Virus record (IMG/VR): IMGVR_UViG_3300033388_001820 | Length of the DNA: 64,000 bases | Source: an uncultured virus (IMG/VR IMGVR_UViG_3300033388_001820) | Taxonomy: Duplodnaviria > Heunggongvirae > Uroviricota > Caudoviricetes | Direction: 5' to 3' (one strand) | In this document: in pieces, positions 1 to 64,000 of the stretch | Layout: each line of letters opens with the position of its first letter | How positions within the stretch are numbered: the stretch's first letter is position 1 | Made by a program: the position numbers and the translations under genes | Notes under the pieces: generated by a model | The model's input: the letters and a program-made list of their open reading frames with translations, nothing else | Databases searched by the model: none | What the model was told of the DNA's origin: nothing

Positions 1-66
1 GGCGTGGTGTTCTTACTTTGCACCTATAGAGCGAAATGATCCCCCCCTACCGCTAGCGCCGTGACA

Positions 67-1507
67 CGAACATACGTTCAGAAACATGCCTTGACCTGCA
101 CTTATGCGACGCGGGGCACCCTAGGCGACGATCATGCCTCTACATAGGCAAAACGCACTAGAGACGCTTGAGAGCCCTCTAAGAGCGTCAATAGGTAATT
201 CGAATCATTCTCAAAAAATGCACGAAAATGACCCTACACGAACATACGTTCGTTATACCCGTGAGCGAACATACGTTCGCCTCCCACGCCTACGCTCGCG
301 AGGGTACGCGCGCATAATCACGCTACGCGGTCGCCGCGTAATCATGCGACGCGTCGCGCACCATAACACCTAGGATGATCCGAAAGCGAACACACGTTCG
401 CCTCAAATAGCGAACACCCGTTCGTGAGTCAAATGACCCATAAAAAATAGGTCAAATTACCTATACAGAACCCTTGACAACGTACCGTAACACCTAGTAC
501 GTTGAAATCAGGAAGCGAGTCGGCAGCGCAAGGGTGAGAGACCCGGAGCCGGAAATTCGAACCTAGGACTCCGGGTCCGTTAGACCCGGCGAGTCTGCCC
601 TAATGATGGGTCCTGCGTCGTGAGGCGTAGGAGCCGCTAGAGACTAGGGGTATCGTCAAGATAGCGTAACGCCATCGTGACATGCGAGAGGGTAAGAGTC
701 GAGTAGACAGACTCAAACGAATGAGCCTCGCATGAGTCGAGAAGCGGATTGCCGATCGGACGAACAAAGACGAAACGGCGCCACGGCGCCGTGAGAGTCT
801 AGGAATCGCACGTAAAGAGTAGACCGAACATACGTTCGGACACCGTACACCGCGAACGAACACTGCGACCCGGAGTGACCGGGCGCAACCCTAGACGACA
901 CGTCGAACCAGTGAACACACTACGGCTACGGCGCCGCGGTGTTCACAACCCTAGAAACTAGGGTTTCCGGAGTTCGGCAGTCGGTACATACAGAGTGACA
1001 CACGAACAAATGTTCGGTTCAGTAGGACTAAGGGTCCATAGCGTCGCCCATTAGGGTGCGTGAGAGCGAACGGATTACCCCTAGGGGTAGCATCCGCGAG
1101 TAATCATGGGTTCCACGCTCCGGAAACCTACCAAAAGCCGAGTCTGCAATAACCCTACCCGACAAAGGGTAGTTAGGGTGTAGGCCAACGTTCTAAAGTC
1201 AATTCTCAGAATCAAACGAACAAACGTTCGGGCTAGCGCTAAAGGCTAGTCTGCGCCCATATGGGCCAATTATCAATATGTTGGGTTGTAAAGCTACCCT
1301 AACAAAATTGCCGTTTCCGCGCCGTGGCGTGAGAAACACCGTAGAACCGAACATGCGTTCGTAAGACTCTGACTCTCACCCTAGGCGCGATTCACCGCGA
1401 AGCGTACTATCGACCGATGGCGTTGTAAAATTCCATCGGCAAACGTAGAAAAGGGCTCGCAACGGATGCACCTAGGGACCTAAGCGGCATGAGCGAACAA
1501 ACGTTCG
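67..1507. promoter_or_regulatory. Array of ten LexA/SOS-box-like palindromes CGAAC-N4-GTTC(G/A) starting at 67, 239, 266, 387, 411, 825, 1003, 1217, 1348, 1494
   Basis: Read directly. Spacers are ATAC, ATAC, ATAC, ACAC, ACCC, ATAC, AAAT, AAAC, ATGC, AAAC. They match the Gram-positive/actinobacterial LexA consensus GAAC-N4-GTTC, and 9 of 10 fit RNRY. Confidence 0.85.
474..503 (+). promoter_or_regulatory. SigA-type promoter
   Basis: TTGACA(474-479)-N18-TACGTT(498-503). Confidence 0.6.
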
Positions 1508-1580
1508 TGAGGAGCTACGTGAGAATGCGTAGCGTTTCGGTTCAAATCCGAACATGCCACGACGCCCAAATCGGGCAAAG
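510..1580 (+). ncRNA. Putative long structured non-coding RNA or 5' leader
   Basis: No credible ORF. Many stems: 540-548/569-577, 911-918/939-946, 947-965, 1076-1089, 1255-1266, 1414-1420/1433-1439. Lies downstream of the 474 promoter. Confidence 0.45.
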
Positions 1581-4500
1581 AAAAAAACCAAAAGAAGGCC
1601 CCAAAATGTCCAAAAATATCACCAAAAACGAGGCTCGCAAAGAGCTGACCCGTCGGCACCGTGACCCGGAAACTGGCCGCAAGGTCAAGAACCACACGCT
1701 GCGTGACACGGACGCCCGCTTCAACCTCCCCCGCGAGGAAGTTCTGGCCCTTCGGACCCCGGAATTGAAGACCCTTGCCGGAATCGGCACCGCACCCGCA
1801 CCCGTGGCCGTGTCCACGCCGGTGGTTCCCACCGTCGAAGTCACCGTCGATGGACAGTCGGTCTGGCACACGGACCGTCTCTCGCACCCGCTGTACGCCG
1901 CGGCGTGACACGCACGAACGACCCGCACACACTCCCCTGTGTGTGGGTCGCTCATGTAGGCTGGCCTGATGGCCGATGACGGAGGGTTTGATTCCCTCCC
2001 CGGCCTACATGAGCGACTCACGCTCACACACACACACCCACACGGAAAGTTGAATCCCATGGACGACCGAATTGCCCTGTTGCGAGCCTTTCGCGAGATC
2101 GCGGCACACGCATACGACAACGCGCAGCACGACCGGTACGAAACGGCGACCATCTTCGCCGCTTTGATCCTGTCTTGACACACCCGCCCACACACACACA
2201 CACGAAGAAAGCGAATTTCAACATGTCCAAGCCCATTCCCGCCCCGCCCGTGTCCACACCCGTGCACACGTTCCGCCCCGATGACACGCCTCCCCCCGAC
2301 TTCGACCGGATCGACGCCGATCCCTTCGCCTACCCGGTCACCGGCATGGACCCCCGCAAGAACGGCCGCACGATGACCGAAGCTGGCCTGAACGACGCCA
2401 AGAAGGTACGGGACATGCGTGTGGCGGCTGGCGCATGAGAAACCCTCGCCCGCTCCACACACGGGGCAAGCGCACACACACGAACCACCGACTGTTTGTC
2501 GGTCTGGTCAATGTCGGCAACGTGCCACCCGCACCGGCCGATCCTGTAGACAACCTGCGCATGTGGGAAGCGCTTATGGGCGCACCCACATACGACGCCG
2601 ACGCCGACCATTTGGACTGGTCGGAACGAAAAGCAACCCTGGTTCGTGGACGCACCACACGCACACACAAGGACACACGCCCCACGATCCGCCCTGTGCG
2701 GGTCACAACCACCAATCGCACACGAAAGTGAGGCTTTCTGCCATGATGATCATGCGACAACGCGACGACTTCCAGTGGGAAGTCGTGACCGACGCACACG
2801 AACACGTGTTTCCCACTCGCCCGGACGCCATGTCCTTTGCGACCGACAAGCATTACAACGCCGACAACGAAAACGCCTGAAAGGCACGCACATGAGCTTT
2901 ACCCGCATCCCCTACACCACACGTGGTGGCTGGAGCGCAGTCGCTCCCACAAACGACGCCTTTGTGCAGGACCTCACCTGGATCTGCAACGACGCCTACG
3001 ACCGTCACTTCCAGAGCCACACCGCGCTCGACTGGCGCATCTACATGAGCACCGGCATCGTGGAGTACCTGGACCGTGACGGCATGTTCAACGACTGGCA
3101 CTACGTCGGCCGGTTCGATCTTGACGGCAAGTTTGTGGCCGACGCACAAGCCGATCCCTTTGGGTACACACCGCAGACGGACGGTGTGTACGACGACGAA
3201 GTGGACGCGACGACTGGTTGTTGCGGACACGGGCTGTTCTTCAACGGTGGCGGCACCGTGAACGGTGTTTATACCGGAAGCATCGACAAGTGCTTCCCGT
3301 GTGGAGGCAAGGGCTTCCAGACACGTGACGACCGCACACGGAATGCTGTCTACAACGCAAAGTACCGGAGGGTTTACGCATGAGCCGCACCACGAAGAAG
3401 GAATACTCCACCGTTTGTGCCTGGACCGTGGAGGGCAAGCGCACACGACGAGTGGCGCTTCGTGCAGAGGACAAAGAGCAGGCACACGAGGGACTCACCG
3501 CTCACCTTCTAGGTGAACCGGCCGACATCGACGGCACATGGGCAAGCGACTTCCGCTTGTCCACACACTGAGAGGCACACATACAATGGGAATTCGACCG
3601 AACGTTTCTGGTGGCGCTGGCGGCGAACGCTGGGACAAGCGTGCCAACGTGAAGAACATGGCACGACGTGCCCGCCGCATACAGGATCTGGACCTTGGCG
3701 ACGAGGGTCTAGATGACTGGGACGACGACGATCTCGCCTGACACCTCGCACACTCCCCCCACACACTCCCCACACGCCTTAGGAGGCGCAACATGAATCC
3801 CACCCACGATTACATCGTGACCGACGAGGAAGCCGCGTTTGAACGTGCGATCCTCACCAACATGATCGGCTTTGTGCGAACCGCACTCGGCTACGCCACG
3901 GTCACCTACCGTGGTGCGACCATCGCAAGGGTTTACCTGGACGGTGCCAACGACGACACCGTGAATCCCACACTCACACTCGTGGACGCCAACGACATCA
4001 TCGTGGACGGATGCGAGGACGTCAACAGTTTCCTCCCGATAATGACCGGATGTCACGGACTTGTGCCTGGCGCAAACCTTTGTGCCTCGCAGATGTTCGA
4101 CTGGCTCAAGGCCAGCAAGGTTGACCCGCTGGACATGTGTGGCTGACATGAACATCACCACACACCACACCGCGAAGACCGTTCGTGGACGCCGATACTG
4201 GCGTGCAGTTGTGCAAGACCACGGCGAACGTGCCTTTGTGGAGATCGCACAGATTGGCGACCCCAATCCTTTCTGCGACAACTACAGTTTCACCGTGTCC
4301 ACCGATGGTGGCTCACGGTACACCGGTTATACCTACAACCGCCGTGACGCCCTGGCTCGTGCAGCACACTACGCCTGGCATGTCACCCACCCGAACGACC
4401 GCAACCCCTACTAGGAGGCACACACAATGGAACTACTCGACTTGAGCCTACGCCGAAAAAGCGTGCTCGGTTGGGGTGGACGAGTTCTCACCCTGGCGAG

Positions 4501-5025
4501 CGCTGCGATAGGTGCCAACCACCTAGTCGTCAAAGACGAGTCAGTCTTGTTCTGCGACGATGCACACGGCAACCGGTTGTGGACCAACGACGACCTGCCC
4601 TTGCAGGCATTTGATCGCCACGACGACCTGTTGGCGCTGATCAAGTCAGACCCTGCAAGGTTTGTGCCTGACCATGTGCCACACCGCAACGGCGTCATGT
4701 TTCCCGACGCCGACTGATTCCCCTGTTCTACCCGCTGACATACCGGGTCTGTATGTCACCAACGTCCCTGAAAGGACACAACACACCATGAGTACCACCA
4801 CTGCTGTTTCCACCCCTGTTTCCGCTGTTGCGATCAACGCACAGATCGGACTCATCCGCAACAACAAGGCCCGCAAGCGTGCCGGTGAGAGCGTCGTCGC
4901 TTCCAAAAACTGGAAGCTGGCCGGTCTTTCCCGCCCCGCACTGCGCTCCATCCTCGCCGGTGAGACGGTGACCCGTGAGTTCAAGTCGGGTCGTGTCGTT
5001 GAGCTGGTGCTTGCCTGATAGGCAG

Positions 5026-5075
5026 ACACGGGCTGGCATCCCTAACTGCCACACGGGCTGGCATCCCTAACTGCC
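5026..5075. repeat. Tandem 25-bp direct repeat ACACGGGCTGGCATCCCTAACTGCC x2; related copy near 6716-6743
   Basis: Read directly. Confidence 0.9.
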
Positions 5076-5113
5076 ACACTCTCCCCCAACCACACACAAG
5101 GAGGTTTCCCGAC

Positions 5114-5248
5114 ATGCCAGCACTACTCGCAATCATCACGATCCTGTTCGTCCGTGTAGCCATCGACGCTAACCATCGTGGATACACCGCAAAGTTTGTG
5201 GTGACCTTCACAGCCGCATGGGCTGTGCTGTTCCTTGTAGGCATCTGA
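5114..5248 (+). CDS. 44-aa membrane protein (paralog of 59315-59455)
   Basis: MPALLAIITILFVRVAIDANHRGYTAKFVVTFTAAWAVLFLVGI, preceded by a GGAGG RBS. Confidence 0.75.
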   Translation: MPALLAIITILFVRVAIDANHRGYTAKFVVTFTAAWAVLFLVGI

Positions 5249-8200
5249 AAGGAGGCCAGACATGAGCAATCACCTTTTCCCCATCGTTACCCGAATCGGC
5301 ATGGACGCTGGAGCCAACGCCCGTCCCCTTGTCTGGCTGGCTCACGCCATTCATCACCTGGATGGTGACGTTGACGCTGCAACTGCACTGGTTGACGACC
5401 TGTTTGCCGATAACACTCCCCTTACTGCCGACGTTGCAAGTCAAGTCGGCGGTTCCCGCTATCCCTTCTAACCAGAGAGGCACATCGTGAGTAAGAACCG
5501 CAAGCGCATCGTGCCTTTGTGGCACGACGACGACGACAAGCGCAAACACCTCACACCTTCATGGCGTGAGGAACAACTGGACGCACTACGTGATGGACGC
5601 AAGAACCGTTCCAGTCGGTTCCGTTCCGCGAAAGACTACCGACGCAAGCCGAAACACGGCAAGCATCACGATGCCTAGGAGGCATCACAACATGCAAACC
5701 ATCACCATCACCGCCGACGACGACCCTGGCGAGATCGAAGAACACACGCTGGCATCTGGCACCATCGTTTACACCATCGACGGTGGTCCCGCTGTTCACA
5801 TCGAATACATCGCCCCTTGTAGCTTCTGCGATGGCTACGGACACGGACCCGATCCCGACGTCGCACCTGGCTGTCCTGCATACTGGAGAGGCTGACATGG
5901 GAGGACGCACCGAATCCCTCATCATGCTACTGGCTGGCGGCATCCTTTTAGCTGCAACACCTACCTGGATGGGTGTTGCGTTGTTCCTCACGATGTGCGG
6001 TGTTGCCGCATATGCTCTCCAACCGATCCCCAACGATCCCCGAAAGGATCAACCATGACCACCACCCGACGCAAGACTGTTCCCCTGGACGACCTGAGGA
6101 TTGTGACCAACCGCACGATCCTCGCAGCGAAGACTGTTGCGGAACGTGAGATAGCCTCACACGTTTGGCTGACCATCTCCCTGAACTTCGACAACGCCTA
6201 CCGGGGCTTCATGTATGTTGACTCCACCGGTGACGCCATCCCGACCGCAGTCATCCACTCCGGCAAGGGTTACGACGGCTCACGCCGGTTCTACTTCTGA
6301 CAAAGAAGCACCGCGGGACTCCCCGCGGCCCCCACGTCCAAGGTAAGACCTGGGTAGCGTGGGGGCTTTGTCTCCCCTCTCCAAATTCCCCAACCGTCCC
6401 GAAAGGACACCAAAAATGAGCACCAACTCCACATCCACCCCCGTGAAGGTCACCGCGGCTTTCTACGAGGTTGTCATCGGCACCAGGGCCATCGTCGCCC
6501 CGTTCGCCACGAGCAAGGCGCACGCCATTGACCTGGCGATCGTCCTCCACCGCGACGCCTTCGACATCCCGACCAACGTTCACGTGCAGCACGACAGTGT
6601 GCGGCGCATCCCGTTGGTTGTTGGCACCACGGTGCCGAGCCTGTCGGGCAAGGCCACGCTTCATGGCAAGGCTTCCGCCTGAACACCTGTCCGACCCTGG
6701 CACACACAGGGTCGGACACATGGGCTGGGCATCCCTTCTGCCCCTCCAATTCTCCAACAGAAAGCAAACATCATGCCTGCAACCGTTACGCTGCGAGCCG
6801 TGAGAGAGTACACGCTCCCCGCCGGTCCTTGTGGTAGCCTCCACTGCACCGAAGACGACGACTGTCGAGAAGGTGAGCCGCCACAATGGGGCGAGTTTAT
6901 CGACCCGCTCAGTCCTCACACGGGTTATGGTTGGTACAACGAACCGACCGATGACCCTGGCGAGCCGATCGAAGTAGTCCTGGCCCCTTGGGTAGCCGCG
7001 GAGATCATCCGTGACTGGCCCGGTGGCGTGTGGGACGCTACGGAAAGCTTCTACAGCACCGACTGTTACCGCACTGGTCGCGAATCGGCGCTCACCCTGT
7101 TCGTTGAAGGTCCCGGCGAAGTATTCGCCCTGAACATGTCAGGAATCGGATGATGTCTCTCACGAGAAACCTGGGACACACATACGACGATGCTTTGGTG
7201 ATCATCTCCAACGGTGACACCCTCGACAACAAACAACCACGAAGCCATCCAGTCAACTGTCTGGTGTGTGGGACTTCTACTTGGAACCTCCAAGCCTGTT
7301 GCGCAGACCACTACGTGCCAGTAACATCGGCACCCACAATCATCCTCGATTGAAAAGGATTACCCCATGAGTCACCCTGTTTGCAAGACATGTAAACGCA
7401 CTGGCAACGGTGTCACGTTCAACATGTTCCCCAAAACCGAACACACGTTTGGCGAAATCTGCACCGATTGTGAGAGCATCGTGCTGATCGACGCGGCCAC
7501 TGACGCCGAGCTAGGCTTTGACACATGAGCCTGGTTGAACTGTCCAGTGACACGTGGCGGGTCGAAGCACTCGACCTGTCACGCCAGAACCCTGGCATGT
7601 ACGTGATAGTCGAAAACCTGTTCGGCCCTTTTGCCTCGCTGCACAAGAGGCTCAACGTGTTCGCCCCGACCGACTCGCATGTCGATGAGTATTTCCTCAA
7701 CGGCGTGGCACGCAAGTTCACATCCGCACAACGAGCAGCGGATTCCGCCGCTACCCCTCAACTGTCCTAGGAGGACACATGAACCTCGCACCCGGTCCCT
7801 ACACCGACACTTTCCCTGACGGGACAACGTGGACGGCCGACCCTGGCACGCTCACGATCACATCCGATGGCAAGGGCGGCACGGCACCTGCCGGATCGTG
7901 GCCCTTTCCCAACCTGTCCGACTTCATGGTCGCATGGGTCTGCGTTATCACCCACTAGGAGAAACATGAACACACACGACGACCACATCAACGCTGTCCT
8001 TGACGATCCCGAAGCAGAGTACCGCTTCTATGCGTATGACGGCCCCGACGACACGGGAAGCACAGTGCAAAAGTCAACTGTCACTACCAAGCCCGCACAT
8101 GACTTTGTAGCTGGCGATGTGGTACTCAACCGCGGCGTTGTCATGTCCACCGAACACTGGACTGGCTTACCCGACCCGACCGTGACCCTTTGGTTCCGAA

Positions 8201-10212
8201 ACGACGGCACCGACGGAATCACATCCGACCTCGCTGACCTCACATCGTGGTCACTCACCGCATACCACATGGTGTGGTGGTGCAAACCGGAAGGCACATG
8301 ATGAGTTTCTACTACGACGAAGAACTGCCCGCAGGCTTCCAAGATGCCGACTTCGAGATGGCCGAATACGCCGCCGAGGCAAACCGCATCGAAGCTGACC
8401 GCAAGCGTGGCATCTGCCACCACACTGGGACAGTGGGACGAGGCGACGGTAACGGCCCGCTCCCTGGCGGCTTCTACTACGAAGGCCAGAAGGAAATTCC
8501 TGCTGGACATGTTCGCTGCACGGACCTGTGTGGCGAGATCATCCCTGACCCCTGGAAGGACTGACAATGTTTCGCAACGCAAAACACAACAAGACGACCC
8601 TTTGGGAAGTCGAAGTCGAACTGGACATTCCTGCTGGTCACAGTAGCGAAGACCACTGGCCGCACACCGAACCGCGCAACGAACTCAAGACTCACGTGTT
8701 CACGGCACGCACCGCTCGTGCAGCCGCAACATGGGTCGCTGAGACGTTCTTGACGCAATGGCCCAACGATGTGAAAATCAGACGCTGGCGACTGTCTGTG
8801 TTCTCGCCTTATGACGTGGACACACGCAATGGGGCTGGCATCTTTACCATCTTCGACAATCGTGACCACCCTGTTGGGCTGGCGCAAGCCTGTCGCGACT
8901 TCGACGCACAATGAAGTGCAGCCTTTGTGGTCGAGCCACACAAATTGTCCACAAGGGCAAAGACGACTGGTTCATCCACACCGCCACAGGCAAGGCAGCT
9001 TGTGGCGACACCAAACGCTGCAAAGTAGCATCCCCCGTTCATTACTTGGATCGTGAAGGCACTTTGTGTCCCGATCCCCGACACGAAGGAAACCCGCAAT
9101 GAGTTGGACTGACCTACAGCAAGACCTCGAAGAGCGTATGTGCCCGAACCTGGCGCAGATACAACGAGTCGAACGATGCTTCTACCTGAACGACCTACAG
9201 AACGTCCTCGTTCCTATCCTCTTTCTGGAGAAGGACTACGGCATCTGGACCGAAGACGTACAGGTTGTCAACGTGGACCACGTGTTCATGTCATTCACCG
9301 ACGCCGACTGGAGAACACAACGCGACAAGCTAGGCAAGCACTGCGAGAAGCTCATGCAAGGCTTGGGTCGCAAAGGAACCTACGGGTTCATCAACTTCCA
9401 CACCGACATGGCATGGGCCGTATTTGAGGAAATCGGCGCCCAAGAGACAGAGTGTGTTGTTGGCGACCGCGATGACATGCGGTTGGGTTGGGCTGACGAA
9501 GAAACAACCTGCACCCTGATAGGAGGGACAGAAGCATGAAGTACGCACAAGGAGCACAGCAAGCACGAGACGCAGGCATTGACCCTGCTGGTCCCATCAT
9601 CGACATCATCGACTTCTTTGAGATGATCCTGGCGACCCCAACAGAAACCGAAGAAGGCTACGAACGCCGGATCGAACAGGCAGACAAATGGGCGTTCAAG
9701 TACGACGCTGGCTACACACGATGAACCGCTCCAGCCGTACAGTCGCCATACACAAAGACGATCGAGTCTTTAGCCTGACCAGCGGCGGGTCTTACGGATG
9801 TAGCGAGGAACGCTCCATCTACTGTCTAGGTGGACCGTTTAGTGAACTGGTCACCTCCGACCCCGCCGACTACGCAACGGACGGCATGGGCGTGTGCCCT
9901 CCGTGCGCTGTGTCTCTAGGCTGGCCCGTGTCCGAATTACGCAACAAGATGAAAGCGAGAACACCATGAAGGGACTATTTGACCGTGACGCTCTGCGTCG
10001 CATGATCCGACAGACTCCACGAATCCGCGAGAAGTATGTCGTGGAGATCCTGCTACCTGTGAGTGGCAAGATGATCTACGATCACTGTGGCTCAGACTTT
10101 GAACGAGCGGTAGCCTCGTACAATGACTGGACTGCCCCACGAGACAGAGACACCCCCGCACCTATCGTGTGGTTTGACATCCAAACCGCACGCTGACAAA
10201 GGAGAGTTAGTT

Positions 10213-10899
10213 ATGATCAAGCGTATTATCGGCATAGTGCTCGTAGCAGTCAGCTTGGCTGCACTTGTTGCGGCACCAGCCGCAGCGAAACCAGGCAAGA
10301 ATCACGACGACAAGTACAGCGAGTATTCGTTCACGTTCGTTAACGGAGTGACCATCGCTGGCCGAGCCGACAAGAACGATGTCACCGTGGCAGGTGGGGA
10401 CTCAGGGTCGATGACCCTGCATGTCTCGTGCTCCGACATCTTCACTAACGGTTGGGCCTCGAAAGGGTCACCGACTCCGGCCGATGGAGCGGGCTGGCAA
10501 GTTAGCTCGTATCATATAGACAAGTACAAGAAAGGAGAGCTACACAAGTCGTGTGGCGAGTTCTTTGTCCCTCCAACCACGACTACGGTTGTTCCCACGA
10601 CTACAACGGAAGGGCCTCGCACCACAACTACAACGGAAGGGCCTCGCACTACGACGACAACGACGCCTCGTTCTACAACGACAGCACCCGTGACTACGAC
10701 AACTATCGTGACCACAACCACGGCTCCATCGCCTACAACTACGGTAGTAGTACCTACAACCACCACGTTGGTTCGTTGGTTGCCTAGATGTTTGTACCCA
10801 GGCCAACCAGATCCACGTGGACCGCAAGACTATAGCCACGGCATCCCCGCTGCCAGACCAGCAATCGCCTGGTGTGGCACTCCGACCTTCACAGGCTAA
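10213..10899 (+). CDS. Secreted Thr-rich protein with C-terminal CGTPTFTG (paralog of 38435-39205)
   Basis: Signal peptide MIKRIIGIVLVAVSLAALVAAPAAA, Pro/Thr linker, conserved C-terminus. Confidence 0.85.
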   Translation: MIKRIIGIVLVAVSLAALVAAPAAAKPGKNHDDKYSEYSFTFVNGVTIAGRADKNDVTVAGGDSGSMTLHVSCSDIFTNGWASKGSPTPADGAGWQVSSYHIDKYKKGELHKSCGEFFVPPTTTTVVPTTTTEGPRTTTTTEGPRTTTTTTPRSTTTAPVTTTTIVTTTTAPSPTTTVVVPTTTTLVRWLPRCLYPGQPDPRGPQDYSHGIPAARPAIAWCGTPTFTG

Positions 10900-13310
10900 G
10901 GAACAACATGACCTATGACCCAATAGAAGAGTTCCCCGAATACGTGGCGAGCTTCTACGCCAACGACAGAACCACAACCCCACCGGCGTTGTATCCGCTG
11001 GCCCCAACCGCACAAGTCCACGCTGCTTGTACCCTCGTTGCTGGACTTCCCGACTTCGTTGGTGACAGCTTCGACCGCGAGAAAGTCCGCGGGGTTCTTG
11101 AATCCCTCGGCTTCATTGAGAACACCAGCGAGATGAATGACATCGAAGATACCAAGATCGGGCAGCGCCTGCTGCATCACGACGACCTTCAGGAAACCGC
11201 ATGATCTTCCACGCACCCGACTTCATCCGAAACCAGACACACTTCGATGGTGAACGCATCGTTGGCTGGCGCAGAATCACCACCCCTGGTCCGAACTGTT
11301 CGGTGCCCTGTCTGGCACCTGGCTCATCGCCCCACTCGCACGCCATCTGTACAGGTGTGCAGCTTGTGACCGAGAACGGTTTGTACGAATTTGACGAGGC
11401 AGGGATTGGGCTTCGTGCCACGTCTCTGCATCCCACCGATTACATCTACCCGGAGACAACATGAGAGAGATCACGCTTTCCGTCCTGTTGAGCACAGGCG
11501 ACATTCAACTCAAGATCGTAACCGAAGAAACCATCATCGCAGAAGGCGCAACGTTCGATGAGGTTCTGGCATCCACGCACAAACTTGCTATAGGTGTGAC
11601 CACCGGCGAGTTTGAGCATGAAGGACGCACAGTGGAAGTGAACGAGTTTTCGGTGGACGACGAGCCGAACGCAACGACCTACTACAACACAGATCATGTG
11701 GTGTCGATCACCGTTGCTGCCACCGAGTGACATGTGGATCGACCGACAAACCCGCAGCGACACCGCTGAAGACTACCGCGAGGACAACATGACTGAATAC
11801 CAAGTGACCTTCATCGTGATGGTGGAGGCAGAAGACGAAGACGACGCCGAACAAGAGGCACGTCAACACATCCACAACAACCCTCACTTTGAGGCGAACG
11901 ACGTACAGGAGATCGAATGACTGGAACCGCAAGGGGAGCAGCGTCGATCAACGTCAGTCTGTCACAGGGACGCATTACTGTCCTACACGGTGACACTGGC
12001 GAAGAATTGCACAGCACCGACGCAATCGAAGGCGACTGGGATCGCATTTGGGAAACTCTAAGGAGCCTTGGTGAGTGACACCGAACAAAACTGGGACACG
12101 CTCGAAACTGAGCGCTGGCTCGACAACGACGAAGGTTTGTACTTTGCATCCCGCGGTGCGAACGAAGAAACGATCCGTGAACTTGTAGGCATGTTCATCC
12201 CACGTGGGATGGCTGTCACGTTGCGAGAGATCAACTGGGACTACCTCACGGAAAGCGTGTCACGATGACGCTACAGCAACGTGTCGCACCTCAATTCGGA
12301 GATTTGAAAGTTGGAGAGAAATTCAAGATCGTCGCACAAGGCATGACCTTGACCCCATATACTCCAACGCTCATAAAGGTGCGCAGAGCACACGAGATCA
12401 ATCAACCTGGCAACGACCCAAGAAACGCTGTGTACCTGATGAAATGGCCGGGTACATTCGCCACGGTTGTTGACACACGAAGGGTGGAACGAGTCACATG
12501 ATCCGCTTTTACTGTTGGGTCCTGTCCCACACGCTCGCCAACGCACCCGACCTGGCCGCATACATCTCAATCATCCTGCCCCACATGGGGCACAACCACA
12601 CAGGAGTAGGCTTATGATCGAACCCGACGAAGCAACCATCGCTGACTACGAAGACGCACAAGGCGAAGACGCCCGATTCTTTTGGGCTGCCGAGCAGAGT
12701 GTGTACGACAGCGAACCTGACCCTGACGAGTTCTACGATGACTGAGAGAGTCAAGTTCGTAGACGAAATGTTTGAGGCTGACCCGGAACTCCTGCGGGCA
12801 GTCAAGGCTTTGGCCGACGAGATCAACGAAATACCAGCAGCCAAGAAAAAGGACCACGTAACATGAACATGGTAGCAATTCACCTCTCCAACGGCAATGT
12901 TGGCAAGGTACATCGACTTCGCAATTTCGCCCAATACGAATGTGGAATGTCGGTTTACGAATCCGACGTTGACACCATCGCCCATTCCACCTGCATAAAG
13001 TGCAACCGCTGATGAGGTGGCCGACCGAAGTGATCGTCTCTTACTCAGGAGACGCCCAAGACAACATGACCGTGAGCCTCAAGTTCCTACATTATGGCAA
13101 CCCAGAACATAAATACGCATCGACTGTACGTCTGCTCAACGACGTCAAAACTCAGCCTCGTTGGCAAGATGCTGTCTGCGCGTTGGAAGCTGTTGTGGAC
13201 TCTGGCCTTATTCACGACATGGAAGACGATGACGCCGCGGTTCTTGCCCTGTGGAACGCTCTGGTTCCGATACGATGACCACTGACCACCCCTAACCCCG
13301 AAAGACAACA

Positions 13311-15245
13311 ATGAGCGAATACCTTTACCTTGACGAGAATAGTTGTCCGGCCGGATGCAAAGAAGGCGGGATTGACGACTACTACGCACCAGGCTTTGAC
13401 CCTGACTTCTACCCGTGGTACAGCAACGACGGCCACAAGCTCGTAGCCCGCGGCGGTGCCTACGGTTACGACAAGCTCTGGGACATCAAACGTTTCAAGG
13501 GCATCGACCTTCGTAACCTGATCGCGGACTTTTACCTGCTGGACGCTGTTGCCTCATGCGTCCTTGTCCCCGGTGTCACACCGCAGGTGGCAGCCAACCC
13601 GGCTGTGCTTCTGGAAATGATCGACGCTGGCTTCTACTCTCGCAACGCCGATTCACCCGAAGGTGTGGCCCTGGAAGCAGCAATCGCTTTTGCCCGCCAC
13701 ACACTCAAGTACGCCCCGATGATTCGGGACTACATGCACTACGCTTGTGCATCGGAAATCCAGTTCCATCCAGTCGGCTACCCGATCGGAACGTCGTTCG
13801 GAGAATGCGCCGTAGGCTGGCACAAAGTGATCGAGCATTTCGGACATGAAGTTGCAGCCTCCTGGCTCGTGGACGTGTTTAACGCCAAAGGCTGGTCAGG
13901 CGGTTTCGGTGGCAAAGCCTGGAAAGGCATCGCTGTTGTGGCCCATGCTTACGAGACAACCCAGTGGCTCGGTGAGTCGTTCGGTCCTCGTGAGTTCTTG
14001 GATCGTGCGTTCTCGCTACAGCACAACGGCGGCACCATGTTCAACAAGTGCGAATGGGCCGACAGTGTTGGCAACGTGCAGAAAGTTCTTGACGCTCATG
14101 CTAACAGTGACTGGGCTAAGCTGCACAAACATGCCAGTCAGAACACACAGAGCCTTGTTGCGAAGTATCTGACGGTTTGTGACGTGGAGGATCACAACAA
14201 GCTTCTTGGCATCAAGGTTGCCCCTCCTGTCGTAGTAACACCTACTCCGACCGTTACAGTCAACACCAACATCAACGGCAACACCACCCCCAGCACGAAT
14301 GATGGCAACTTTCATCCTACTGGTGCCACCTACGAACTGCCCGAACTGTTTGCTCTGTGCAAGGGATTGGTCATCAAAACGGAAGGCGTCACCTACAAGG
14401 TGTCAGCATCCGGGTCGATCAAGACCACGCTCAAGCATTACAGTCACCCGTATTGGGAAGGCACAAACTACAACACTTCCTACATCCTCAAGAAGATCAA
14501 CGATGGACATTGGACCTTGTTCACCGACTACGGTACCGAGTATGTTCTCGGCGCACCGGCGTTACCGGAGTTCGCTGTTGGCAAGGTCATCGTCCACAAG
14601 TCCACCGGGCATGTGTACGAGATCGTGGAGTGGTCGGGCGATTCGTACACCTACCACAAGGTTCACGAGAGGAAAGGCAAGTCTACCTTTAACCCGATCA
14701 AGACAGCCGACCCTCAAGCGTTCTTGAAGCACTTTGTCACATGGGACAAGACGTTCGATGACGAGTGGGTGCTTGTTAACGAACCGGAGAAGATGCACGA
14801 ATGGCCGTCCACGTCCAACCACGCCACATGGACCAACAACTACAAGCCTGAACCCAAGCACATACCGACACCGTTGGTCGATCCTGAGTTTGAGAAGCTA
14901 CTCAAGGAAGAGGAAGCAATCGAAGCCTCAATCGTTCACAACGTGGTGCAAACGACGAGTGACTATGCCTATGACCTACTGCCGCAACTCAAACTTGGCA
15001 CACTCATCTACCACACCAAACTTGAGAAGAACGACCACAAGATGATCAACATGTGGCCTGTTACCTTCTGGGGATGGACTGACGACGGTCACATGAAAAT
15101 GAAGTTCTGGGACGGCAGCACACTGAAACACAACCCGTGGATATACACTGACGTACAGGGATACCTTGAGTCGGGGACATGGACGCTTCTTCCTCACCCA
15201 TCGCCCACCCCAACCCAGCCCTTTTACCCAGACTTCACAGACTGA
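13311..15245 (+). CDS. Hypothetical protein with N-terminal 'GGxAW...LQHN' domain (paralog 1 of 3)
   Basis: 644-aa ORF. Motifs FYLLD, YMHYA, GFGGKAW, FLDRAFSLQHNGG are shared with 19572-21071 and 25363-26310. Confidence 0.85.
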   Translation: MSEYLYLDENSCPAGCKEGGIDDYYAPGFDPDFYPWYSNDGHKLVARGGAYGYDKLWDIKRFKGIDLRNLIADFYLLDAVASCVLVPGVTPQVAANPAVLLEMIDAGFYSRNADSPEGVALEAAIAFARHTLKYAPMIRDYMHYACASEIQFHPVGYPIGTSFGECAVGWHKVIEHFGHEVAASWLVDVFNAKGWSGGFGGKAWKGIAVVAHAYETTQWLGESFGPREFLDRAFSLQHNGGTMFNKCEWADSVGNVQKVLDAHANSDWAKLHKHASQNTQSLVAKYLTVCDVEDHNKLLGIKVAPPVVVTPTPTVTVNTNINGNTTPSTNDGNFHPTGATYELPELFALCKGLVIKTEGVTYKVSASGSIKTTLKHYSHPYWEGTNYNTSYILKKINDGHWTLFTDYGTEYVLGAPALPEFAVGKVIVHKSTGHVYEIVEWSGDSYTYHKVHERKGKSTFNPIKTADPQAFLKHFVTWDKTFDDEWVLVNEPEKMHEWPSTSNHATWTNNYKPEPKHIPTPLVDPEFEKLLKEEEAIEASIVHNVVQTTSDYAYDLLPQLKLGTLIYHTKLEKNDHKMINMWPVTFWGWTDDGHMKMKFWDGSTLKHNPWIYTDVQGYLESGTWTLLPHPSPTPTQPFYPDFTD

Positions 15246-15261
15246 CCACAAACGACATTTC

Positions 15262-15290
15262 TTGACAACCTCGCCGGAACCTGATACAAC
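15262..15290 (+). promoter_or_regulatory. Putative SigA-type promoter upstream of the dikinase/phosphatase genes
   Basis: TTGACA-N17-TACAAC with extended TG. Confidence 0.5.
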
Positions 15291-15494
15291 AGAGGGACCG
15301 GCACAAATTGAAAGGCATCATGTCACCAACAGCAGAACCAGACGAACGATTCGAACCACGAGCAAAGCGTGAGATCCTCTTCGGAATCATGAAAAAGCAG
15401 AAGCTTCCCAGCATCTTCCACGCCGAAGACGTGCTCAAAGACATGCCCGACGACACAGCGCTGGGCTTTCTCCCCAAGGAGTTCAACAAGTAGC

Positions 15495-17279
15495 ATGGCA
15501 AACACCACAGCATTCACGTTTGACGCCACCCATGCCGGGAACAAGGTCGCTGACCTCAAATCCCGCCTCGGTGGCAAGGGTGCAAACCTTTGGCACATGA
15601 CCCGCAACCTGGGTCTGCCTGTGCCGCAAGGTTTCACCATCTGTACCAACGAGACGTTCTTGCATCGAGGCTCGAAGAGTCTCCGCAACCCGCTCAGTAA
15701 CCGCATCGACAAGCTCATTGCACGACTGGAAGAGGACGCCGGACGGCGGTTCGGTGATCACACCGACCCGCTTCTTGTCAGTGTCCGATCAGGTGCAGCA
15801 GTCTCCATGCCAGGTATGATGGAGACGATCCTGAACCTCGGCATGAACCGTGAAGTCACCAAGGCTCTTGCCGATCAGGTAGACGAACGATGGGCGTGGG
15901 ATTCGTACCGACGCTTTATCCAGATGTACGGCACGATCGTGCTGGACATACCCGCAGCGTTCTACGCTGACCGACAGGTGGCAGCGCAGCGATTCTACGG
16001 CAGCGACAAGCTGGACGTGGAGTTCTTGCAGCTTCTTGTCAGTGCCTTCCTGGCAGACACCGACGTTCCCTCCGACCCACGAGAACAGTTGCACAGCGCA
16101 GTCCTTGCTGTGTTCCGCTCATGGTTCGGTGACAGAGCAGTCAAGTACCGTGATATCGAAAACATCCCTGCCGATCTCGGTACGGCTGTCAACGTGCAGC
16201 GCATGGTGTTTGGCAATCTCACTCCCCGATCAGGAACGGGTGTTGCTTTTACCCGCAACCCGAATACGGGAGAGCGTGTACACTACGGAGACTTCTTGGC
16301 AGAAGCACAAGGTGAGGATGTGGTCGATGGATCACGCAACACCAGCCCGCTGGATCACATGCCACGACTCGGGTTTCCTGAGGCATACGAGGAACTGGCT
16401 CACATTCTCGACGGACTTGATCGTGAGTACGGCGACATGTGTGACGTGGAGTTCACGATCGAAGACAACCAGTTGTTCATCCTCCAGACCCGAATCGGCA
16501 AGCGTGCCCCGCAAGCCGAACGACGGATCGTGGTTGACCTTCTCGCCAACGGTGACATCACCGCAGAGCAGGCACACGAACGGTTGGAGAACGTTTGGGA
16601 AAATGCATCACAGCCTTCCAATGACGTGGCTTCCTTTACCGGCGTCGTGCTCGGTGAGGGTCTAGCTGCTTCACCGGGTGTAGCGGTTGGTGCGATCGTG
16701 ACATCCTCGAAAGCTGCTCTCGCCGCTGAGGGTCCCGTGATCCTGTGTCGCCCCGAAACGTCCCCGGACGATGTGGACGGCATGTCGGCTGCGGTTGGTA
16801 TCCTCACTGCCAAGGGTGGTGCGGTATCACATGCTGCGGTTGTTGCCCGGTCGTGGGGTAAGCCCTGCGTCGTTGGCTTCGACAAGATCACGGTTACCTC
16901 TGAGGGAATCGTGTTTGATGGTCAGTTGTACCCTGCCGGTACGCTGCTTCGTGTCAACGGGTCAACCGGAGTCGTGGAGGTGGCTTCGGATGTGGAAACG
17001 TCCGAGGTTACCACAGTAATTGCCAACAAGGACAACGTGGCAGCAGGCATGAAAGGTGTCATTCTTGCCGGTACGGTCATCAATGATGTGACCACGGCCA
17101 CTGTAAAGGATGTGGCTGTCGAGATCGTAGATGTCTTCACCGCTCAGACGGGCGGCGAGTACGACATGGATGTCAAGTTCTTGGGGAACGCCACCGACAA
17201 GGACGGTTACGTGTTCGTGGCCTCAGGAGTGAGTTGGTCCCTCAACTTCGATCACGTCATGGTGGACATCACTCAATGA
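15495..17279 (+). CDS. Pyruvate phosphate dikinase-like protein: ATP-grasp plus phospho-His swivel domain, lacking the PEP/pyruvate-binding barrel
   Basis: LGGKGANL, PLLVSVRSGAAVSMPGMMETILNLG, GTAVNVQRMVFGN, SGTGVAFTRNPNTGE, AQGEDVV, DVEFTIE..LFILQTR, GILTAKGGAVSHAAVVAR. Only 594 aa. Confidence 0.92.
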   Translation: MANTTAFTFDATHAGNKVADLKSRLGGKGANLWHMTRNLGLPVPQGFTICTNETFLHRGSKSLRNPLSNRIDKLIARLEEDAGRRFGDHTDPLLVSVRSGAAVSMPGMMETILNLGMNREVTKALADQVDERWAWDSYRRFIQMYGTIVLDIPAAFYADRQVAAQRFYGSDKLDVEFLQLLVSAFLADTDVPSDPREQLHSAVLAVFRSWFGDRAVKYRDIENIPADLGTAVNVQRMVFGNLTPRSGTGVAFTRNPNTGERVHYGDFLAEAQGEDVVDGSRNTSPLDHMPRLGFPEAYEELAHILDGLDREYGDMCDVEFTIEDNQLFILQTRIGKRAPQAERRIVVDLLANGDITAEQAHERLENVWENASQPSNDVASFTGVVLGEGLAASPGVAVGAIVTSSKAALAAEGPVILCRPETSPDDVDGMSAAVGILTAKGGAVSHAAVVARSWGKPCVVGFDKITVTSEGIVFDGQLYPAGTLLRVNGSTGVVEVASDVETSEVTTVIANKDNVAAGMKGVILAGTVINDVTTATVKDVAVEIVDVFTAQTGGEYDMDVKFLGNATDKDGYVFVASGVSWSLNFDHVMVDITQ

Positions 17280-19570
17280 TCGAATGTCTTTGCCGAGACG
17301 CAGCTAAGAAATACCGCTGCGAAACATGTCGCGTGAAACGTGACAACTTGTTTGACCTTGACTGGGAGGCTCTTGACGCGGCTGACACGGAACCATTCTG
17401 TGATCACTACGGCCTTGGAAAACTCTATGACGAAACACCAATCCCCTATTACTACTGCACGAACTGTGGAGTTGCAGCCCACACCATCAGTCACCTACAC
17501 GAGAAAGGGTCGGATATGAGCAAGAAGAAACAACGCAATCGCAAAAAGCGTGCTCTGGAAGCTGTCAGAGCCGTCAGGTTCAATGATGTATTCGAAACAC
17601 CCGACGCCTGGTACCTTTGTACTGGCTGGTCGAAGCCATCGTCAGGCAACGCATACGTGATCCGGTCTAAGCCGCTCTCTGATGAGGCTGAGACCTTGCC
17701 GAAAGCAAACCCGACATGGGATGAGGACTACGTTTCAGCGTGTGTGAAAGCCAAGACGTGGACCAATCACGGCAAACTTCCTGTCGCTAAGGGTCAGGAA
17801 TTCAAAACTCAAGTCGGCACCTCAAACAAGATTTGTGCAGGTTGGGACGAACACGGTTGCATGTTGTACCGTCTCAAAGATGCGCAAGGCACACACGTCA
17901 CGAAGGTTCCCAACTGGAACGTACCCCACGTCCAGCAGCGATTCGAAACCGACTGGGAAATCGTCGGTGGCCCAACTTCAAAGGTGCCGGTGCCGGTACG
18001 TAAGTGCAACTTGTGTGCTCTGCGTCAACCGAAGAAGAACGAGAAAACATGCACACCATGCAAGGATCGTAAGACTTGTGCTCGATGTCACATCAAGTTC
18101 GATGATCCCGAGTTTCTTACGAAATGCGATCACAAGATCCACGAGCAGTATACAACTGCTACAGCGACAACGAAGAAAGCCAAGACAACCAAATACGGCG
18201 GATTCAGTAAATGTCGCCACTACCATCGACCGGTCAAACTGCCCGGTGGGTTCATCGTTCATGCTTCATCCATGAACAACAAGCGCAAGAAGGAGGACGG
18301 ACTTCCCGACTGGGGATTGTACGCCGACTGGGGATGGAAGCCTTATTGGCGAGCCGAACACATCGACTGGCAAGACTTCGGTATCCCGTTCGATGACGTG
18401 ATCGCATTTGAGCAGATCCTCGTAGCTATCGAGAAGATCCAGAAAGGCGAAGATGTCGAGGTTGGCTGCATTGGTGGACATGGTAGAACCGGTACCATCA
18501 TCGCAGCCATGCGAGTCATCCTTGGAGAGGACGCCAACACGGCGATCCTGACGACACGAAAAGAATACTGCTCCCATGCTATTGAGACGGCTGAGCAAGA
18601 ATGGTGGATCGAGTGGGTAGAATCCGCAGTCCGCGGTACACCTCTCACAGAGAAGCCTGCCTTCTCCTATGCCGACTTCGGTTATGGTGGCGGTAGCAGC
18701 TACTCGGTAGGTGCCAACCACGCCAAGAACAAAGCTCCGACTGCCAAGTATGCCAACGACTGGGAAAACGGCGGCAACTGCTCGCAGTCCGCTCACTTCT
18801 ACATGTGGCTCAAGGGCCACGAGAACTGTACGAAGTCAAACTCTTGCAAGTTCTGGGAAACTGACATCAAGTCGTTCGAAATATCGAAGGGCGGTGGCAA
18901 GTGGTCCGAGAACATGATGAAAGATGTGGAAGGCATCGCACGACCCTACGTGTGGCATCATGCACGAGCCAAGAAAGGGGGCTTTCATCCAAACGACCCG
19001 CTTTCAAAGCCGAAGTCAACAGCACCCGGCACAAAGCCAAAGGGTCAGATCAACAAGAACATCGGCTACGAGGTACGTGTTCCAACCGAGGATGGTCTCG
19101 GCATGACCATCGTCAAGGTTCATGCCCCGCCAAGGAAGAAAGACGACATGCACGTTCCGCTACGTAAAGACGGATGTCACTGTGATGTTTGTCGCTACGT
19201 TCGGGGCGGCTACGGTGCCTTCATCATGCCTGGAGACTTGACCGACGCAGCCATCTGGACTAAAGAGATGGACGCTTTGGAAACGATAGCCGACAAGGCT
19301 GTCACGGCCAGACTGCACATAGACGCTGGACGAAGCGTTACGATCCTGCTGGCAGACGGCAAGTTCGTAGAGTCTCGTGTCTCCGACAACTGGGAGGCAG
19401 AGCCATCCGGTGAAGGACTGTTCCCGTTCGAGATGAACGAGAACTGGCAGTGGATCAGCGACGAGAACATTTGGGTTTGGATTGGCGCTTTGTCCGACGA
19501 GGACATTGAAATTCGTGCCAACCTGGCGGTCACCGCCGCATTTGGACTAGCACCAGGGATTGGAGTGTGA
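17276..19570 (+). CDS. Large protein with Cys-based protein-tyrosine/dual-specificity phosphatase domain and Cys-rich (Zn-binding) segments
   Basis: WQDFG acid loop; CX5R motif VGCIGGHGRTGT; HAIETAEQ. Confidence 0.85.
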   Translation: MIECLCRDAAKKYRCETCRVKRDNLFDLDWEALDAADTEPFCDHYGLGKLYDETPIPYYYCTNCGVAAHTISHLHEKGSDMSKKKQRNRKKRALEAVRAVRFNDVFETPDAWYLCTGWSKPSSGNAYVIRSKPLSDEAETLPKANPTWDEDYVSACVKAKTWTNHGKLPVAKGQEFKTQVGTSNKICAGWDEHGCMLYRLKDAQGTHVTKVPNWNVPHVQQRFETDWEIVGGPTSKVPVPVRKCNLCALRQPKKNEKTCTPCKDRKTCARCHIKFDDPEFLTKCDHKIHEQYTTATATTKKAKTTKYGGFSKCRHYHRPVKLPGGFIVHASSMNNKRKKEDGLPDWGLYADWGWKPYWRAEHIDWQDFGIPFDDVIAFEQILVAIEKIQKGEDVEVGCIGGHGRTGTIIAAMRVILGEDANTAILTTRKEYCSHAIETAEQEWWIEWVESAVRGTPLTEKPAFSYADFGYGGGSSYSVGANHAKNKAPTAKYANDWENGGNCSQSAHFYMWLKGHENCTKSNSCKFWETDIKSFEISKGGGKWSENMMKDVEGIARPYVWHHARAKKGGFHPNDPLSKPKSTAPGTKPKGQINKNIGYEVRVPTEDGLGMTIVKVHAPPRKKDDMHVPLRKDGCHCDVCRYVRGGYGAFIMPGDLTDAAIWTKEMDALETIADKAVTARLHIDAGRSVTILLADGKFVESRVSDNWEAEPSGEGLFPFEMNENWQWISDENIWVWIGALSDEDIEIRANLAVTAAFGLAPGIGV

Positions 19571-19571
19571 G

Positions 19572-21071
19572 ATGACTAGATACGGAGATACACCAACAGT
19601 GAACGGGTGGACGAAGACCACCACACTCACAACAGACGAGGACGAATGGAAACAGATTTGGCAAGAGGCTGCAAAGTCGGACAAAGTAGACGTCCCTAGG
19701 GTCGCTGCTGAGTTCTACCTGCTTGAGATCATTAGCGCTCACGTCGGGATTTCAACTCCTGGTGTAGGACCTGCCTCCGAGCTACCGATCACTCCCGAAG
19801 AGTTCTTCGAACTGCTCAACATCAAGAACCCTACACAACGTCAGAGTCTATTGCAGAGTCGAATAGAACGACTCGGTGACTCTGGTCCCGAAGAGGATCT
19901 CACCGCTTTGCGACGGTGTGCGATCGTCTCAATGGCAGAATTGGTTGATGCTTACATGCCAACCTTCTACGAGTATTTGAACCTGGCTATCGGTGGCGAG
20001 ATACGTCACCATCGGGCAGGACGTGAGGTACTCAGTTCGAACCGGCCGATCGCATGGTGCGATTGGCAACACGTGTTCGAAGAGCATGGCGTGTCGGCTA
20101 TCCAAAATGCAGCCTTGCTGTTTCGAGAGTTTCCAAGCAACGCTGGTTATGGTGGCGAGGCGTGGGCACAAGCCGCGGAGATCCTCGCTTCTTTCCTAGA
20201 CGGTCGGCTTGGACCCGACGAGGCAACGAACCGACGTTTGTTCATGGACAGGGTATGGACGTTGGAACACAACAACGGATGTATTCTCAACAAGGTTCCT
20301 TGGATCAACCTTGATCACATCCAAAAGGTACTGAACGCTCACGCAGCGAACCCACCCAACTTGCAGGCTTTGTACAAACGGGCCGGACGCGGAGTGCGTG
20401 ATATGTGGAACCAGTACATCGACGTCTGCAACGTCCTACGAGACAAGGACGGCGAGCAACCCATCGAATACGATTTCACCAAGACAACCTACTTCGGTCG
20501 ATGCAACTATTGCGCCTCAAATGTAGAAGCCGGACACGATTTCAGTTGTGCGGCTCGTCTGTTTGACGAGTTCAACGGTGGAGCGTTTGACGCAAACACG
20601 GCGAGCGGATGGTACAGTGTTTGGGACGACGAAATGATAGAAGAACAAAGCGTTGGCGAGATGTTCCACCGCAACGCAGATCAGCTTGCGATCACACCGC
20701 AAGGCACGATGGAGATTGACAGCAACCAGAAAGTGCGATACAAAGTCACCATCATTCCCTACGACGGTGCAGGAAACTACGCCGACAGCTACGGTCAGTA
20801 TGACACCGGATACCAGTTTGTGACATGGGGAGAGATGCTCACCGAGTCAATCTCACCAGCATCCATTATCCCCTCCGACGCAGCGCCAGTCGAGAAGATG
20901 GAATTCCGTCTCAGCGTTTATGCTGTGGACAATGACACCAACATGGACATCTACCGCATCGCAAAAATGTACCAGTACCATCCTATCATGCCGGTTGACG
21001 TCAACGAGCCTGTCAATTTGAAGGACTGGATGAAACACTGTTACAACGACATAACAATCAAAGCCCTCTGA
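19572..21071 (+). CDS. Hypothetical protein with 'GGxAW...LEHN' domain (paralog 2 of 3)
   Basis: FYLLE, GYGGEAW, FMDRVWTLEHNNGCILNK, VLNAH. Confidence 0.85.
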   Translation: MTRYGDTPTVNGWTKTTTLTTDEDEWKQIWQEAAKSDKVDVPRVAAEFYLLEIISAHVGISTPGVGPASELPITPEEFFELLNIKNPTQRQSLLQSRIERLGDSGPEEDLTALRRCAIVSMAELVDAYMPTFYEYLNLAIGGEIRHHRAGREVLSSNRPIAWCDWQHVFEEHGVSAIQNAALLFREFPSNAGYGGEAWAQAAEILASFLDGRLGPDEATNRRLFMDRVWTLEHNNGCILNKVPWINLDHIQKVLNAHAANPPNLQALYKRAGRGVRDMWNQYIDVCNVLRDKDGEQPIEYDFTKTTYFGRCNYCASNVEAGHDFSCAARLFDEFNGGAFDANTASGWYSVWDDEMIEEQSVGEMFHRNADQLAITPQGTMEIDSNQKVRYKVTIIPYDGAGNYADSYGQYDTGYQFVTWGEMLTESISPASIIPSDAAPVEKMEFRLSVYAVDNDTNMDIYRIAKMYQYHPIMPVDVNEPVNLKDWMKHCYNDITIKAL

Positions 21072-21082
21072 AAGGAGCACCC

Positions 21083-22594
21083 ATGCTAGTCAAAAATCTA
21101 TGCGAGAAGCAAAGCGACGAGTGCCCCGGCGACAACGGCTACAACTACGAATGCATGTACTGCAACCTGACCACACAAGACTGTCAGTGCATTCTGCAAG
21201 AACCCGACCACGAAGCAACCCTTTATTGTTACACCTGCAACGATGTCCGAGAGTTCACCATCTTCGACACCAACCTTGACTTCAATACTGTCGTCGGAGA
21301 GTTGGTAGACGAACACGATGACGGGTTCGAACACTACGTCGACATCTCATCCGAAGAAGAGCCCATAAAGTCAGCGAAAGCGTCGGCTGAAATTCTGTAC
21401 GGCAAATGTCGACACCGGAACTTCCCGATCACTTTCCCTGACGGCACCAAGGTGTTTGCATCGTCACAACACAGCAGAGCAAAGAACGATCCCGAACCAG
21501 ACTTGAGTCTTTATCTCGACTGGTCATGGAACCCGAGCGGACCTGCCTATTACCTTGACTGGCGTGACTTCGGTCTGCCTAGCTCATGGGTTCCCGCAGC
21601 GAAGACGATCATCGACGTGTTCCAACGGGCACGAGAGACTCTTTGGGTCGAGATTGGCTGCATAGGAGGTCATGGCCGCACAGGCACCGTGCTGGCTGCT
21701 ATGGCGGTTCTCAGTGGAGTTCCCGCTAAGGATGCTGTCGATTGGGTACAGAAAGAGTATTGCAAGCACGCAGTAGAAACGGATCTACAAGCATGGTGGG
21801 TTGAATGGTTCGCTGCGTGGGTCAATGCTACCGACGTTCCCGCCTACCCGAAGTATGACGCGAAGACAAAGGAAGTGGAGTACATCCAGCTTGAGTCTTA
21901 CAGCGACAACGAACAACTCGATCTGAACGCCGAAAACTTCCAAGCTCTTTGGATCAGCGCTCACACGACAAAGGACGTGGACACATCGGATCAAGTTATC
22001 CAGCGGGAATTTTCTCAGGACTGGGACAAACCAGACTGGGACTCAACAGACTTCATGGAAGAGTGGAAGAAAGAACAGTTTGAAGGTCGGGATGGGACAG
22101 CGTTCCCGTTCCATTACCTGACCCACGTCGGCTACGACATGGTGACCGACTATCTCGACGGATTGGATGACCGAACGATTCAGTACATCGCTCGACTCTA
22201 CTACGATGTTGGCGAAGAGGTTAACTCGTTTGCTAACATCAAGGACTTTGTGCGAAGCTACGAAGAAGCAACACCTGAAGACATTGACACGTTTCTCGCA
22301 ATGGATCTAAACGAGTTCATAGAAGACAAGGAGCGTCGGACAGAAGAGACCAAGGCAGATACTCGCACCAGAGAGACAAGTGCTTTCTCGATGAAGCTCG
22401 CTGACAAGGTGTTTACGTTCGAATGGACGGCCTTAGCAGATGTCGGGGAAGCCGAAGCGCTCTTCGATTCACTTGACTACGAGTCCGAAGTGTGGTTAAG
22501 TGGTTACCTAGGCGATAAATTCGGTGAGGTGTTCAACCTTCCCGAGTTGATCGAAGCTGTTAAAGAATGCGACCTACACGCCGAGCCTTTCTAA
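21083..22594 (+). CDS. Second Cys-based PTP/DSP-like phosphatase
   Basis: WRDFG; IGCIGGHGRTGT; HAVETDLQ; clear paralog of 17276-19570. Confidence 0.85.
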   Translation: MLVKNLCEKQSDECPGDNGYNYECMYCNLTTQDCQCILQEPDHEATLYCYTCNDVREFTIFDTNLDFNTVVGELVDEHDDGFEHYVDISSEEEPIKSAKASAEILYGKCRHRNFPITFPDGTKVFASSQHSRAKNDPEPDLSLYLDWSWNPSGPAYYLDWRDFGLPSSWVPAAKTIIDVFQRARETLWVEIGCIGGHGRTGTVLAAMAVLSGVPAKDAVDWVQKEYCKHAVETDLQAWWVEWFAAWVNATDVPAYPKYDAKTKEVEYIQLESYSDNEQLDLNAENFQALWISAHTTKDVDTSDQVIQREFSQDWDKPDWDSTDFMEEWKKEQFEGRDGTAFPFHYLTHVGYDMVTDYLDGLDDRTIQYIARLYYDVGEEVNSFANIKDFVRSYEEATPEDIDTFLAMDLNEFIEDKERRTEETKADTRTRETSAFSMKLADKVFTFEWTALADVGEAEALFDSLDYESEVWLSGYLGDKFGEVFNLPELIEAVKECDLHAEPF

Positions 22595-22606
22595 AAGGAT
22601 ACCAAC

Positions 22607-25366
22607 ATGGCCGATACGATGACAATGACCACAGACACAGACACCGACACCCGCATCGCTGACCTAATCGCTGAAATCGACCGCTTTACCGCTGTGAACA
22701 CGAAACGCAATCTGGTGCCAACTTCGGAAGTCGTGAACTTCTGTTTGGACCTTCGCAACATTCTCCACACCCCTGAGAGGGACGAGACACAATGAGTGAG
22801 TACATGGATGGCTTTGCAGAAGTGACGAGAATCATGAAAGAAGCCGTAGACGAGGTAACGAAGCCGCTGAGAGACGAAATCAGCGTATTGCAAACTCAAC
22901 TCAACCTTGCCAAGGGTGGCCTATCCGTTATTGCCAAAGTAGGAGAGGACAACTTCTGCGTTACGGAAGCACTCCACCGTTTGGCTGCCATCAACGCATT
23001 TGACGTACCGAACGCTTCGCTAGAAACGATGCCGGTATCGCCATATCGGCAGACATCATCTTCTTTGGGAAAGGAGCACGATGGAAACGATCGTGACGAA
23101 AGCCATCATCCATCAACTGATTGAACGCGACAAGGAACACCAGTTCACCAAGTGTGGATTGACCCTCGACATAGAGCTAGGCGTTAACATCACGACTGGC
23201 TGGCAAAGCCACGTAACCTGCGAGGATTGCTTGAGTGTCGATAAGATCCTGTGTAAGTGGTGTGACGACACTGGCGTCGTTAGAGGCTGTCCGTACTGTA
23301 TTGGACCCGAAGCCGACTACCACACCATGTGTCTTGACGACGAGGACATTCCCTGTGATGCCTGTACCTGAAGCAAGCCATCCGCACTGGCGATACAAAG
23401 TGATGCTCACGTTTCCAGACGGAATCGAGTGGGAGCTACGAAGCAATCTCTCTTTCACCGATGCTTTCAGAATTGCCAACGACGGACGATGGAACATTTG
23501 CAAAGCGGCGATACAAGCCGACGCCACAAGGAAAGGAACAAACGATGAACGACATCCCGTGCCCGTGTGGAGATTATGACGAAGAGATCGAAACGCTGAA
23601 AGGAATCATCGCACGGTTTGTTGCTCTCGGTAAAGCACGGATTGACCTACACCCCAACAGTCGCAGACTGATCATCGAAGCGCCACCCGGCGTAGCTTTT
23701 TGGATGATTGGAGAAACCGAAGCAGCGTTGCTCGTAGAGCATGGCGTTCCGGTATCGTCTAGACGGAGGACAGCATGACATTCAAAGAATGGTTGAAAGA
23801 AGCAGACACAGTGTTTGCACCGCAAGCGCTAGACATCCACGGTTTCGCTACCGAAGCCGAAATCCGAGCCGTGTACGAAGACGGCGAGAACCCTGTTGAA
23901 TGGGCGAAGGAAGTGAGTGACTGATGACAACAAATGAATTTACCAACGACGAACTGTTGGAAGCTTTGGACATGTTGTGGATGAACATTGATCCCATGCT
24001 GATCGCAGACTTTAGCAACAATCATCATGCCCTCGACGCGTTCCTGCGTTGGAGAAACGACGATGGAGAGCCATCATGACCGGTCTTGTAGAGATCCCAG
24101 TTCCCAGGACTGCACGCATCGAAAAGGGGTACATTCAAACACTAAACAGTGCGGTTCTGCGCACCGCTTACCTTCTTGGTTGGCGATGGCATCGTACCGG
24201 AGCCGAACCAGACGGCTACGGCAGCGGCACCTCGTTGATCAACCGAGAAGGATGCATTCTGATTTGGAATTGGAACATCCCAAACACCAGTGGCGTAGTG
24301 ATCGGCAACAACATATTCACCTACACGTGTCCCGAAGACGAGTTCGCCCCAATGGCACCCCAACTGCTGCTGGATCATGTAATTGAAGCGAACATCCACA
24401 TCGAAAATTATGCAACCAACTCAGAAAGGACACCCCCAGCACATGTCTGACTGGAACGAAGACCAATACAGCGAGGACGTACTAGACCTTCCTCGTGGCA
24501 TCATCGACTACGACAGCATTTTGGACGACTACCAAGACTGGAACGAGACAGACAACCCGTTCGTGGACTTTGGTCCCGACTACGCCCACGACGATCGGTT
24601 TGATGACCCCGACAAGGTTGACCATGAGTGACTGGCAACAGACCCCCATACCCAAAGAGGGGTCCGTCATTGAATTCATGAGACGAGTTGAACCGTACCT
24701 TTACGAAGAAGAATGCAAGACGATACGTCGTTGGAACCCCAACTTTGATCAGCAAGCAAGATGTGATTGCGGTCACCTTTACCACCGTCACTTTGACGGC
24801 TACGACATGGGCGGGATGGAACCCATTGGCTGCAAATACTGTGCCTGTTTCACCTGGCGCACTCCCGGCACACCCGACCCTGACGAACCAGAAATCGTAC
24901 CACCCGACTACGAGATCGTTCTTGGCGTCCACAAGTACCACCGACACGACACGGAATGGATGTTGTTCTCGTTGACCTTGGACGGCGACGAGACACGCTT
25001 TTACGTAGGAGAAGTGAAAGCCGACAAGGCGGAGATGTTGGACGAAATCGAGAAGCTGAGAGGAACCCTATGACTCACAACCCCAGCACCAGCGTGCAAA
25101 TTGAAAACACCGGCACCGGACTCGTCAGGATCTTTGTCCACGACGGCACGAACAACGAAATCGTTATAGAACTTACGTTCGATGACCTCGACCAGATCAT
25201 TGGATGCGGAAACGCATTTGGACTCGCATATCAGTACCTTGTGTCTCTCGGGACCCGAGGGTATGACGGAACAATCGAAGCGTTCGAACTGCAAAACAAT
25301 CCAAACGGCGGGCACGAAGAACTGCCCGATGAACTAACGGTAGAAGACATCATCAACTGGAAGTGA
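22607..25366 (+). other. Run of small hypothetical ORFs
   Basis: Coupled short ORFs with RBS; no recognisable family. Confidence 0.65.
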
Positions 25367-26310
25367 CCATGAGAGACGTAATTCTCAACCCCAAGATGCC
25401 ATCGCAACGTATCGTCAAGGGTGTGTACTGCTATGATTGCAGCACCGAAGACTGTATCTGCTATTCGATCGACCATGCCTACAAGCAAGGCGGGTTTCAT
25501 CCGTGGACACGAGACAACATCCGTGTCTTTGGTCGAGGCTTCGAACAAGGGTACAAGGAAACGTGGAAGACGCACGAGTGGAAACAGATTCCGCTTATTG
25601 AAATGGTTGCCGACTATTACCTTCTAGACGGCATCGCTTCATGCGTAGTCGTACCAGGAGTAGCACCTCCACAAACGATCGTGAACGCAGAACTGATGGT
25701 AGAGATGCTGAAAGCAGGTTTCTACGTTCGCGAGAGGGCTTCCGATCTGAAAGCCACCGCGTTCAAAGCGGCTGTAGCATTCGCTAAGCTGGTCACCAAA
25801 AACGCTCCAATCGTTCGTGACTACATGCACTACGCTATGGCAGGTGAATTGTCCTGCTCCGAGGACCTTTACCGGTCGATTGGCAGTTACGAGAGCTACG
25901 ATGCCTGCGTATCGTGGCATCACATGATCAAAGAGTTCGGCTACGAGAAATGTGCTCGATGGGCGATGGAAGCCTTTGACGAGTGCGAATGGCCTGGCGG
26001 CTACGGCGGCTATGCTTGGGAAAGCATCGCTCAAGTTGCTCACAACTACGAGACAGGCACTTGGCTGGGTCAACGGTTCGGATCACGAGAGTTTCTAGAC
26101 CGGGCCTTTTCTTTACAGCACAACAATGCTACTGTGTTTGATAAGACACAGTGGCAGGATGACCCTTCGGATCTTGAATATGTGCTGAATGCACACTCCG
26201 AGTCCCGCTGGAACATCCTGTACAACAACGCTTCACAAACGACGAGGACATTATTCAACGAGCACGTCGAGGCGTGCAACGTGACCCCGAAAGAGGTACT
26301 TCATGACTGA
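25363..26310 (+). CDS. Stand-alone 'GGxAW...LQHN' domain protein (paralog 3 of 3)
   Basis: YYLLD, YMHYAMAGE, GYGGYAW, FLDRAFSLQHNN, VLNAH. Confidence 0.85.
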   Translation: MTMRDVILNPKMPSQRIVKGVYCYDCSTEDCICYSIDHAYKQGGFHPWTRDNIRVFGRGFEQGYKETWKTHEWKQIPLIEMVADYYLLDGIASCVVVPGVAPPQTIVNAELMVEMLKAGFYVRERASDLKATAFKAAVAFAKLVTKNAPIVRDYMHYAMAGELSCSEDLYRSIGSYESYDACVSWHHMIKEFGYEKCARWAMEAFDECEWPGGYGGYAWESIAQVAHNYETGTWLGQRFGSREFLDRAFSLQHNNATVFDKTQWQDDPSDLEYVLNAHSESRWNILYNNASQTTRTLFNEHVEACNVTPKEVLHD

Positions 26311-26788
26311 ACGCGAAGGTGTCGAGGTCATCAACCTTGGCAACGCCAACGTCCGCATTATCCAACGAACACCCCCACAAGTCAGGTACGATAAGTATCT
26401 TCGACGCAACTACATGTCTGGCACGTGGCGAGAGTACGAGGCTTACCCCCGTGTCTATGTCTCACCCGACGAGACATTCAATGTGGCTGAGAACTTCCTC
26501 AACCGCGAACGTCGACCGTACAACGATTGGCGTCAGCCAACCAAAGACGCTCTTGCTGCTGTAGGAGTGGCGTTTGAGAAGATGAACTGGTCGAAGAGCG
26601 CAGGATGCAGCATGTGTCCTTGTTCCCCCGGCTTCATTCTCAAGAACGGCGCTTATGCTCCGTTCTCCCACGGTCACTTCGACATTTGGGTGACCCTCAA
26701 GGGCGCTCCTTCCGTGGACGAGTCGAAAGACATCGACCCTGGCAGGATCGCAGCACTTGAAAGCCTTTCGAAAGGAATGAAACTATGA
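26303..26788 (+). CDS. Hypothetical protein
   Basis: 161-aa coupled ORF with WSKSAGCSMCPCSPGF motif. Confidence 0.7.
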   Translation: MTEREGVEVINLGNANVRIIQRTPPQVRYDKYLRRNYMSGTWREYEAYPRVYVSPDETFNVAENFLNRERRPYNDWRQPTKDALAAVGVAFEKMNWSKSAGCSMCPCSPGFILKNGAYAPFSHGHFDIWVTLKGAPSVDESKDIDPGRIAALESLSKGMKL

Positions 26789-27261
26789 GTCATTTAGTTG
26801 ATCCGAAACGCGGCAGCACGCTGACGCCTACAGGTGAGAAAGTCGGTCGTATGGAAATCTCTTTGGACATGTGGGAGCGCAGGCTCATCCACCATCCCAT
26901 CGAAGACTGCCAGAGCGACGGATATCCCTGTTGTATCCACAGCCCGAGTGATCATCACATGAGGGACTGGGTTATGAACTACCGAGACGACAGAGGTATC
27001 ATGGAACGCATCTGCGAAGACAACGGGATTGGACATCCTGACCCAGATGATGTAGCATTCCATAAACGAAGGGGAAACGACATCAGCGTTCATGGATGTG
27101 ACGGTTGTTGCGGAAGTGACTTGAACCCCTCCTACAATGACGACTGATACCGACACACTCCGCAACATCGCCGCCCGAATCCGATTTGGAACGAGCGCCG
27201 TTGAAGACGCCAAGACCCTTCGGGACCTTGCAGACATGATCGACAAGAAAGGTTACCTGAA

Positions 27262-28155
27262 ATGAGTGACCAATTCCGAGTAACTGAATGGGACGACTAC
27301 CAAGGTCAAACCAAACTGAAGGAACGTTTCGACGTTCATATCAACAGCGCACTTGATAGGTGCGAGCCGCTTGATCATGCTTTGCTGATCGGCCCACCGG
27401 GTTGCGGTAAGACTACGATCGCACAGATCATCGCAGAACAGATGCACACGAATTTCGAATCCTACGTCATGCCACAGAAGCCTGGCGTTCTGCAATATCT
27501 CTTCCAAGAACACTACGGTGTGCTTCTTCTAGACGAGATCCATCGACTCAAGACTGCTCAGCAAGAATCGCTTCTGACCGTCATCGAAGACGGTTATTAC
27601 CAGCAGGACAACGGAGAGCGCGTCGAGCTTGGCGACGGCCTGACCATTATCGGGGCGACAACCGAACCCGACCAGATCATCGCTCCTTTGTACGATCGGT
27701 TCATGATCAAGCCCGAGTGGGACCCGTACACCGATCGAGACATGGCAAAGATTGTGTACGGCATGGCACAACGGACACATATTCTCCTGACGGACAGGTC
27801 AGCAAAGAGGCTGGCTCGTGCAGCAGGTGGTATTCCCCGCAACGCTAAGGCACTTGTGAAGATGGCCCGCGACCTTCATCTGGAAGACTCTGCTGGAGTA
27901 GCTGAGATTCTTCGAATCAGTCGGCTCACGCCGGATGGCCTTACTGTCAATCATGTGCGGTATCTGCGAGTGTTGAAAGACTGTGGCAAACCGACCGGTT
28001 TGTCAACTATTTCAGCGCACTTGCGACTGCCTCCTACAGTGATCGTGGGGCTTGAACGGCTGTTGCTTTCACGCAAGCTGATCAGCTACGAACCGAACGG
28101 ACGTGCTCTGACCGGTAAAGCGTTCAAGGTCATCAAGAAAGCAGAGGAATTGTGA
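27262..28155 (+). CDS. ruvB: RuvB-like Holliday junction branch migration ATPase
   Basis: WDDYQGQ, EPLDHALLIGPPGCGKTT, LLLDEIHRL, IIGATT, PLYDRF, GIPRNA. Confidence 0.85.
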   Translation: MSDQFRVTEWDDYQGQTKLKERFDVHINSALDRCEPLDHALLIGPPGCGKTTIAQIIAEQMHTNFESYVMPQKPGVLQYLFQEHYGVLLLDEIHRLKTAQQESLLTVIEDGYYQQDNGERVELGDGLTIIGATTEPDQIIAPLYDRFMIKPEWDPYTDRDMAKIVYGMAQRTHILLTDRSAKRLARAAGGIPRNAKALVKMARDLHLEDSAGVAEILRISRLTPDGLTVNHVRYLRVLKDCGKPTGLSTISAHLRLPPTVIVGLERLLLSRKLISYEPNGRALTGKAFKVIKKAEEL

Positions 28156-29022
28156 CTCTGAGCAAGAAAGATGCCAGACGGATGAGAGAAATTCATGCGG
28201 CCAAGATGCATCTCATCGAGGTGCAGACGTGGTGGTATGCTCAGAATCTAGATGGCTGTGGTACGATCAGTGCTTTGATCGAAATGACACGAGACATGGA
28301 ACGAAAAATAGAATTGGGGATCGAACTATGAACAAAGACTTCGAACGGTGGTGCAAGTTTCCCACCACCAAAGAACTGTATGAGGAACTTTGCAGGTTTG
28401 CCGTCAGGCTCGTTGGTTCTGCATCGTTGATACCACCCTTCACCGAATGGCTCAAGACCGACCAGGCACAAGTTGAGTACGAAGAATGGACTGAGAACTG
28501 GGAGGTTGACGGGATGGAACGACGAATTGAGTACCGTCGAGAGTCCGACCGTGTTCAATTTGAGGCATGGTTACAACAGGAGACAGCATCATGAGTGGCG
28601 AACTTACCATCGTCGCCGCGGACCTGGCAGCAAACAGCAAGTTCTTTAGCGACGAGCTATACGCACGATGCAAAGAAGACCCCCAATGGTCCTACGACAC
28701 CATCCTATGGTTGCGTCAGAAGCTTGCATCTGCTATGCTAGCTACAGATACCGTTTCTAGCAACCTGCAATCGCAGCTTGACGAAATCTACGATCGGTTG
28801 ATCGAATGACACAAATCACAGAAGTAACCGACGAAAACCTTTACCTGCTCCTGTTCACTGCGTTTCAGGCAGGCATCGACTCAACCACAACCGACTACAA
28901 CGCAGAAGACAACCCGACAGCATCCAACCCAGTTGAATGCCTAGACAATTTCGAAGCGTGGCTAGAAGAAGACCAGCCTGCGCTTCACAGCATCATCTTT
29001 CCCTGAAAGGAAACAAGCCATC

Positions 29023-29829
29023 ATGGCAAAAATCACCAAGTGGGTCAGCGACTTGACCCTAAGAATCGGTCCTATCCAAACCAGTGGCGCTTTGACCGGC
29101 GTCCGCAAATCCAAGACGAAGTACAAGAAGTCCACGTTCAAGTACGTCACCCCTGAGGGTGAGGCAGTCCAGCAACGCTACGTCGACAAGGCCGGAACGC
29201 AGTTCACGGTCGATCAGCTTGGCAAGGCAACCGCGGTCATTGATGACGAAGGCAACGAGATTCTCGTGCCGGTCGCTGCTGACGCAATCGCCAAGGCCAA
29301 GGAATCCAGCCTACCGAAGAACGTTGTCAACATGACGGTGCATCCGGCTACACAGGTCGACCGGCTCCTTTACCAGTCCGACACCAACGGCTACGTGTTC
29401 ACACCGGACGACTCCGATCCTGCCAACGTAAACTGGCACGACCTTCTGCTTCGATTGCTTGCCGATCGAAACAAGGCTTTCATTTCGAAGGCCAACGTGC
29501 GAGGTAACGAGGGTTTGTATCGGATTTCCACATGGAACGGTCGTATTGTCCTACAGCGGGTCCTTTACCCGGCTGAGGTTAACGAGTACGATGACGTCAC
29601 ACCGAACCCGGTCGCTCACGAGACGGTCGAGAAGTTCGAAGCGTGGGTGGAGAACCAGTCTGCTGCGTTTGATCCTGACGACTACGAAGATAACGTGACA
29701 GCTAACCTGGCTGCCATGTCCGAGGCTTTCGCTTCTGGCGAAGCCGAATACAACCCGGCCCCGGTCGCTGTAGAAACGGTCGAAGTTGACCTGCTCGCTG
29801 CGCTTGAGGCTTTCGAGGTCACAACATGA
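29023..29829 (+). CDS. ku: Ku-like DNA end-binding protein
   Basis: Ku-like pattern: LQRVLYPAEV, FDPDDYED, C-terminal VDLLAALEA; sits near a ligase gene. Confidence 0.7.
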   Translation: MAKITKWVSDLTLRIGPIQTSGALTGVRKSKTKYKKSTFKYVTPEGEAVQQRYVDKAGTQFTVDQLGKATAVIDDEGNEILVPVAADAIAKAKESSLPKNVVNMTVHPATQVDRLLYQSDTNGYVFTPDDSDPANVNWHDLLLRLLADRNKAFISKANVRGNEGLYRISTWNGRIVLQRVLYPAEVNEYDDVTPNPVAHETVEKFEAWVENQSAAFDPDDYEDNVTANLAAMSEAFASGEAEYNPAPVAVETVEVDLLAALEAFEVTT

Positions 29830-30545
29830 ACGATCCCAAGAATAACGCCGCTGAGATCGGTCTAGCAATCGCAACGCTGGCCCGTACCCAGTATCAGACG
29901 GGGACCGACACTGGCGATGCTCGCCGTGCCCTTTGTCTGATTCTCGACAACCTCGCTAAGGAGCAATCATTATGAAACGCACAGGAGTCTTCGCAACCGA
30001 AGACGAAATCAAATCCCTGAAAACGCTGCTTGGGCAGCCGCTGATTGCACCGGCTGGCATCATGCCACGCTCTCCTGCACAGCTAGCACATGAGTTCGCT
30101 CTCGCTCATGGACTTCCTGAGGTGCGAGGATATTACGGATGCGATCTGGAAAACGGCGAGTTTGTGAGCGCCTAATGTTGGGTGAAACCCTCGAAAACAA
30201 GGAGAAGAGTGCCGATGACTGACGAGAACCCCGTTGAGACAGTGAAACTGTTGCGGGAAAGAGTGAAGCAGGAGGCCGAAAAGCTAGGATTAGATGTCCA
30301 CAGCTTTGCTCTTATTCCGGGTGATGACAATTCCCCGGACCTGGCACAGGTAGTGTTCACAATTGGACTTGAAGCTATTGAGTCCAAAGACGAAACGGAG
30401 ACACGACAAACAGATGCGGCTTTTGAAGAACTGGTGGGCGCTGAGTTCACTGGAGAATCAACCACAGAAGAACAAGCGTCAGCGGATGAAAGGCTTGAAG
30501 GCCAAGTTGACGCTGCCACAAGGGAGGCTCTTGATGGACTTTTCG

Positions 30546-31367
30546 ATGAAGACTGACATCACTCCAATGCTTGCACGTCCTTTTGAAGGAGACGTAGACC
30601 TTTACGCTCTGGATTGCCAATGGGTGTTTGAGCAGAAGATCGACGGCAAACGAGCACTCGTTCATGTCGCAGATCGCAAGGCTGTTGCATACAACAGGCA
30701 AGGCGAAGAGACAGGAATGCCTGACACGGTACATCAGGCGTTTGACAACAAGGGCTTTGATGGCCGTTGGGTGTTCGATGGAGAAATCCTTGATCACGTC
30801 CTATGGGTGTTCGATGTGCTTGTCTGCCCAGGGCCTGAAGGGTCGATCACGGATCTCCGCGATTTGGCCTTTTCGGCTCGACGTCAGTTTCTTGATCAGC
30901 TTTTCGACCAATGGAAACCCGAGCATGTAAAGCTTGTACGGCAAGAACACAGGGACGTGAAGAAGTCCATGCTAATCAAGCAGGTCCACGACAGCGGCGG
31001 CGAAGGTGTGGTCATCAAGCATCTAGCTTCCAAGTACGAAGGCAAACGTTCTCATAACTGGTTGAAGCTCAAGTTCACCGCAACCCACGAGGCTGTTGTA
31101 ACGAACCTACTCCGAGGCGGCAAGGAACTTGCAGTCGACATTGGATACACCCACGGAGGTGTGCTTGTTGAAGCTGGCGGGTTGAAGATTCCTAACCGGA
31201 TCATCGACCAAGTTAAAGCCGGTACGGTTGTAGAGGTCAGATACCTTTACGCCACAGCCGACCACAAGCTGTATCAGCCAGTGTTTCTTCGTATCCGAGA
31301 CGACAAAACCCCGGAGGAATGCACGACTGAAGGTTTGCAGTACACGGACAGAAGGGTGCTAGTATGA
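30546..31367 (+). CDS. ATP-dependent DNA ligase (minimal, LigC/LigD-ligase-like)
   Basis: PMLA, motif I EQKIDG, FDGEI, VFDVL, EGVVIK, WLKLK, PVFLRIRDDK. Confidence 0.9.
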   Translation: MKTDITPMLARPFEGDVDLYALDCQWVFEQKIDGKRALVHVADRKAVAYNRQGEETGMPDTVHQAFDNKGFDGRWVFDGEILDHVLWVFDVLVCPGPEGSITDLRDLAFSARRQFLDQLFDQWKPEHVKLVRQEHRDVKKSMLIKQVHDSGGEGVVIKHLASKYEGKRSHNWLKLKFTATHEAVVTNLLRGGKELAVDIGYTHGGVLVEAGGLKIPNRIIDQVKAGTVVEVRYLYATADHKLYQPVFLRIRDDKTPEECTTEGLQYTDRRVLV

Positions 31368-31841
31368 TCACGAATGACGAAATGGAAGCCCGAGCACTTG
31401 CGATGGCTCACCAATGGGATAAGGAAGTCGAAGATCCAGAGATTCCGTTGATAGCGGCTTTGGTCTGTGATATCCAGAAGCTTTTCAACTTCAACCTGGA
31501 GGAATGGGACTTTTCAGAAGATGTCATCTTGCAGGCTGCTGTTGATTATCGTCACGGGCCGAAGAAACTCGGAGACTGTCTGATAGACATAATGGCATCA
31601 TGAACTATGAGGAAGAGGTGGCTGCTGCGTTCGAAGAAGCCCGCCTAGAAACGGAGCTAGACAACACAGAAGTGTTACTTCGTTCGTTGCGAACATTCGA
31701 CGTAGCGGCCACTCTTTCACGCATCACCGACAAGGACGGTGTGCTGCATCCGGCACTCGTCTTGACACCAGACACATATTCGGCTATGATCAAACTGATC
31801 CAACAAGCCGGAATAAACCAATTCACTCTGTAAAGGAAACT

Positions 31842-33044
31842 ATGACTGAGGCATTTACCCCTCTGCACACCAGATTCTCCACTCTCGCTGTCGAGGTTTC
31901 ATCTGAAATCCACGAGCGTTCACAGGAAATCCATACAGCAGTCCTAGCGCTGCTCTCAAACCATCACCATTTCCAGTTGGGTCCTCCCGGCACCGCCAAG
32001 TCCCTTCTTGTTGATCGCATCTACCGTCGTATCGACGGACTGGCCGACGCTGACTATTTCCGGTACCTGATGGCGAAGACCACAGCCCCCGAAGAGTTGT
32101 TCGGTGGACTGGACCTTCTTCTCTACAAGGAAACGGGCATTTTCAAGCGCCGCACAGAGCGGATGCTTCCTGAGGCTCGCATCGCTTTCCTTGACGAGAT
32201 TTTCAAGTCGAGTTCCGCCATCCTCAACACACTGCTCACTGTCATGAACGAACGTGAGTTCTACAACGCTGGCGAGACGTTCGACGTTCCGCTCATCACC
32301 GTGTTCGCTGCATCCAACGAGTTGCCCGATGGTGAAGAGTTGCGAGCCTTGTTCGATCGGCTGCATTTCCGCCATGTGGTACGTGAGATTCAGGAGACGA
32401 GCAACTTTGTTGAGATGCTCAGTAATCCGATGGTTGAGATTCCCGAACGACTCGTGAGTCTTGAAGACCTTTACGCTGCACAGAAGCAGGTCGCTGACGT
32501 TCATGTTCCTATGGACGTGATCGAAGCCCTCAAGGGCTTGCGAGGCGATCTGATGCACAGTGACGGTGGCGTCAAAGCCACTGATCGGCGCTGGAAGCAG
32601 TGTCTCCCGATCATTCAGGCTGAGGCTTGGCTGGAAGGCGAGGACACGGCAGAAGTGGCTCACATGCGGCCCCTGATGCACGTCCTTTGGGAAGAGCAGT
32701 CTTTCCGTAAGACGGTCACCAAGCACGTTCTTGCACTCGCTAACCCGATCGACAAGGTTGCCACCGAGCTTCTTGAGGATCTCGCGGTGCAATCCGTTGC
32801 TCTCAACAAAGCAATCAAGGATCATGTCGATAACCCGAAGGCACGAGCCAAGGTTTGTGTCGAAGTCCATACCAAGCTGAAGCGGATCAAGAACAGAATG
32901 TCGAAGCTTGCGGCTGAGGCCGAGACGGTCGAACGTGAGTCCGAGCAGCTTGATACGCTCAAAGGCCGGTTCGTTCAGGTCGGTCGAGTCCTTATGGTCG
33001 ACGGATTTGGCGTCGACTCCGATACCGTTCCTGGTATCGACTGA
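31842..33044 (+). CDS. MoxR/RavA-family AAA+ ATPase
   Basis: GPPGTAKS, FLDEIFKSSSAILNTLL, ASNELP, ALFDRL, TDRRW. Confidence 0.92.
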   Translation: MTEAFTPLHTRFSTLAVEVSSEIHERSQEIHTAVLALLSNHHHFQLGPPGTAKSLLVDRIYRRIDGLADADYFRYLMAKTTAPEELFGGLDLLLYKETGIFKRRTERMLPEARIAFLDEIFKSSSAILNTLLTVMNEREFYNAGETFDVPLITVFAASNELPDGEELRALFDRLHFRHVVREIQETSNFVEMLSNPMVEIPERLVSLEDLYAAQKQVADVHVPMDVIEALKGLRGDLMHSDGGVKATDRRWKQCLPIIQAEAWLEGEDTAEVAHMRPLMHVLWEEQSFRKTVTKHVLALANPIDKVATELLEDLAVQSVALNKAIKDHVDNPKARAKVCVEVHTKLKRIKNRMSKLAAEAETVERESEQLDTLKGRFVQVGRVLMVDGFGVDSDTVPGID

Positions 33045-33050
33045 GAACCT

Positions 33051-33136
33051 GCGGGGGACGATAACCTACACGCTGTTTGTAGCAAGGTGGAAAATGGTGG
33101 CCACCTGTGTTACAGTGTAGAGAAGACGTCCCCCGC
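33051..33136 (+). promoter_or_regulatory. Intergenic long stem-loop between the MoxR and vWA genes
   Basis: GCGGGGGACG(33051-33060)/CGTCCCCCGC(33127-33136) with nested CTACAC/GTGTAG and AGGTGG/CCACCT stems. Confidence 0.6.
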
Positions 33137-33172
33137 AATTACTCTCACCATCAAATCAACCGAAGGTAAAAG

Positions 33173-34840
33173 ATGAGCAAACCAGACGATTTCTTGGCTG
33201 ACTTCTTCGAACAAGGCAAACATGTTCGCAAGAGTGTCGACCCAACTACAAAGAACACTATCGTACATGACCGCTGGGACCGCGAGGATCTGCGGCATGT
33301 ATTGAGTGAGATTGACGCCATGCGTGTCGCTCAGGATGACCTTGAAGGCATCACTGAAACAGCGCCAGGAGCTATCGAAGACACATTCTTTGGCTTGATG
33401 AAGGCTGAGCCAGAAATGAAGGCACCGGCAGATATCCGACCTTCTTACATGGTCAACCGTACTGTGATGGACGCAGCGATGGACCTCAACGAGTTCGAAG
33501 CGCTTCGACTTTCTACTACAGGTGACATGGTTGCTGCCGGTCTGGCAGTTTCTGACATGGAACCCGAGTTGGAGAAGTTGTTCGACCAGTTGCAGGACGC
33601 TCAAGATCAGGCAAGTGCCATTCAGCAGATGATGGATGACTTGTCTGATATGGAACAAGAGCAGGACTCCGCCGACAAGATGATCGCTGACATGATCGCT
33701 GCTGGCGCTCAACCCGGCGACGAGAAGCTTGAGGACTATCAGGCACAACAGGACCGTATCCGTGAGGCTATGGACCGGTTGGAGCAGAACATCAACGAAG
33801 CTAAGTCGACGCTGGAAGGCTCTTTGAGAGACGCAGCGCCTCAGATTCAGGATCACGTTAAGAGCGCTTTAGCGGAGGCTCAAGAAGCGGCTGACTCGAT
33901 GGACAACATGTCAGCGGCATGGGGACTGGAAGCAGGTGCCATCCAGCGGCTCCCTGCCAAACGTCGTATTGAGCTTGCACAGCGCATGAAAGGCCAGGAT
34001 AAGTTCAAGAAACTGGCCCAGTTGATCGGTCCTATGCAACGACTCGCTCTTTCCGAACAGAATCGTCGCACTACATACTCTCGTGAAGAGGTGTACGATG
34101 TAGAGCTTGGCGATGATATTCTTCGTTTGCTTGCACAGGAGTACGCTCTTCTTGATGATGACCTCGCAGAACTTGACTTCTTGCGGCGTTACCAAGAACA
34201 CCAGTTGATGCAGTACAAGCTTCGTGGAGTAGAGAAGGTCGCAAGAGGCGATATCTTCTTCTGCGAGGATGGTTCTGGTTCGATGGGCGGCGACCGTGAG
34301 GTTTGGGCAAAGGCAGTCGGTCTCGCACTTCAGCAGATCGCATACAAGCAGTCACGTAGCTTCACTGGAGTTCACTTCGGTTCTGCCGACGAGTATGTCA
34401 CTTTTGAGTTCGACAAGTCAAATGGTGGCGCATGGATAGAGGGCAAGGGTGGCAGCTACGGCAACAAGCAAGAGTACCCTCGTGAATGGTACGAACGGAT
34501 CGAAGCAGTCATGTTCTTCGCTGAGTTGTTCTTCAACTCTGGCACGGACTTCGTGACGCCTCTGACTGTGTGCCTTGAGAAGTTGCAAAAGCAGTTCGCC
34601 GAGTTTGGTGCCGTCAAGGGTGACATTGTGTTTGTCACAGACGGCATGTGTGGCGTGGACGAATCATGGATGAAAGAATTCAAGGCAGAGCAGGCCCGTT
34701 TGGGCTTCCGTGTCTGGGGCATCATCATCGACGGTATGCCCGAATCACAACCACTCAACGAAATCTGCGATGGCCACGTATGGTCCATCGGTGACCTTTT
34801 GAACGGTGGAGACATATCCGACCTATTTAGGGAGATTTGA
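33173..34840 (+). CDS. vWA domain protein (ViaA-like partner of MoxR)
   Basis: MIDAS DGSGSM, GTDF, FVTDG; adjacent to MoxR. Confidence 0.9.
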   Translation: MSKPDDFLADFFEQGKHVRKSVDPTTKNTIVHDRWDREDLRHVLSEIDAMRVAQDDLEGITETAPGAIEDTFFGLMKAEPEMKAPADIRPSYMVNRTVMDAAMDLNEFEALRLSTTGDMVAAGLAVSDMEPELEKLFDQLQDAQDQASAIQQMMDDLSDMEQEQDSADKMIADMIAAGAQPGDEKLEDYQAQQDRIREAMDRLEQNINEAKSTLEGSLRDAAPQIQDHVKSALAEAQEAADSMDNMSAAWGLEAGAIQRLPAKRRIELAQRMKGQDKFKKLAQLIGPMQRLALSEQNRRTTYSREEVYDVELGDDILRLLAQEYALLDDDLAELDFLRRYQEHQLMQYKLRGVEKVARGDIFFCEDGSGSMGGDREVWAKAVGLALQQIAYKQSRSFTGVHFGSADEYVTFEFDKSNGGAWIEGKGGSYGNKQEYPREWYERIEAVMFFAELFFNSGTDFVTPLTVCLEKLQKQFAEFGAVKGDIVFVTDGMCGVDESWMKEFKAEQARLGFRVWGIIIDGMPESQPLNEICDGHVWSIGDLLNGGDISDLFREI

Positions 34841-35274
34841 TGGCAAACCGTCTTTCTAGAGACGATAAGTTAAGGGTCATCCAAGCAGTTTACAAGCGTG
34901 ACGGGCAGAGATGCTGGTATTGCGAACGCGGCCTCATGTCCTTGTCGGCAGTGGTCAAATGGAAAGGCACAAAGCCTCCCCAGAACTATCCGACGCTAGA
35001 CCACATCTTCCCCGCCACTTTGGGTGGGCCTAACAACAAAAAGAACATGCGTGTGTCCTGTCAGCGATGCAATTCTGCTAAGGCGCACAGGATCGAGGTT
35101 GCTCGCCTACCCGACGATTTGGCTTCCTGCCACAAGCTGATTCTTGACCTAGCGAACGATGTGGCTACAGCAGAAGTCAAAGTCAGAAACTACAGAGCGT
35201 CAACATCCACAATCGCACGCCGTGTGAGGGATTTGACAATCGAAATTGAAACGCTTAGAATGGAGAATTCATGA
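34837..35274 (+). CDS. HNH endonuclease
   Basis: RDGQRCWYC, TLDHIFP..LGG.N..N...CQRCNSAK. Confidence 0.88.
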   Translation: MMANRLSRDDKLRVIQAVYKRDGQRCWYCERGLMSLSAVVKWKGTKPPQNYPTLDHIFPATLGGPNNKKNMRVSCQRCNSAKAHRIEVARLPDDLASCHKLILDLANDVATAEVKVRNYRASTSTIARRVRDLTIEIETLRMENS

Positions 35275-36239
35275 GTAACGCATTTACCAACTATGTGAAG
35301 AACGTGAACGACAAGTACGACGAGAACATGTTTCTCGGGTATTTGACGTGGTACACCATTTCCAACCAAGCCCAGATCCTACATTCCGAGTTCGTGAAGA
35401 TCGTTGTCGAGAATTTGGACAATTTCGTGGATATTCGGCTTCCACCGGCCCCACGCCAGGTCGACGTTTTCAAACGAGCTTGCACAGAGAACCAAAAGCG
35501 CAATCAGCCCGCTACGGACGACGATCACACTTCGACCGAATACATGATTCGGGACGTATCGGCCAATTCGACCGAAATCGTCCGAATTCTCGTTCGTGAG
35601 TCCAGAGACTCAGAAGGCGAAACGTTGGATTACGACGAATTGGTCAAATTGCGCTTTCTGCGCAAATCCGAGAAAGTCGTCATTGAGGCGATTGAACCAA
35701 TGTGGGTTAAGGACATCATAGCGGTCCAGATCGTAGATGACGTAAAAGCGTACTTTGACTCCCAAACCGGGATTCTTACCGCTTTCGCAATTCGCAAATA
35801 CATCCGAGATTTGATCCATGCCGAAGTTTACGGCATTTCGGTCAAAGACTCAGGTGGCGTCTATTTCGTCGGATCGAAATATGCCAACATTGTCGCTATT
35901 CTCTGCGGTATCATTGACGGCCTAAACGGCTCATCCTTCCAGATGGTCCCGATCGTGGATGACAGTAAACAACGCGAAATGCTCAAAGCGGCATTTGAGG
36001 AAGATTCGATCGGTGAGATCGACAAGCTAATCGGCAAGATGACCGAAATTCTCCAGGCAGGCGAAAAGCAGAAATTGACTGTCGATGCCTACACCACGTT
36101 CAAGGCGTCATTTGACGTGATCAAGAATAGGGTGCTAGAGTACAGCGACCTGCTGGACGAGGCAATGGAAACTACAGCTTCACGGCTGGAAATCGCAGAT
36201 GAGATCATGTTCGACCTCATCGGAAAGATCAAAACATGA
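35271..36239 (+). CDS. Hypothetical protein (DUF6744-like)
   Basis: GYLTWYTI, DVFKRAC, GGVYFV motifs; family name is from recollection only. Confidence 0.55.
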   Translation: MSNAFTNYVKNVNDKYDENMFLGYLTWYTISNQAQILHSEFVKIVVENLDNFVDIRLPPAPRQVDVFKRACTENQKRNQPATDDDHTSTEYMIRDVSANSTEIVRILVRESRDSEGETLDYDELVKLRFLRKSEKVVIEAIEPMWVKDIIAVQIVDDVKAYFDSQTGILTAFAIRKYIRDLIHAEVYGISVKDSGGVYFVGSKYANIVAILCGIIDGLNGSSFQMVPIVDDSKQREMLKAAFEEDSIGEIDKLIGKMTEILQAGEKQKLTVDAYTTFKASFDVIKNRVLEYSDLLDEAMETTASRLEIADEIMFDLIGKIKT

Positions 36240-37798
36240 ACGATGAACCGATGATCGCAAAGTTCAAATGCGAGTTATGTGATCTCGTCTTCTTTGAAGA
36301 GTACGGTCGAGAGCAACACATTTGCTTTGGAACCGATGACGTTTGCGAACACGGCGCCCTCGTTGATGTCCCCGGCATCCAGTGTGACAAGTGCGAGATC
36401 GTGCGGCTACGGGAGGCGCTGGGCGAGATCGAGGTCATGTGTTCATGGGGCCATTCACGTGGAAACATCCGTATGGTGGCAGAAAAGGCCCGACTCGGAA
36501 TGCAGTCATCAACCAAGGAGCAAACATGAAAAAGAAAGCCACCAACAAAGCAATTTCAGTCATGACCAAAATGGAAGACATGGCCGGAGTCAACGATCCC
36601 GAATTTCAAACCTTCATGAAAGTCTACTGGCAAGTCCTACTCAACCTGGCTTTCATCGGCCTATATGCCTTTATGGCAGGAGGACTCATACTTGCAGTGT
36701 TCGGCTGGAACCTAAGTTTGATGTTCGGATGGGTCGCTCTAGCAGGTATCGTATCTGCCGGTGTCGTATGGCATCGCTGGTACTACGACCAGTGGCCTTG
36801 GGACTTGGGATTTGATTAACTTCAATATGCGAGATTTTTTCATCTCGTATTGACTAATACGATCAGAAAACGAAAGGAAAATTGCTATGAATGACGACGA
36901 TGATCTCTTTACACAGCTAGAAGACTGCTTTGCTACAGTCGACGCCGAAGGAGTCAGGTCCGTCAAGGACATGAGCGAATGGGAACTACGTGACCGACTC
37001 ATAGAAATAGAAGGAGAGCTAGCAAGCATTGGGCAGTTGTTGTGGCAACACTCGCAACACGCACGAGACTTGCACAGTGAACGCGTTGCGGTCAAGGTTG
37101 ACCTCAAACGTAGAGAAGACGAACGATAAGGGACAGGTATGTACGACAAAGACTTCGAACTAAATGACAGCGACGAAGAAACGTTCAAGATGCACGTCAA
37201 CAACGACGTGAGAAATCAGGCATCAGTAGAGATCAGCGGGTCACTACGTTCTTCTGTCTGTGTAGGCCGATGGTATCGGACGTTGGTGAGCATGAAACGC
37301 AACGCCGAACTACAAGTCACGCTTGACAAGATCGACAGATCCGAACGTAAACTCAACCACGAAACCAACCCTACGGACAATGGGCGGCTGATGTGGTTGG
37401 AGTACGTTTTAGAAAGGGACAAGTGGGCGGCAGGTAATGCCCGATTCAAGGCCGGTGTTGAGGACAAGATTGACGAAGCAAAATCGATCCGCGACCAGGC
37501 ACCAACAAAAGTGATAATGACGACCGCCATGCCTGCAAGAATCAAGACACTAGAAGAGGCCATCACAGCGCATCGCACAGAAATGTGGAGCGAAGCATCA
37601 AAGGCAGACACAACGCTTTGGGCGGTACTTTCATGAGTGCCGAAGAACCAATCCGTAACAACGCCATTGAACAAGCGATCGCTGAACTTGTGCAGGCTCA
37701 CCGAACAGAGTTCGAAGGGCTAATATCAAACGCTTGCACGGAACGCGGTCTGCGTTACGACAGCGGGTGGCTCGACAGATACTACAGAGGAATGTAAA

Positions 37799-38350
37799 GT
37801 GAGAAACACAGAAGTCAAAATAGGATTTGCAATAGTCTTTCTACTGCTCTTGTTCCTAGCGTTCCGACCCGGTAACGTTGAAAGCGAAGAGGTATCAGTA
37901 GCAGCAACTACGACTACTTCTATTCCCATAGAGACGACGACAACGACGACAACGACGACAACGACCACTACACTGGTCGATTGGGACATAGCACTAGCTG
38001 CCGTAGCAGAGAACTACGTTACGACCACGACAACTACAGCCCGTCCTTACGTAGCACCACCAGCACCAGCAGTTCAAACCGGACCTCCCACAGCAACACA
38101 ATGGGAAGCCCTACGGTTCTGCGAAGCGACAGGCAACTACCAAGCCGTCAACCCCAGCGGGAAATATCGAGGCGCTTACCAGTTCGATCAGCGCACGTGG
38201 AATAGCGTCGCTCCTGCCGAGTACGTTGGAGTAGATCCAGCAGCAGCACCGCCTGCCGTTCAAGATCAGGCGGCTCTTGCCTTGTGGAATTCACGAGGCT
38301 GGCAGCCTTGGCCTCATTGTGGTGTGAGGGTGGCAGCTTACGCCTCTTAG
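37799..38350 (+). CDS. Secreted resuscitation-promoting-factor (Rpf)-like transglycosylase
   Basis: Signal/TM segment, poly-Thr linker, WEALRFCEATGNY..N..GKYRGAYQFDQRTW...A....QD..A..L....GWQPWPHC. Confidence 0.9.
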   Translation: MRNTEVKIGFAIVFLLLLFLAFRPGNVESEEVSVAATTTTSIPIETTTTTTTTTTTTTLVDWDIALAAVAENYVTTTTTTARPYVAPPAPAVQTGPPTATQWEALRFCEATGNYQAVNPSGKYRGAYQFDQRTWNSVAPAEYVGVDPAAAPPAVQDQAALALWNSRGWQPWPHCGVRVAAYAS

Positions 38351-38353
38351 CCA

Positions 38354-38382
38354 TTGACAAACCATAGTTGATCTGCTAACAT
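38354..38382 (+). promoter_or_regulatory. SigA-type promoter
   Basis: TTGACA-N17-TAACAT with extended TG. Confidence 0.6.
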
Positions 38383-38434
38383 TTACGTAGTGGACACCCC
38401 AATGGAATCCATAATTCTAAGGAGAGAATACCTG

Positions 38435-39205
38435 ATGAAGCGCATTTTACACATTATCGGCGTCGTGCTCGTAGCAGTCACCTTGACTGCACTGGTAGCG
38501 ACCCCGGCCAGTGGCTCGCATGATGAGAATCAAGCAAGTCATTGGAAAGCAATATATGAAGCAGAGACTGGAGATGCAGCACAGTGCTTCAAGCATGAGG
38601 CTGGATCACAAACTGTTCATGGCAGTAGCTCTGGGTCCACGGTAACCTTAAATGTTCATCAATCATCGTGGTTTGGTGATGGTTGGGGACTTCTTGTCAT
38701 CAAGGCAGGTAGCATCAATTCGCTTCCCGCTGGAGTAGATCCGAACAGAGTGATATGGTTCCCGTCAGCGGGCGTTGCATACTCGGCTCCAGGCGATAAG
38801 AATGTGTCTCATTGGATAGTGTGCAAGGCCGAAATTACGACCACAACCACAACCACAGTTCCTACGACCACGGTCACAGTTCCTACGACCACGGTCACGG
38901 AGCCTCCTACGACAACCACGGAGCCTCCTACGACAACCACGGAGCCTCCTACGACAACCACGGAGCCTCCTACGACAACCACGGAGCCTCCTACGACAAC
39001 AACAGAGCCACCCGTGACCACGACAACTATCGTGACCACAACCACGGTTCCTACAACCACAGTCGTACCTACAACCACGTCGACTCGTGTGTCGCCTAAG
39101 TGCTTGAACCCAGACGAACCAGATCCACGAGGACCGCAAGATCCTAACGACCCCATAGCCAGACCAGCAATCCCCAGGTGTGGCACACCGACCTTCACGG
39201 GCTAA
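38435..39205 (+). CDS. Secreted Thr-rich protein with C-terminal CGTPTFTG; internal 21-bp tandem repeats (EPPTTTT)
   Basis: Signal peptide; CACGGAGCCTCCTACGACAAC repeated about 5 times near 38896-39000; paralog of 10213-10899. Confidence 0.85.
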   Translation: MKRILHIIGVVLVAVTLTALVATPASGSHDENQASHWKAIYEAETGDAAQCFKHEAGSQTVHGSSSGSTVTLNVHQSSWFGDGWGLLVIKAGSINSLPAGVDPNRVIWFPSAGVAYSAPGDKNVSHWIVCKAEITTTTTTTVPTTTVTVPTTTVTEPPTTTTEPPTTTTEPPTTTTEPPTTTTEPPTTTTEPPVTTTTIVTTTTVPTTTVVPTTTSTRVSPKCLNPDEPDPRGPQDPNDPIARPAIPRCGTPTFTG

Positions 39206-39291
39206 GATTTCTGTGGAAGGATGATGGAACGGTTCGTCACTTTGGTGGCGGGCCGTTTCCTCATCAAAGAGTGTCCCAAAAGGATGGACAG

Positions 39292-39954
39292 ATGTTGAAA
39301 AAGATATACAAGACAGGTGTAGCACACCCCGCAGTGTTCTCTGATGTACTCATGCCAATCATCGCAGGGTCATTGAAAGACACACACCGAGAGGTGCTAG
39401 ACCCCTTCGCTGGCGTAGGAAAAGTTCATGAGCTAAGAGACTTGGTGGACTGGGAGATGCACACCGTAGGGATAGAGATTGAACCCGAGTGGGCAACCAT
39501 CCATCCCGACACTTTCATTGGTGATGCTCACGACTTGCCGTTCAGAGACAGAGAATTCGATGCAGTAGTCACGTCACCATGCTACGGCAACAGGTTTGCA
39601 GACTCCCACGACGCGAAAGACGGCAGCGTTAGACGCTCCTACACTCACGACATAGGCCGCAAGCTGCACGCAAACAACAGTGGACACATGCAGTGGGGTG
39701 ACAAGTACCGAGAATTCCACGAGCAGGCATGGGCTGAGATCGTTAGAGTCCTTGACGACCGACTCGTGCTGAATATCTCTGACCATATTCGCAACGGCGA
39801 ACGACAGTACGTATCTATGTGGCACACCAACGTGCTCGCCAACCTTGGACTCACACTCAAGCAACAGACGCCCGTGCAGACAAGACGAATGAAAGCCGGA
39901 GCTAACAGTCAGCAGCGTGTGGACCACGAGCTAGTGATGGTGTTTGACAGGTGA
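39292..39954 (+). CDS. SAM-dependent (probably amino-DNA) methyltransferase
   Basis: VLDPFAGVG (motif I), IEIE, VVTSPCY (SPPY-like motif IV). Confidence 0.78.
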   Translation: MLKKIYKTGVAHPAVFSDVLMPIIAGSLKDTHREVLDPFAGVGKVHELRDLVDWEMHTVGIEIEPEWATIHPDTFIGDAHDLPFRDREFDAVVTSPCYGNRFADSHDAKDGSVRRSYTHDIGRKLHANNSGHMQWGDKYREFHEQAWAEIVRVLDDRLVLNISDHIRNGERQYVSMWHTNVLANLGLTLKQQTPVQTRRMKAGANSQQRVDHELVMVFDR

Positions 39955-40450
39955 AGACGAAACACACACAGACACAGCAAGGCAAGAACATTTGCCCTTC
40001 CAGACCTGGAATACTGCCTCATAAGTGGACGTCTATGCGCCGAATCGGTGATGGTCCGTGGGTACTCAACTGTTGCTGGTGTGGTAGACTTCATCCCAAG
40101 AAGAAGATCGGAGTACCGAGGTTGATATGAGTTTATTCGATACAGAAGAAGTGTTACGTAGAACCAACGCAGGAATCATGCAATCATACGCTGCGTCTCC
40201 TGCTGATTGGAAGAACCTGGCATACAAACAGGTTCTACATCTTGCTCGCACGACACCCGAGTTCACAACAGACGAAGTAATCGAACTGCTAGAGCAGAAC
40301 GGTGCTGATCTAACGAATTTGATGGCTTTGGGTCACGTAATGAAGACGGCTGCCAGCAAGGGAGTCGTTCAGAACAGTGGGAGAAGACAGAAGACAAAGA
40401 TCCCTAGACGACACCGTGAGTTGACGGTGTGGACAAGTCTATTATTTCAT

Positions 40451-40550
40451 GGGGCGTAAATGGGAGTTGCAGGTTCAATTCCTGCGTTCCGGTGGTCCGG
40501 TTAAAAGGTTAGCTACCGCTCGGCAAGTTCGATTCTTGTCCGCTCCACCA
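40451..40550 (+). ncRNA. tRNA-like RNA with G3-U70 acceptor stem, T-arm and ACCA end but no canonical D/anticodon arms
   Basis: GGGGCG.../...CGCTCC-ACCA; GGCAAG-TTCGATT-CTTGTC; second T-like hairpin GCAGG-TTCAATT-CCTGC. Confidence 0.5.
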
Positions 40551-40552
40551 TT

Positions 40553-41119
40553 ATGAACATTACATCTTCCAACATCATTGACGGTGTTTACATCGTTGAA
40601 CCAACGAAACACAGCGACGAACGAGGGTACTTCATTGAAACGTACCGTCGTTCATGGTTCCCCGGCCAACGAGAAATGATCCAAAGCAACCGAGGCGACC
40701 GACAAGGTGGTTCGATTGTAGGGCTGCACTACCACCTACATCAGAGCGACTACTGGTATTTGCCCTACGGTAAAGCCCGCGTCGTTCTTCATGATCTACG
40801 TGAGGGAGGACCCACTGATGGAGCCACGCTCACCTACGAGCTAGGAACACAGGACGACGGCGAACACTGCCACCACGGCCTATACATCCCTCCTGGGGTC
40901 GCTCACGGCTTTGCAGCACTGACTGACTGCACCCTCACGTATCTCGTTGATGCCTACTACAATCCGGCCGATGAACTAGGTGTCGTGTGGGATGACCCCG
41001 AAGTCAACGCCGACTGGGGTTTGACTGACCCAATCCTTTCTGATCGTGACGCTGCTAACCCACTCAGAGCAGACCTCCCCGCAAACCGTCGACCACACCT
41101 CTCACTGCGGACAACATGA
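40553..41119 (+). CDS. rmlC: dTDP-4-dehydrorhamnose 3,5-epimerase family
   Basis: DERGYFIETY, GLHYH, DLR.G.PT, LYIPPGVAHGF, WDDP. Confidence 0.92.
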   Translation: MNITSSNIIDGVYIVEPTKHSDERGYFIETYRRSWFPGQREMIQSNRGDRQGGSIVGLHYHLHQSDYWYLPYGKARVVLHDLREGGPTDGATLTYELGTQDDGEHCHHGLYIPPGVAHGFAALTDCTLTYLVDAYYNPADELGVVWDDPEVNADWGLTDPILSDRDAANPLRADLPANRRPHLSLRTT

Positions 41120-41363
41120 TGAGAACAAGAGAACAAGTAGAAGCTTGGACAGCCGAGTGGATCAAAACCAACACGGAGAGCGATTGGCAAGACGCTGTGC
41201 ATGATCCGACGCACCGTGATCACGAGCGCTGCAAGGCAGAGTATGACGCCATCGTTGAACGCGCTTGGCAACATGAACAAGCGTGTTGAAGTAAGGGACG
41301 CCCCCGACAGTTTGTCGGAATCACTAAGTTACCCCCACCTAAGCACCGATGGGGTGTGGTACA

Positions 41364-41732
41364 ATGACTAACATGACCAATTAGGTAAACCCAACCCCGG
41401 ACAAGCTGTACATCGCTGTCCGTTCTGACATAGCTCCTGGCCTCCAGATTGCGCAAGCGGTTCACGCTGCTGTGATGATCTGCCATGAGGACCCAGAAGC
41501 AATCAAGAAGTGGCACGACGAATCCAATTACGTCGTCGTTGTCTCCGTACCCGATGAGGATTCGCTTCTAGCGTTGGCAGATCATGCCTGCTGGAAGAAC
41601 GACGTTCCTTGTTGGGTGTTTGTCGAGCCTGATCTCGGCAACCAGCACACGGCTTTGGCTTTGCGCCCTGGCCCTGATGCTGGTAGTATTTGCGGATCGC
41701 TTCCTCTTGCAATGAAGGAGGTAAGCGTGTAA
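41364..41732 (+). CDS. Peptidyl-tRNA hydrolase 2-like protein with in-frame TAG at 41382-41384
   Basis: M-T-N-M-T-N-(TAG)-VNPTPD-KLYIAVRSDIAPGLQIAQAVHAA...VVVSV..E..L...FVEPDLGNQHTALAL. Confidence 0.8.
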
Positions 41733-41773
41733 GATCATGACCGGGTAGGGGTCAAAGCCTACTCGGTCACCAA

Positions 41774-41847
41774 CCCCTGGTAGCTCAATGACAGAGCAGC
41801 CGCCTCTAAAGCGGAAGACGGTGGATCGTAACCACCACAGGGGGCCA
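41774..41847 (+). tRNA. tRNA with CTA anticodon (amber suppressor; atypical D and T loops)
   Basis: Cloverleaf; loop CTCTAAA; T-loop ATCGTAA; G73-CCA. Confidence 0.75.
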
Positions 41848-41848
41848 A

Positions 41849-41925
41849 GCGCCCGTAGCTCAACTGGCAGAGCGGCGGCTTCTAAACCCGATCGGTTGTG
41901 GGTTCAAATCTCACCGGGCGCTCCA
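41849..41925 (+). tRNA. Second tRNA with CTA anticodon
   Basis: GCGGC-TTCTAAA-CCCGA arm, nearly identical to the tRNA-Trp arm GCGGC-TTCCAAA-CCCGC at 42882; TCCA end. Confidence 0.7.
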
Positions 41926-41946
41926 TTCTAAACCTTGACTACCCGG

Positions 41947-41975
41947 TTGACAACCGTCGAAGCTAGTGATATAGT
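41947..41975 (+). promoter_or_regulatory. SigA-type promoter
   Basis: TTGACA-N17-TATAGT with extended TG. Confidence 0.75.
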
Positions 41976-42012
41976 TTACAGTGTAAGCTAGACAGACAAC
42001 AACCGAGAGGTA

Positions 42013-42513
42013 ATGATGAGTGTAAAATTTGTGTTTGTTGCAGCACTGATGGCGGGTGCTCTATTGCTAACTGCATGTGGCAGTGACAGTGGAGTTGAAG
42101 CTGGTCCAGTGTTGTTCGATGTGGAACTGATTGAAGTCAAGGGTGCAACGGATGGAATTTCCGCACCTGATGTCGATCCGACAGGACTTTCGTTGGGCTA
42201 CGGCTACAAGGCTCCGGGCGACTACGACCCCGAGAATCCTGACAAGTTCCAGGTAGCCACATACATGTTCGCGCCGGGCGCAATGACTGTTGCACAGGGT
42301 GACGACGTAACACTTCGCATGTTCGGAGTGAACGGTGATGAGCACGAGATTCTCGTGACAGCGCCGGACGGTACGACCTCCGTGGACAACTTCGTGGTAA
42401 ACAGGGGACGAGAAGTGTCAGTGAACTTTGATGCTGATCAGACCGGTCATTACAAGGTGATCTGTCTGACACACGGCCCGACCATGACAGCCGACATCTT
42501 CTCAACCGGCTGA
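42013..42513 (+). CDS. Lipoprotein with cupredoxin-like domain
   Basis: Lipobox LTAC; N.DEH, GHYKVICLTH..M copper-ligand pattern. Confidence 0.75.
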   Translation: MMSVKFVFVAALMAGALLLTACGSDSGVEAGPVLFDVELIEVKGATDGISAPDVDPTGLSLGYGYKAPGDYDPENPDKFQVATYMFAPGAMTVAQGDDVTLRMFGVNGDEHEILVTAPDGTTSVDNFVVNRGREVSVNFDADQTGHYKVICLTHGPTMTADIFSTG

Positions 42514-42533
42514 AAGTAAACGAGAACGAAGAT

Positions 42534-42564
42534 GCCCCCTGGCTTTACGGCTGGGGGGCTTTCT
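42534..42564 (+). terminator. Rho-independent terminator
   Basis: GCCCCCTGGC-TTTACG-GCTGGGGGGC followed by TTTCT. Confidence 0.65.
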
Positions 42565-42595
42565 CGCGTAAATCAAACAAAATCTCAATTACCCC

Positions 42596-42625
42596 TTGAC
42601 AAGCGGCGATGATCTATGCTAGAGT
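42596..42625 (+). promoter_or_regulatory. SigA-type promoter for the ncRNA/tRNA block
   Basis: TTGACA-N18-TAGAGT with extended TG. Confidence 0.6.
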
Positions 42626-42881
42626 GACATCGCTGCCTCAAACGAGGTAGTCTCTTCACAAAGGTGATAGACGTGACTGCTTACACATATTCAAAACTGA
42701 ATCATGTGACATCCCTCCAAGGGATTAGCCAGTCGCGCCCGGCCACCTTGGGCTTTGATACGAAGCCCGAATGCTGGCGCTGACAGAGTACCTTCACGTA
42801 ATTCAAGTCCTTTAGGGGCAGTGTAGGGAAAATCAGCGAGGCACCATCAGGTGTCTTTCTTCCTATGCCAGTTTCAAACGA

Positions 42882-42954
42882 GGGGATGTAGCTCAGTGGC
42901 AAGAGCAGCGGCTTCCAAACCCGCCGGTCGTAGGTTCGAGTCCTACCGTCCTCG
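42882..42954 (+). tRNA. tRNA-Trp(CCA)
   Basis: Cloverleaf, loop TTCCAAA. Confidence 0.88.
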
Positions 42955-43091
42955 CAATAGATGGTCACTCTTCGATGAGTGTTGACACCCGGTCTAGCCG
43001 TGGGTGATGGGCGCAGCCTCTATGCGCCAAACAAATGAGGCCAAGATCCCCAGAGACAAGGGGATGCGGGGGGGAGAAATCCCCTCTACCT

Positions 43092-43165
43092 CGGAATGTG
43101 GCGCAGCTTGGTAGCGCACCTGCTTTGGGAGCAGGGGGTCGTGAGTTCAAATCTCACCATTCCGA
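43092..43165 (+). tRNA. tRNA-Pro(TGG)
   Basis: Cloverleaf, loop TTTGGGA. Confidence 0.92.
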
Positions 43166-43232
43166 CAATTTGGTATGAGTATACAACTTAACCCATAGCT
43201 GCAAGGCTATGCTCTGCTTGTACCGATGTCTT

Positions 43233-43311
43233 CAGAGTGAGGACGATACCGGTACGTCACCCGCCCTGGAAGCGGGAAAACTTGAGGGTTCGAACCCCTC
43301 CACTCTGACCA
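43233..43311 (+). tRNA. Atypical tRNA-Pro(TGG) with C33
   Basis: Cloverleaf, loop CCTGGAA, C1-G72, ACCA. Confidence 0.7.
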
Positions 43312-43543
43312 ATAAGGTACACTACAGTCCATGCATATTAACGTCTCTGACTTGATGGGTCTACCCGTTGTACACACCAGACTATTCGTGGACAACCAAA
43401 AGAATTTGATCATGTTCGAAACGATCGACAAAGACAACCAAGGAGACACGGCGCGTTGGCGGCTGATCTTTACCTGCGACACCGGAAAGGTGATCAGTGA
43501 CGACAGCAGCACACAACAAGCGTTCTCTAACTGGACTATATAA

Positions 43544-43617
43544 GCGTCTCTAGCTCAACTGGCCAGAGCAAGGGGCTTTTAACCCCGAGGTTTTGGGTTC
43601 GAATCCCAAGGGACGCA
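43544..43617 (+). tRNA. tRNA-Lys(TTT)
   Basis: Loop CTTTTAA. Confidence 0.9.
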
Positions 43618-43703
43618 CGATTTTGATTAGACTAGACCAAGGACACAGGGCATAGATGCATCAATGTATCTCAAATGTGGCACCGGCTAAGTCTGAGGCT
43701 AGA

Positions 43704-43776
43704 TCCATCGAGTGCTGACAGGTTCAGCGCCCGCCCTGAAAGCGGGAGTCGCGGTTCGATTCCGTCCCTGATGGAC
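43704..43776 (+). tRNA. Atypical/degenerate tRNA (loop CCTGAAA, nominal TGA, short variable arm)
   Basis: TCCATCG/TGATGGA acceptor, CCCGC/GCGGG anticodon stem, GG-TTCGATT-CC. Confidence 0.5.
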
Positions 43777-43801
43777 ACCTTTCGAGCAAGACAGGAAACG
43801 T

Positions 43802-43960
43802 ATGTTATTAACAAGAACACCTTACTACCATCAATGGTACGAAGGACTGCAATCAATCTATGGGCTGCGAGTGTATTCCTATCGACCAGCAGAAATATAC
43901 AGTCGAAATTGGGAAGACTATGACCCATTCATACTCCCATCGAATTGGGAACCGATCTGA
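43802..43960 (+). CDS. 52-aa NWE-motif mini-protein (not in ORF track)
   Basis: MLLTRTPYY...SRNWEDYDPFILPSNWEPI*. Confidence 0.65.
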   Translation: MLLTRTPYYHQWYEGLQSIYGLRVYSYRPAEIYSRNWEDYDPFILPSNWEPI

Positions 43961-43975
43961 CCAAGGAGGTCCAAC

Positions 43976-45142
43976 ATGCAGTACATCAACGACAAGCTCA
44001 TCAATTGGGCAACCATCATCGACCCGAACGCAATCGTGCAGGCTGAGAAGTCCGCTCGGCTACCGATCGTAGACCGAGTAGCGCTCATGCCAGACGCACA
44101 CGTCGGCATGGGAGCCACAGTAGGCTCAGTCATCGGTACCAAGGGTGCCATCATCCCGGCAGCAGTCGGAGTTGACATTGGCTGCGGCATGATCGCCCAC
44201 CAGTTGGACATGACACAGGAAGACCTACCAGTCAACCTTGACGCGTTCATGCCTGACGTGGAACGTGTCATCCCGGCAGGCGTAGGCAAGGGAAACGACG
44301 GACGCTGGTCCAACGCTGCTGAGAAGTGGCTGACCGACTGGACTCCACGGTTCTCAACAAAACTTGACGCCAAGCTCAACATCAAGATTTTGGATCAGTA
44401 CGGTAGCCTCGGCTCCGGTAATCACTTCTTTGAAATCTGCGTGGACGAGACAGGTGGCGTCTGGTTCGTGATCCACTCCGGGTCGCGAGGTATCGGCAAC
44501 ATGCTGGCGCAACGACACATCAAGGCAGCCAAGGCGCTGTGTGCATCGAAGGGCATCAAGCTTGAGGACAAGGACCTAGCATACCTGTCCGAAGGTGAAG
44601 ATGAGTTCTATTTGTACATGGATGACCTCGCTGCATGTCAGGACTACGCACGGGCAAACCGTGAGCAGATGATGCATCGTGTAGTTCTTGCTTTCCGTGC
44701 CTTCATCGGTCGGAAGGTTGGAATCAGTACGACAATCAACTGTCATCACAACTACACTGAGCGTGAAGTTCACGACGGCGAAGAGCTATGGGTCACCCGC
44801 AAGGGAGCGATCCGTGCAGGCGTCGGAGACTTGGGTGTCATCCCTGGTTCGATGGGGACTCGTTCCTACATCGTGAAGGGGCTAGGCAACGCCGAGTCGT
44901 ATTGCTCTTGCAGTCACGGCGCAGGTCGTGTACACTCAAGGTCAGCAGCTAAGCGTATCTACACTGTAGATGATCTAGCTTTGGCTATGGAAGGCAAGGT
45001 GTGGAACTCTAACAAGGCACAGTCTTTGGTTGACGAGATCCCACAAGCATACAAGTCGATCGATCAGGTGATGGAAGACCAGAAGGATCTCGTTGAGGCA
45101 ACTCATACGCTTTCCCAGGTGTTCAATTTCAAGGGGGCGTGA
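43976..45142 (+). CDS. rtcB: RtcB RNA ligase
   Basis: MPDAHVG.GATVG, VGVDIGCGM, GSLGSGNHFFE, HSGSRG, HHNY, RKGA, IPGSMG, SHGAGR, DEIPQAYK. Confidence 0.97.
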   Translation: MQYINDKLINWATIIDPNAIVQAEKSARLPIVDRVALMPDAHVGMGATVGSVIGTKGAIIPAAVGVDIGCGMIAHQLDMTQEDLPVNLDAFMPDVERVIPAGVGKGNDGRWSNAAEKWLTDWTPRFSTKLDAKLNIKILDQYGSLGSGNHFFEICVDETGGVWFVIHSGSRGIGNMLAQRHIKAAKALCASKGIKLEDKDLAYLSEGEDEFYLYMDDLAACQDYARANREQMMHRVVLAFRAFIGRKVGISTTINCHHNYTEREVHDGEELWVTRKGAIRAGVGDLGVIPGSMGTRSYIVKGLGNAESYCSCSHGAGRVHSRSAAKRIYTVDDLALAMEGKVWNSNKAQSLVDEIPQAYKSIDQVMEDQKDLVEATHTLSQVFNFKGA

Positions 45143-45294
45143 TGTTCACCAGAACCGACCGTGGAGCAGGCACAGAATTTCGTGAAAACGATTACGTTCT
45201 GATGGTCTACTTTTGGCGGTCGGATCTGGTGATCATTTCCCTTGACCAACCTCACTTGCAAGACAAACTCCCATTGAACTGGGAGAGCATCTGA
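45142..45294 (+). CDS. 50-aa NWE-motif mini-protein (not in ORF track)
   Basis: MFTRTDRG...DKLPLNWESI*, coupled to the rtcB stop. Confidence 0.65.
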   Translation: MFTRTDRGAGTEFRENDYVLMVYFWRSDLVIISLDQPHLQDKLPLNWESI

Positions 45295-45295
45295 C

Positions 45296-45341
45296 CCGAA
45301 CACTTGTTCGGTTTGCACAACGAACACTCATTCATTAGGTT
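45296..45341 (+). promoter_or_regulatory. SOS box adjacent to a putative promoter
   Basis: CCGAACACTTGTTCGG (45296-45311); TTGCAC-N17-TAGGTT (45313-45341) with degenerate box CGAACACTCATTC in the spacer. Confidence 0.6.
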
Positions 45342-45513
45342 CCCCTATAGGGAAGGAGTCACGATTTCAAGTGACTCACGGAGGCAACAGCGAAAAAGGG
45401 ATTAGAGTAGCTAGGGTGACAAACCAGTATCCTTGATGCCGGGGAGTTCCGGCTAGACACAGCAGCCATCTGCGGGTGGTAGGCATCTGTTAGGTCACCC
45501 CCTCCACTCCAAC

Positions 45514-45542
45514 TTGACACAGCTACACCGGCGTGTTATGCT
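45514..45542 (+). promoter_or_regulatory. SigA-type promoter
   Basis: TTGACA-N17-TATGCT. Confidence 0.72.
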
Positions 45543-45559
45543 GTATCGTATTCAAACTA

Positions 45560-45636
45560 GGGAATGTAGCTCAGTAGGCCAGAGCGCTCGGCTCTTAACC
45601 GAGATGTCGTGGGTTCGATTCCCACTATTCCCACCA
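45560..45636 (+). tRNA. tRNA-Lys(CTT)
   Basis: Loop CTCTTAA, ACCA. Confidence 0.92.
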
Positions 45637-46028
45637 TGAGTCGCACAATGGTTCTCGCAGGAGCACCAGACCAGATGATCCAAACCGAGTACAAGCATCC
45701 AAACAGTTATGGTTTGCGATGCGACAGGGACGGACGTGTGGTAGTGTACATTACCGTAAAGCATCAGACTTCAAGTCAGAAGCTTTGGGGTTACAGCTCT
45801 GTGAAAAATCATTCAGAGATGCTGCCAGGACACTGGATTAGCTGAGGGAGCAAGACATGATTGTACATCTCAAGACACCATTCGAATACGACGGAAACGG
45901 GGACGGTGTGATTCAGTATGAAGGAGAATTAGTTCCTGCGGGACTGAACATTATAGGCCGCGACGGCAAGACATACATTCTGCCGTTTGAGAACGTGCTC
46001 GTGATGGAGAACCCTGATTCGTCTGATC

Positions 46029-46679
46029 ATGACGAAAGTTGAGGTTGATGTTGATATTGATCTGACGAAGGATGAGGTTGATGAGGTTGAGGTTGACATT
46101 GATCTAACGAAACTTGATGTTGATGTTGATCTGTTCGCCTTGTCGAACCAACTTGTTAGATATGGTGGCATAGTTCCTCCATACCTTGCGGATGAGGCGA
46201 TGGGAGCAGCGTTGGAAGCAGCTTGGCTAGCTGAACAACAATATGATGATTCGAAACACAATGACCCCGAGTCATACATACGATACATCGTCAAGCTGCG
46301 ACTCATCGACTTTATACGTGGATGGACAAAGGATCGCCCGCCGTCCCAACATGATCCTGCTCGTGAGACGTTTCAGTATCGACAGATGAAGACACTGACC
46401 ACATCCTATCAAGGATCAGAAGAGCTAGAGCGCAAAGGCGTGCCTTATGTTGAAGATCATGCTGACGATCTGATTGAACGGGAAGGAGTCCTGCAATTAT
46501 TCGAAGACACGCCATTGTCTGACGTCCAACGTTTGACAATGAACGAGTCGATTTTTGAAGGACTTCCGTTGAAGGAGATTGGTGCTCGTAGAGGCGTGAC
46601 GGAAAGTCGAACGAGTCAAATTCGTACTGAGTCCGTTAAAATCTTGCGAAGGTTTGCTGCTCGAAAAGGGTTTATGTGA
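46029..46679 (+). CDS. Sigma-70 family sigma factor (FliA/WhiG-like region 4)
   Basis: YIVKLRLIDFIR (region 2), LKEIGARRGVTESRTSQIR (region 4.2); acidic VDIDLTK repeat at N-terminus. Confidence 0.8.
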   Translation: MTKVEVDVDIDLTKDEVDEVEVDIDLTKLDVDVDLFALSNQLVRYGGIVPPYLADEAMGAALEAAWLAEQQYDDSKHNDPESYIRYIVKLRLIDFIRGWTKDRPPSQHDPARETFQYRQMKTLTTSYQGSEELERKGVPYVEDHADDLIEREGVLQLFEDTPLSDVQRLTMNESIFEGLPLKEIGARRGVTESRTSQIRTESVKILRRFAARKGFM

Positions 46680-46896
46680 TGGAGCCTGACGGCCACTTCG
46701 ATAACCAAGAAGAAGGATACACTGTCGCCTGGAAACGTGGCTACGATCATGAACGACGCGGAGAGTGGGATGTTTATGTTCTGCTCTCCGCATGGGAAGA
46801 CGAGCTAGGCTTTTGGACTAGGCAATGGTCGATGATGTCACGCAACGCACAGGTGGGGCTGCCTAACTACAAGAACTGGGAACACGCCTAACATGA

Positions 46897-46970
46897 GGAC
46901 ACGTAGCTCAGATGGCAAGAGCACCTGCTTGACATGCAGGAGGTCAGGGGTTCGAATCCCTTCGTGTCTA
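46897..46970 (+). tRNA. tRNA-Val(GAC)
   Basis: Loop TTGACAT. Confidence 0.9.
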
Positions 46971-47177
46971 CAAAGTGCCTAAACGTTGGTACGAGACAGA
47001 CGCTAACGGTCGTTGCGTTTGGAACGAGGCAGACCCTCAAGTGATGGGGAACAAATGGACCATCGAATGGGTTGATCTGGGTGTCCTCAAAGGCAAAGGT
47101 GTGCTTGCATACCATGATGGTCCGAAAGGATGGAAGAACAGCGGGTTCATGATCAACAATTGGGAACCTGCATACTA

Positions 47178-47263
47178 GGGCGTGCGGCAACGACGGCGAG
47201 TTGCGCTTGGCTGTAAACCAAGTCCTTTCAGGTTAGCAGGTTCGAATCCTGTCACTCCCACCA
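47178..47263 (+). tRNA. tRNA-Tyr(GTA)
   Basis: Loop CTGTAAA, long variable arm, ACCA. Confidence 0.88.
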
Positions 47264-47830
47264 TGATCAATCACAACGGATTCCATGTAGACCTCGGAGG
47301 CGAGTTCGTCTGGTATCATCAAGACGGCGTAGATGTGGTCATCCGTACACCGTTCAACGATGAAACCCGTTGGTGGGTTGATGATCCCGAAACGATTGGC
47401 GACGCTTGTGATGGTCCAGCAAATTGGGAGTGGGCATGGCGCTCAATGACATAAGCCACACCGAATACATAAACGGCGTGCAGATATGGTCAAGTGACAA
47501 CGACCACTGTATCTACTTCTCCCGTGAAAAGTCACCGATCTACGACGGACCAATCAACACCACCGTACTCTTTGGGAAAGGAGCAACGCAAGTCGACGGC
47601 CCTAAGAACTGGGAGCCAGCATGATCTTTCAGATCGTTGACCAATATTCTAATCTCTCTGACAGTACCAAGATCGTTGTTGGATGGGTTGAAACAGACGA
47701 AGAAGGCAAGATTGATTTTGGATTGATGTTCTACATCGGAACCAACCTCATCAGAGGGGTGACTAAGAATTACAACCTCGGAGGTGCTGGCGAACACGTC
47801 CTAGGCAATTGGGAACCCACATGACAACAA

Positions 47831-47904
47831 GCCGCATTAGCTCAAGTTGGAAGAGCACTCGCTTGTCACGCGAGAGGTCGCCGGTTCGAACCCGGTATGT
47901 GGCG
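47831..47904 (+). tRNA. tRNA-Asp(GTC)
   Basis: Loop TTGTCAC. Confidence 0.9.
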
Positions 47905-47917
47905 CTAAGAAAGACAG

Positions 47918-47991
47918 CCGCCTGTAGCTCAGCGGATAAGAGCATCTGGCTACGAACCAGAAGGTCGGGGGTTCAAATCCCTCCAGGCGGG
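47918..47991 (+). tRNA. tRNA-Arg(ACG)
   Basis: Loop CTACGAA. Confidence 0.92.
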
Positions 47992-48007
47992 CAAAGAAAG
48001 GAGACAC

Positions 48008-48706
48008 ATGCATACCAAACCATGCACGATATGCGAGGCAGAATACCCTGTCAACGGAGACTACTTCTACAGAAATGCCAGAACATCCGATGGGTTCAGG
48101 AGCCGTTGCAAGAACTGTGAACGGCCCGATATTGGCAAGAAGTTAGAGTACGACCCTGAATGGCGAAGCCGGAAACGAGAATACGAACGAGTCTACATTG
48201 AACGCAAGCTGAAAAGCTGGGTAGAAACCAATGGCCCTCTACCTACTTGCGAATGTGGCTGCGGAACTGTTGTTGGGTGGGCACGCAAAACTGGAAGCCC
48301 TGCAAGGTTCGTAAAGAACCACTATTACCACACCGCAGAGTGTGCAGAGACATCAGCCAAAACTCTACGTGAATATCATCTCCACAAGTTTGAAGATGGA
48401 GACTTCATCGAGATCAAAAAGCTTCGCAAAGCAATACGTCAAATCAAAGCAAACAAAGGATGGACCTGGAAAGAACTAGCCGACCACGGTGGCCTGTCTT
48501 TCGGGCACCTAAGAAGTATGATGTCGGATAAGAGAGTGGTCTCCGTGCGTCATGACCTTGCTTGGGGTTTCTTTCGGAGGATCGCTGAGCTACCCGCTCC
48601 GGCTTCAACTTTTCAGAAGCGTGAACTTGCTAAGGATTCAATGGCGGACGCTGGCATGGACCGTGACGTCTATACCGGACCAATTCCAGTGAACACGCAC
48701 GAGTAG
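48008..48706 (+). CDS. Putative Zn-finger plus HTH DNA-binding protein
   Basis: CTIC..F....DG....CKNC, CECGCG..RFVKNH, GWTWKELA..GLS HTH-like segment. Confidence 0.6.
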   Translation: MHTKPCTICEAEYPVNGDYFYRNARTSDGFRSRCKNCERPDIGKKLEYDPEWRSRKREYERVYIERKLKSWVETNGPLPTCECGCGTVVGWARKTGSPARFVKNHYYHTAECAETSAKTLREYHLHKFEDGDFIEIKKLRKAIRQIKANKGWTWKELADHGGLSFGHLRSMMSDKRVVSVRHDLAWGFFRRIAELPAPASTFQKRELAKDSMADAGMDRDVYTGPIPVNTHE

Positions 48707-48772
48707 CTCAGTAGGAAGAGCATCTGTATGGTACACAGAAGGCCGGGAGTTCGAATCTCCCCTTGTGCTCCA
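48697..48772 (+). tRNA. tRNA-Thr(GGT)
   Basis: Loop ATGGTAC, TCCA. Confidence 0.88.
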
Positions 48773-48786
48773 AGTATGCTACACTT

Positions 48787-48863
48787 ACCCTCGTAGCTCA
48801 GCGGATTAGAGCAGCAGGCTTCGACCCTGCGTGTCGGCGGTTCGAATCCGTCCGAGGGTGCCA
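48787..48863 (+). tRNA. tRNA-Arg(TCG)
   Basis: Loop CTTCGAC, GCCA. Confidence 0.88.
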
Positions 48864-49553
48864 AGGAGAAAAACACATGGCTAAAGAAGCAATGACTAGA
48901 GAAGAATACATGCGTGAGATTTACAACCAAGAAGGTGGCGACAAGAAGGTGCGTCATCGGGTAGCGACGTGGGCTAACGCTAACACGTCCACGAAACGGG
49001 GGTCCTGACGTTGTGCAATGGGAAGTAACGCCGATCTATTCGTTGGGTAACACAACAGCTACTCATCACATTCGGCAGCCGATACATGATCAACCAGAAC
49101 CGGACAGCAGCATGACTTTTCAAAGATGGGGTTCACGTCCCCGACGTAATGATGACCCTGACGATAGCTTCGTTGTAGTAGCCTTGGAAGAGTACGAAGA
49201 CTTTGCCTCTGCTTCACCGCGTGATGCTCTCGATCTACTTCAAGAAATGAGCGTCAATTCGTTTGCTCTGCCTAAGTCATGGGAAACGATTTCGGTATGA
49301 CCACATTTGAAGTTCACTCGCGATACGATGACGGATGGACGCTACGGTGGTCCGAGAATCTAGACAAACCAACACGCAGCGAGTGGACGTATGTCACCAA
49401 CGTGCCTAACGACCCTGGACCTCCCGACAAAGATCCCGTTGCTCATCTTGATGAACACAATGGAGAGTGGGAGATTTGGGTAAAAGAAAACGACATGGCG
49501 GGTAGACAAACGACAGAACCAATTGGCCTCGCGAATTGGGAGCCAGCGTACAC

Positions 49554-49626
49554 GTCCTTGTAGCTCAATGGACAGGGCAGTGGGTTCCTAACCCAAAGAT
49601 TGCAGGTTCGACTCCTGTCAAGGACA
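49554..49626 (+). tRNA. tRNA-Arg(CCT)
   Basis: Loop TTCCTAA. Confidence 0.88.
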
Positions 49627-49853
49627 CTATGAAAGATCACCAAGTCACTGGTAAGTGGGAAACCATCGGTGACATTAGACATGACGGCTGGTACTTTCAA
49701 TTCAAAGAACCATCCGGCAACTTGTATGGCCCGGAGTATGCACGGTACACTGAACTAATCGTGTTCTTCGGGTCGCCGTACCGGTGGCAGATCATAGATC
49801 AAGGAGCTATCTGTTTTGACGGTAGTGATGTCAAAAATTGGGAGTTCGTATAG

Positions 49854-49936
49854 GGAAGGTCCGGCATTGGTGAGCCAAGCTGTTTCGAAAACAGTGGGGT
49901 CGAAAGGCTCGGTAGGTTCAAATCCTATACCTTCCG
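49854..49936 (+). tRNA. tRNA-Ser(CGA)
   Basis: Loop TTCGAAA, long variable arm. Confidence 0.85.
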
Positions 49937-50099
49937 CAAACAAGGAGGAATACGATGAGTGGTTGTAGTTGTTGTGGAGTTCAAGCAGGGTCTTGTTTCT
50001 GTGGGGTTAACAGACTGGAACCTTTGGAAAAAAGAGTCAAACACTTAGAAGATAGAGAACGAGGTTTGCTCGGACTCATAAAACGCCTCAAAGATTCTC

Positions 50100-50184
50100 G
50101 GAAGGACTGACATTGGGGAGTCAAGCGTCTTGGAAAGGCGTCGGAGTTTCAAAGCTTCTGCGGGTTCGATTCCCGTTCCTTCCT
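50100..50184 (+). tRNA. tRNA-Ser(GGA)
   Basis: Loop TTGGAAA, long variable arm. Confidence 0.82.
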
Positions 50185-50193
50185 CGCAAGTCT

Positions 50194-50277
50194 GGAATCA
50201 TGACCAGCAGTATGGGCTGGCCCTGTTTTGAACGCAGGTACCTCGCAAGGGGGCGGGTTCGAACCCCGATGTTTCCG
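50194..50277 (+). tRNA. tRNA-Ser(TGA)
   Basis: Loop TTTGAAC, long variable arm. Confidence 0.78.
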
Positions 50278-50488
50278 CTATGAAAACAACAGCTATACTC
50301 CAGTCCCTGTACGAACCTACCAGCTACAGAAAGATCATCGTTCTGTTTGTGGCCTGTCTCACTGCTCTAGTCGTGAGTTTCATTCTGATCATAGGCGGTG
50401 CTAGTTGGGGTCTTCTCATCGGTATGCCTGCTGCTGCGTTTGGTGGTGGCTGGTTTGCCTACATGTACAACTATGAAGTGAAACACTA

Positions 50489-50582
50489 GGAACGGTGGCC
50501 GAGTCTGGTCTATGGCACCACCCTGCTAAGGTGGAGGCCCTCGTAAGGGGGTCCGTGGGTTCAAATCCCACTCGTTCCTCCA
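50489..50582 (+). tRNA. tRNA-Ser(GCT)
   Basis: Loop CTGCTAA, long variable arm, TCCA. Confidence 0.9.
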
Positions 50583-50600
50583 TTCCAATCAAACAGACTT

Positions 50601-50676
50601 GCCCCCATAGTGCAGCGGCCAAGTACGCTACCCTTTCAAGGTAGAAGCACGGGTTCAAATCCCGTTGGGGGTACCA
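50601..50676 (+). tRNA. tRNA-Glu(TTC)
   Basis: Loop CTTTCAA, ACCA. Confidence 0.92.
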
Positions 50677-52590
50677 TCGCATGGGCTACACTGACAAGTG
50701 ATTGATCAAGACATCGGTCGTCGCTGGACAACCTTCTCAGAAGATGCTATCATACTGGCACACCTGTATGACGGCCAAGGCCCACCAGTAACGGTCGTTC
50801 ATCAAGAACTCGATGCCATGTTATGCACGATCGCTCACAATTGGGAGACAACATGAGAGTAGTCATCATGGCTCTGCCAAACGGCAAGGCTCAACCCACT
50901 GACATGCTGGAGACTTTCCGTCTAGCCTTGGATTGCGGCGAAGTTTTCGTTAACGGAGAACACTATTTGATCACCGGACCAGACCGAATGACGAACTATT
51001 CTCTTGATGATCGGTACTTTGATCAGTTACCTTCATGGTGGGAGCCAAGATAATGTACACTACGAGGTTATGCAGGAATTGTGGCAGACAGACGATACGT
51101 ATTTACAGGTCCAAGGACGAGGCGGTACGCTGCTCTGCGTAGTCCAAGAAGATGGTACTGTGAAAGTGTTAGCAACATTTGAGCGCATCGACTCCGACGA
51201 TATTGAAGAAGTGGTAGAGCTGCTACAGTTAGGACTAGAAACTCGTGAAGCCCCTGGTGGCGGACCTCCCGGTGGCGGCGGACCTCCCGGCGGCGGACCT
51301 CCCTGACCTATGAAGACCAACCGTTCAAGGAGAAATCATATGGATAGTGACACCTGGACCAAGAACTGGACCATCGGTCGTGTGCAAATCGGATACCGAA
51401 TTATGAGACACAACTACCCACAAGGAGATCATCGACTCGTGATTCATCCATCTTTCACTGTTGACTACGGACGGCGGAAGCCGATCGTCTCTCGGATGGA
51501 GACAGAAGAATGAGTGATTGCCACGATCCGGTTTGTGAGATTCTGAGTACCCAGTCAGTCAGAGAATTGAAAGCTATGCAGGCCACGATTGATGATCTGT
51601 ACGCTAGAAACGCTGAACTGGAAGAGGACTTTGATGATCTCATGAAGAACGACGAACAAAACGACGCCACAGTCGAACGACTACAAACAGCGCTGGAGAA
51701 GATCGCCAACGGTTGCAAGTCTGACAACGGGTCGGTGAAGATGGGAGCCAAGAAGGCTCGACGTATCGCTGCTGCTGCTCTCGCTGCGGAACGACCGTTC
51801 TTTGGTGGTGGCCTTCTGTTCTCGCAGAAGAAGCAGTCATGACCGATGAAGAACGCGACAAAACACTTCTTCTCATAGGGTTGGTAATGATGGTCAGTGC
51901 AGCTATGGGGGCGTCTGGCGGCTGGCTAGTCGTTGCCCTCATCCCACCAGCAATTCTGTTGATTTCTGCTGTCTTCCGGTTCGCTGACGACGAGTGGGAA
52001 TCATGAACGAGGACGACATGCATTGCCCTCGATGCACCCGACGAGGAAACCGGTGGTACTGCCGGATGTGCAAGGGAACACACAAGATCACGAAACAAAA
52101 GAGTGATTGGCTCTGGGACACAGGAAGAACAATGAGGGGAGGGTGATCATGAGTGACGACGGACATCGCAAAAATTGTTGGTGCGCTCCTAACCGGAAGC
52201 CGTGTGCGTATCACGAAGGGTTCCAAGACGCCCAGGACAAAAACGACGAGCAGCTACGGGCTGCGCTGAAGGTTGTACACAGTCTCACTCGGCCTGGTGT
52301 TGCTGATCGGTTCTTGCGGGATGTAATTGCTGACCTTCACGAGCACACCTGCGTCGTTCTTGAAATCAAACCTTTATCATGACCGACTGGCGATGTAACT
52401 GCGTTCGTCTCCCCGGCGAGCATTATCACCAGCAAGACGCCTACTTGATGGTCGCCGAGATTGAGGTACTACAGGAAGCACTAGCTGAGATCGGTGACTA
52501 TCACGATGACGGTAGTACCAGCTCCATATATACACAGAACCGTGTTGCCGAGGTGCTCGGTGACGACTGGTGGGAAAGCAGGTTCGGCCA

Positions 52591-52824
52591 ATGACCGACA
52601 CGATGATTCACGAAGACACAAAGATCGACACAACAGACGGAGGGCATGACCTGTTCTCCCATTACGTGCTCAAAGCAGAAGCAACACGTGCCGCTGTAAC
52701 AGGCGAGCCGTGCATGGCTCTCTGCGGTAAGATATGGGTGCCTTCACGAAATCCTGACGGGTTGACGGTGTGTCCTGAATGCAAGGACATTTACTCAGAA
52801 ATGAGAGGCAACAAAGGAAAGTGA
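52591..52824 (+). CDS. DUF3039-family protein
   Basis: FSHYV.K....AAVTG.P..ALCGKIWVPSR.P...VCPECKDIY. Confidence 0.85.
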   Translation: MTDTMIHEDTKIDTTDGGHDLFSHYVLKAEATRAAVTGEPCMALCGKIWVPSRNPDGLTVCPECKDIYSEMRGNKGK

Positions 52825-52855
52825 AGTTTGACATTTGTGTCAAACTGTAGTACGA

Positions 52856-52928
52856 TGGGGTGTAGCTCAATTGGAAGAGCACCGGGTTCTGATCCCGTTT
52901 GTTGCAGGTTCGAGTCCTGTCACCCCTG
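52856..52928 (+). tRNA. tRNA-Gln(CTG)
   Basis: Loop TTCTGAT. Confidence 0.88.
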
Positions 52929-53652
52929 CTCTAAGGAGATAAATGGCTAGACGTAAGCCCTTCATGTGTAGCTGGTGCAAAGACATCCCACGCGTCGAAC
53001 GTGGTGGCACCATCACACTCATCCACTTCCGCGAAGACAATGAAGTCTTCGAAGGGCAAGCAGCGCTGGACTGGATAGCCCGTCAATGCGCCTGCAAGCA
53101 GGTCGTGGTCGAAGAAGTCCCTGAGATCAGACGACCCGGCGCACGCATCCTCAAGCCTGGCACAAACGTGTACGTGCAACTCAAACGTAAGCCTGGGACC
53201 TCCCGAGACGAAGGGTTCGTGACGAACTGTTACGAGAACGGCACTGTCCGTATCCAATTGCTTACCGACAAGCACGCAGTGGTGACGGTGCCTGCCGACG
53301 AGTACGTGATTGGAAGGAGAGGGACACGTGCAGATGAGACCAGAGCTAGCTGACGTAATCGACCTTGACATCAACCCAGTATCTGATATGGTGTTTGTTA
53401 TCTCTCAAGAGCGAGACGGTCAGATGCTCAAAGTGTTCGCCGACCAGTGGTCTTGTGATAACTTGGGACACTTCACCGAAGCTTGGATACCTAACACATG
53501 GACTTTAGCCTAACGCTACCCAACCTCAAAGAGGATAAGATCGAGGCGCAGCGCCGTGCGATCGGCGTACTGCATCGGCGGATTCAGGAAGGCGACTTTC
53601 CTCCTGATGTGACCGAAGCGATCAGGCAGGCACTTGACGGACAGCTTCCGAG

Positions 53653-53832
53653 ATGGTAGCCTATCAAAGTATAGGAAGATACACCATCTGGTGGTCCGAA
53701 GAAGACGAGTCCAGCATAAACCCTGCTTGTTGCCGGGTCTGTTCTTGGACAGAGTATTGGAACATCAGCATCAAAGGTCCCATACGAGTCAACAACGTAA
53801 CCCGACTTCCCACCAACTGGGAATCAGTTTAG
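53653..53832 (+). CDS. 59-aa NWE-motif mini-protein (not in ORF track)
   Basis: MVAYQSIGRY...RLPTNWESV*. Confidence 0.65.
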   Translation: MVAYQSIGRYTIWWSEEDESSINPACCRVCSWTEYWNISIKGPIRVNNVTRLPTNWESV

Positions 53833-54036
53833 GAGAATCATGAGCTATCACAGCCAGACACGCACCGAGTATCTGATCGGCCCGAAGGGTGGACCAGCGA
53901 AGACGGTGCAGATCACTCACCGTGTCAAGCGTGTCGTAACACACAGTGAACCGCAGGTTCTGTTCACCGATCCGAAGTCAAAGAAGCAGAAGCTTCTGTC
54001 GAAGAAGGAACACACGGTCACCATCAAGTAATATTT

Positions 54037-54114
54037 GCCCCGTTGGTCTAGTTGGCTTAGGACGCCTGATTCTCAGTCAGGAGGACACCGGTTCGAACCC
54101 GGTACGGGGTACCA
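54037..54114 (+). tRNA. tRNA-Glu(CTC)
   Basis: Loop TTCTCAG, ACCA. Confidence 0.92.
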
Positions 54115-54121
54115 GACACTT

Positions 54122-54197
54122 TCCAGAGTAGCTCAGTCGGCAGAGCGCCAAGCTGTTAACTTGGATGTCGTAGGTTCGAACCCTACCTCTGGAGCCA
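54122..54197 (+). tRNA. tRNA-Asn(GTT)
   Basis: Loop CTGTTAA, GCCA. Confidence 0.93.
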
Positions 54198-54268
54198 AGA
54201 GTGGAACCGGGAGACGCGCTAAACTGGGAGCGCCCCTCCAGCAGGGTACCGGTTCTGCTCTGTTACAC

Positions 54269-54343
54269 GTAGCGGTGCCCGAGTTGGCCTAAGGGGTCTG
54301 GTTGCAACCCAGAATTGCGTCGGTTCAAATCCGACCCGCTACT
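54269..54343 (+). tRNA. tRNA-Cys(GCA)
   Basis: Loop TTGCAAC, U73. Confidence 0.88.
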
Positions 54344-54347
54344 CTGA

Positions 54348-54421
54348 AGGGCAGTAGCTCAGCGTGTTAGAGCGACGTACTTATCATACGTGCGACGTGG
54401 GTTCAAATCCCACCTGCCCCA
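54348..54421 (+). tRNA. tRNA-Ile(TAT)
   Basis: ACGTA-CTTATCA-TACGT anticodon arm. Confidence 0.75.
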
Positions 54422-54425
54422 CTAT

Positions 54426-54506
54426 GCGCTTGTGGTGGAAAGGAAGACACAGGGAGCTTAAGCCTCCCTGCCGTAAGGCGTGAGAGTTCGAATCTCTCCA
54501 GGCGCA
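54426..54506 (+). tRNA. tRNA-Leu(TAA)
   Basis: Loop CTTAAGC, long variable arm. Confidence 0.88.
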
Positions 54507-54512
54507 CAACAT

Positions 54513-54590
54513 GGTTCATTAGCTCAGCCCGGTAAGAGCAGCGTCCTGATACGACGAAGGTCACTGGTTCAAATCCAGTATGAACTACCA
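54513..54590 (+). tRNA. tRNA-Ile(GAT)
   Basis: Loop CTGATAC, ACCA. Confidence 0.9.
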
Positions 54591-54598
54591 TTACATTT

Positions 54599-54684
54599 GC
54601 CCAGGTGGCGGAATTGGCAGACGCGCCAGGCTTAGACCCTGGTATCCGTAGAAGGGTGTAGGGGTTCGAGTCCCCTCTTGGGCA
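54599..54684 (+). tRNA. tRNA-Leu(TAG)
   Basis: Loop CTTAGAC, long variable arm. Confidence 0.9.
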
Positions 54685-55344
54685 CTAAAAGGTGTAGCCG
54701 TACAAATCAATATCCTGCTCATACAGGTCAGCGATCTTCGCACGAGTAACATCATTGTAATACTCACGGTAGTGACCGTGTTTCGAAGCGTTGACTCTAG
54801 GAACGTCACCGTCATTCAACAACCCCACCTTGTCCAACACGGAAGTCAAGTCTGTGTTGATCGACTCTACCTTGCCAACGAAGTCAACCATCTGCTTGCC
54901 GTCATGATGAGTGTACAGATGTCCAGGGGCGCTGTGATAAGCTACCACCGGGTGCTGCATGGAGAGATTCTCCAAGTCCATAACAAACTCATCAAAGGTC
55001 AAGCGGCTGAACTTCTCATCCTGATCGGCCAGGTATGTGTAGCATGAAACGAGGCGATCCCACGGGTTACGAACAAACGAAAAGGAAAACCAGTTATCCC
55101 ATTGAGACACAATCCCTGCTGTAGCGACAGGCCAACCAGAGAAAGGTGCTTCATCCTCCCCAACGTTCTTCTCATCCTGTCCACGATAGATAAGCTGTCG
55201 CAAACGGAGTCGACTAAACAGAATCCTGCTAGCTATCAGAGTCCCGCCAGCCTTGTTGCAACGAACGTAAATCAGTTCAGGACCGGGATGGAACAACGTG
55301 ATCTTGTTGTGTAGGTTGTTCAAGAAATTCAAAGTCTCACTCAT
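54685..55344 (-). CDS. Sulfotransferase family 2 protein
   Basis: NKAGGT (5'-PSB-like), FSFVRNPWDRLVSCY (3'-PB), VDFVGKVE, DIDLYGYTF. Confidence 0.88.
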   Translation of the reverse strand: MSETLNFLNNLHNKITLFHPGPELIYVRCNKAGGTLIASRILFSRLRLRQLIYRGQDEKNVGEDEAPFSGWPVATAGIVSQWDNWFSFSFVRNPWDRLVSCYTYLADQDEKFSRLTFDEFVMDLENLSMQHPVVAYHSAPGHLYTHHDGKQMVDFVGKVESINTDLTSVLDKVGLLNDGDVPRVNASKHGHYREYYNDVTRAKIADLYEQDIDLYGYTF

Positions 55345-55740
55345 ATGGTGCCGATGATATCATATGAAGTGGGTAACGATCTTGGCGATCGAGAACAAAA
55401 TTCCGTACATCAAGATGAATGGCCAGACCCCTCCATGTTTTACCTGCAATGACAACGAATATGGTACACCGGTTTGCAGATGTAAAGCTCCGAGTAACTG
55501 GGTGTACACTCACGAGATTTCTGATATGCTAAGATTAGCAAGGTACGGGAAGTATCCCGACTGGTTTATAAAGGAGTAAACGATGGGAAGATGCGAACAT
55601 CCAGAATGTGAAGTGTCAGCGCACCGACGAATTTTCGTTGGTGAAGAGGTGTACGAATACTGTCTAGAACATTACGACGTGGCGACTGCTGTTCAACAAA
55701 ACAGGAGACCACAATGGGAACCAGACAACTCTTGAAACTT

Positions 55741-55823
55741 GCGTCTGTGGTGGAATGGCAGACACGCCAGTCTGAGAGGCTGGTGCCCGGAAGGGCGTGT
55801 GGGTTCAACTCCCACCAGACGTA
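55741..55823 (+). tRNA. tRNA-Leu(GAG)
   Basis: Loop CTGAGAG. Confidence 0.88.
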
Positions 55824-55827
55824 CTAT

Positions 55828-55902
55828 GCGGGTGTAGCTCAATGGCTAGAGCCTCAGTTTTCCAAACTGATGATGAGGGTTCGATTCCCTTCACCCGCTC
55901 CA
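55828..55902 (+). tRNA. tRNA-Gly(TCC)
   Basis: Loop TTTCCAA, TCCA. Confidence 0.93.
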
Positions 55903-56328
55903 TGTTAGACAATTACATCGCTCATTACGTTGCCCCTGGGCCGACTCCGTTGTTCTATTCGCTAGTCGAATATCTAGTGTTTGGTCTGTGTGATTACAGT
56001 GACACTACCGACATCGCTATCCGATACGAAGAAGGCGACCATAATGGTTCAAAAGTCATGCCAAGAAATTGGGTAACGCTATGATTGAGTACAACATCGA
56101 GAAGCCTACCGAGCCTGAGTTTTTTCAGGAGACTGGCAACTGGTATCGGAGGCGATGGTCGCTCAGTATGTACCAGAACGTCGTGCTGCTTGAAACGGAC
56201 GGACCGATCAACAGAGACGGGGACCTCACGTTGATCTCGTACTGGGATAGCACCAATTCTTACAAGACAGAAAGACACCGTTTGCCTAACTCTTGGGTGT
56301 GGGCATGACGATGAGTAATGTAATACAC

Positions 56329-56401
56329 GGGTTAGTAGCTCAATTGGTAGAGTACAACCTTGCCAAGGTTGATGTTGCCGGTTCAAGTCCGGTCTAGCCC
56401 T
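56329..56401 (+). tRNA. tRNA-Gly(GCC)
   Basis: Loop TTGCCAA. Confidence 0.9.
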
Positions 56402-56544
56402 CGCTGGTTGCAGGGAGAATATTCGGAACCAGACGCCCCAGGGCAAGTAGCCCTTGGGTATTTCGATGCCCCTCACCCAAGTTTTTCCTCTGGTGAAAGC
56501 GCAGGCTGAGGCACCCCGTTGACTTATCCCTGCAACCATGCTAT

Positions 56545-56620
56545 GCTTCGGTAGCTCAGTTGGAAGAGCGTCGCTCTCGTAAAGCGAAGGCCGCGAGTTC
56601 AAATCTCGCTCGAAGCTCCA
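56545..56620 (+). tRNA. tRNA-Thr(CGT)
   Basis: Loop CTCGTAA, TCCA. Confidence 0.92.
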
Positions 56621-57010
56621 AGGAGATTAGGATGAATGGATGATACCGATCAAGAGTTCTGGAGTGTGGTCAACCACAGCCTCACCGACGAGGACGACGG
56701 GAGGCCCACTCGGTGGGAGATGGCCGCTTGGTTCGTCACCTTCGTGGTGTTGATCGGCCTGCTCGTTATTGGTCCCATCTGGGTGGTGTTCCTATGAGAG
56801 AAGAACGTCCGTCGACGCGCAGTGTAAGCAGAAGGAGTTAAGTCGACTATGAGTGAGTGATCCTGATACATTATGCGGTTACACCTTTGATGTCTTGCAT
56901 GACCTGGGATGCGCGGTATAGCAACCTCCTGGCCAGACCCCTTCAAGTGGAAGGAAGAGGGATCAAAGCGCAGTATCAGGTCTTCCACTAGGGAAGAGAA
57001 GAAAGTACAT

Positions 57011-57086
57011 GCCGAATTAGCTCAGTGGCCAGAGCAGTGCTCTTGTAAAGCGAAGGTCCTCGGTTCGACTCCGAGATTCGGCTCCA
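57011..57086 (+). tRNA. tRNA-Thr(TGT)
   Basis: Loop CTTGTAA, TCCA. Confidence 0.92.
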
Positions 57087-57629
57087 TGAATATGAGATAC
57101 GAAAAATACTGGGGAGGCGCTGCTGACGGCGGCTTCTGGAACTGGACGGCTCAGCGACCTGGGCAAGAGAAGTGTATTGGCATGGGCTGGTATCGTTGGA
57201 CAGCCTGGCTCAAAGCATGGCGTGCCACAAGGAACGCCCCTTACATGGAAGAATGGTAAATCATGGCAAGTTTTCACACACCCTCAGAACTACTCGCTTA
57301 TGGAGATTTCATCTACGACAAGTTTCTCACTGTGACCGAGGTCACAACCCTTGAAGGAACAGGCGTTATCGTGGCCGGTAGGCGCGGAGGCACAGGCAAA
57401 GCAGAAACGCACACCTTTGAGACCGACGACAAAGTGTGGATTCATCGCACCAACCACATCTTCGACTGTGGACCTGATGCCCAATGATGGACGCGTTTGA
57501 CGATTACATGCTTCGCATGTACCCTCCACCAATCGACCCTGACAAAGAACGTCTACGCAGGGACATGAACAAGGCTCGACACGCTGCATTGGATGCGGGT
57601 GAGCCTGACCCTTTCGTCATATACATCAA

Positions 57630-57705
57630 GGTACCGTAGCTCAGCAGGAAGAGCGCTGGCGTGAAGCCCCAGAGGTCGTTGGTTCGACTCCGACCGGTAC
57701 CACCA
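57630..57705 (+). tRNA. tRNA-Phe(GAA)
   Basis: Loop GTGAAGC, ACCA. Confidence 0.85.
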
Positions 57706-57729
57706 CTCCAACCATGCTATACTATCTCC

Positions 57730-58698
57730 ATGAGCATTGATCAAGTACAAAAAAACCTAGAGAAGAAGTTCGGCAAGGGTGCCGTCGTTCGCATGAACGA
57801 CAAACCTCAAGACATTGAAGTAATCCCGACAGGGAACATAATCCTCGACATGGCTCTAGGTGTTGGCGGCTACCCGCGAGGTAGAATCGTTGAAATCTTC
57901 GGACCTGAATCCTCTGGCAAGACAACGCTGGCTACACACGCAGCGGCTGAAGCACAGAAACTCGATTTGAACGTGGCCTACATCGACGCAGAGCACGCTA
58001 TTGACCCGACATACACCGAAGCGTTGGGCGTAGACCTTAACGCTGTCCTGCTCAGTCAGCCTGACAGCGGCGAGCAGGCTCTTGAGATCGCTGACGAAAT
58101 GGTCAAGTCAGGAGAGTTCGGATTGATCGTAGTGGACTCTGTAGCGGCTCTCACGCCTCGTGCAGAGCTAGCAGGTGAGATGGGAGACTCTCATATGGGG
58201 CTGCAAGCACGGTTGATGGGGCAGGCTCTACGCAAGATGCGTGGCACCGCCAACACAACTGGTACGACGCTCATCTTCGTCAATCAGATTCGTGAGAAGA
58301 TCGGGGTCATGTTCGGGTCGCCAGAAACTACACCGGGTGGACGTGCGCTCAAGTTCTTCTCCACTATCCGTCTCGACATCCGTCGCATCGGTGCGATCAA
58401 AAACGGTGTTGAGATCATGGGCAACGAGACACGAGTCAAAGTCGTCAAGAACAAGGTGGCACCGCCGTTCAAACAGGCCGAGTTTGACATCATGTATGGT
58501 CGTGGTGTGTCGCAGTCAGGGTCGATCATTGACCTCGGCGTGGCAGAGGACTTGATCTTGAAGTCCGGCGCGTGGTACACTATCGGAGAAGAGCAGGTGC
58601 AGGGTCGTGAGGCTGCCAAAGATTCGCTAGAATCTCAGCCTGATCTGATGGCGGAACTGTACGAGAAGCTAGCCTACGAGGACGAGACAGGTGACTGA
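57730..58698 (+). CDS. recA: Recombinase RecA
   Basis: [78 protein letters not shown] at 57718-57723 suggests a leaderless transcript. Confidence 0.98.
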
Positions 58699-58866
58699 AT
58701 TCCATTTAAGAGACGGACGTCGACGTAAGGCCACTTTGCGCACCGGGAATAGTCATAGCAAACGAAGCTACAAGAAGGCCCGAAGCAAAAGCGAGAAACG
58801 TGACCGGGCAGAACAGAATGAGATCAGACAACTGAAACGTATTCTCAGAAACGAACAAGAAGCAAG

Positions 58867-58942
58867 GGACGTGTAGCTCAGCAGGAAGAGCAGCGGTTTT
58901 ACACACCGCAGGTCGTCGGTTCGAACCCGGCTACGTCCACCA
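58867..58942 (+). tRNA. tRNA-Val(TAC)
   Basis: Loop TTTACAC, ACCA. Confidence 0.92.
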
Positions 58943-58973
58943 GAAAGGATTAAGTCCCCTTCGGGGGCAAGTT

Positions 58974-59051
58974 GTGGCAGTAGCTCAGTCTGATTAGAGC
59001 GTCGGGTTGTGATCCCGAAGGTCGCGGGTTTAAATCCCGTCTGTCACCCCA
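58974..59051 (+). tRNA. tRNA-His(GTG)
   Basis: Loop TTGTGAT, C73-CCA. Confidence 0.88.
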
Positions 59052-59314
59052 TCGCAAACAACAAGAAAGAGAGAAACACACATGTTGTGGTTCATTATTT
59101 TCTACCTAGTCATGATGGCAGTGTTCGCTCAGTGGATCATCATTCCCCTGTACTCCAACGAACACGGAATACTTGAGATGCTCGCTCCTGAGACGCACGA
59201 AGAGTGGGAGCAGCAAACCAACACCGTAAAGACGGTCATCACTTTGATCGTCTCAGCCTTTTGGCCGCTCATCGTTATTGGAACCGCCGTTGCGATGTTC
59301 CAGAAAGTCATCAG

Positions 59315-59455
59315 ATGATAGCACTACTGACAATCATCGCAGCGATACTGTTCGTGCGTGTTGCCGTTGATGCTAATCGTCGTCGCGGATACGTCGCAAA
59401 GTTTGTAGTAGCCTTCGTGGTCGCGTGGGTTGTGCTCTTCCTTATGGGCATCTGA
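59315..59455 (+). CDS. 46-aa membrane protein (paralog of 5114-5248)
   Basis: MIALLTIIAAILFVRVAVDANRRRGYVAKFVVAFVVAWVVLFLMGI. Confidence 0.75.
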   Translation: MIALLTIIAAILFVRVAVDANRRRGYVAKFVVAFVVAWVVLFLMGI

Positions 59456-59465
59456 AAGGATAGAC

Positions 59466-60212
59466 GTGAAGATAGGATTTCTTGGCGACGTACACGGTAG
59501 CCCCGGCTGGGTGAAGTGGGCGTTCGCAGAACTTGTGAAGCAAGGAGCTGAGATAATCGTTCAGCTAGGTGACCTCATGTACTGGGAACACAAACCCGGT
59601 GGCAAGGAGTTCATCGACTACATCCAAAGCCTGTGCGACGAATACTGTATTGATTTCTGGTGGATTGATGGGAACCACGAGAACTTTGATTGGCTATACG
59701 ACTATCCGCTTGATAGAAACGGGCGTAGACCTATCCGGCCGAACGTCATTCATCTGCCTCGTGGACATGCTTGGGAATGGGATGGCGTGAAGTTCCTAGC
59801 CTTCGGCGGATCATACTCCATCAACAAGGACATGCTTACCCCTGGTGACTCGTATTGGCCACAGGAGATGCCGACAGTACAAGAAGTCGACATTGCTCGT
59901 GCGGTTGGCAAAGTAGATGTCATGATCAGTCATGACGTGCCTGAAGGTGCGGACCTAGCGGATTTGTTAGGACCGTCTTGGATGGTATTTGCTACGCATC
60001 CTGCCGAGTGTGGGATTGTACGAAGACGAGTACGGGACGTATGGGACATTGCACAACCGAACTGGCTTTTTCACGGGCACTATCATCGGAGGGCTAACAG
60101 TGTACTTGGTAGGACGCGCATCGTGGGCCTGGCTAACGAAAACACCGGACCCAATTCTATCTATCTTGCAGACACCAATAGCCTACGTTCAGGGTTTGCT
60201 GGAACAATTTGA
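59466..60212 (+). CDS. Calcineurin-like metallophosphoesterase
   Basis: GDVHG, QLGD, GNHE, SHD, HGHYH. Confidence 0.92.
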   Translation: MKIGFLGDVHGSPGWVKWAFAELVKQGAEIIVQLGDLMYWEHKPGGKEFIDYIQSLCDEYCIDFWWIDGNHENFDWLYDYPLDRNGRRPIRPNVIHLPRGHAWEWDGVKFLAFGGSYSINKDMLTPGDSYWPQEMPTVQEVDIARAVGKVDVMISHDVPEGADLADLLGPSWMVFATHPAECGIVRRRVRDVWDIAQPNWLFHGHYHRRANSVLGRTRIVGLANENTGPNSIYLADTNSLRSGFAGTI

Positions 60213-60321
60213 TGACGCTCTCACTGCTGTTGACTACAGTGGTTGGGACGATTACTACCTCTACAATTTCGGTTTCCATCTCCCGATACCTAAAAACTGG
60301 GAGCCGGGGGTCGTGTATCTT

Positions 60322-60395
60322 GGTGGCGTAGCTCAGCAGGTTAGAGCAACGGGTTCATAATCCGTAGGTCGTTGGTTCAAATCCAACCGTCACTA
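60322..60395 (+). tRNA. tRNA-Met(CAT) (elongator or Ile2)
   Basis: Loop TTCATAA. Confidence 0.88.
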
Positions 60396-60402
60396 CTCTA
60401 AG

Positions 60403-60431
60403 TTGACAACGGCGTTATACCGTAGTACACT
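60403..60431 (+). promoter_or_regulatory. SigA-type promoter
   Basis: TTGACA-N17-TACACT. Confidence 0.7.
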
Positions 60432-60514
60432 AACACATGAGAACGCCATGCGGTTCATCTACTCTCGGTCGGGGGTCGAACCGTTACACGGTGGCCCCCG
60501 ACACACAATTTCGA

Positions 60515-60592
60515 TGCAGGGTGGAGCAGTCTGGTCAGCTTGCTTGGCTCATAACCAAGACGTCGTGGGTTCGAATCCCACCCCTGCCACCA
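60515..60592 (+). tRNA. tRNA-Met(CAT), initiator-like
   Basis: Loop CTCATAA, 1:72 mismatch, GTGGAGCAG D-arm, ACCA. Confidence 0.85.
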
Positions 60593-60647
60593 ACTTAGAA
60601 AGGCAACATGGAACTCAATATACCAGCCATCATTTTTTAACACACAC

Positions 60648-60722
60648 GGGGGTGTAGCTCAGCCTGGCTAGAGCATCTGCTTTGCAAGCAGAAAGTCGTG
60701 GGTTCGAATCCCATCTCCTCCA
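60648..60722 (+). tRNA. tRNA-Ala(TGC)
   Basis: Loop TTTGCAA, G3-U70. Confidence 0.9.
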
Positions 60723-60735
60723 CTTTTTACCACGC

Positions 60736-60820
60736 GGGGACGTGGCGGAATTGGCAGACGCGCTGGGTTCAAGCTCCAGTGAGATAATACCTCGTGAGGG
60801 TTCAAGTCCCTCCGTCCCTA
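60736..60820 (+). tRNA. tRNA-Leu(CAA)
   Basis: Loop TTCAAGC, long variable arm. Confidence 0.9.
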
Positions 60821-61013
60821 CTATGACGAAACTCACGCAACATCAACATCTAGGTTCCCGTATGCCAACTGTTGAATTTCATGAAGACAATTGCAATCTT
60901 TGGGCACATCAAGAAGGATGGATCTGTGGCATCGCTCATGAAGACAGTGGAGCATTGTGGCATGATCAAGTTTCTTCTCACGACCTAGCAAATTGGGAGT
61001 TCATATAGTCCGA

Positions 61014-61086
61014 GCCTTTGTAACTCAGCGGACAGAGTGGCAGGTTTCTACCCTGCTGGGCGTAGGTTCGAATCCTACCAAGGGCG
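61014..61086 (+). tRNA. tRNA-Arg(TCT)
   Basis: Loop TTTCTAC. Confidence 0.88.
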
Positions 61087-61483
61087 CTAAGCAATTACCT
61101 ACGAATGGAGAACTCATGGAATACGGTTTCGAAACTGGTGAAGAACCAACCGAGGAAGAAATGGAGCAGATGGAATCCGACTACGCAAAGTACGCTGGAC
61201 AACAGATCGCTTACGTCGATCGACTCTATGATTTCGTGAACGGCTTGGACAAAGCACAGTTGGATGCGTTCCTGCAACTAACCAAACAGTTCGGAACGAG
61301 TCCTACTACGATCCAGTTCTGGTCAGGCTACTCCCGTGCCCTCAGGTACGCCAAGTTTGATGTGAACCCGAACCCGTATGTACCGAAGCTGAATCCCGAA
61401 GATTTCATAGATAACGCTGAAACCGAAGAAGAAAACTGATATGCTCTAGACTAGATCCCGATACAACATAGGAGGTGGGTGAC

Positions 61484-61978
61484 ATGGGTGGAGTTCTGTT
61501 GCTGAATGCAACATATGAGCCAATGCGTGTCCTGCCTCTCAAGCGGGCTATCGTACTTGTGCTGCAAGAGAAGGCCGAGATCGTAGAAGACGAAGGCGGT
61601 GTGATCAGGTCTGAGAACCTGTCTATCACGCTACCAAAGGTGATCCGTCTGCTGTACTACGTGAAGATTCCGTACAGGAAGAAAGTGCCGCTCTCTAACA
61701 GGACCGTGCTTGTCCGAGACAAGTTCAAGTGCGCGTACTGTGGCCAGAAGGCAACTACAATCGACCACGTGTGGCCCAAGTCTTTGGACGGTGCCCACGA
61801 CTGGACGAACGTTGTTGCAGCATGTCAGCCATGCAACCAGAAAAAGGGCAACCGGACTCTGGATCAGCTAGGTTGGACGTTGCCATTCAAGCCTGACAGG
61901 CCAACCACACGCAAGTGGGTTGTTGTCGAAAGGATTGAGAAGTCATGGGTCCCATATCTAGAGATGGCGAGCGCATGA
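61484..61978 (+). CDS. HNH endonuclease
   Basis: VLLLNATYEP, RDKFKCAYCG, TIDHVWP, WTNVVAACQPCNQKK. Confidence 0.92.
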   Translation: MGGVLLLNATYEPMRVLPLKRAIVLVLQEKAEIVEDEGGVIRSENLSITLPKVIRLLYYVKIPYRKKVPLSNRTVLVRDKFKCAYCGQKATTIDHVWPKSLDGAHDWTNVVAACQPCNQKKGNRTLDQLGWTLPFKPDRPTTRKWVVVERIEKSWVPYLEMASA

Positions 61979-62028
61979 TTGAGGGAGTTGGTCGGTGGGG
62001 GGCGCGTTCCCTGCCGACCTCTCCACGA

Positions 62029-62103
62029 GCGGGTATAGCATAATTGGCAGTGCCGCGGGCCTTGGCCCCGCTAGTTCAAGTTCGAGTCTTGATACCCGTA
62101 CCA
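62029..62103 (+). tRNA. tRNA-Gln(TTG) with C33
   Basis: GCGGG-CCTTGGC-CCCGC arm, ACCA. Confidence 0.75.
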
Positions 62104-62243
62104 TGAAACAGTTCTACAGTTCACGATTCTACTCTTGGGCTACACGTGACGCCTACGGCATCAATTACAACGCCGAGTACGCTTTGGTTCACGATGAGAT
62201 CAGTGGCTTAACGTACATCAGTGTACACTCTATACCCGCATCA

Positions 62244-62789
62244 TTACTCCCCAGAAACTGGGGCGGATAAGTATGAACCCCCCGCATCCCTCAGCTTGTA
62301 TCTGTTGCTCCAAGGCAATGGAAGGCTGCTGCTGACGCCGAGAAAGCTCAACAAGGGATCAGGGTCCTCTACTAAATCCTCAAGATAGAACTGAGCGACG
62401 GCTATCTCAGATACCAAGTCGTTCCAAGCATCCCACCAGTATTCGGCGCGTCTGCGTGGGTCGATGACTCGGCTCAAGCCTGGAAGGATACGTTCAGCGT
62501 AACGGGAGCTAGTCTCGATTACTCCGTTGATCAGTAGACTAGCGATGCAAGCCTGTCTGTTTCTCAGAAGTTGTATGACTATCAGTTCAGAGACAGGGAA
62601 GAGGGGAGCCATCCAAGAACTATCTCCAGCATATTCACCCCAGTCAACGTCGCCGTACAAAGACATGCCGTTGAAAACTCTTTCATGTCCAGTGAGTCGA
62701 CCTGCGTCAGTTATCAGTTCTGAAACAGACCGGGTACCGGAACGAGGCATCCCGGTGATTACAAACTTAGAACTGTCCTTGACCGGCAC
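62244..62789 (-). CDS. Sulfotransferase-like / P-loop protein
   Basis: FVITGMPRSGT, GHERVF, LLRN...IASL; start codon uncertain. Confidence 0.65.
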   Translation of the reverse strand: MPVKDSSKFVITGMPRSGTRSVSELITDAGRLTGHERVFNGMSLYGDVDWGEYAGDSSWMAPLFPVSELIVIQLLRNRQACIASLLINGVIETSSRYAERILPGLSRVIDPRRRAEYWWDAWNDLVSEIAVAQFYLEDLVEDPDPLLSFLGVSSSLPLPWSNRYKLRDAGGSYLSAPVSGE

Positions 62790-63522
62790 GATACAATGCT
62801 GCCATTTCCGCAGCCGACAGAAGTTTCCCATGAAAGAACACGAGGTCAGAGATCCAGCCATCAAATTCTGTCCAGAAGCTGGAAGGCTGCCCACCAATAT
62901 GCAGTTGTCCACTATTTTCCAGGGCAGCACCGATTGCGTTCGTTGATAATTCTTCACTCCCGTCTTGCGCAACGATAGGAGCGTCGAGACCAGCAGCTTT
63001 AGAAGCTCCGACCATAGTCGAAGTGTTGACAACGAGGTTTTTACCGTTTGGATCATCAAAAACGATCAGGTTTTCTTGATCAGGTTCCGGCGCGCCGCTA
63101 TTAACGAGAGTAAGAGCATGTACTCCTGCCGATGAGTCGGCGGTGAAATGAAAGATCGATTGATTCGCATAAGTAGCTCCGCTGTGAGGATATCCCCAAA
63201 CAGTTGCTCGTTCAACCAACGTCTTAGGACGGAACCAGTAAATCACAGAGAAATCAGAAGGTATATGATGCGTTTGATCGTCGCGGCCAGTAAATCTCAG
63301 CCAACCGCCAGTAGTGTACATGCTCTTACCCAAACCTGGAGCAATAGGCGGTTGCGAAAAGGTTTGAGTGCCTGACTGGCTATCTACAGTACCAGTCTTG
63401 TGCGGTCCAATGTCGTAGTTGCGACTGTCCTCAAGAATATACCATGTGGCACCCATTGATAGAGCCAAATCTCTGAACGGACGAGGGCCGGTCTTTGTTG
63501 TTCTCCTGGTCATGCGTGCCAT
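62767..63522 (-). CDS. LamG/concanavalin-like domain protein, possibly virion-associated
   Basis: FSVIYWFRP, LHIGG, FDGWISDLVFF..LSAAEMAALY. Confidence 0.7.
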   Translation of the reverse strand: MARMTRRTTKTGPRPFRDLALSMGATWYILEDSRNYDIGPHKTGTVDSQSGTQTFSQPPIAPGLGKSMYTTGGWLRFTGRDDQTHHIPSDFSVIYWFRPKTLVERATVWGYPHSGATYANQSIFHFTADSSAGVHALTLVNSGAPEPDQENLIVFDDPNGKNLVVNTSTMVGASKAAGLDAPIVAQDGSEELSTNAIGAALENSGQLHIGGQPSSFWTEFDGWISDLVFFHGKLLSAAEMAALYRAGQGQF

Positions 63523-63528
63523 GACGAA

Positions 63529-64000
63529 TTAGTCCTGTTCGATTTGAAGAGTCAAAACTAGATCACCGACAGCACCAAAGAAAGTATGATCAGACCTAGT
63601 GACCATGTGGGCAAACAGACTTGTTGCTGCACACGAAAACGGGACCGGCACGTTCGAGGCCATCACGATACGGTTCAATGCAGAGTTGAACGATCCCGAC
63701 AAGGATAGAACCCCAACACATTTTGCCATGTCGGTGTCCGAGAACGAGTTAGCGGCGTTGTCCGAAGCAGGTGTCACAGTAGCGTTGAACAAAAAAACGT
63801 CGATACCTGCCACAATATTGGCTTTGTCCAGAAGAACGGCACTGGTGATAATTCCAGTGCCACCAGTAGCTCTCACAGCAGAAGCGAACTCCAACTCCGT
63901 ACCCAACTGGTCACTAAGGACGTAAGCGGTTGTGGCCGTTGTCAAACCAGCGCTTGTATCGGATAGAGTCACAACCAAAGGTCGAGGATCTACGTGTAGA
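63529..64000 (-). CDS. Hypothetical, probably structural protein (5' end may lie beyond the window)
   Basis: Ala/Thr/Gly-rich ORF co-directional with the LamG gene. Confidence 0.55.
   Translation of the reverse strand, partial: LHVDPRPLVVTLSDTSAGLTTATTAYVLSDQLGTELEFASAVRATGGTGIITSAVLLDKANIVAGIDVFLFNATVTPASDNAANSFSDTDMAKCVGVLSLSGSFNSALNRIVMASNVPVPFSCAATSLFAHMVTRSDHTFFGAVGDLVLTLQIEQD

Follow-up and report, generated by a model that had tools for sequence, protein, structure and literature searches.

The window (the whole 64-kb stretch of DNA that was analysed) represents the left arm of a large, novel phage rich in tRNA genes, and it opens with a gene-free leader in which palindromic boxes lie on both sides of a promoter, P474. 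The features referred to below are as follows.

1..1605, + strand: gene-free, palindrome-rich leader with the box array; only short ORFs without family matches
67..80: box 0, CGAACATACGTTCA, one mismatch (mismatch-tolerant motif scan)
118..1384: second enriched motif, ACCCTAG / CCTAGG, interspersed with the boxes
239..252: box 1, CGAACATACGTTCG (exact motif match)
266..279: box 2, CGAACATACGTTCG, with G..C flanks that make it a 16-bp palindrome (exact motif match)
387..400: box 3, CGAACACACGTTCG, with a 25-nt unit in common with box 2 (88% identity)
411..424: box 4, CGAACACCCGTTCG, its end 50 bp upstream of the -35
474..503, + strand: sigma-70-type promoter TTGACA-18-TACGTT, P474 (motif scan)
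505..824, + strand: part of the leader transcript that is predicted to form a structured RNA module (folding versus shuffles)
825..838: box 5, CGAACATACGTTCG, with C..G flanks (exact motif match)
1003..1016: box 6, CGAACAAATGTTCG (exact motif match)
1217..1230: box 7, CGAACAAACGTTCG (exact motif match)
1348..1361: box 8, CGAACATGCGTTCG (exact motif match)
1494..1507: box 9, CGAACAAACGTTCG (exact motif match)
1606..1908, + strand: first ORF past the leader, 100 aa, no assigned function
45297..45310: sole box outside the leader, CGAACACTTGTTCG (exact motif match)
57661..58698, + strand: phage RecA (PF00154, E-value 7e-124)

A search of the window with CGAACNNNNGTTCG identified 10 exact matches, nine in the leader (boxes 1 to 9) and one at 45297, against a chance expectation of 0.12 per 64 kb (100 dinucleotide shuffles, the largest count being 2 and none reaching 10). 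The remaining leader copy, box 0, ends in GTTCA and has one mismatch; it still fits the shorter GAAC-N4-GTTC, a pattern that occurs 15 times in the window versus 1.70 expected, with 10 of these occurrences within the first 1506 bases. A tolerance of up to two mismatches gave no extra box in bases 1–2000. A preliminary description of this DNA had spoken of ten near-perfect sites with A-first spacers on the + strand and of a single perfect copy elsewhere, and these counts bear it out: nine perfect boxes and one with a single mismatch lie in bases 67–1507, all ten spacers begin with A, and 45297 stands alone in the rest of the window. Ten of the 11 boxes thus crowd into the opening 2.4% of the window, and all are in non-coding DNA; when 11 sites were placed at random 200,000 times, 10 of them never came within 1441 bp. 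All 10 conserved positions of the core CGAAC-N4-GTTCG are retained in nine of the ten leader boxes, and nine positions in the tenth. The box stems are invariant, with variation confined to the loops and flanks, which points to sequence-specific recognition rather than to a structure-only hairpin. Spacer edges are R..Y in 11/11 boxes of the window, and the leader spacers follow an A-N-A-C pattern on the + strand (A in 10/10, A in 8/10 and C in 9/10 at positions 1, 3 and 4), giving an identical orientation in all nine informative boxes. Sub-groups of boxes share 16–25-nt flanks, which suggests that the common orientation may have come about by duplication. Uniform orientation as such counts against LexA, a symmetric dimer that needs none. 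The centre-to-centre spacings of the leader boxes (172, 27, 121, 24, 414, 178, 214, 131 and 146 bp) have no common helical phase.

The identity of the motif with the LexA operator, which had been claimed at the outset, held up against the published consensus sequences, the core being the same as that of Gram-positive/actinobacterial LexA: in the accessible portions of the two sources the consensus is given as TCGAAC(N4)GTTCGA for M. tuberculosis (PMC3381160) and as tCGAAC-N4-GNNCGa for S. venezuelae, the lower-case outer T/A being weak (PMC9380542). Set beside the host SOS (Cheo) boxes of Actinobacteria and Firmicutes, the phage boxes are identical in their 10-nt core, 4-nt spacer and R..Y edges; they differ in lacking the outer T..A and in numbering ten, not one to three. 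The T (or A) flank of the actinobacterial 16-mer was found at 0/20 leader half-sites. R..Y spacer edges belong to the LexA consensus of B. subtilis and of C. glutamicum, and host SOS genes carry one to three boxes at their promoters. From the match in sequence we consider binding of host LexA to the boxes likely. As to the host itself, a DUF3039 protein (a host-like gene) gave one match, with 44% identity, in a Dehalococcoidia MAG; this MAG contained 3 perfect boxes versus 9 for the control pattern and had a different palindrome, AGAAC-N4-GTACT, upstream of lexA, and with few boxes and another palindrome ahead of lexA we found Dehalococcoidia unconvincing as the host type.

LexA-type box arrays are a recurrent feature of phages. 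A census of IMG/VR for triplets of boxes separated by no more than 30 nt identified 90 such stretches, versus one stretch each for two composition-matched controls, the backwards GCTTG-N4-CAAGC and the everted GTTCG-N4-CGAAC. In 80 fetched loci, ranging from 27% to 77% G+C, the spacer edges were R..Y in 272 of 330 boxes; since the rule holds across such a range of composition, one conserved host factor fits better than many unrelated phage proteins. In five other phage records the boxes were all in one region each (7/7, 7/7, 17/17, 5/5 and 4/4), and the reversed control pattern was at 0. The proteins flanking the IMG/VR arrays were unrelated to those of the window save for a methyltransferase found in both and a single weak match of short length, and the genes adjoining the 61 non-redundant arrays were a mix of early and DNA-metabolism functions (DnaB, SSB, Ku, SNF2, methylases and AdoMet decarboxylase). 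The 122 ORFs beside these 61 arrays included no LexA or S24 family. Four related low-G+C array contigs were 94% identical, too close to reveal selective conservation of the boxes, and for two array-bearing contigs no cultured relatives were found.

P474 is the sole canonical sigma-70-type match in the first 31 kb, the next being at 31762; a stricter promoter scan of bases 1–2500 reported no promoter. As had been described, five boxes lie on either side of it, those upstream forming two close pairs and one single, and those downstream being spread along the 1.1 kb of gene-free leader that precedes the first early gene. A relaxed scan found 1.76 promoter-like matches per kb in the leader versus 1.44 per kb window-wide, and revealed no further promoter that keeps a constant spacing to the boxes. 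TACGTT within four of the boxes equals the -10 of P474; it is without a -35 partner there and was treated as coincidence. LexA usually sits at the -35, -10 or start site, and the leader boxes depart from this placement: none overlaps any of the three elements of P474, and the next box after the promoter starts about 320 bp downstream of the -10. Simple promoter occlusion at P474 is not supported, and the earlier proposal that LexA silences this promoter does not, if taken as classical occlusion, fit boxes at such distances upstream and downstream. The box at 45297 lies 2 nt past a TGA stop, and 204 bp downstream of it is a promoter (45514–45542) that drives tRNA-Lys and the sigma-factor gene. 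The product of the ORF at 1606–1908 had no Pfam or PHROG match, and its AlphaFold2 model (pLDDT 63, pTM 0.19) was too poor for a structure search.

The leader is also rich in predicted secondary structure. Its first 1.6 kb contain 24 perfect hairpins with stems of at least 6, the densest bin of the window, and over about 150–1500 the fold z-scores of either strand lie between -2 and -4.5, falling to about 0 in the coding DNA beyond. On the + strand, 505–845 is predicted to fold at -135.2 kcal/mol (z -5.31; 0/100 shuffles as good), versus a z-score of -2.57 for the - strand, and the + strand folds better in four of the six modules downstream of P474. By these predictions the leader looks like a structured + strand RNA of 1.1 kb. 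Searching it against Rfam gave only chance-level matches (E up to 5) and none for the structured module, the gathering threshold being passed by tRNAs only. One may therefore ask whether the boxes act single-stranded, as RNA or ssDNA hairpins for processing, stability or protein recognition in the leader transcript or in small RNAs. The single orientation of the informative boxes with their A-N-A-C loop would fit such a role, as would the more structured + strand past P474, the predicted folding of each downstream box into a separate hairpin between structured modules, and the position of the 45297 box so close behind a stop codon. Against these observations, the stems of the 10 copies show no compensatory changes, no promoter was detectable from which the five upstream boxes could be transcribed, and a 5-bp stem with loops outside the stable tetraloop classes is weak; in addition, U-tracts are missing, terminator-like matches are at chance (4 found versus 3.9 expected), and 129 of the 330 boxes of the IMG/VR arrays have fully symmetric A..T spacers. 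On balance we regard a role as hairpins as improbable.

The phage encodes its own RecA, as the preliminary description had stated, with no box near the gene; a Ku gene is also present. No integrase was identified among the ORFs of the window (137 searched against Pfam and 108 against PHROGs), and the same scan, in which a LexA-like repressor had been proposed as something to look for, found no LexA-like, S24-peptidase or HTH repressor. The idea of a repressor-less dormancy switch found no backing here, the window showing neither integrase nor repressor nor any other sign of temperate or dormant life, and the phage is probably virulent. A regulator of its own may be encoded outside the 64-kb window. 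All 38 ORFs of the early arm (1.6–13.3 kb) lacked a known function in the PHROGs scan, the PHROG family matched by one of them being itself of no known function. Reading TAG as Q at the right end of the window did not lengthen the ORFs there. A megablast search with the first 2.4 kb identified no match in cultured phages, and tblastn searches with four proteins gave distant matches only (23–35% identity), e.g., to Bacillus phage 0305phi8-36 and Moorella phage MTATph1. No close relative was found in IMG/VR with two phage proteins, or in JGI metagenomes with one protein and one architecture pattern, the four pattern matches being unrelated to the window. Short contigs from one sediment run were nearly all identical to the window (3 differing letters are listed), and none crosses its first base; no RNA run was among those listed as carrying the sequence.

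The palindromes might instead be sites for a phage-encoded or other non-LexA protein, marking an origin, a packaging/terminase region or an autoregulated region, with their likeness to LexA operators either convergent or owed to a LexA-like DNA-binding domain; taken as a whole, we find this explanation doubtful. A gene-free, palindrome-rich tract with a promoter and with A/T-rich patches (about 209–232 and 428–470) adjoining the two box pairs does resemble an origin. The boxes also co-occur with the second motif: ACCCTAG starts at 118, 888, 948, 958 (- strand) and 1378 in the leader (5/7 of the window total), CCTAGG at 120, 369, 562, 1080, 1380 and 1471 (6/11), and a CTAGGGT lies near the 45297 box together with a CGAACA half-site. 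Two of the IMG/VR arrays adjoin DnaB helicase genes, one (L055) being within an HTH_36 ORF that is flanked by SSB and DnaB, the other (L076) in an ORF of no known family beside the helicase gene, and the neighbourhood of a helicase gene is a classical place for origin iterons. The missing T..A flanks, together with the 38 early-arm ORFs of no known function, likewise leave room for a phage protein. What weighs on the other side is that the same palindrome with the same R..Y rule occurs in unrelated phages, which is unexpected for lineage-specific initiators or terminases, and that the scanned ORFs of the window yielded no match to a DNA-binding family. For an origin in particular, the cumulative GC skew has its minimum near 15–16 kb, away from the leader, and no initiator gene is recognisable nearby.

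A precedent for palindromes of this kind comes from the Cluster O mycobacteriophages, with about 34 invariant 17-bp palindromes, TGTTCGGNNNCCGAACA, which their authors credited to a dimeric phage protein and most copies of which they judged, in the accessible part of that paper, not to be at promoters (PMC4351075). The two systems share many invariant palindromes made of the letters of the CCGAACA half-site, and both phages have a Ku gene. They differ in that the half-sites of the Cluster O palindrome, TGTTCGG-N3-CCGAACA, are everted around a 3-nt spacer, and in that its copies are genome-wide and partly in genes, the motif being described in that portion of the paper as absent from the host, whereas the leader boxes are confined to one tract. 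With a 4-nt spacer the everted form is not recurrent in IMG/VR, as the control census showed.

The explanation that we favour, tentatively and at somewhat less than an even chance, is that serial LexA sites couple the early arm of the phage to the host SOS response. The palindromes would be bound, as double-stranded DNA, by a LexA-type repressor, most probably that of the host, and in an undamaged cell LexA dimers would fill the array. The five downstream sites could then act as serial roadblocks to RNA polymerase, singly leaky and jointly strong, while the upstream sites would hold the local LexA concentration high and stop read-through; to our knowledge, LexA is not established as an elongation roadblock. 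Cleavage of LexA, through the host SOS response or with the help of the phage RecA, would allow full expression of the early arm, and the early programme would in this way be tied to the state of the host's DNA.

A LexA sponge, in which the array has no cis role and titrates host LexA so that the SOS regulon, with its repair functions, translesion polymerases and division arrest, is derepressed without damage, to the benefit of the phage, is hard to distinguish from SOS-coupled control, needing no particular placement of the sites. The dispersal of the boxes in non-coding DNA with no fixed relation to a promoter is consistent with it, and the perfect core suggests high affinity. In the accessible portion of PMC3381160, 24 sites with 0–1 mismatch to its own consensus are given for the whole M. 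tuberculosis genome, as compared with ten in 1.45 kb here. Any binding of LexA would, given the site numbers, entail some titration, and multiplied by phage replication the sites would outnumber the host's own operators. We nevertheless judge a pure sponge to be quite improbable: no phage LexA decoy was found in the literature, the boxes bracket the one early promoter instead of lying anywhere, and in some other phages the boxes sit on promoter-like elements, e.g., in one array (L012) a TTGAC abuts the box directly, which favours regulation.

SOS-coupled control of the early arm would be the LexA counterpart of the CtrA-based 'lytic deferment' of other virulent phages, in which CtrA binds to, and genes are regulated from, site arrays located in gap regions or terminal repeats (Mascolo et al. 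2022, PMC9437464); the introduction of the same paper notes Spo0A sites in phage Phi29. As in the CtrA arrays described there, a large intergenic region of a probably virulent, tRNA-rich phage carries densely set, high-scoring sites for a single global regulator of the host, the sites are intergenic and extremely skewed in their positional distribution, and such arrays arose independently in several phage lineages. In contrast to the CtrA and Spo0A cases, the regulator here would be LexA, proposed from a motif match, whereas for CtrA both binding and regulation were shown experimentally; moreover, CtrA sites prefer promoters (PMC9437464), while none of the leader boxes overlaps the one recognisable promoter. 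LexA itself is used by phage GIL01, together with gp7 (PMC4551915), and CTX-phi, coliphage 186 and SPC32H are further phages with LexA-controlled switches (cited in PMC9437464). The leader resembles these switches in having a host SOS operator in a phage control region, where cleavage of LexA would be the signal. Those phages are temperate and have one to three boxes on a promoter, unlike the present phage, with ten boxes over 1.45 kb, none of them on the promoter, and no lysogeny genes seen in 64 kb.

One or a few operators on a switch promoter are the known means by which phages exploit host LexA, and dense phage arrays are known for other host master regulators (CtrA, Spo0A); our search of the literature on LexA arrays, decoys or sites in virulent phages found no description of arrays such as these. 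The layout of the boxes around the only host-type early promoter suggests that the phage senses the SOS signal of its host or mops it up. If the sites do titrate LexA, this would amount to a novel form of host manipulation, exerted by DNA alone: as the phage replicates, its non-coding DNA would deplete the SOS repressor and turn on host repair and mutagenesis, or arrest division, and the approximately 90 IMG/VR arrays would make up a class of DNA decoys, widespread and so far undescribed, that target a host transcription factor. If SOS-coupled control is correct, a dense LexA-type array in the gene-free leader of a phage that is large and apparently virulent would bring the SOS response within the scope of 'lytic deferment', and with about 90 unrelated viral contigs bearing the signature, it may be common in phages of Gram-positive-type hosts.

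We recovered ten matches to CGAACNNNNGTTCG in a pattern search of the whole 64-kb window, nine of them in the leader, the tract of bases 1–1605 in which no credible genes were found, and one at 45297; dinucleotide shuffles of the window gave a mean of 0.12 matches and a maximum of 2. The preliminary description had spoken of ten near-perfect LexA-type boxes, and the clustered array is confirmed while that wording is not, there being exactly nine perfect boxes (CGAAC-N4-GTTCG) and one imperfect one, box 67 (boxes are named by their start coordinate). The shorter pattern GAAC-N4-GTTC, which box 67 does fit, has 15 matches in the window against 1.70 expected, ten of them before base 1507, and no extra sites were found in bases 1–2000 at up to two mismatches. 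When 11 sites were placed at random, ten fell within 1441 bp in 0 of 200,000 placements. The box array is real and striking, and two further statements made of it also held: there is a single further perfect copy outside the leader, and five boxes lie on each side of the promoter P474 (67, 239/266 and 387/411 upstream; 825, 1003, 1217, 1348 and 1494 downstream).

Boxes and second-motif sites in the window
67–80: box with one mismatch (GTTCA)
239, 266, 387, 411, 825, 1003, 1217, 1348 and 1494 (starts): perfect boxes
45297 (start): solitary perfect box
118–1476: concentration of ACCCTAG/CCTAGG, recurring at 45411–45417
947–965: perfect palindromes AACCCTAG-aaa-CTAGGGTT
1076–1089: perfect palindrome TACCCCTAGGGGTA

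Across the leader boxes the ten core positions are constant, the last base of box 67 being the exception, and the spacer has A at position 1 in all ten, A at position 3 in eight and C at position 4 in nine. A T to the left or an A to the right of the core occurs at none of the 20 half-sites. Orientation is identical in the nine boxes with an informative spacer, which can be a trace of duplication because sub-groups have flanks of 16–25 nt in common (266/387, 88%; 411/1494, 90%; 1003/1217, 89%). No helical phasing was found in the box spacings of the leader.

Base 1606 begins the first ORF that has a ribosome-binding context. Within the first 31 kb a single promoter, P474 (TTGACA-18-TACGTT at 474–503, + strand), fits TTGACN-16/19-TANNNT, the next lying at 31762; a relaxed promoter scan tied no other promoters to boxes. 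The -35 element of P474 lies 50 bp beyond the end of box 411, and box 825 starts ~320 bp after the -10 element, so that no box overlaps the promoter, and this geometry does not support silencing of P474 by classical occlusion. Fold z-scores of both strands run from -2 to -4.5 over ~150–1500 and are ~0 in the genes beyond, and the leader is unusually palindrome-rich, with the highest hairpin count of all 1.6-kb bins. At 505–845 the + strand reaches a z-score of -5.31 (0/100 shuffles as good) against -2.57 for the - strand, and because the + strand downstream of P474 folds better than the - strand (in 4/6 modules) the leader transcript is probably a structured RNA. The leader had no match in Rfam. 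A large structured RNA with several GNRA-type loops (GUGA, GAGA) is predicted at 505–824, the leader continuing to about 1600, and may represent either a structured 5' leader or a phage non-coding RNA of a new kind. That the boxes themselves are RNA hairpins would suit their uniform orientation and the structured + strand leader, but we consider it improbable given that the stems are invariant and that the five upstream copies are untranscribed. Hairpins are likewise plentiful in the early arm between 1.6 and 6.4 kb; a long one at 1938–2026, whose 27-nt arms are 85% complementary, separates the first two early genes, and runs of CA dinucleotides stand ahead of the ribosome-binding sites of the genes that follow (2015–2211).

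The LexA consensus sequences of B. subtilis and C. glutamicum have R..Y spacer edges, as the boxes do. The boxes also have the same core as the consensus reported for LexA of M. tuberculosis, TCGAAC(N4)GTTCGA (PMC3381160), and of S. venezuelae, tCGAAC-N4-GNNCGa (PMC9380542). The strongest new evidence for LexA identity is comparative and concerns the motif. Two A..C boxes 6–16 nt apart occur in 50 stretches of IMG/VR, and three boxes with any spacer and gaps of ≤30 nt in 90, against one stretch each for the composition-matched backwards (GCTTG-N4-CAAGC) and everted (GTTCG-N4-CGAAC) controls. Among 330 boxes in 80 fetched array loci, which range from 27% to 77% G+C, 272 have R..Y edges (AT 129, AC 66, GT 66, GC 11). 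Five phage records scanned whole had all their boxes in one region (7/7, 7/7, 17/17, 5/5 and 4/4), the 17 lying within 8 kb of a 171-kb genome, and none contained the reversed control pattern. The array contigs showed no kinship to the window save a common methyltransferase and one short weak match. That a single palindrome with a single spacer rule recurs in clustered arrays, in unrelated phages of widely differing base composition, is as a conserved host factor would predict. Among the window ORFs (137 searched against Pfam and 108 against PHROGs, with 64 kb visible) no LexA-like, S24 or HTH proteins were found.

Repeated TTGAC hexamers, with GCGCGCC after them, and GTTCCAGCTTA units are interspersed among the four to five boxes of low-G+C phage contigs of 65–118 kb (L012 at 2560–3100, and also L033, L021 and L032), and these boxes abut promoter-like elements. 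In some IMG/VR phages triple boxes lie inside long ORFs (L055 2001–2058; L076 2001–2062; L083 2001–2170), that of L055 being within the ORF of an HTH_36 protein flanked by SSB and DnaB, and the array ORF of L076 adjoining DnaB; these in-ORF arrays may be iterons of an origin or LexA sites located at one.

A second motif, ACCCTAG/CCTAGG, may be another binding site. The leader holds five of the seven ACCCTAG and six of the 11 CCTAGG copies of the window, and ACCCTAG occurs again beside solitary box 45297, ahead of the promoter of tRNA-Lys and a sigma gene. Its co-occurrence with the boxes, the absence of T..A flanks, the resemblance of the leader to an origin or packaging region, the two IMG/VR arrays within ORFs adjoining DnaB, and the precedent of unexplained invariant palindromes reported in Cluster O mycobacteriophages (PMC4351075) would all fit boxes that are sites for a phage protein. 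We regard that explanation as doubtful; lineage-specific phage proteins do not predict the recurrence of box arrays across unrelated phages.

The window represents the left portion of a novel large phage, with no nucleotide matches among 50,697 phage records, only distant protein matches in cultured phages, and no relatives found by protein queries of IMG/VR or by protein and gene-architecture queries of JGI metagenomes. Nearly all of its genes are on the + strand, and they encode RecA, a RuvB-like ATPase, Ku, an ATP-dependent ligase, RtcB, a MoxR ATPase and a sigma-70-family protein, as well as HNH endonucleases, an Rpf-type transglycosylase domain and a DUF3039 protein. Both of these last domains suggest that the host may be actinobacterial, whereas the sole genome match of the DUF3039 protein is to a Dehalococcoidia MAG at 44% identity. 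At a locus of this MAG (L151, 1700–1830, - strand) the palindrome AGAACATTAGTACT stands immediately ahead of lexA and is probably the LexA operator of that lineage, which differs from CGAAC-N4-GTTCG. The Ku-like protein and the ATP-dependent DNA ligase are encoded near each other (29023–31367), so that the phage has an end-joining pair of its own; in mycobacteriophages Corndog and Omega, Ku reportedly serves the circularisation of genomes whose cohesive ends are short. Large paralogous proteins form a block at 13311–26310, with a phrog_20946 segment in those at 13311, 19560 and 25363 and a weak dual-specificity-phosphatase-like domain in those at 17234 and 21083, with a PEP-utilising, pyruvate-phosphate-dikinase-like kinase interleaved at 15495. 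There are 40 tRNA genes at 41.8–62.1 kb, 37 of them confirmed by Rfam; two have a CUA anticodon, an adjacent pair at 41774–41925 labelled 'Pyl' by ARAGORN, and would decode the amber stop codon. Of 111 predicted + strand ORFs, only 13 end in TAG and 79 in TGA, and ORFs at 62–64 kb became no longer when TAG was read as Q; recoding might occur in late genes beyond the window.

In the reading that we tentatively favour, at somewhat less than even confidence, LexA would occupy the box array, the five serial sites in the leader would damp the early arm (the genes from 1.6 kb on), the upstream box pairs would form a reservoir and insulator, and LexA cleavage would release early expression; binding, roadblock and benefit to the phage are here what we infer. 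A LexA sponge, in which the array titrates LexA, would draw on ten perfect LexA-type cores per phage genome against the 24 sites with 0–1 mismatch reported for the whole M. tuberculosis genome (PMC3381160), and some titration would follow from LexA binding in any case, yet as the explanation of the array we think it unlikely. To some other function, or none, we give a slim chance. The damping of the early arm by LexA would amount to an SOS counterpart of the 'lytic deferment' demonstrated for CtrA-site arrays in gap regions or terminal repeats of virulent, tRNA-rich phages (PMC9437464), the LexA effect, unlike that of CtrA, being one we infer, and it would be related to the LexA switch reported for GIL01 (PMC4551915). 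A search of mostly open literature found no papers that treat phage arrays of LexA boxes, or phage decoys or sponges for LexA. The array belongs to a phage signature that is based on the LexA operator, recurs, and has apparently not been described before; with its proposed mechanism, it combines two known kinds of system, the exploitation of LexA and arrays of sites for a host regulator.

Follow-up and report, generated by a model that had tools for sequence, protein, structure and literature searches.

Recurrence of a short C-terminal Asn-Trp-Glu motif on small, otherwise dissimilar proteins encoded within the tRNA array of an uncultured large phage

Terminal peptides that direct proteins to a single receptor are exemplified by the cargo-loading peptides of encapsulin systems, which are C-terminal, and by the capsid-targeting sequence of T4 internal proteins, which is N-terminal. 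Tethering tails that dock several proteins on one hub include the C-terminal ClpX-binding peptide of SspB, the C-terminal tip of SSB and the acidic, Phe-ending tails of T7 gp2.5 and gp4. Among eukaryotic viruses, poxvirus ankyrin-repeat proteins carry a C-terminal PRANC/F-box-like domain that plugs into one host machine. The locus analyzed here belongs to an uncultured large phage, and the window (the whole stretch of DNA, 64,000 nucleotides) contains an array of 40 tRNA genes (41774..62103), all on the plus strand and interleaved with mini-ORFs.

Many of these mini-ORFs end in a real and apparently translated short peptide motif, composed of a hydrophobic residue, Pro-x-Asn-Trp-Glu and two to three further residues at the C-terminus (consensus [L/I/M/G]-[P/L]-x-[N/S/H]-W-[E/V/T]-x-x-COOH), and this tail is under selection in approximately 22-24 small proteins. 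All 20 of the C-termini quoted in an earlier note on this sequence were located at their stop coordinates, and four further, looser ones (50856, 55735, 52006 and 52594) bring the set to 24 motif ORFs. The corresponding nucleotide pattern, AAYTGGGAR, has 17 matches in the window, all of them on the plus strand and 15 within 43907-60999, against an expected count of 1.70 +/- 1.40, with no more than 5 in any of 100 shuffles; the minus strand of the window holds no copy. NWE tripeptides likewise number 17 in plus frames and none in minus frames. In 12 of these 17 a stop codon follows within 7 residues of the Glu, and in 9 it falls exactly two residues past it.

The motif had been described as concentrated in the tRNA region, and frame counts confirm this restriction. 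Among stop-to-stop frames of at least 40 codons, with the window divided at 41.7 kb, NWE lies 8 residues or fewer from the stop in 12/161 plus-strand frames to the right of the division, in 0/278 to its left and in 0/505 on the minus strand. The looser pattern W[EVTIG]x(1-4)-stop gives 23/161, 0/278 and 8/505, respectively. In an external control of 50 loci around RecA relatives, NW[EVTIG] near a stop was matched only six times in total and at most once per locus, and the exact pattern CCNNNNAAYTGGGARCCNNNNTGA returned 27 isolated matches across 2.9 million viral contigs, scattered and without any cluster.

All carriers lie on the plus strand. The first (43331..43543, 70 aa, ending AFSNWTI), in the best-scoring of its six frames, is a weak member that lacks Pro and has Thr instead of Glu, and its stop lies directly ahead of tRNA-Lys(ttt). 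It is followed by a 52-aa ORF (43802..43960, ILPSNWEPI) that holds a second, internal NWE at 43907; the RtcB start lies 16 nt past it and has its own AAGGAGG. Next are ORFs of 51 aa (45139..45294, KLPLNWESI) and about 56 aa (45675..45845, MLPGHWIS; alternative starts 45609 and 45636), and one of 71 aa (46676..46891, GLPNYKNWEHA) with tRNA-Val 5 nt past its stop. The gap between tRNA-Val and tRNA-Tyr is occupied by a 67-aa ORF (46975..47178, FMINNWEPAY), and the CCA end of tRNA-Tyr is overlapped by the ATG of a 63-aa ORF (47263..47454, ending DGPANWEWAWRSMT). The 62-aa ORF at 47436..47624 (DGPKNWEPA; alternative start 47424) has a stop that overlaps the next ATG (ATGA), which opens a 67-aa ORF (47621..47824, HVLGNWEPT) with tRNA-Asp 6 nt past its stop.

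Beyond 49 kb, a 62-aa ORF (49112..49300, ending FALPKSWETISV; alternative start 49013) precedes one of 88 aa (49297..49563, ending IGLANWEPAYTSL; alternative start 49279), the TAG stop of which forms positions 8-10 of tRNA-Arg(cct). A 74-aa ORF (49629..49853, GSDVKNWEFV) spans the interval from tRNA-Arg(cct) to tRNA-Ser(cga). At 50698..50856 a 52-aa ORF (TIAHNWETT), absent from the list in the earlier note, has a stop that overlaps the ATG of a 66-aa ORF (50853..51053, DQLPSWWEPR; alternative start 50823). Two doubtful members fit the pattern loosely, a membrane-like ORF of 55 aa (51839..52006, FADDEWES) and one of 71 aa (52379..52594, ending LGDDWWESRFGQ, DDWWESRFGQ). Two 59-aa ORFs follow (53334..53513, AWIPNTWTLA, alternative start 53310; and 53653..53832, TRLPTNWESV), then a 50-aa ORF (55583..55735, NRRPQWEPDNS), also new to the list, with tRNA-Leu(gag) 5 nt past its stop. 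The ATG of a 60-aa ORF (55902..56084, KVMPRNWVTL) overlaps the CCA end of tRNA-Gly(tcc), and a 75-aa ORF (56081..56308, HRLPNSWVWA; alternative start 56069) comes next. The ORF at 60100..60360, containing LPIPKNWEPGVVYL, has an uncertain start, its frame being open from 59989, and no stop ahead of tRNA-Met (60322), so that it reads 39 nt into the tRNA. The last two carriers measure 48 aa (60862..61008, SHDLANWEFI), with tRNA-Arg(tct) 5 nt past the stop, and 55 aa (62103..62270, SLLPRNWGG), with an ATG overlapping the CCA end of tRNA-Gln(ttg).

The motif is conserved as amino acids and not as nucleotides, in agreement with the peptide-level signal favored by the earlier note. Information content has a period of three nucleotides: it is high at the first two positions of each codon and low at the third, with only 0.26 bits at the Asn and 0.33 bits at the Glu wobble position. 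Synonymous codons are mixed (AAT 9 and AAC 7 for Asn; GAA 9 and GAG 9 for Glu; CCT 6, CCA 5 and CCC 2 for Pro), and Leu is encoded in five ways (CTC, CTG, CTT, TTA and TTG). The motif frame is the best-scoring of six in 22 of the 24 ORFs, the exceptions being those ending at 43960 and 55735, and these codon statistics suggest that the motif ORFs are translated. The tail is also anchored to the C-terminus. The stop lies exactly three residues past the Trp in 13/24 ORFs and two past it in 4/24, each of the three stop codons occurs, and the Trp-stop spacing does not depend on the downstream neighbor, be it a tRNA, an overlapping ATG or a spaced gene.

An alternative explanation is that the conserved element is a nucleic acid, with UGGGAR either coupling translation to the next cistron in the manner of a Shine-Dalgarno site or marking a tRNA-mRNA precursor for recognition or processing, and that the peptide is a by-product. 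In line with this, 7/24 motif ORFs end in NNA-TGA with an ATG overlapping the stop, and GGGAG lies 5 nt before the overlapping ATG at three junctions (47454>47436, 47624>47621 and 50856>50853). However, 17/24 have no overlapping start, and such a site would account for GGGAR only, leaving Asn, Pro and Leu unexplained while wobble positions are free and CTN and TTR codons serve alike for Leu. The proximity of many motifs to tRNA 5' ends, as previously pointed out, does hold for 10/24 ORFs (Trp 12-35 nt before the tRNA), but it is not specific to motif ORFs. By automated gene call, a tRNA lies no more than 25 nt downstream of 7/20 regex-positive genes, which include an HNH gene as a false positive, and of 5/26 regex-negative genes, with 59989-60360 wrongly among them. 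ORFs without the motif are thus followed by tRNAs at a similar rate, and 30 of the 40 tRNAs have no upstream motif. The left 41 kb, equally compact, is devoid of the motif in its 278 plus-strand frames. The non-coding copy reported earlier, AACTGGGAG, is indeed present at 54222..54230 on the plus strand, where a structured 71-nt spacer (54198-54268) that separates tRNA-Asn from tRNA-Cys forms the loop of a hairpin, and is probably a chance occurrence or a relic. A consensus structure computed over 22 motif-centered windows contained 0 pairs, no Rfam family was found, the motif had no inverted partner, and no DNA repeat accompanied it among the 20 repeat families listed (of at least 60), all of which are tRNA-derived. 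Together with the free codon choice, these results weaken the nucleic-acid alternative, and an RNA or DNA element appears very unlikely.

A nascent-peptide signal, acting in the ribosome at termination by pausing or modulating release, would also account for conservation of the peptide at a set distance from the stop codon. It might, for instance, protect the tRNA precursor that follows or favor re-initiation. Pro directly after the Glu in 8/24 carriers is compatible with this mechanism. Against it, conservation is lowest in the last two residues before the stop, the number of residues up to the stop varies between 2 and 8 in 23/24, one carrier has no stop ahead of the tRNA, and the motif shows no link to whatever comes after the stop. 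We know of no arrest peptide with an NWE-tail pattern, and regard a role in termination as highly improbable.

The carriers are similar in general character, with 48-88 aa, a mostly acidic composition (pI 4.1-5.1 in 21/24) and a high Trp content (3.7% in their bodies vs. 2.1% in large proteins). Outside the tail they nevertheless appear unrelated in sequence, as had been proposed, save for one pair. Iterative HMMER searches with tail-trimmed sequences against 944 window ORFs joined only the proteins ending at 46891 and 49563 (2/24; E = 2.6e-4), a few further relationships being marginal, and a Gibbs sampler detected no second shared motif (LLR 192.6 vs. 188.4 +/- 3.3 in shuffles). The carriers had no fitting family in Pfam or PHROG, and AlphaFold2 models of two of them reached a mean pLDDT of only 45-47. 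Resemblance among the trimmed bodies slightly exceeds that in shuffles (mean Smith-Waterman score 21.1 vs. 20.2 +/- 0.24; six pairs scoring at least 35 vs. a shuffle mean of 1.8 and maximum of 6), which hints at some shared ancestry.

The main competing explanation is that the carriers are rapidly evolving paralogues of one family, produced when a single small fold expanded in this lineage. The motif would be the best-kept structural element, such as a last strand with its Trp packed on the core, the remainder having diverged past sequence recognition; no common partner would be needed. Their like sizes and composition, their clustering on one strand and the related pair all speak for such an expansion. 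A precedent exists in RaK2, for which nearly 10% of gene products are reported to be paralogues (PMC3622015). Unlike in such paralogue sets, 22/24 carriers show no detectable homology beyond the last 7-8 residues, and inspection of the RaK2 tRNA region for a shared C-terminus found none. The failure of trimmed searches to unite more than one pair, and the lack of a second common motif, also weigh against a single family.

Relatives in other contigs bear on the same question. Orthologues were found for two carriers, and these keep the tail. P0002, P0007 and P0008 (69-76% identity to the 46891 protein) retain GLPxYxNWEH[AT], with L-P and N-W-E invariant and the two x positions variable. In this family constraint on the motif alone is not separable, because the last 22 residues are conserved throughout. 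P0004 (45% identity to the 49563 protein) retains WEPAYT. The most divergent part of this protein pair, which includes indels, is the stretch of roughly 15 residues leading up to the tail, an uncommon pattern if the tail were a core strand. Among relatives at a greater distance, L097 and L098 lack NWE tails, which counts against a common docking tag. Taken together, we consider the single-family explanation a serious but rather doubtful one.

The earlier note had read the motif as a shared tag, for docking, packaging or processing, on diversified small effectors (for example anti-defense proteins) binding one hub. The peptide signal, its C-terminal position, the dissimilar carriers and the restriction to the tRNA region were all borne out, and we assign a probability of about 0.5 to the reading that the translated tail is a putative docking tag on small acidic proteins expressed early. 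One receptor would recognize the tail along with the free C-terminus, so that a single hub would recruit, or be acted on by, the different protein bodies. Early expression is probable because the genes sit with the tRNAs behind sigma-70-like promoter matches, and the carriers would probably be host-takeover or counter-defense proteins. Candidates for the receptor include a protease, an adaptor or a machine of the host, as well as phage proteins, among them a MoxR-linked VWA protein (33173-34840) with an intact MIDAS site. Replacement of Glu by T, V, I or G in 6/24 carriers and the lack of Pro in 11/24 count against a docking tag. Disorder-promoting residues are not significantly richer before the motif than in the bodies (0.57 vs. 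0.53, p = 0.25), and a "flexible linker plus tag" architecture is thus without support.

A motif of the same name occurs in ciliary microtubule inner proteins, where different proteins on one lattice use it as a docking peg, with Trp making a hydrophobic contact and Asn and Glu hydrogen bonds (PMC10973386). Both motifs comprise an Asn/Trp/Glu triad, but the ciliary one occurs in eukaryotes, is helical and N-terminal, and has the spacing [ILV]-L-I-G-N-W-x-E (PMC10973386). No link by descent or context connects it to the phage tail, and the shared name is coincidental.

The resemblance to PRANC proteins lies in many viral proteins with differing bodies sharing a C-terminal element. PRANC, however, comprises ~30-50 residues that fold as a domain and belongs to a eukaryotic virus, in contrast to an 8-residue phage tail, and the poxvirus bodies are homologous repeats, unlike those of the phage carriers. 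As with encapsulin and T4 targeting peptides, a terminal peptide of ~7-10 residues is all that otherwise unrelated proteins have in common; the sequence differs, the carriers lie in an early-looking tRNA region and not with capsid genes, and docking is putative. The tails of SspB, SSB and the T7 proteins share with the phage tail an extreme C-terminal position and an aromatic residue near the free carboxylate. In contrast to them, the phage tail has no acidic run, places its aromatic residue, a Trp, at -3 or -4 and not last, keeps Asn and Pro, and is found on far more carriers, over 20 in a single genome.

All twenty C-termini quoted in the earlier note as sharing an (LP)xNWE-x-x-stop tail were located in the window, and four looser additions (AHNWETT ending at 50856, RPQWEPDNS at 55735, DDEWES at 52006 and DDWWESRFGQ at 52594) complete a set of 24 mini-ORFs, here termed carriers and designated by their stop coordinate. 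The nucleotide form of the motif, AAYTGGGAR, occurs 17 times, always on the + strand (1.70 ± 1.40 in shuffled sequences) and with no copy on the - strand of the window, and 15 of these 17 copies fall within 43.9-61.0 kb. Likewise, NWE tripeptides number 17 in the + frames and none in the - frames, with a stop no more than seven residues on in 12 of the 17 and exactly two residues on in nine. When stop-to-stop frames were limited to those of 40 codons or more, NWE lay within eight residues of the stop in 12 of 161 + strand frames to the right of 41.7 kb, but in none of the 278 + strand frames to its left and none of the 505 - strand frames, in agreement with the proposed concentration of the tail in the tRNA region. 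A control with 50 loci of other phages gave six comparable matches in total, and an exact 24-nt version of the motif only 27 isolated matches among 2.9 million viral contigs. De novo Gibbs sampling of full-length carriers, a set preselected by the motif, recovered the tail in 21 of 23 (240.4 vs 178.7 ± 2.7). Overall, these results confirm the observed shared C-terminal tail.

Alignment of the 24 sites on the Trp codon revealed a 3-periodic information content, high at codon positions 1 and 2 and low at the wobble position. Asn is encoded by AAT nine times and AAC seven, Glu by GAA and GAG nine times each and Pro by CCT (6), CCA (5) or CCC (2), while Leu codons comprise CTC, CTG, CTT, TTA and TTG, with Leu swapped for Ile or Met in some carriers. 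The synonymous DNA variation previously put forward as the mark of a peptide-level signal is hence evident in these counts. The stop follows at Trp plus three residues in 13 of the 24 carriers and at Trp plus two residues in four, using TGA, TAA and TAG, and this spacing is the same ahead of tRNAs, overlapping starts and spaced genes. In the carriers followed by a tRNA, the distance from Trp to tRNA varies between 12 and 35 nt. These amount to ten cases, so that the placement of many copies 15-30 nt before a tRNA stands in broad terms, but tRNA adjacency is not particular to the motif: automated gene calling across this region places a tRNA within 25 nt downstream of 7 of 20 regex-positive genes (including one false positive, an HNH gene) and of 5 of 26 regex-negative genes (wrongly including 59989-60360). 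The peptide-level reading of the motif is well supported.

Several nucleic-acid readings were considered against the same sites. Integron attC sites and T4-type PeSL elements place an inverted repeat or stem-loop, conserved in DNA, at each cassette end. A cassette boundary of this kind was rejected on the lack of - strand copies, the freedom of the wobble positions, the tRNA origin of every one of the 20 direct-repeat families listed, out of at least 60, and the failure of RNAalifold to find a shared structure in 22 motif-centred windows (0 consensus pairs). GGGAAC resembles ECF sigma sites, and a promoter -35 element was also discarded, since half the copies read GGGAG and the -10 element would lie inside a tRNA. 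A Shine-Dalgarno or translational-coupling function was rejected as a general explanation: a GGAG-like core 5-9 nt before a real downstream start is present at three junctions with GGGAG, arguably in 5 of 24 carriers, and is absent from this position where carriers precede tRNAs or genes with their own Shine-Dalgarno site. At each of these junctions the GGGAG belongs to Trp-Glu, stands 5 nt upstream of an ATG overlapping the stop, and may therefore double as a ribosome-binding site; a nucleic-acid role is possible solely as a secondary use. The sole non-coding AACTGGGAG sits in a loop of the 71-nt spacer between tRNA-Asn and tRNA-Cys (54198-54268), which folds into a 13-bp stem bearing two hairpins (-32.1 kcal/mol, z = -2.8) and has no Rfam match.

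Under a codon model trained on the long genes of the window, the motif frame was the best of six in 22 of the 24 ORFs; those ending at 43960 and 55735 presented weak coding scores, with another frame scoring best. From these data we infer that the carriers are translated. Two sediment DNA runs contained low-depth contigs of 160-290 nt identical to the window, too thin for variant analysis, together with tRNA and RecA look-alikes of other organisms. Sigma-70-like TTGACA-17-TAnnnT matches ahead of the carriers and tRNAs do not exceed the shuffle expectation in number (15 vs 14.8), and + strand terminator matches are few in the tRNA region. Perfect TTGACA boxes spaced 16-18 nt from TAnnnT-like -10 boxes occur on the + strand at 42596, 45514, 52828, 53365 and 60403, several of them just upstream of tRNA groups. 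On account of these -35 boxes and the few terminator matches, the carrier genes are taken as early, and presumed early expression would point to a receptor in the host or in the early phage programme rather than to capsid loading.

The window belongs to a 73-kb contig of an uncultured large phage and contains 40 tRNA genes, all on the + strand and spanning 41774 to 62103; Rfam returned one tRNA-clan match for each of 39 of these genes, and two of the 39 were scored under tRNA-Sec. A further sub-threshold tRNA-like match at 43706-43774 (26.8 bits vs a gathering score of 29), which closely precedes the 43802-43960 mini-ORF, could be the remnant of a tRNA. The array opens with two tandem tRNA genes with anticodon CTA (41774-41925), amber suppressors both with an encoded CCA. 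Recoding of TAG through these suppressors was rejected, because in-frame TAG is absent from all confident window genes, and any recoding would consequently concern genes outside the window. In the ORFs ending at 48706, 49563, 57639 and 58876 the stop codon is formed by positions 8-10 (T-A-G) of the following tRNA, and ORF 59989-60360 extends 39 nt into a tRNA-Met (60322-60360), so that all of these mRNAs would lose their stop upon cleavage by RNase P. The ATGs of the mini-ORFs starting at 47263, 55902 and 62103 (and 49629) overlap or directly abut the CCA end of the upstream tRNA, leaving no space for a leader or Shine-Dalgarno site, and these ORFs end at the next tRNA, yielding cistrons 'punctuated' by tRNAs. 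The only confident - strand gene within the array (54685-55344) encodes a Sulfotransfer_2 family protein (E = 1.5e-15), and a 166-aa ORF at 42013-42513, with a lipoprotein-like N-terminus (LLLTACG) and a C-terminal C-x2-H-x4-M, is cupredoxin-like by eye and lacks matches in Pfam and PHROGs.

Apart from the tail, the carriers present little in common in sequence. Matches in an all-against-all BLASTP consist mostly of the tail, the best pair outside it being 46891/49563 (E = 2.6e-4). Iterative HMMER searches with tail-trimmed carriers against 944 window ORFs joined only these two, and the Gibbs sampler found no second shared motif in the carriers (192.6 vs 188.4 ± 3.3), so their description as otherwise unrelated holds save for one pair. 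Pfam and PHROG searches at E < 1e-4 yielded no match for any of the 24. AlphaFold2 models of two carriers had mean pLDDT values of 46.8 and 45.3, too low for fold comparison, and an Atlas model reached a pLDDT of 0.48, with unnamed viral clusters as the only Atlas matches. The main rival to a tag on unrelated proteins, which we regard as rather unlikely, is that the carriers constitute one paralogue family diverged beyond recognition. Their genes are clustered on the same strand, the proteins resemble each other in size and composition, are rich in Trp and Tyr and mostly acidic (21 of 24 with a pI of 4.1-5.1), 46891 and 49563 are related, and the trimmed bodies are slightly more alike than shuffles (21.1 vs 20.2 ± 0.24). 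Against this stands the result of HMMER, which detects homology along the body in that single pair. The slight likeness of the bodies, together with the common size, acidity and Trp/Tyr richness, would be compatible with a distant shared origin of all the carriers or of a part of them. If true, this would be an extreme case of paralogy, in which only the last 7-8 residues are still recognisable.

Word-based searches with two single carriers returned only the queries. A profile of the 46891/49563 pair searched against 1.84 billion representatives identified two real matches (P0002 and P0004) and two repeat-protein artefacts, and a follow-up search with the alignment added P0007 and P0008. P0002, P0007 and P0008 are orthologues of the 46891 protein, and the members of this four-sequence family are 69-76% identical to the window's protein; L-P and N-W-E are the same in all four, with variation at the two x positions, but the whole of the last 22 residues is conserved too. 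P0004, the orthologue of the 49563 protein, shares 45% identity with it and keeps WEPAYT, with Gly for Asn, with substitutions and indels in the ~15 residues upstream of the tail. This orthologue pattern, from two families only, suits a selected terminal motif. P0007 is encoded on 12 contigs, the longest of 59,670 bp, P0008 on one of 11,152 bp and P0004 on one of 7,273 bp. Viral scans with P0004, P0002 and P0007 gave no match, and a genome scan two spurious short ones.

In IMG/VR, the sigma factor and a 555-aa VWA protein of the window have no relative, and the RtcB and RecA neighbours (L001-L069) correspond to unrelated phages in which the motif is absent; one of these loci, L021, has 15 tRNAs in a compact array with no interleaved ORFs. 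No isolated phage was close by DNA or by three proteins, and in the tRNA region of RaK2 a common C-terminus was absent among 82 CDS translated from a 40-kb stretch (99 annotated features). A metagenome scan gave no match for the sigma factor and, for the phosphatase, relatives at 26-37% identity only. Two contigs, L097 and L098, show the dispersed-tRNA layout of the window, with no homologue of any carrier found in either. L097 is a distant relative, a 159-kb metagenomic contig with a 36% identical phosphatase. In its 3273-13691 region, small ORFs are interspersed among 13 dispersed + strand tRNAs, one of them a CTA suppressor, and a PTH2-like gene and the phosphatase also lie there. There are no NWE tails in L097; four small ORFs of this contig terminate in PxxW and a further 2-7 residues (PYDWVDPYGDT, PPFWKE, PNDWRFIIT and PVTWEWIN), against one comparable - strand frame as read from the listed tails, a difference that is not significant.

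Other recognisable genes of the window encode RtcB, RecA, a sigma-70-family factor, a metallophosphatase, HNH nucleases, Ku and an ATP-dependent ligase, a RuvB-like ATPase, a MoxR ATPase and a PPDK-like kinase, and no capsid gene was recognised within it. Large paralogous proteins run from 13311 to 26310, three with a phrog_20946 segment in common and two with a dual-specificity-phosphatase-like segment (PTP-SAK, weak Pfam matches); the PPDK/PEP-synthase-like kinase (phrog_18609, E = 7e-117) adjoins them. The RuvB-like ATPase, the Ku-like protein and the ATP-dependent DNA ligase lie side by side at 27262-31367, which suggests an end-joining module. The block at 31842-36239 comprises a MoxR-type AAA+ ATPase (bpMoxR, E = 4e-47), the 555-aa ViaA-like VWA protein, a small HNH nuclease and a DUF6744 protein.

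The tail is a translated-frame, C-terminus-anchored and selected peptide common to small proteins unrelated in sequence. Terminal targeting or tethering motifs include the encapsulin and T4 targeting peptides, the SspB tether, and the SSB and T7 tails. Because such analogous motifs act in this manner elsewhere, the tail could plausibly be a docking tag read by one putative receptor, a mechanism to which we assign a probability of roughly one half. A candidate receptor in the window would be the VWA protein (33173-34840), which adjoins the MoxR ATPase and has a MIDAS signature (DGSGS...T...D) intact by eye; no solved relative was found by sequence. It appears improbable that the tail is a cargo-type address label tagging more than 20 unrelated mini-effectors for one putative machine. 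Candidates for such a machine would be the MoxR-VWA pair of the phage itself, whose MIDAS metal site might bind Glu or the carboxylate at the C-terminus; the inside of the capsid, which would allow co-injection; or a protease adaptor that the phage has taken over from the host.

This is an unusual finding, and it offers a simple experimental handle in an orphan, uncultured lineage. If the tail were a docking tag, an 8-residue peptide would serve to pull out the hub of a whole battery of early phage proteins, and would provide an easy sequence criterion by which to recognise effector sets in uncultured phages, whose small ORFs otherwise defy annotation. It would also imply that phages can organise many unrelated mini-proteins by a shared address label, not by common descent. 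An address label proper would constitute a prokaryotic-virus counterpart of shared effector-targeting signals, with new effectors enrolled simply by gaining eight codons.

Full-text literature searches yielded no account of phage proteins with a tail of this kind, and the sole 'NWE motif' found was that of ciliary proteins. The latter is an N-terminal N-W-x-E peg at the tubulin seam, with a helical [ILV]-L-I-G-N-W-x-E followed by Mn repeats (PMC10973386); the carriers' motif is C-terminal, contiguous (N-W-E) and of phage origin, and is unrelated to it. The SSB-Ct and T7 acidic-tail type combines an acidic run with an aromatic last residue, whereas Trp stands 2-8 residues short of the end in 23 of the 24 carriers and no acidic run precedes it. 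The tail also resembles the sortase LPxTG motif, the TolB box DG[ST]GW and the microviridin core KYPSDWEE. These resemblances were rejected, given the lack of a signal peptide, a membrane anchor or Thr/Lys/Asp partners, and no dedicated ATP-grasp ligase was recognised. In the encapsulin CLP and T4 CTS type, a shell or capsid protein binds the peptide, and the carriers occur inside the particle and are expressed late, together with its genes. No capsid gene was recognised in the window, and its carriers lie with tRNAs behind sigma-70-like matches that are no more numerous than expected (15 vs 14.8 in shuffles); the likeness to this type resides in a short terminal peptide as the sole similarity among otherwise unrelated carriers.

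Follow-up and report, generated by a model that had tools for sequence, protein, structure and literature searches.

Known arrangements of tRNAs and leaderless genes

The punctuation of animal mitochondrial transcripts by tRNAs was reportedly described by Ojala, Montoya and Attardi in 1981 and is named in the abstract of PMC8601606, and natural tRNA-like elements of Haloferax produce a leaderless mRNA. The locus described here lies in an uncultured virus (IMG/VR IMGVR_UViG_3300033388_001820), of which a stretch of 64,000 nucleotides (the window) was analyzed. It resembles mitochondrial punctuation in that tRNAs and open reading frames (ORFs) abut on one strand without spacers, in that tRNA excision would release mRNAs starting at or beside the AUG, and perhaps in its stop codons, two of which (47178 and 50489) share a base with a tRNA, where mitochondrial stops are left incomplete. 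It differs in belonging to a bacterial virus, in showing the design at only 8 of ∼25 tRNA-to-gene junctions, and in needing CCA repair, because the start codon takes in the A76 of the tRNA itself.

The available part of PMC4946936 presents tRNA-shaped RNA as a processing signal that sets exact RNA ends; in the phage, by contrast, the signals would be functional array tRNAs. The earlier note had called leaderless translation common in actinobacteria, which agrees with the available excerpts of PMC6448022 and PMC4633059, and the host of this phage appears to be actinobacterial. In those excerpts, mycobacteria need an ATG or GTG at the 5′ end for leaderless initiation, and such a codon suffices (PMC4633059), leaderless mRNAs make up 24% of Mycobacterium smegmatis transcripts, and C occupies +1 at over 90% of cleavage sites mapped in that species (PMC6448022). 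Where tRNA genes of P. acnes and S. coelicolor encode the CCA, excerpts describe a cut between the two Cs, mapped by dRNA-seq, with CCA repair presumed (PMC3848588; PMC4681348). The phage arrangement would share with these systems a sufficient 5′ AUG, a cut at C74/C75, and C at +1 (PMC4633059, PMC3848588, PMC4681348, PMC6448022), whereas the leaderless mRNAs in those papers are made by transcription initiation and the same excerpts connect no tRNA 3′ cleavage with a coding sequence behind it.

The arrays of PegLeg, a Mycobacterium phage, and Zooman, a Microbacterium phage, resemble the present one in their same-strand tRNAs, HNH endonucleases, RtcB, and phosphoesterase, in ORFs that end at tRNA positions 8-10, and in an invariant C74 (18/18 and 37/37 tRNAs, respectively). 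Genes in them occasionally start 1-2 nt past position 76, but a position-76 ATG occurs at 0/55 of their tRNAs compared with 10/41 here, and they lack the family of NWE-tailed mini-proteins described below. A search for a syntenic relative of the phage found none, and no RNA run was found to contain its sequence.

The tRNA array and its position-76 starts

The array lies on one strand:

41774..62103, + strand, tRNA array of 41 genes (ARAGORN, Rfam) with all 20 amino acids and two CUA-anticodon tRNAs

ARAGORN at default settings called 40 tRNAs, every one on the + strand, and Rfam covariance models backed 39 of the final 41, with discriminator positions agreeing with ARAGORN wherever RF00005 matched. 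tRNA-Ser(UGA) at 50194-50278, which has one mismatch in the acceptor stem, was missed by both default ARAGORN and Rfam and was detected by ARAGORN at a 90% threshold. Interspersed among the tRNAs are small ORFs and genes for RtcB, a sigma factor, RecA, a phosphoesterase, and an HNH endonuclease (Pfam/PHROG matches). Dense same-strand tRNAs, RtcB, phosphoesterase, HNH endonuclease, and relatives infecting Actinobacteria mark this as an actinophage-type tRNA array. Position 74 is C in 41/41 tRNAs, position 75 is variable (C 20, T 12, A 6, G 3), and position 76 is A in 35/41.

In 10 of the 41 tRNAs, position 76 is also the A of an ATG, and 8 of these 10 ATGs open frames of 55-74 codons (69, 63, 74, 69, 60, 57, 61, and 55 in the order listed here):

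45514..45542, + strand, sigma-70-like promoter (TTGACA, 17 nt, TATGCT with TG), a consensus match only
45560..45636, + strand, tRNA-Lys(CUU) with encoded CCA; A76 is the A of ATG 45636 (ARAGORN; Rfam 72.6 bits)
45636..45845, + strand, mini-ORF of 69 aa with tail ...MLPGHWIS and weak coding score
47178..47263, + strand, tRNA-Tyr; shares G1 with the upstream TAG stop and A76 with ATG 47263 (ARAGORN, Rfam)
47263..47454, + strand, mini-ORF of 63 aa, ...GPANWEWAWRSMT; NWE codons 5 nt upstream of the next ATG (47436)
49554..49629, + strand, tRNA-Arg(CCU), discriminator 49626, tail CTA; A76 is the A of ATG 49629 (ARAGORN, Rfam)
49629..49853, + strand, mini-ORF of 74 aa, ...VKNWEFV; stop flush with tRNA-Ser(CGA) at 49854
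50194..50280, + strand, tRNA-Ser(UGA), tail CTA; A76 is the A of ATG 50280 (relaxed threshold only)
50280..50489, + strand, mini-ORF of 69 aa, hydrophobic over long stretches and without NWE tail; its TAG shares the G with base 1 of tRNA-Ser(GCU)
55828..55902, + strand, tRNA-Gly(UCC) with encoded CCA; A76 is the A of ATG 55902 (ARAGORN; Rfam 71.5 bits)
55902..56084, + strand, mini-ORF of 60 aa, ...VMPRNWVTL
57011..57086, + strand, tRNA-Thr(UGU) with encoded CCA; A76 is the A of ATG 57086 (ARAGORN, Rfam)
57086..57259, + strand, Trp-rich mini-ORF of 57 aa, C-terminus ...PYMEEW
60736..60823, + strand, tRNA-Leu(CAA), tail CTA; A76 is the A of ATG 60823 (ARAGORN, Rfam)
60823..61008, + strand, mini-ORF of 61 aa, ...LANWEFI; 5 nt between its end and tRNA-Arg(UCU)
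62029..62103, + strand, tRNA-Gln(UUG) with encoded CCA; A76 is the A of ATG 62103 (ARAGORN, Rfam)
62103..62270, + strand, mini-ORF of 55 aa, ...LLPRNWGG

The earlier note had named these eight ATGs, and every coordinate proved correct. Five junctions read CCA-TG (45636, 47263, 55902, 57086, 62103) and three read CTA-TG (49629, 50280, 60823); the CTATG junctions at 54424 and 55826, whose G doubles as base 1 of the following tRNA, open no ORF. The note had proposed counting such junctions in related phage arrays against chance. In the window, with TG following A at a frequency of 0.069 and 35 tRNAs carrying A76, ten ATGs have a binomial P of about 9e-5, and position-76 ATG junctions were found at 0/70 tRNAs in three other phage arrays. 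Frames of at least 55 codons follow 8/10 position-76 ATGs compared with 26% of + strand ATGs in the region (P = 6e-4). Among ORFs of at least 50 codons, eight start at offset 0 and at most one at every other offset from -12 to +11; offsets +1 to +5 hold no such ATG ORF, the sole frames there being one with GTG (+2) and one with another non-ATG start (+5). The position-76 starts are thus confirmed as real and beyond chance. At the remaining tRNA-to-gene junctions of the window, genes have a Shine-Dalgarno (SD) site or a promoter.

ORFs also reach up to tRNA 5′ ends. Fourteen ORFs stop between 6 nt upstream of and 11 nt into a tRNA, with four flush, five at 5-6 nt upstream, and five at tRNA positions 8-11. 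The stops that had been described as abutting or overlapping tRNAs (43543, 47178, 49853, and 50489) each lie flush with the 5′ end or share G1, the latter being the TAG stops at 47178 and 50489. Among the eight position-76 tRNAs, only tRNA-Tyr combines a flush upstream stop with its flush start.

Coding character of the mini-ORFs

The eight position-76 ORFs look real. Six of them are among ∼16 mini-proteins that share a C-terminal [LM]PxNWE tail, and such genes are maintained, because one member (46679-46891) has a homologue in public data that is 75% identical, of equal length, and with the same tail. The codon-usage score is weak in 4/8 (0.05-0.08 bits per codon compared with 0.27 in long genes), and frame 0 scores best of six in 7/8, the exception being ORF 60823, which is outscored by a different frame. 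Start regions are weakly structured (first 40 nt, mean -3.65 kcal/mol compared with -6.95 for random 40-mers) and A+U-rich (first 21 nt, 64% compared with 48% in the region). The claim that there is no room for an SD also stands: seven of the eight have no SD-like tetramer, and the sole AAGGA sits inside an acceptor stem.

Probable host and proposed mechanism

The host is probably an actinobacterium, judging from encoded proteins. Among the best 80 GTDB RecA matches, 74 are from Actinomycetota, including the top 55 (taxon per record title); the best RtcB matches are from Mycobacterium, Corynebacterium, and Gordonia phages; and an Rpf-like PF06737 domain is encoded.

In such a host, sigma-70-like promoters would produce a polycistronic array RNA, in which tRNAs and small genes follow each other with hardly any spacer. 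The putative promoter at 45514..45542 ends 18 nt upstream of tRNA-Lys(CUU), which would be the first element of its transcript, with ORF 45636 as the first gene. Production of tRNAs would need cutting at both tRNA ends, and the 3′ cut in an actinobacterial host is expected at or just after position 73/74, upstream of A76; a CCA-adding enzyme would then finish the tRNA. The released downstream RNA would carry a 5′ monophosphate and start N75-A76-U-G, or would start directly on A76, and an AUG so placed, at the 5′ end or one base in, should be usable by actinobacterial ribosomes without an SD. On the main reading, to which a probability of about 0.5 is given, the eight mini-genes are therefore expressed from leaderless or near-leaderless mRNAs that processing generates as the tRNAs are released. 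The geometry of the junctions, their departure from chance, the lack of SD sites, and the coding character of the ORFs are observed, and co-transcription, the cut site, tRNA repair, and translation of the freed RNA are inferred.

This scheme works only if the cut falls 5′ of A76 and the tRNA is repaired by the CCA-adding enzyme. Because tRNA and ATG have A76 in common, cleavage behind it would cost the message its start codon, and so would a cut of the E. coli type further downstream with subsequent trimming. The invariant C74 next to a variable position 75 fits a cut at C74, although the invariance extends to the PegLeg and Zooman arrays and may instead reflect RNase P recognition. Cleavage between C74 and N75 would leave a leader of one base, and sharing A76 makes the leader as short as the tRNA permits. 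The earlier note had proposed that tRNA processing releases leaderless or near-leaderless mRNAs; the anatomy, the plausible ORFs, and the probable actinobacterial host favor this in part, while such a cut would give a one-base leader rather than an end without any leader. The link that the note drew between mini-protein production and maturation of the tRNAs would follow from this model. Excerpts of PMC8459731 report that leaderless translation is approximately halved per extra 5′ base in Caulobacter and that a one-base leader inhibits it in E. coli, and the available parts of the literature on actinobacterial leaderless translation yielded no report of translating 5′-monophosphate ends.

A more specific form, tentative and with the odds against it, treats the tRNAs as punctuation, in which a conserved A(-4)C(-3) leader and a cut at invariant C74, with CCA repaired, would yield from a single precursor a tRNA and a leaderless message for the lineage-specific [LM]PxNWE mini-protein family, with output one-to-one with tRNA release. 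If true, mitochondrial punctuation would gain its first viral and bacterial counterpart, in which tRNA and mRNA have nucleotides in common and RNase P splits stop codons.

Alternative explanations

Simple compaction would have ribosomes initiate internally and independently of an SD on unprocessed or partly processed polycistronic RNA, at A+U-rich starts behind a stable tRNA fold, the overlap being the tightest packing. Gene-gene junctions of similar style (TGATG at 45142 and 46679, ATGA at 47621), ORFs that also reach tRNA 5′ ends, and the weakly structured start regions all suit it, and internal SD-free initiation is possible in such hosts because, in the available part of PMC6448022, an SD is missing from about half of the leadered genes of M. 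smegmatis. However, the one base saved is a negligible gain, the offsets just past position 76 are empty of long ATG ORFs, internal genes elsewhere in the array have an SD, an upstream-ORF overlap, or a -10 box, and an mRNA end at or beside the AUG arises anyway because functional tRNAs must be excised, so this explanation is considered unlikely. Conventional translational coupling by stop/start overlap was rejected for all eight ORFs, as the upstream element is a tRNA; ORF 45636 cannot be coupled to an upstream gene because the 45514 promoter puts tRNA-Lys first.

The junctions could also be a historical by-product of tRNA insertion into the stop/start overlaps of an older tandem NWE-tail array, leaving downstream ORFs poorly or not expressed and decaying. 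Deletion of tRNA bases 1-75 restores TAATG at tRNA-Tyr and ATGA at tRNA-Arg(CCU), 7/8 ORFs start with ATGA, four have weak coding scores, and an orphan NWE-coding motif lies at 54222 in the tRNA-Asn/tRNA-Cys gap, directly after a stop codon and outside ORFs of at least 30 codons. Yet removal of the tRNA reconstitutes an overlap at only 2/8 junctions, and decay sits poorly with 8/8 intact frames, the preference for frame 0 in seven, the C-terminal motif kept in six, and the homologue of 46679-46891, which together make this account quite improbable. Less probable still is initiation across a folded tRNA, in which a ribosome that ends at a flush stop or binds GGGAG in the NWE codons would reach the AUG because the acceptor stem joins the flanks. 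tRNA-Tyr has the flush stop and start together, and AAYTGGGAR occurs 9-18 nt upstream of eight tRNA 5′ ends and, where the tRNA is absent, 5 nt upstream of the next ATG (47436 and 47621), but that pairing of stop and start is found in 1/8 only, a promoter rather than an ORF lies upstream of tRNA-Lys(CUU), and the effective spacing would be at least 14 nt. We know of no precedent with a tRNA, which also counts against it.

Other starts behind tRNAs

Starts of other kinds lie near tRNAs or a tRNA-like element:

40462..41119, + strand, cloverleaf-like element (40462-40550) ending ...CCACCA, then TT, then ATG 40553
43318..43543, + strand, mini-ORF 43331-43543 without SD; TACACT 7 nt upstream of the ATG, stop flush with tRNA-Lys(UUU)
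46975..47178, + strand, mini-ORF of 67 aa with NWE tail; the first in-frame start codon is a GTG on position 78 of tRNA-Val(GAC)
50687..50856, + strand, NWE-tail mini-ORF 50698-50856 with GTG start and without SD; TACACT 5 nt upstream
57718..58698, + strand, RecA, ATG 57730, without SD; TGcTATACT ends 6 nt upstream of the ATG

A second class of ORFs starts 12-16 nt downstream of tRNAs and bears AGGAG-type sites; because this class stands beside the spike at offset 0, two distinct initiation designs are seen instead of a smear of small offsets. The starts at 46975 and 40553 had been placed within a few nucleotides of tRNA or tRNA-like 3′ ends, and they lie at position 78 and 2 nt past the CCACCA end, respectively. 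The latter opens a dTDP-sugar epimerase-like gene without an SD; the element before it, which was not called by any tRNA tool used, may be of the tRNA-shaped processing type presented in the available part of PMC4946936.

The three SD-less genes behind tRNAs that start more than 2 nt from position 76 (43331, 50698, and RecA at 57730) each have a TAYACT -10 box 5-7 nt upstream, and because of these boxes the phage seems to use leaderless initiation anyway. A primary leaderless start of this kind was rejected for the position-76 ORFs, as TANNNT is found ∼6-7 nt upstream in 0/8. The RecA ATG lies 24 nt downstream of tRNA-Phe, and homologue alignments begin at residue 2, which fixes the start and makes the RecA mRNA a candidate primary leaderless mRNA.

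Position-76 junctions

Eight mini-ORFs in the tRNA array were said in the earlier note to start on the last base of a tRNA CCA end, position 76, and this proved correct at every junction: the ATG takes its A from tRNA position 76 at 45636, 47263, 55902, 57086, and 62103, where the shared A belongs to an encoded CCA, and at 49629, 50280, and 60823, where it belongs to a CTA tail. The eight frames run for 55-74 codons. CTATG also occurs at 54424 and 55826, where the G is base 1 of the next tRNA and no ORF is opened. The junctions lie beyond chance, with ten ATGs on position 76 (binomial P = 9e-5, given A76 in 35 of the 41 tRNAs and a local P(TG|A) of 0.069), and eight of these ten open at least 55 codons, compared with 26% of the + strand ATGs of the region (P = 6e-4). 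In the offset profile, eight ORFs of at least 50 codons begin at offset 0 and at most one at every other offset from -12 to +11, with a second cluster of ORF starts at +12 to +16.

Arrays of other phages were also counted, a comparison proposed in the earlier note, and ATG fell on position 76 in 0 of 70 tRNAs (15 in the viral contig L002, 18 in Mycobacterium phage PegLeg, and 37 in Microbacterium phage Zooman). One annotated HNH gene of PegLeg opens 2 nt past position 76, and one frame in Zooman begins right after CCA.

ORF ends that had been described as abutting or overlapping tRNA 5′ ends are likewise accurate: those at 43543 and 49853 stop one base ahead of the tRNA, and at 47178 and 50489 the G of TAG is tRNA base 1. 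Among 14 plausible ORFs finishing near a tRNA 5′ end, four are flush, five are 5-6 nt short, and five finish inside the tRNA at positions 8-11, four of them with TAG at positions 8-10 and one, at 50110, with TGA at positions 9-11. Two further starts had been placed close to a tRNA or tRNA-like 3′ end, and both are: GTG 46975 is at position 78 of tRNA-Val, and ATG 40553 lies 2 nt past the ...CCACCA of a cloverleaf-like RNA (40462-40550). This RNA has two T-arm-like hairpins and a fold z-score of -1.97, and it was called by neither ARAGORN nor Rfam; the ATG behind it opens a dTDP-sugar epimerase-like gene without a Shine-Dalgarno (SD) site.

The tRNA array

The array comprises 41 tRNA genes at 41774-62103, all on the + strand. 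Default ARAGORN settings gave 40 of them, with tRNA-Ser(UGA) (50194-50278) detected only at a relaxed threshold; Rfam models support 39 of the 41, and discriminator positions were the same wherever RF00005 matched. C74 is present in all 41 tRNAs though CCA is encoded in just 20, and position 75 is variable. C74 is also universal in PegLeg (18/18) and Zooman (37/37), both of which lack the position-76 junction, and occurs in nine of ten CCA-less tRNAs from other loci. Upstream of the tRNA 5′ ends, A(-4) is found in 27, C(-3) in 29, and both together in 21 of the 41, frequently within the final codons of the preceding ORF. This leader may guide processing by RNase P protein or RNase E. Rather than marking a 3′ cut, C74 may serve RNase P, and so may the A(-4)C(-3) leader, in keeping with studies of how RNase P recognises leaders.

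Two adjacent tRNAs with CUA anticodons open the array:

41774-41847, + strand, amber suppressor tRNA (ARAGORN label Pyl)
41849-41925, + strand, amber suppressor tRNA (ARAGORN label Pyl)

TAG is the stop of 2 of the 39 long genes in the window. Read-through of TAG by these tRNAs, fusing ORFs across tRNA-Tyr or tRNA-Phe, was considered and rejected, with the frames open and their count at chance level. The ORF before tRNA-Phe, the tRNA, and RecA share one frame (57484-58698) broken just by a TAG at tRNA positions 8-10, and 46975-47454 shows the same arrangement across tRNA-Tyr.

Start designs behind tRNAs

Genes behind tRNAs show four start designs. In one, an AGGAG-type site follows the tRNA directly and the ATG lies 12-16 nt further (48008, 48877, 49955, 52943, 56636, and 61116). 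The second, ATG on position 76 without an SD site, is that of the eight. In the third, which also lacks an SD site, a TAYACT -10 box stands 5-7 nt upstream of the start (43331, 50698, and RecA at 57730, the N-terminus of which is set by 80 homologue alignments beginning at residues 1-10, mostly residue 2); these three look like primary leaderless mRNAs. GTG 46975, with neither an SD site nor a -10 box, falls outside these three and resembles the second.

Sigma-70-like promoter matches (TTGACA, 17 nt, TAnnnT) are present on the + strand, and one ends 18 nt ahead of tRNA-Lys(CUU), so that ORF 45636 would be the first gene of its transcript and could not be coupled to an upstream ORF. A transcription start at A76 from a promoter within the tRNA was rejected, since TANNNT stands at the right distance in none of the eight. 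Promoter-like sites at 52828-52856 and 56519-56547 (TTGACA/TTGACT, 17 nt, TACGAT/TATGCT) have -10 hexamers ending at base 1 or 3 of tRNA-Gln(CUG) and tRNA-Thr(CGU), and transcription from them would thus begin within the tRNA.

Coding character of the eight ORFs

By codon usage, scored with 18 long genes as the training set, frame 0 is the best of six frames in seven of the eight ORFs, the exception being 60823, where another frame scores higher. Four ORFs are gene-like (0.22-0.31 bits per codon) and four are weak (0.05-0.08), and all eight exceed the off-frame mean (-0.21). Their first 40 nt average -3.65 kcal/mol, compared with -5.4 at other starts and -6.95 in random 40-mers, and A+U makes up 64% of their first 21 nt. 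Three of the eight are found in a public protein collection with the exact position-76 start (P0002, P0003, and P0004), and the stored product of 45636 (P0001, 65 aa) starts at a later ATG.

Gene content and probable host

The window has a G+C content of 53% and carries phage-like genes for a PPDK-like kinase, RuvB-like and MoxR-like ATPases, Ku, an ATP-dependent ligase, HNH endonucleases, RtcB, RecA, and a phosphoesterase. Loci outside the tRNA array include:

29023-29829, Ku-like protein, close to the ligase
30363-31367, ATP-dependent DNA ligase, close to the Ku-like protein
37799-38350, Rpf-like transglycosylase domain protein (PF06737, 2e-17)

Ku-like protein and ligase presumably form an end-joining pair, as in some mycobacteriophages. 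The host is likely an actinobacterium, as judged from RecA, RtcB, the Rpf-like domain, and stop usage. The 80 best RecA hits among GTDB species include 74 whose record titles place them in the Actinomycetota, led by Acidimicrobiales, Aquihabitans, and Ilumatobacteraceae at 64-65% identity; the best phage matches of RtcB are from Mycobacterium, Corynebacterium, and Gordonia phages (47-49%); the PF06737 domain is typical of Actinobacteria and their phages; and 33 of 39 long genes stop in TGA.

Megablast of 45000-52000 found no match among 50,697 phage records. No syntenic relative emerged among viral contigs when RecA, RtcB, the sigma factor, a 555-aa protein, and P0007 served as queries, and a metagenome scan with RecA reached 64% identity at most; of the contigs scanned, only L002 carries a tRNA array, its 15 tRNAs lying on the opposite strand. 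Short low-depth contigs identical to the window are present in two sediment DNA runs, and no RNA run containing its sequence was found among the sequencing runs searched.

The PPDK-like kinase (15495-17279) lies amid large paralogous proteins matching phrog_17568 and phrog_20946 (13311-26310), with counterparts in Rhizobium, Stenotrophomonas, Vibrio, and Rhodobacter phages; this region may be a DNA-modification module. Within the tRNA array, 46029-46679 encodes a 216-aa protein with sigma-70 regions 2 and 4 at borderline Pfam scores (24.3 and 22.9 bits, cut-offs about 24), possibly an ECF-sized sigma factor encoded by the phage.

A proposed route from tRNA excision to a translatable mRNA

Functional tRNAs need excision, so an RNA end must arise near the AUG; with A76 belonging to both tRNA and ORF, the start codon would be lost if the RNA were cut after A76, or cut further along and then trimmed back. 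Sealing of the flanks by RtcB once the tRNA is removed was rejected on end chemistry: RNase P and RNase Z produce 5′-P and 3′-OH ends, which RtcB cannot join.

A cut after C74 would instead yield a repairable tRNA and an mRNA starting N75-AUG. In published dRNA-seq data, CCA-encoding tRNAs of P. acnes and S. coelicolor are cut between the two Cs, and repair by the CCA-adding enzyme is proposed by the authors (PMC3848588, PMC4681348); together with C74 in every tRNA of the array, such cuts would produce this N75-AUG end. In M. smegmatis, C stands at +1 in >90% of mapped cleavage sites, and leaderless mRNAs make up 24% of transcripts (PMC6448022); in mycobacteria, leaderless initiation requires a 5′ ATG or GTG, which is also enough for it (PMC4633059). 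In Caulobacter, leaderless translation is about halved per extra 5′ base (PMC8459731); with each base so costly, ATG on A76 would give the shortest leader that the tRNA permits.

The interpretation that tRNA processing generates the mRNAs of the eight has become more specific and is plausible. The alternative that ribosomes initiate internally on the precursor without an SD site, the overlap being mere compaction, is rather unlikely; such initiation is possible in actinobacterial-type hosts, yet saving one base of genome appears to account for the exact offset less well than the shortest leader does. The junctions might also be a historical by-product of tRNAs inserted into ATGA or TAATG junctions, which is improbable given that just two of the eight match and that their frames are intact. 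Initiation across the folded tRNA finds little support and is very improbable.

The phage design would work as mitochondrial tRNA punctuation and tRNA-like processing elements do. It differs from them in belonging to a bacterial virus, in being used at only a third of tRNA-to-gene junctions, and in having a start codon that overlaps the tRNA itself. No description of a position-76 tRNA-ORF design in phages was found in searches of open-access text. If the interpretation is true, tRNA excision would serve bacteria and their viruses, and not organelles alone, as a source of mRNA ends that can be translated. It would also account for the expression of small genes that lie unannotated by the dozen in the tRNA arrays of phages, where gene callers often move or miss such starts, as with 45636. 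The design would also be linked to host-specific tRNA 3′ cutting, inside CCA and followed by repair, and the junction type would be a possible host-range marker.

Mini-proteins with a shared C-terminal tail

Six of the position-76 ORFs share a C-terminal tail, [LM]PxNWE[PSF][AIV], with about ten further mini-ORFs of the array, giving a set of about 16 (39-94 aa) within 43331-62270:

ORF ends with the tail: 43960, 45294, 46891, 47178, 47454, 47624, 47824, 49563, 49853, 50856, 53832, 61008
ORF ends with a weaker tail: 43543, 45845, 56084, 62270, 60331

The coding motif AAYTGGGAR has 17 copies, always on the + strand and 15 of them between 43.9 and 61 kb; shuffled sequence holds 1.7 copies, and 17 was reached in 0 of 100 shuffles. 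The N, E, and P codons of the tail vary synonymously, which places the constraint mainly at the protein level, and a purely nucleotide-level signal was rejected on this variation and the common Px[NH]W pattern. An ECF-type -35 box was also rejected, as it would place the transcription start within a tRNA. At the tandem junctions 47436 and 47621, GGGAG of the motif lies 5 nt ahead of the following ATG.

The members are hardly similar beyond the tail, with just one pair at E = 0.014, so that "family" here means a common tail and size only. None of the mini-proteins has a Pfam or PHROG match. A low-confidence AlphaFold2 model of ORF 47621 (pLDDT 57) shows a beta-hairpin core, and its tail is predicted to be disordered, as would suit a short binding motif, perhaps for a common partner. 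A mini-protein profile found no proteins beyond those of the window among 5.8 billion clusters, and P0002 as a lone query matched only itself. Among 1.84 billion representatives, the profile recovered seven window proteins and P0007, which is 75% identical to the 46679-46891 product, of equal length, and with the same tail; such genes are thus maintained in at least one relative. An orphan NWE-coding copy (54222-54230) lies right after a stop codon in the interval from tRNA-Asn to tRNA-Cys and in no ORF of at least 30 codons; a mini-gene since lost may have left it behind.
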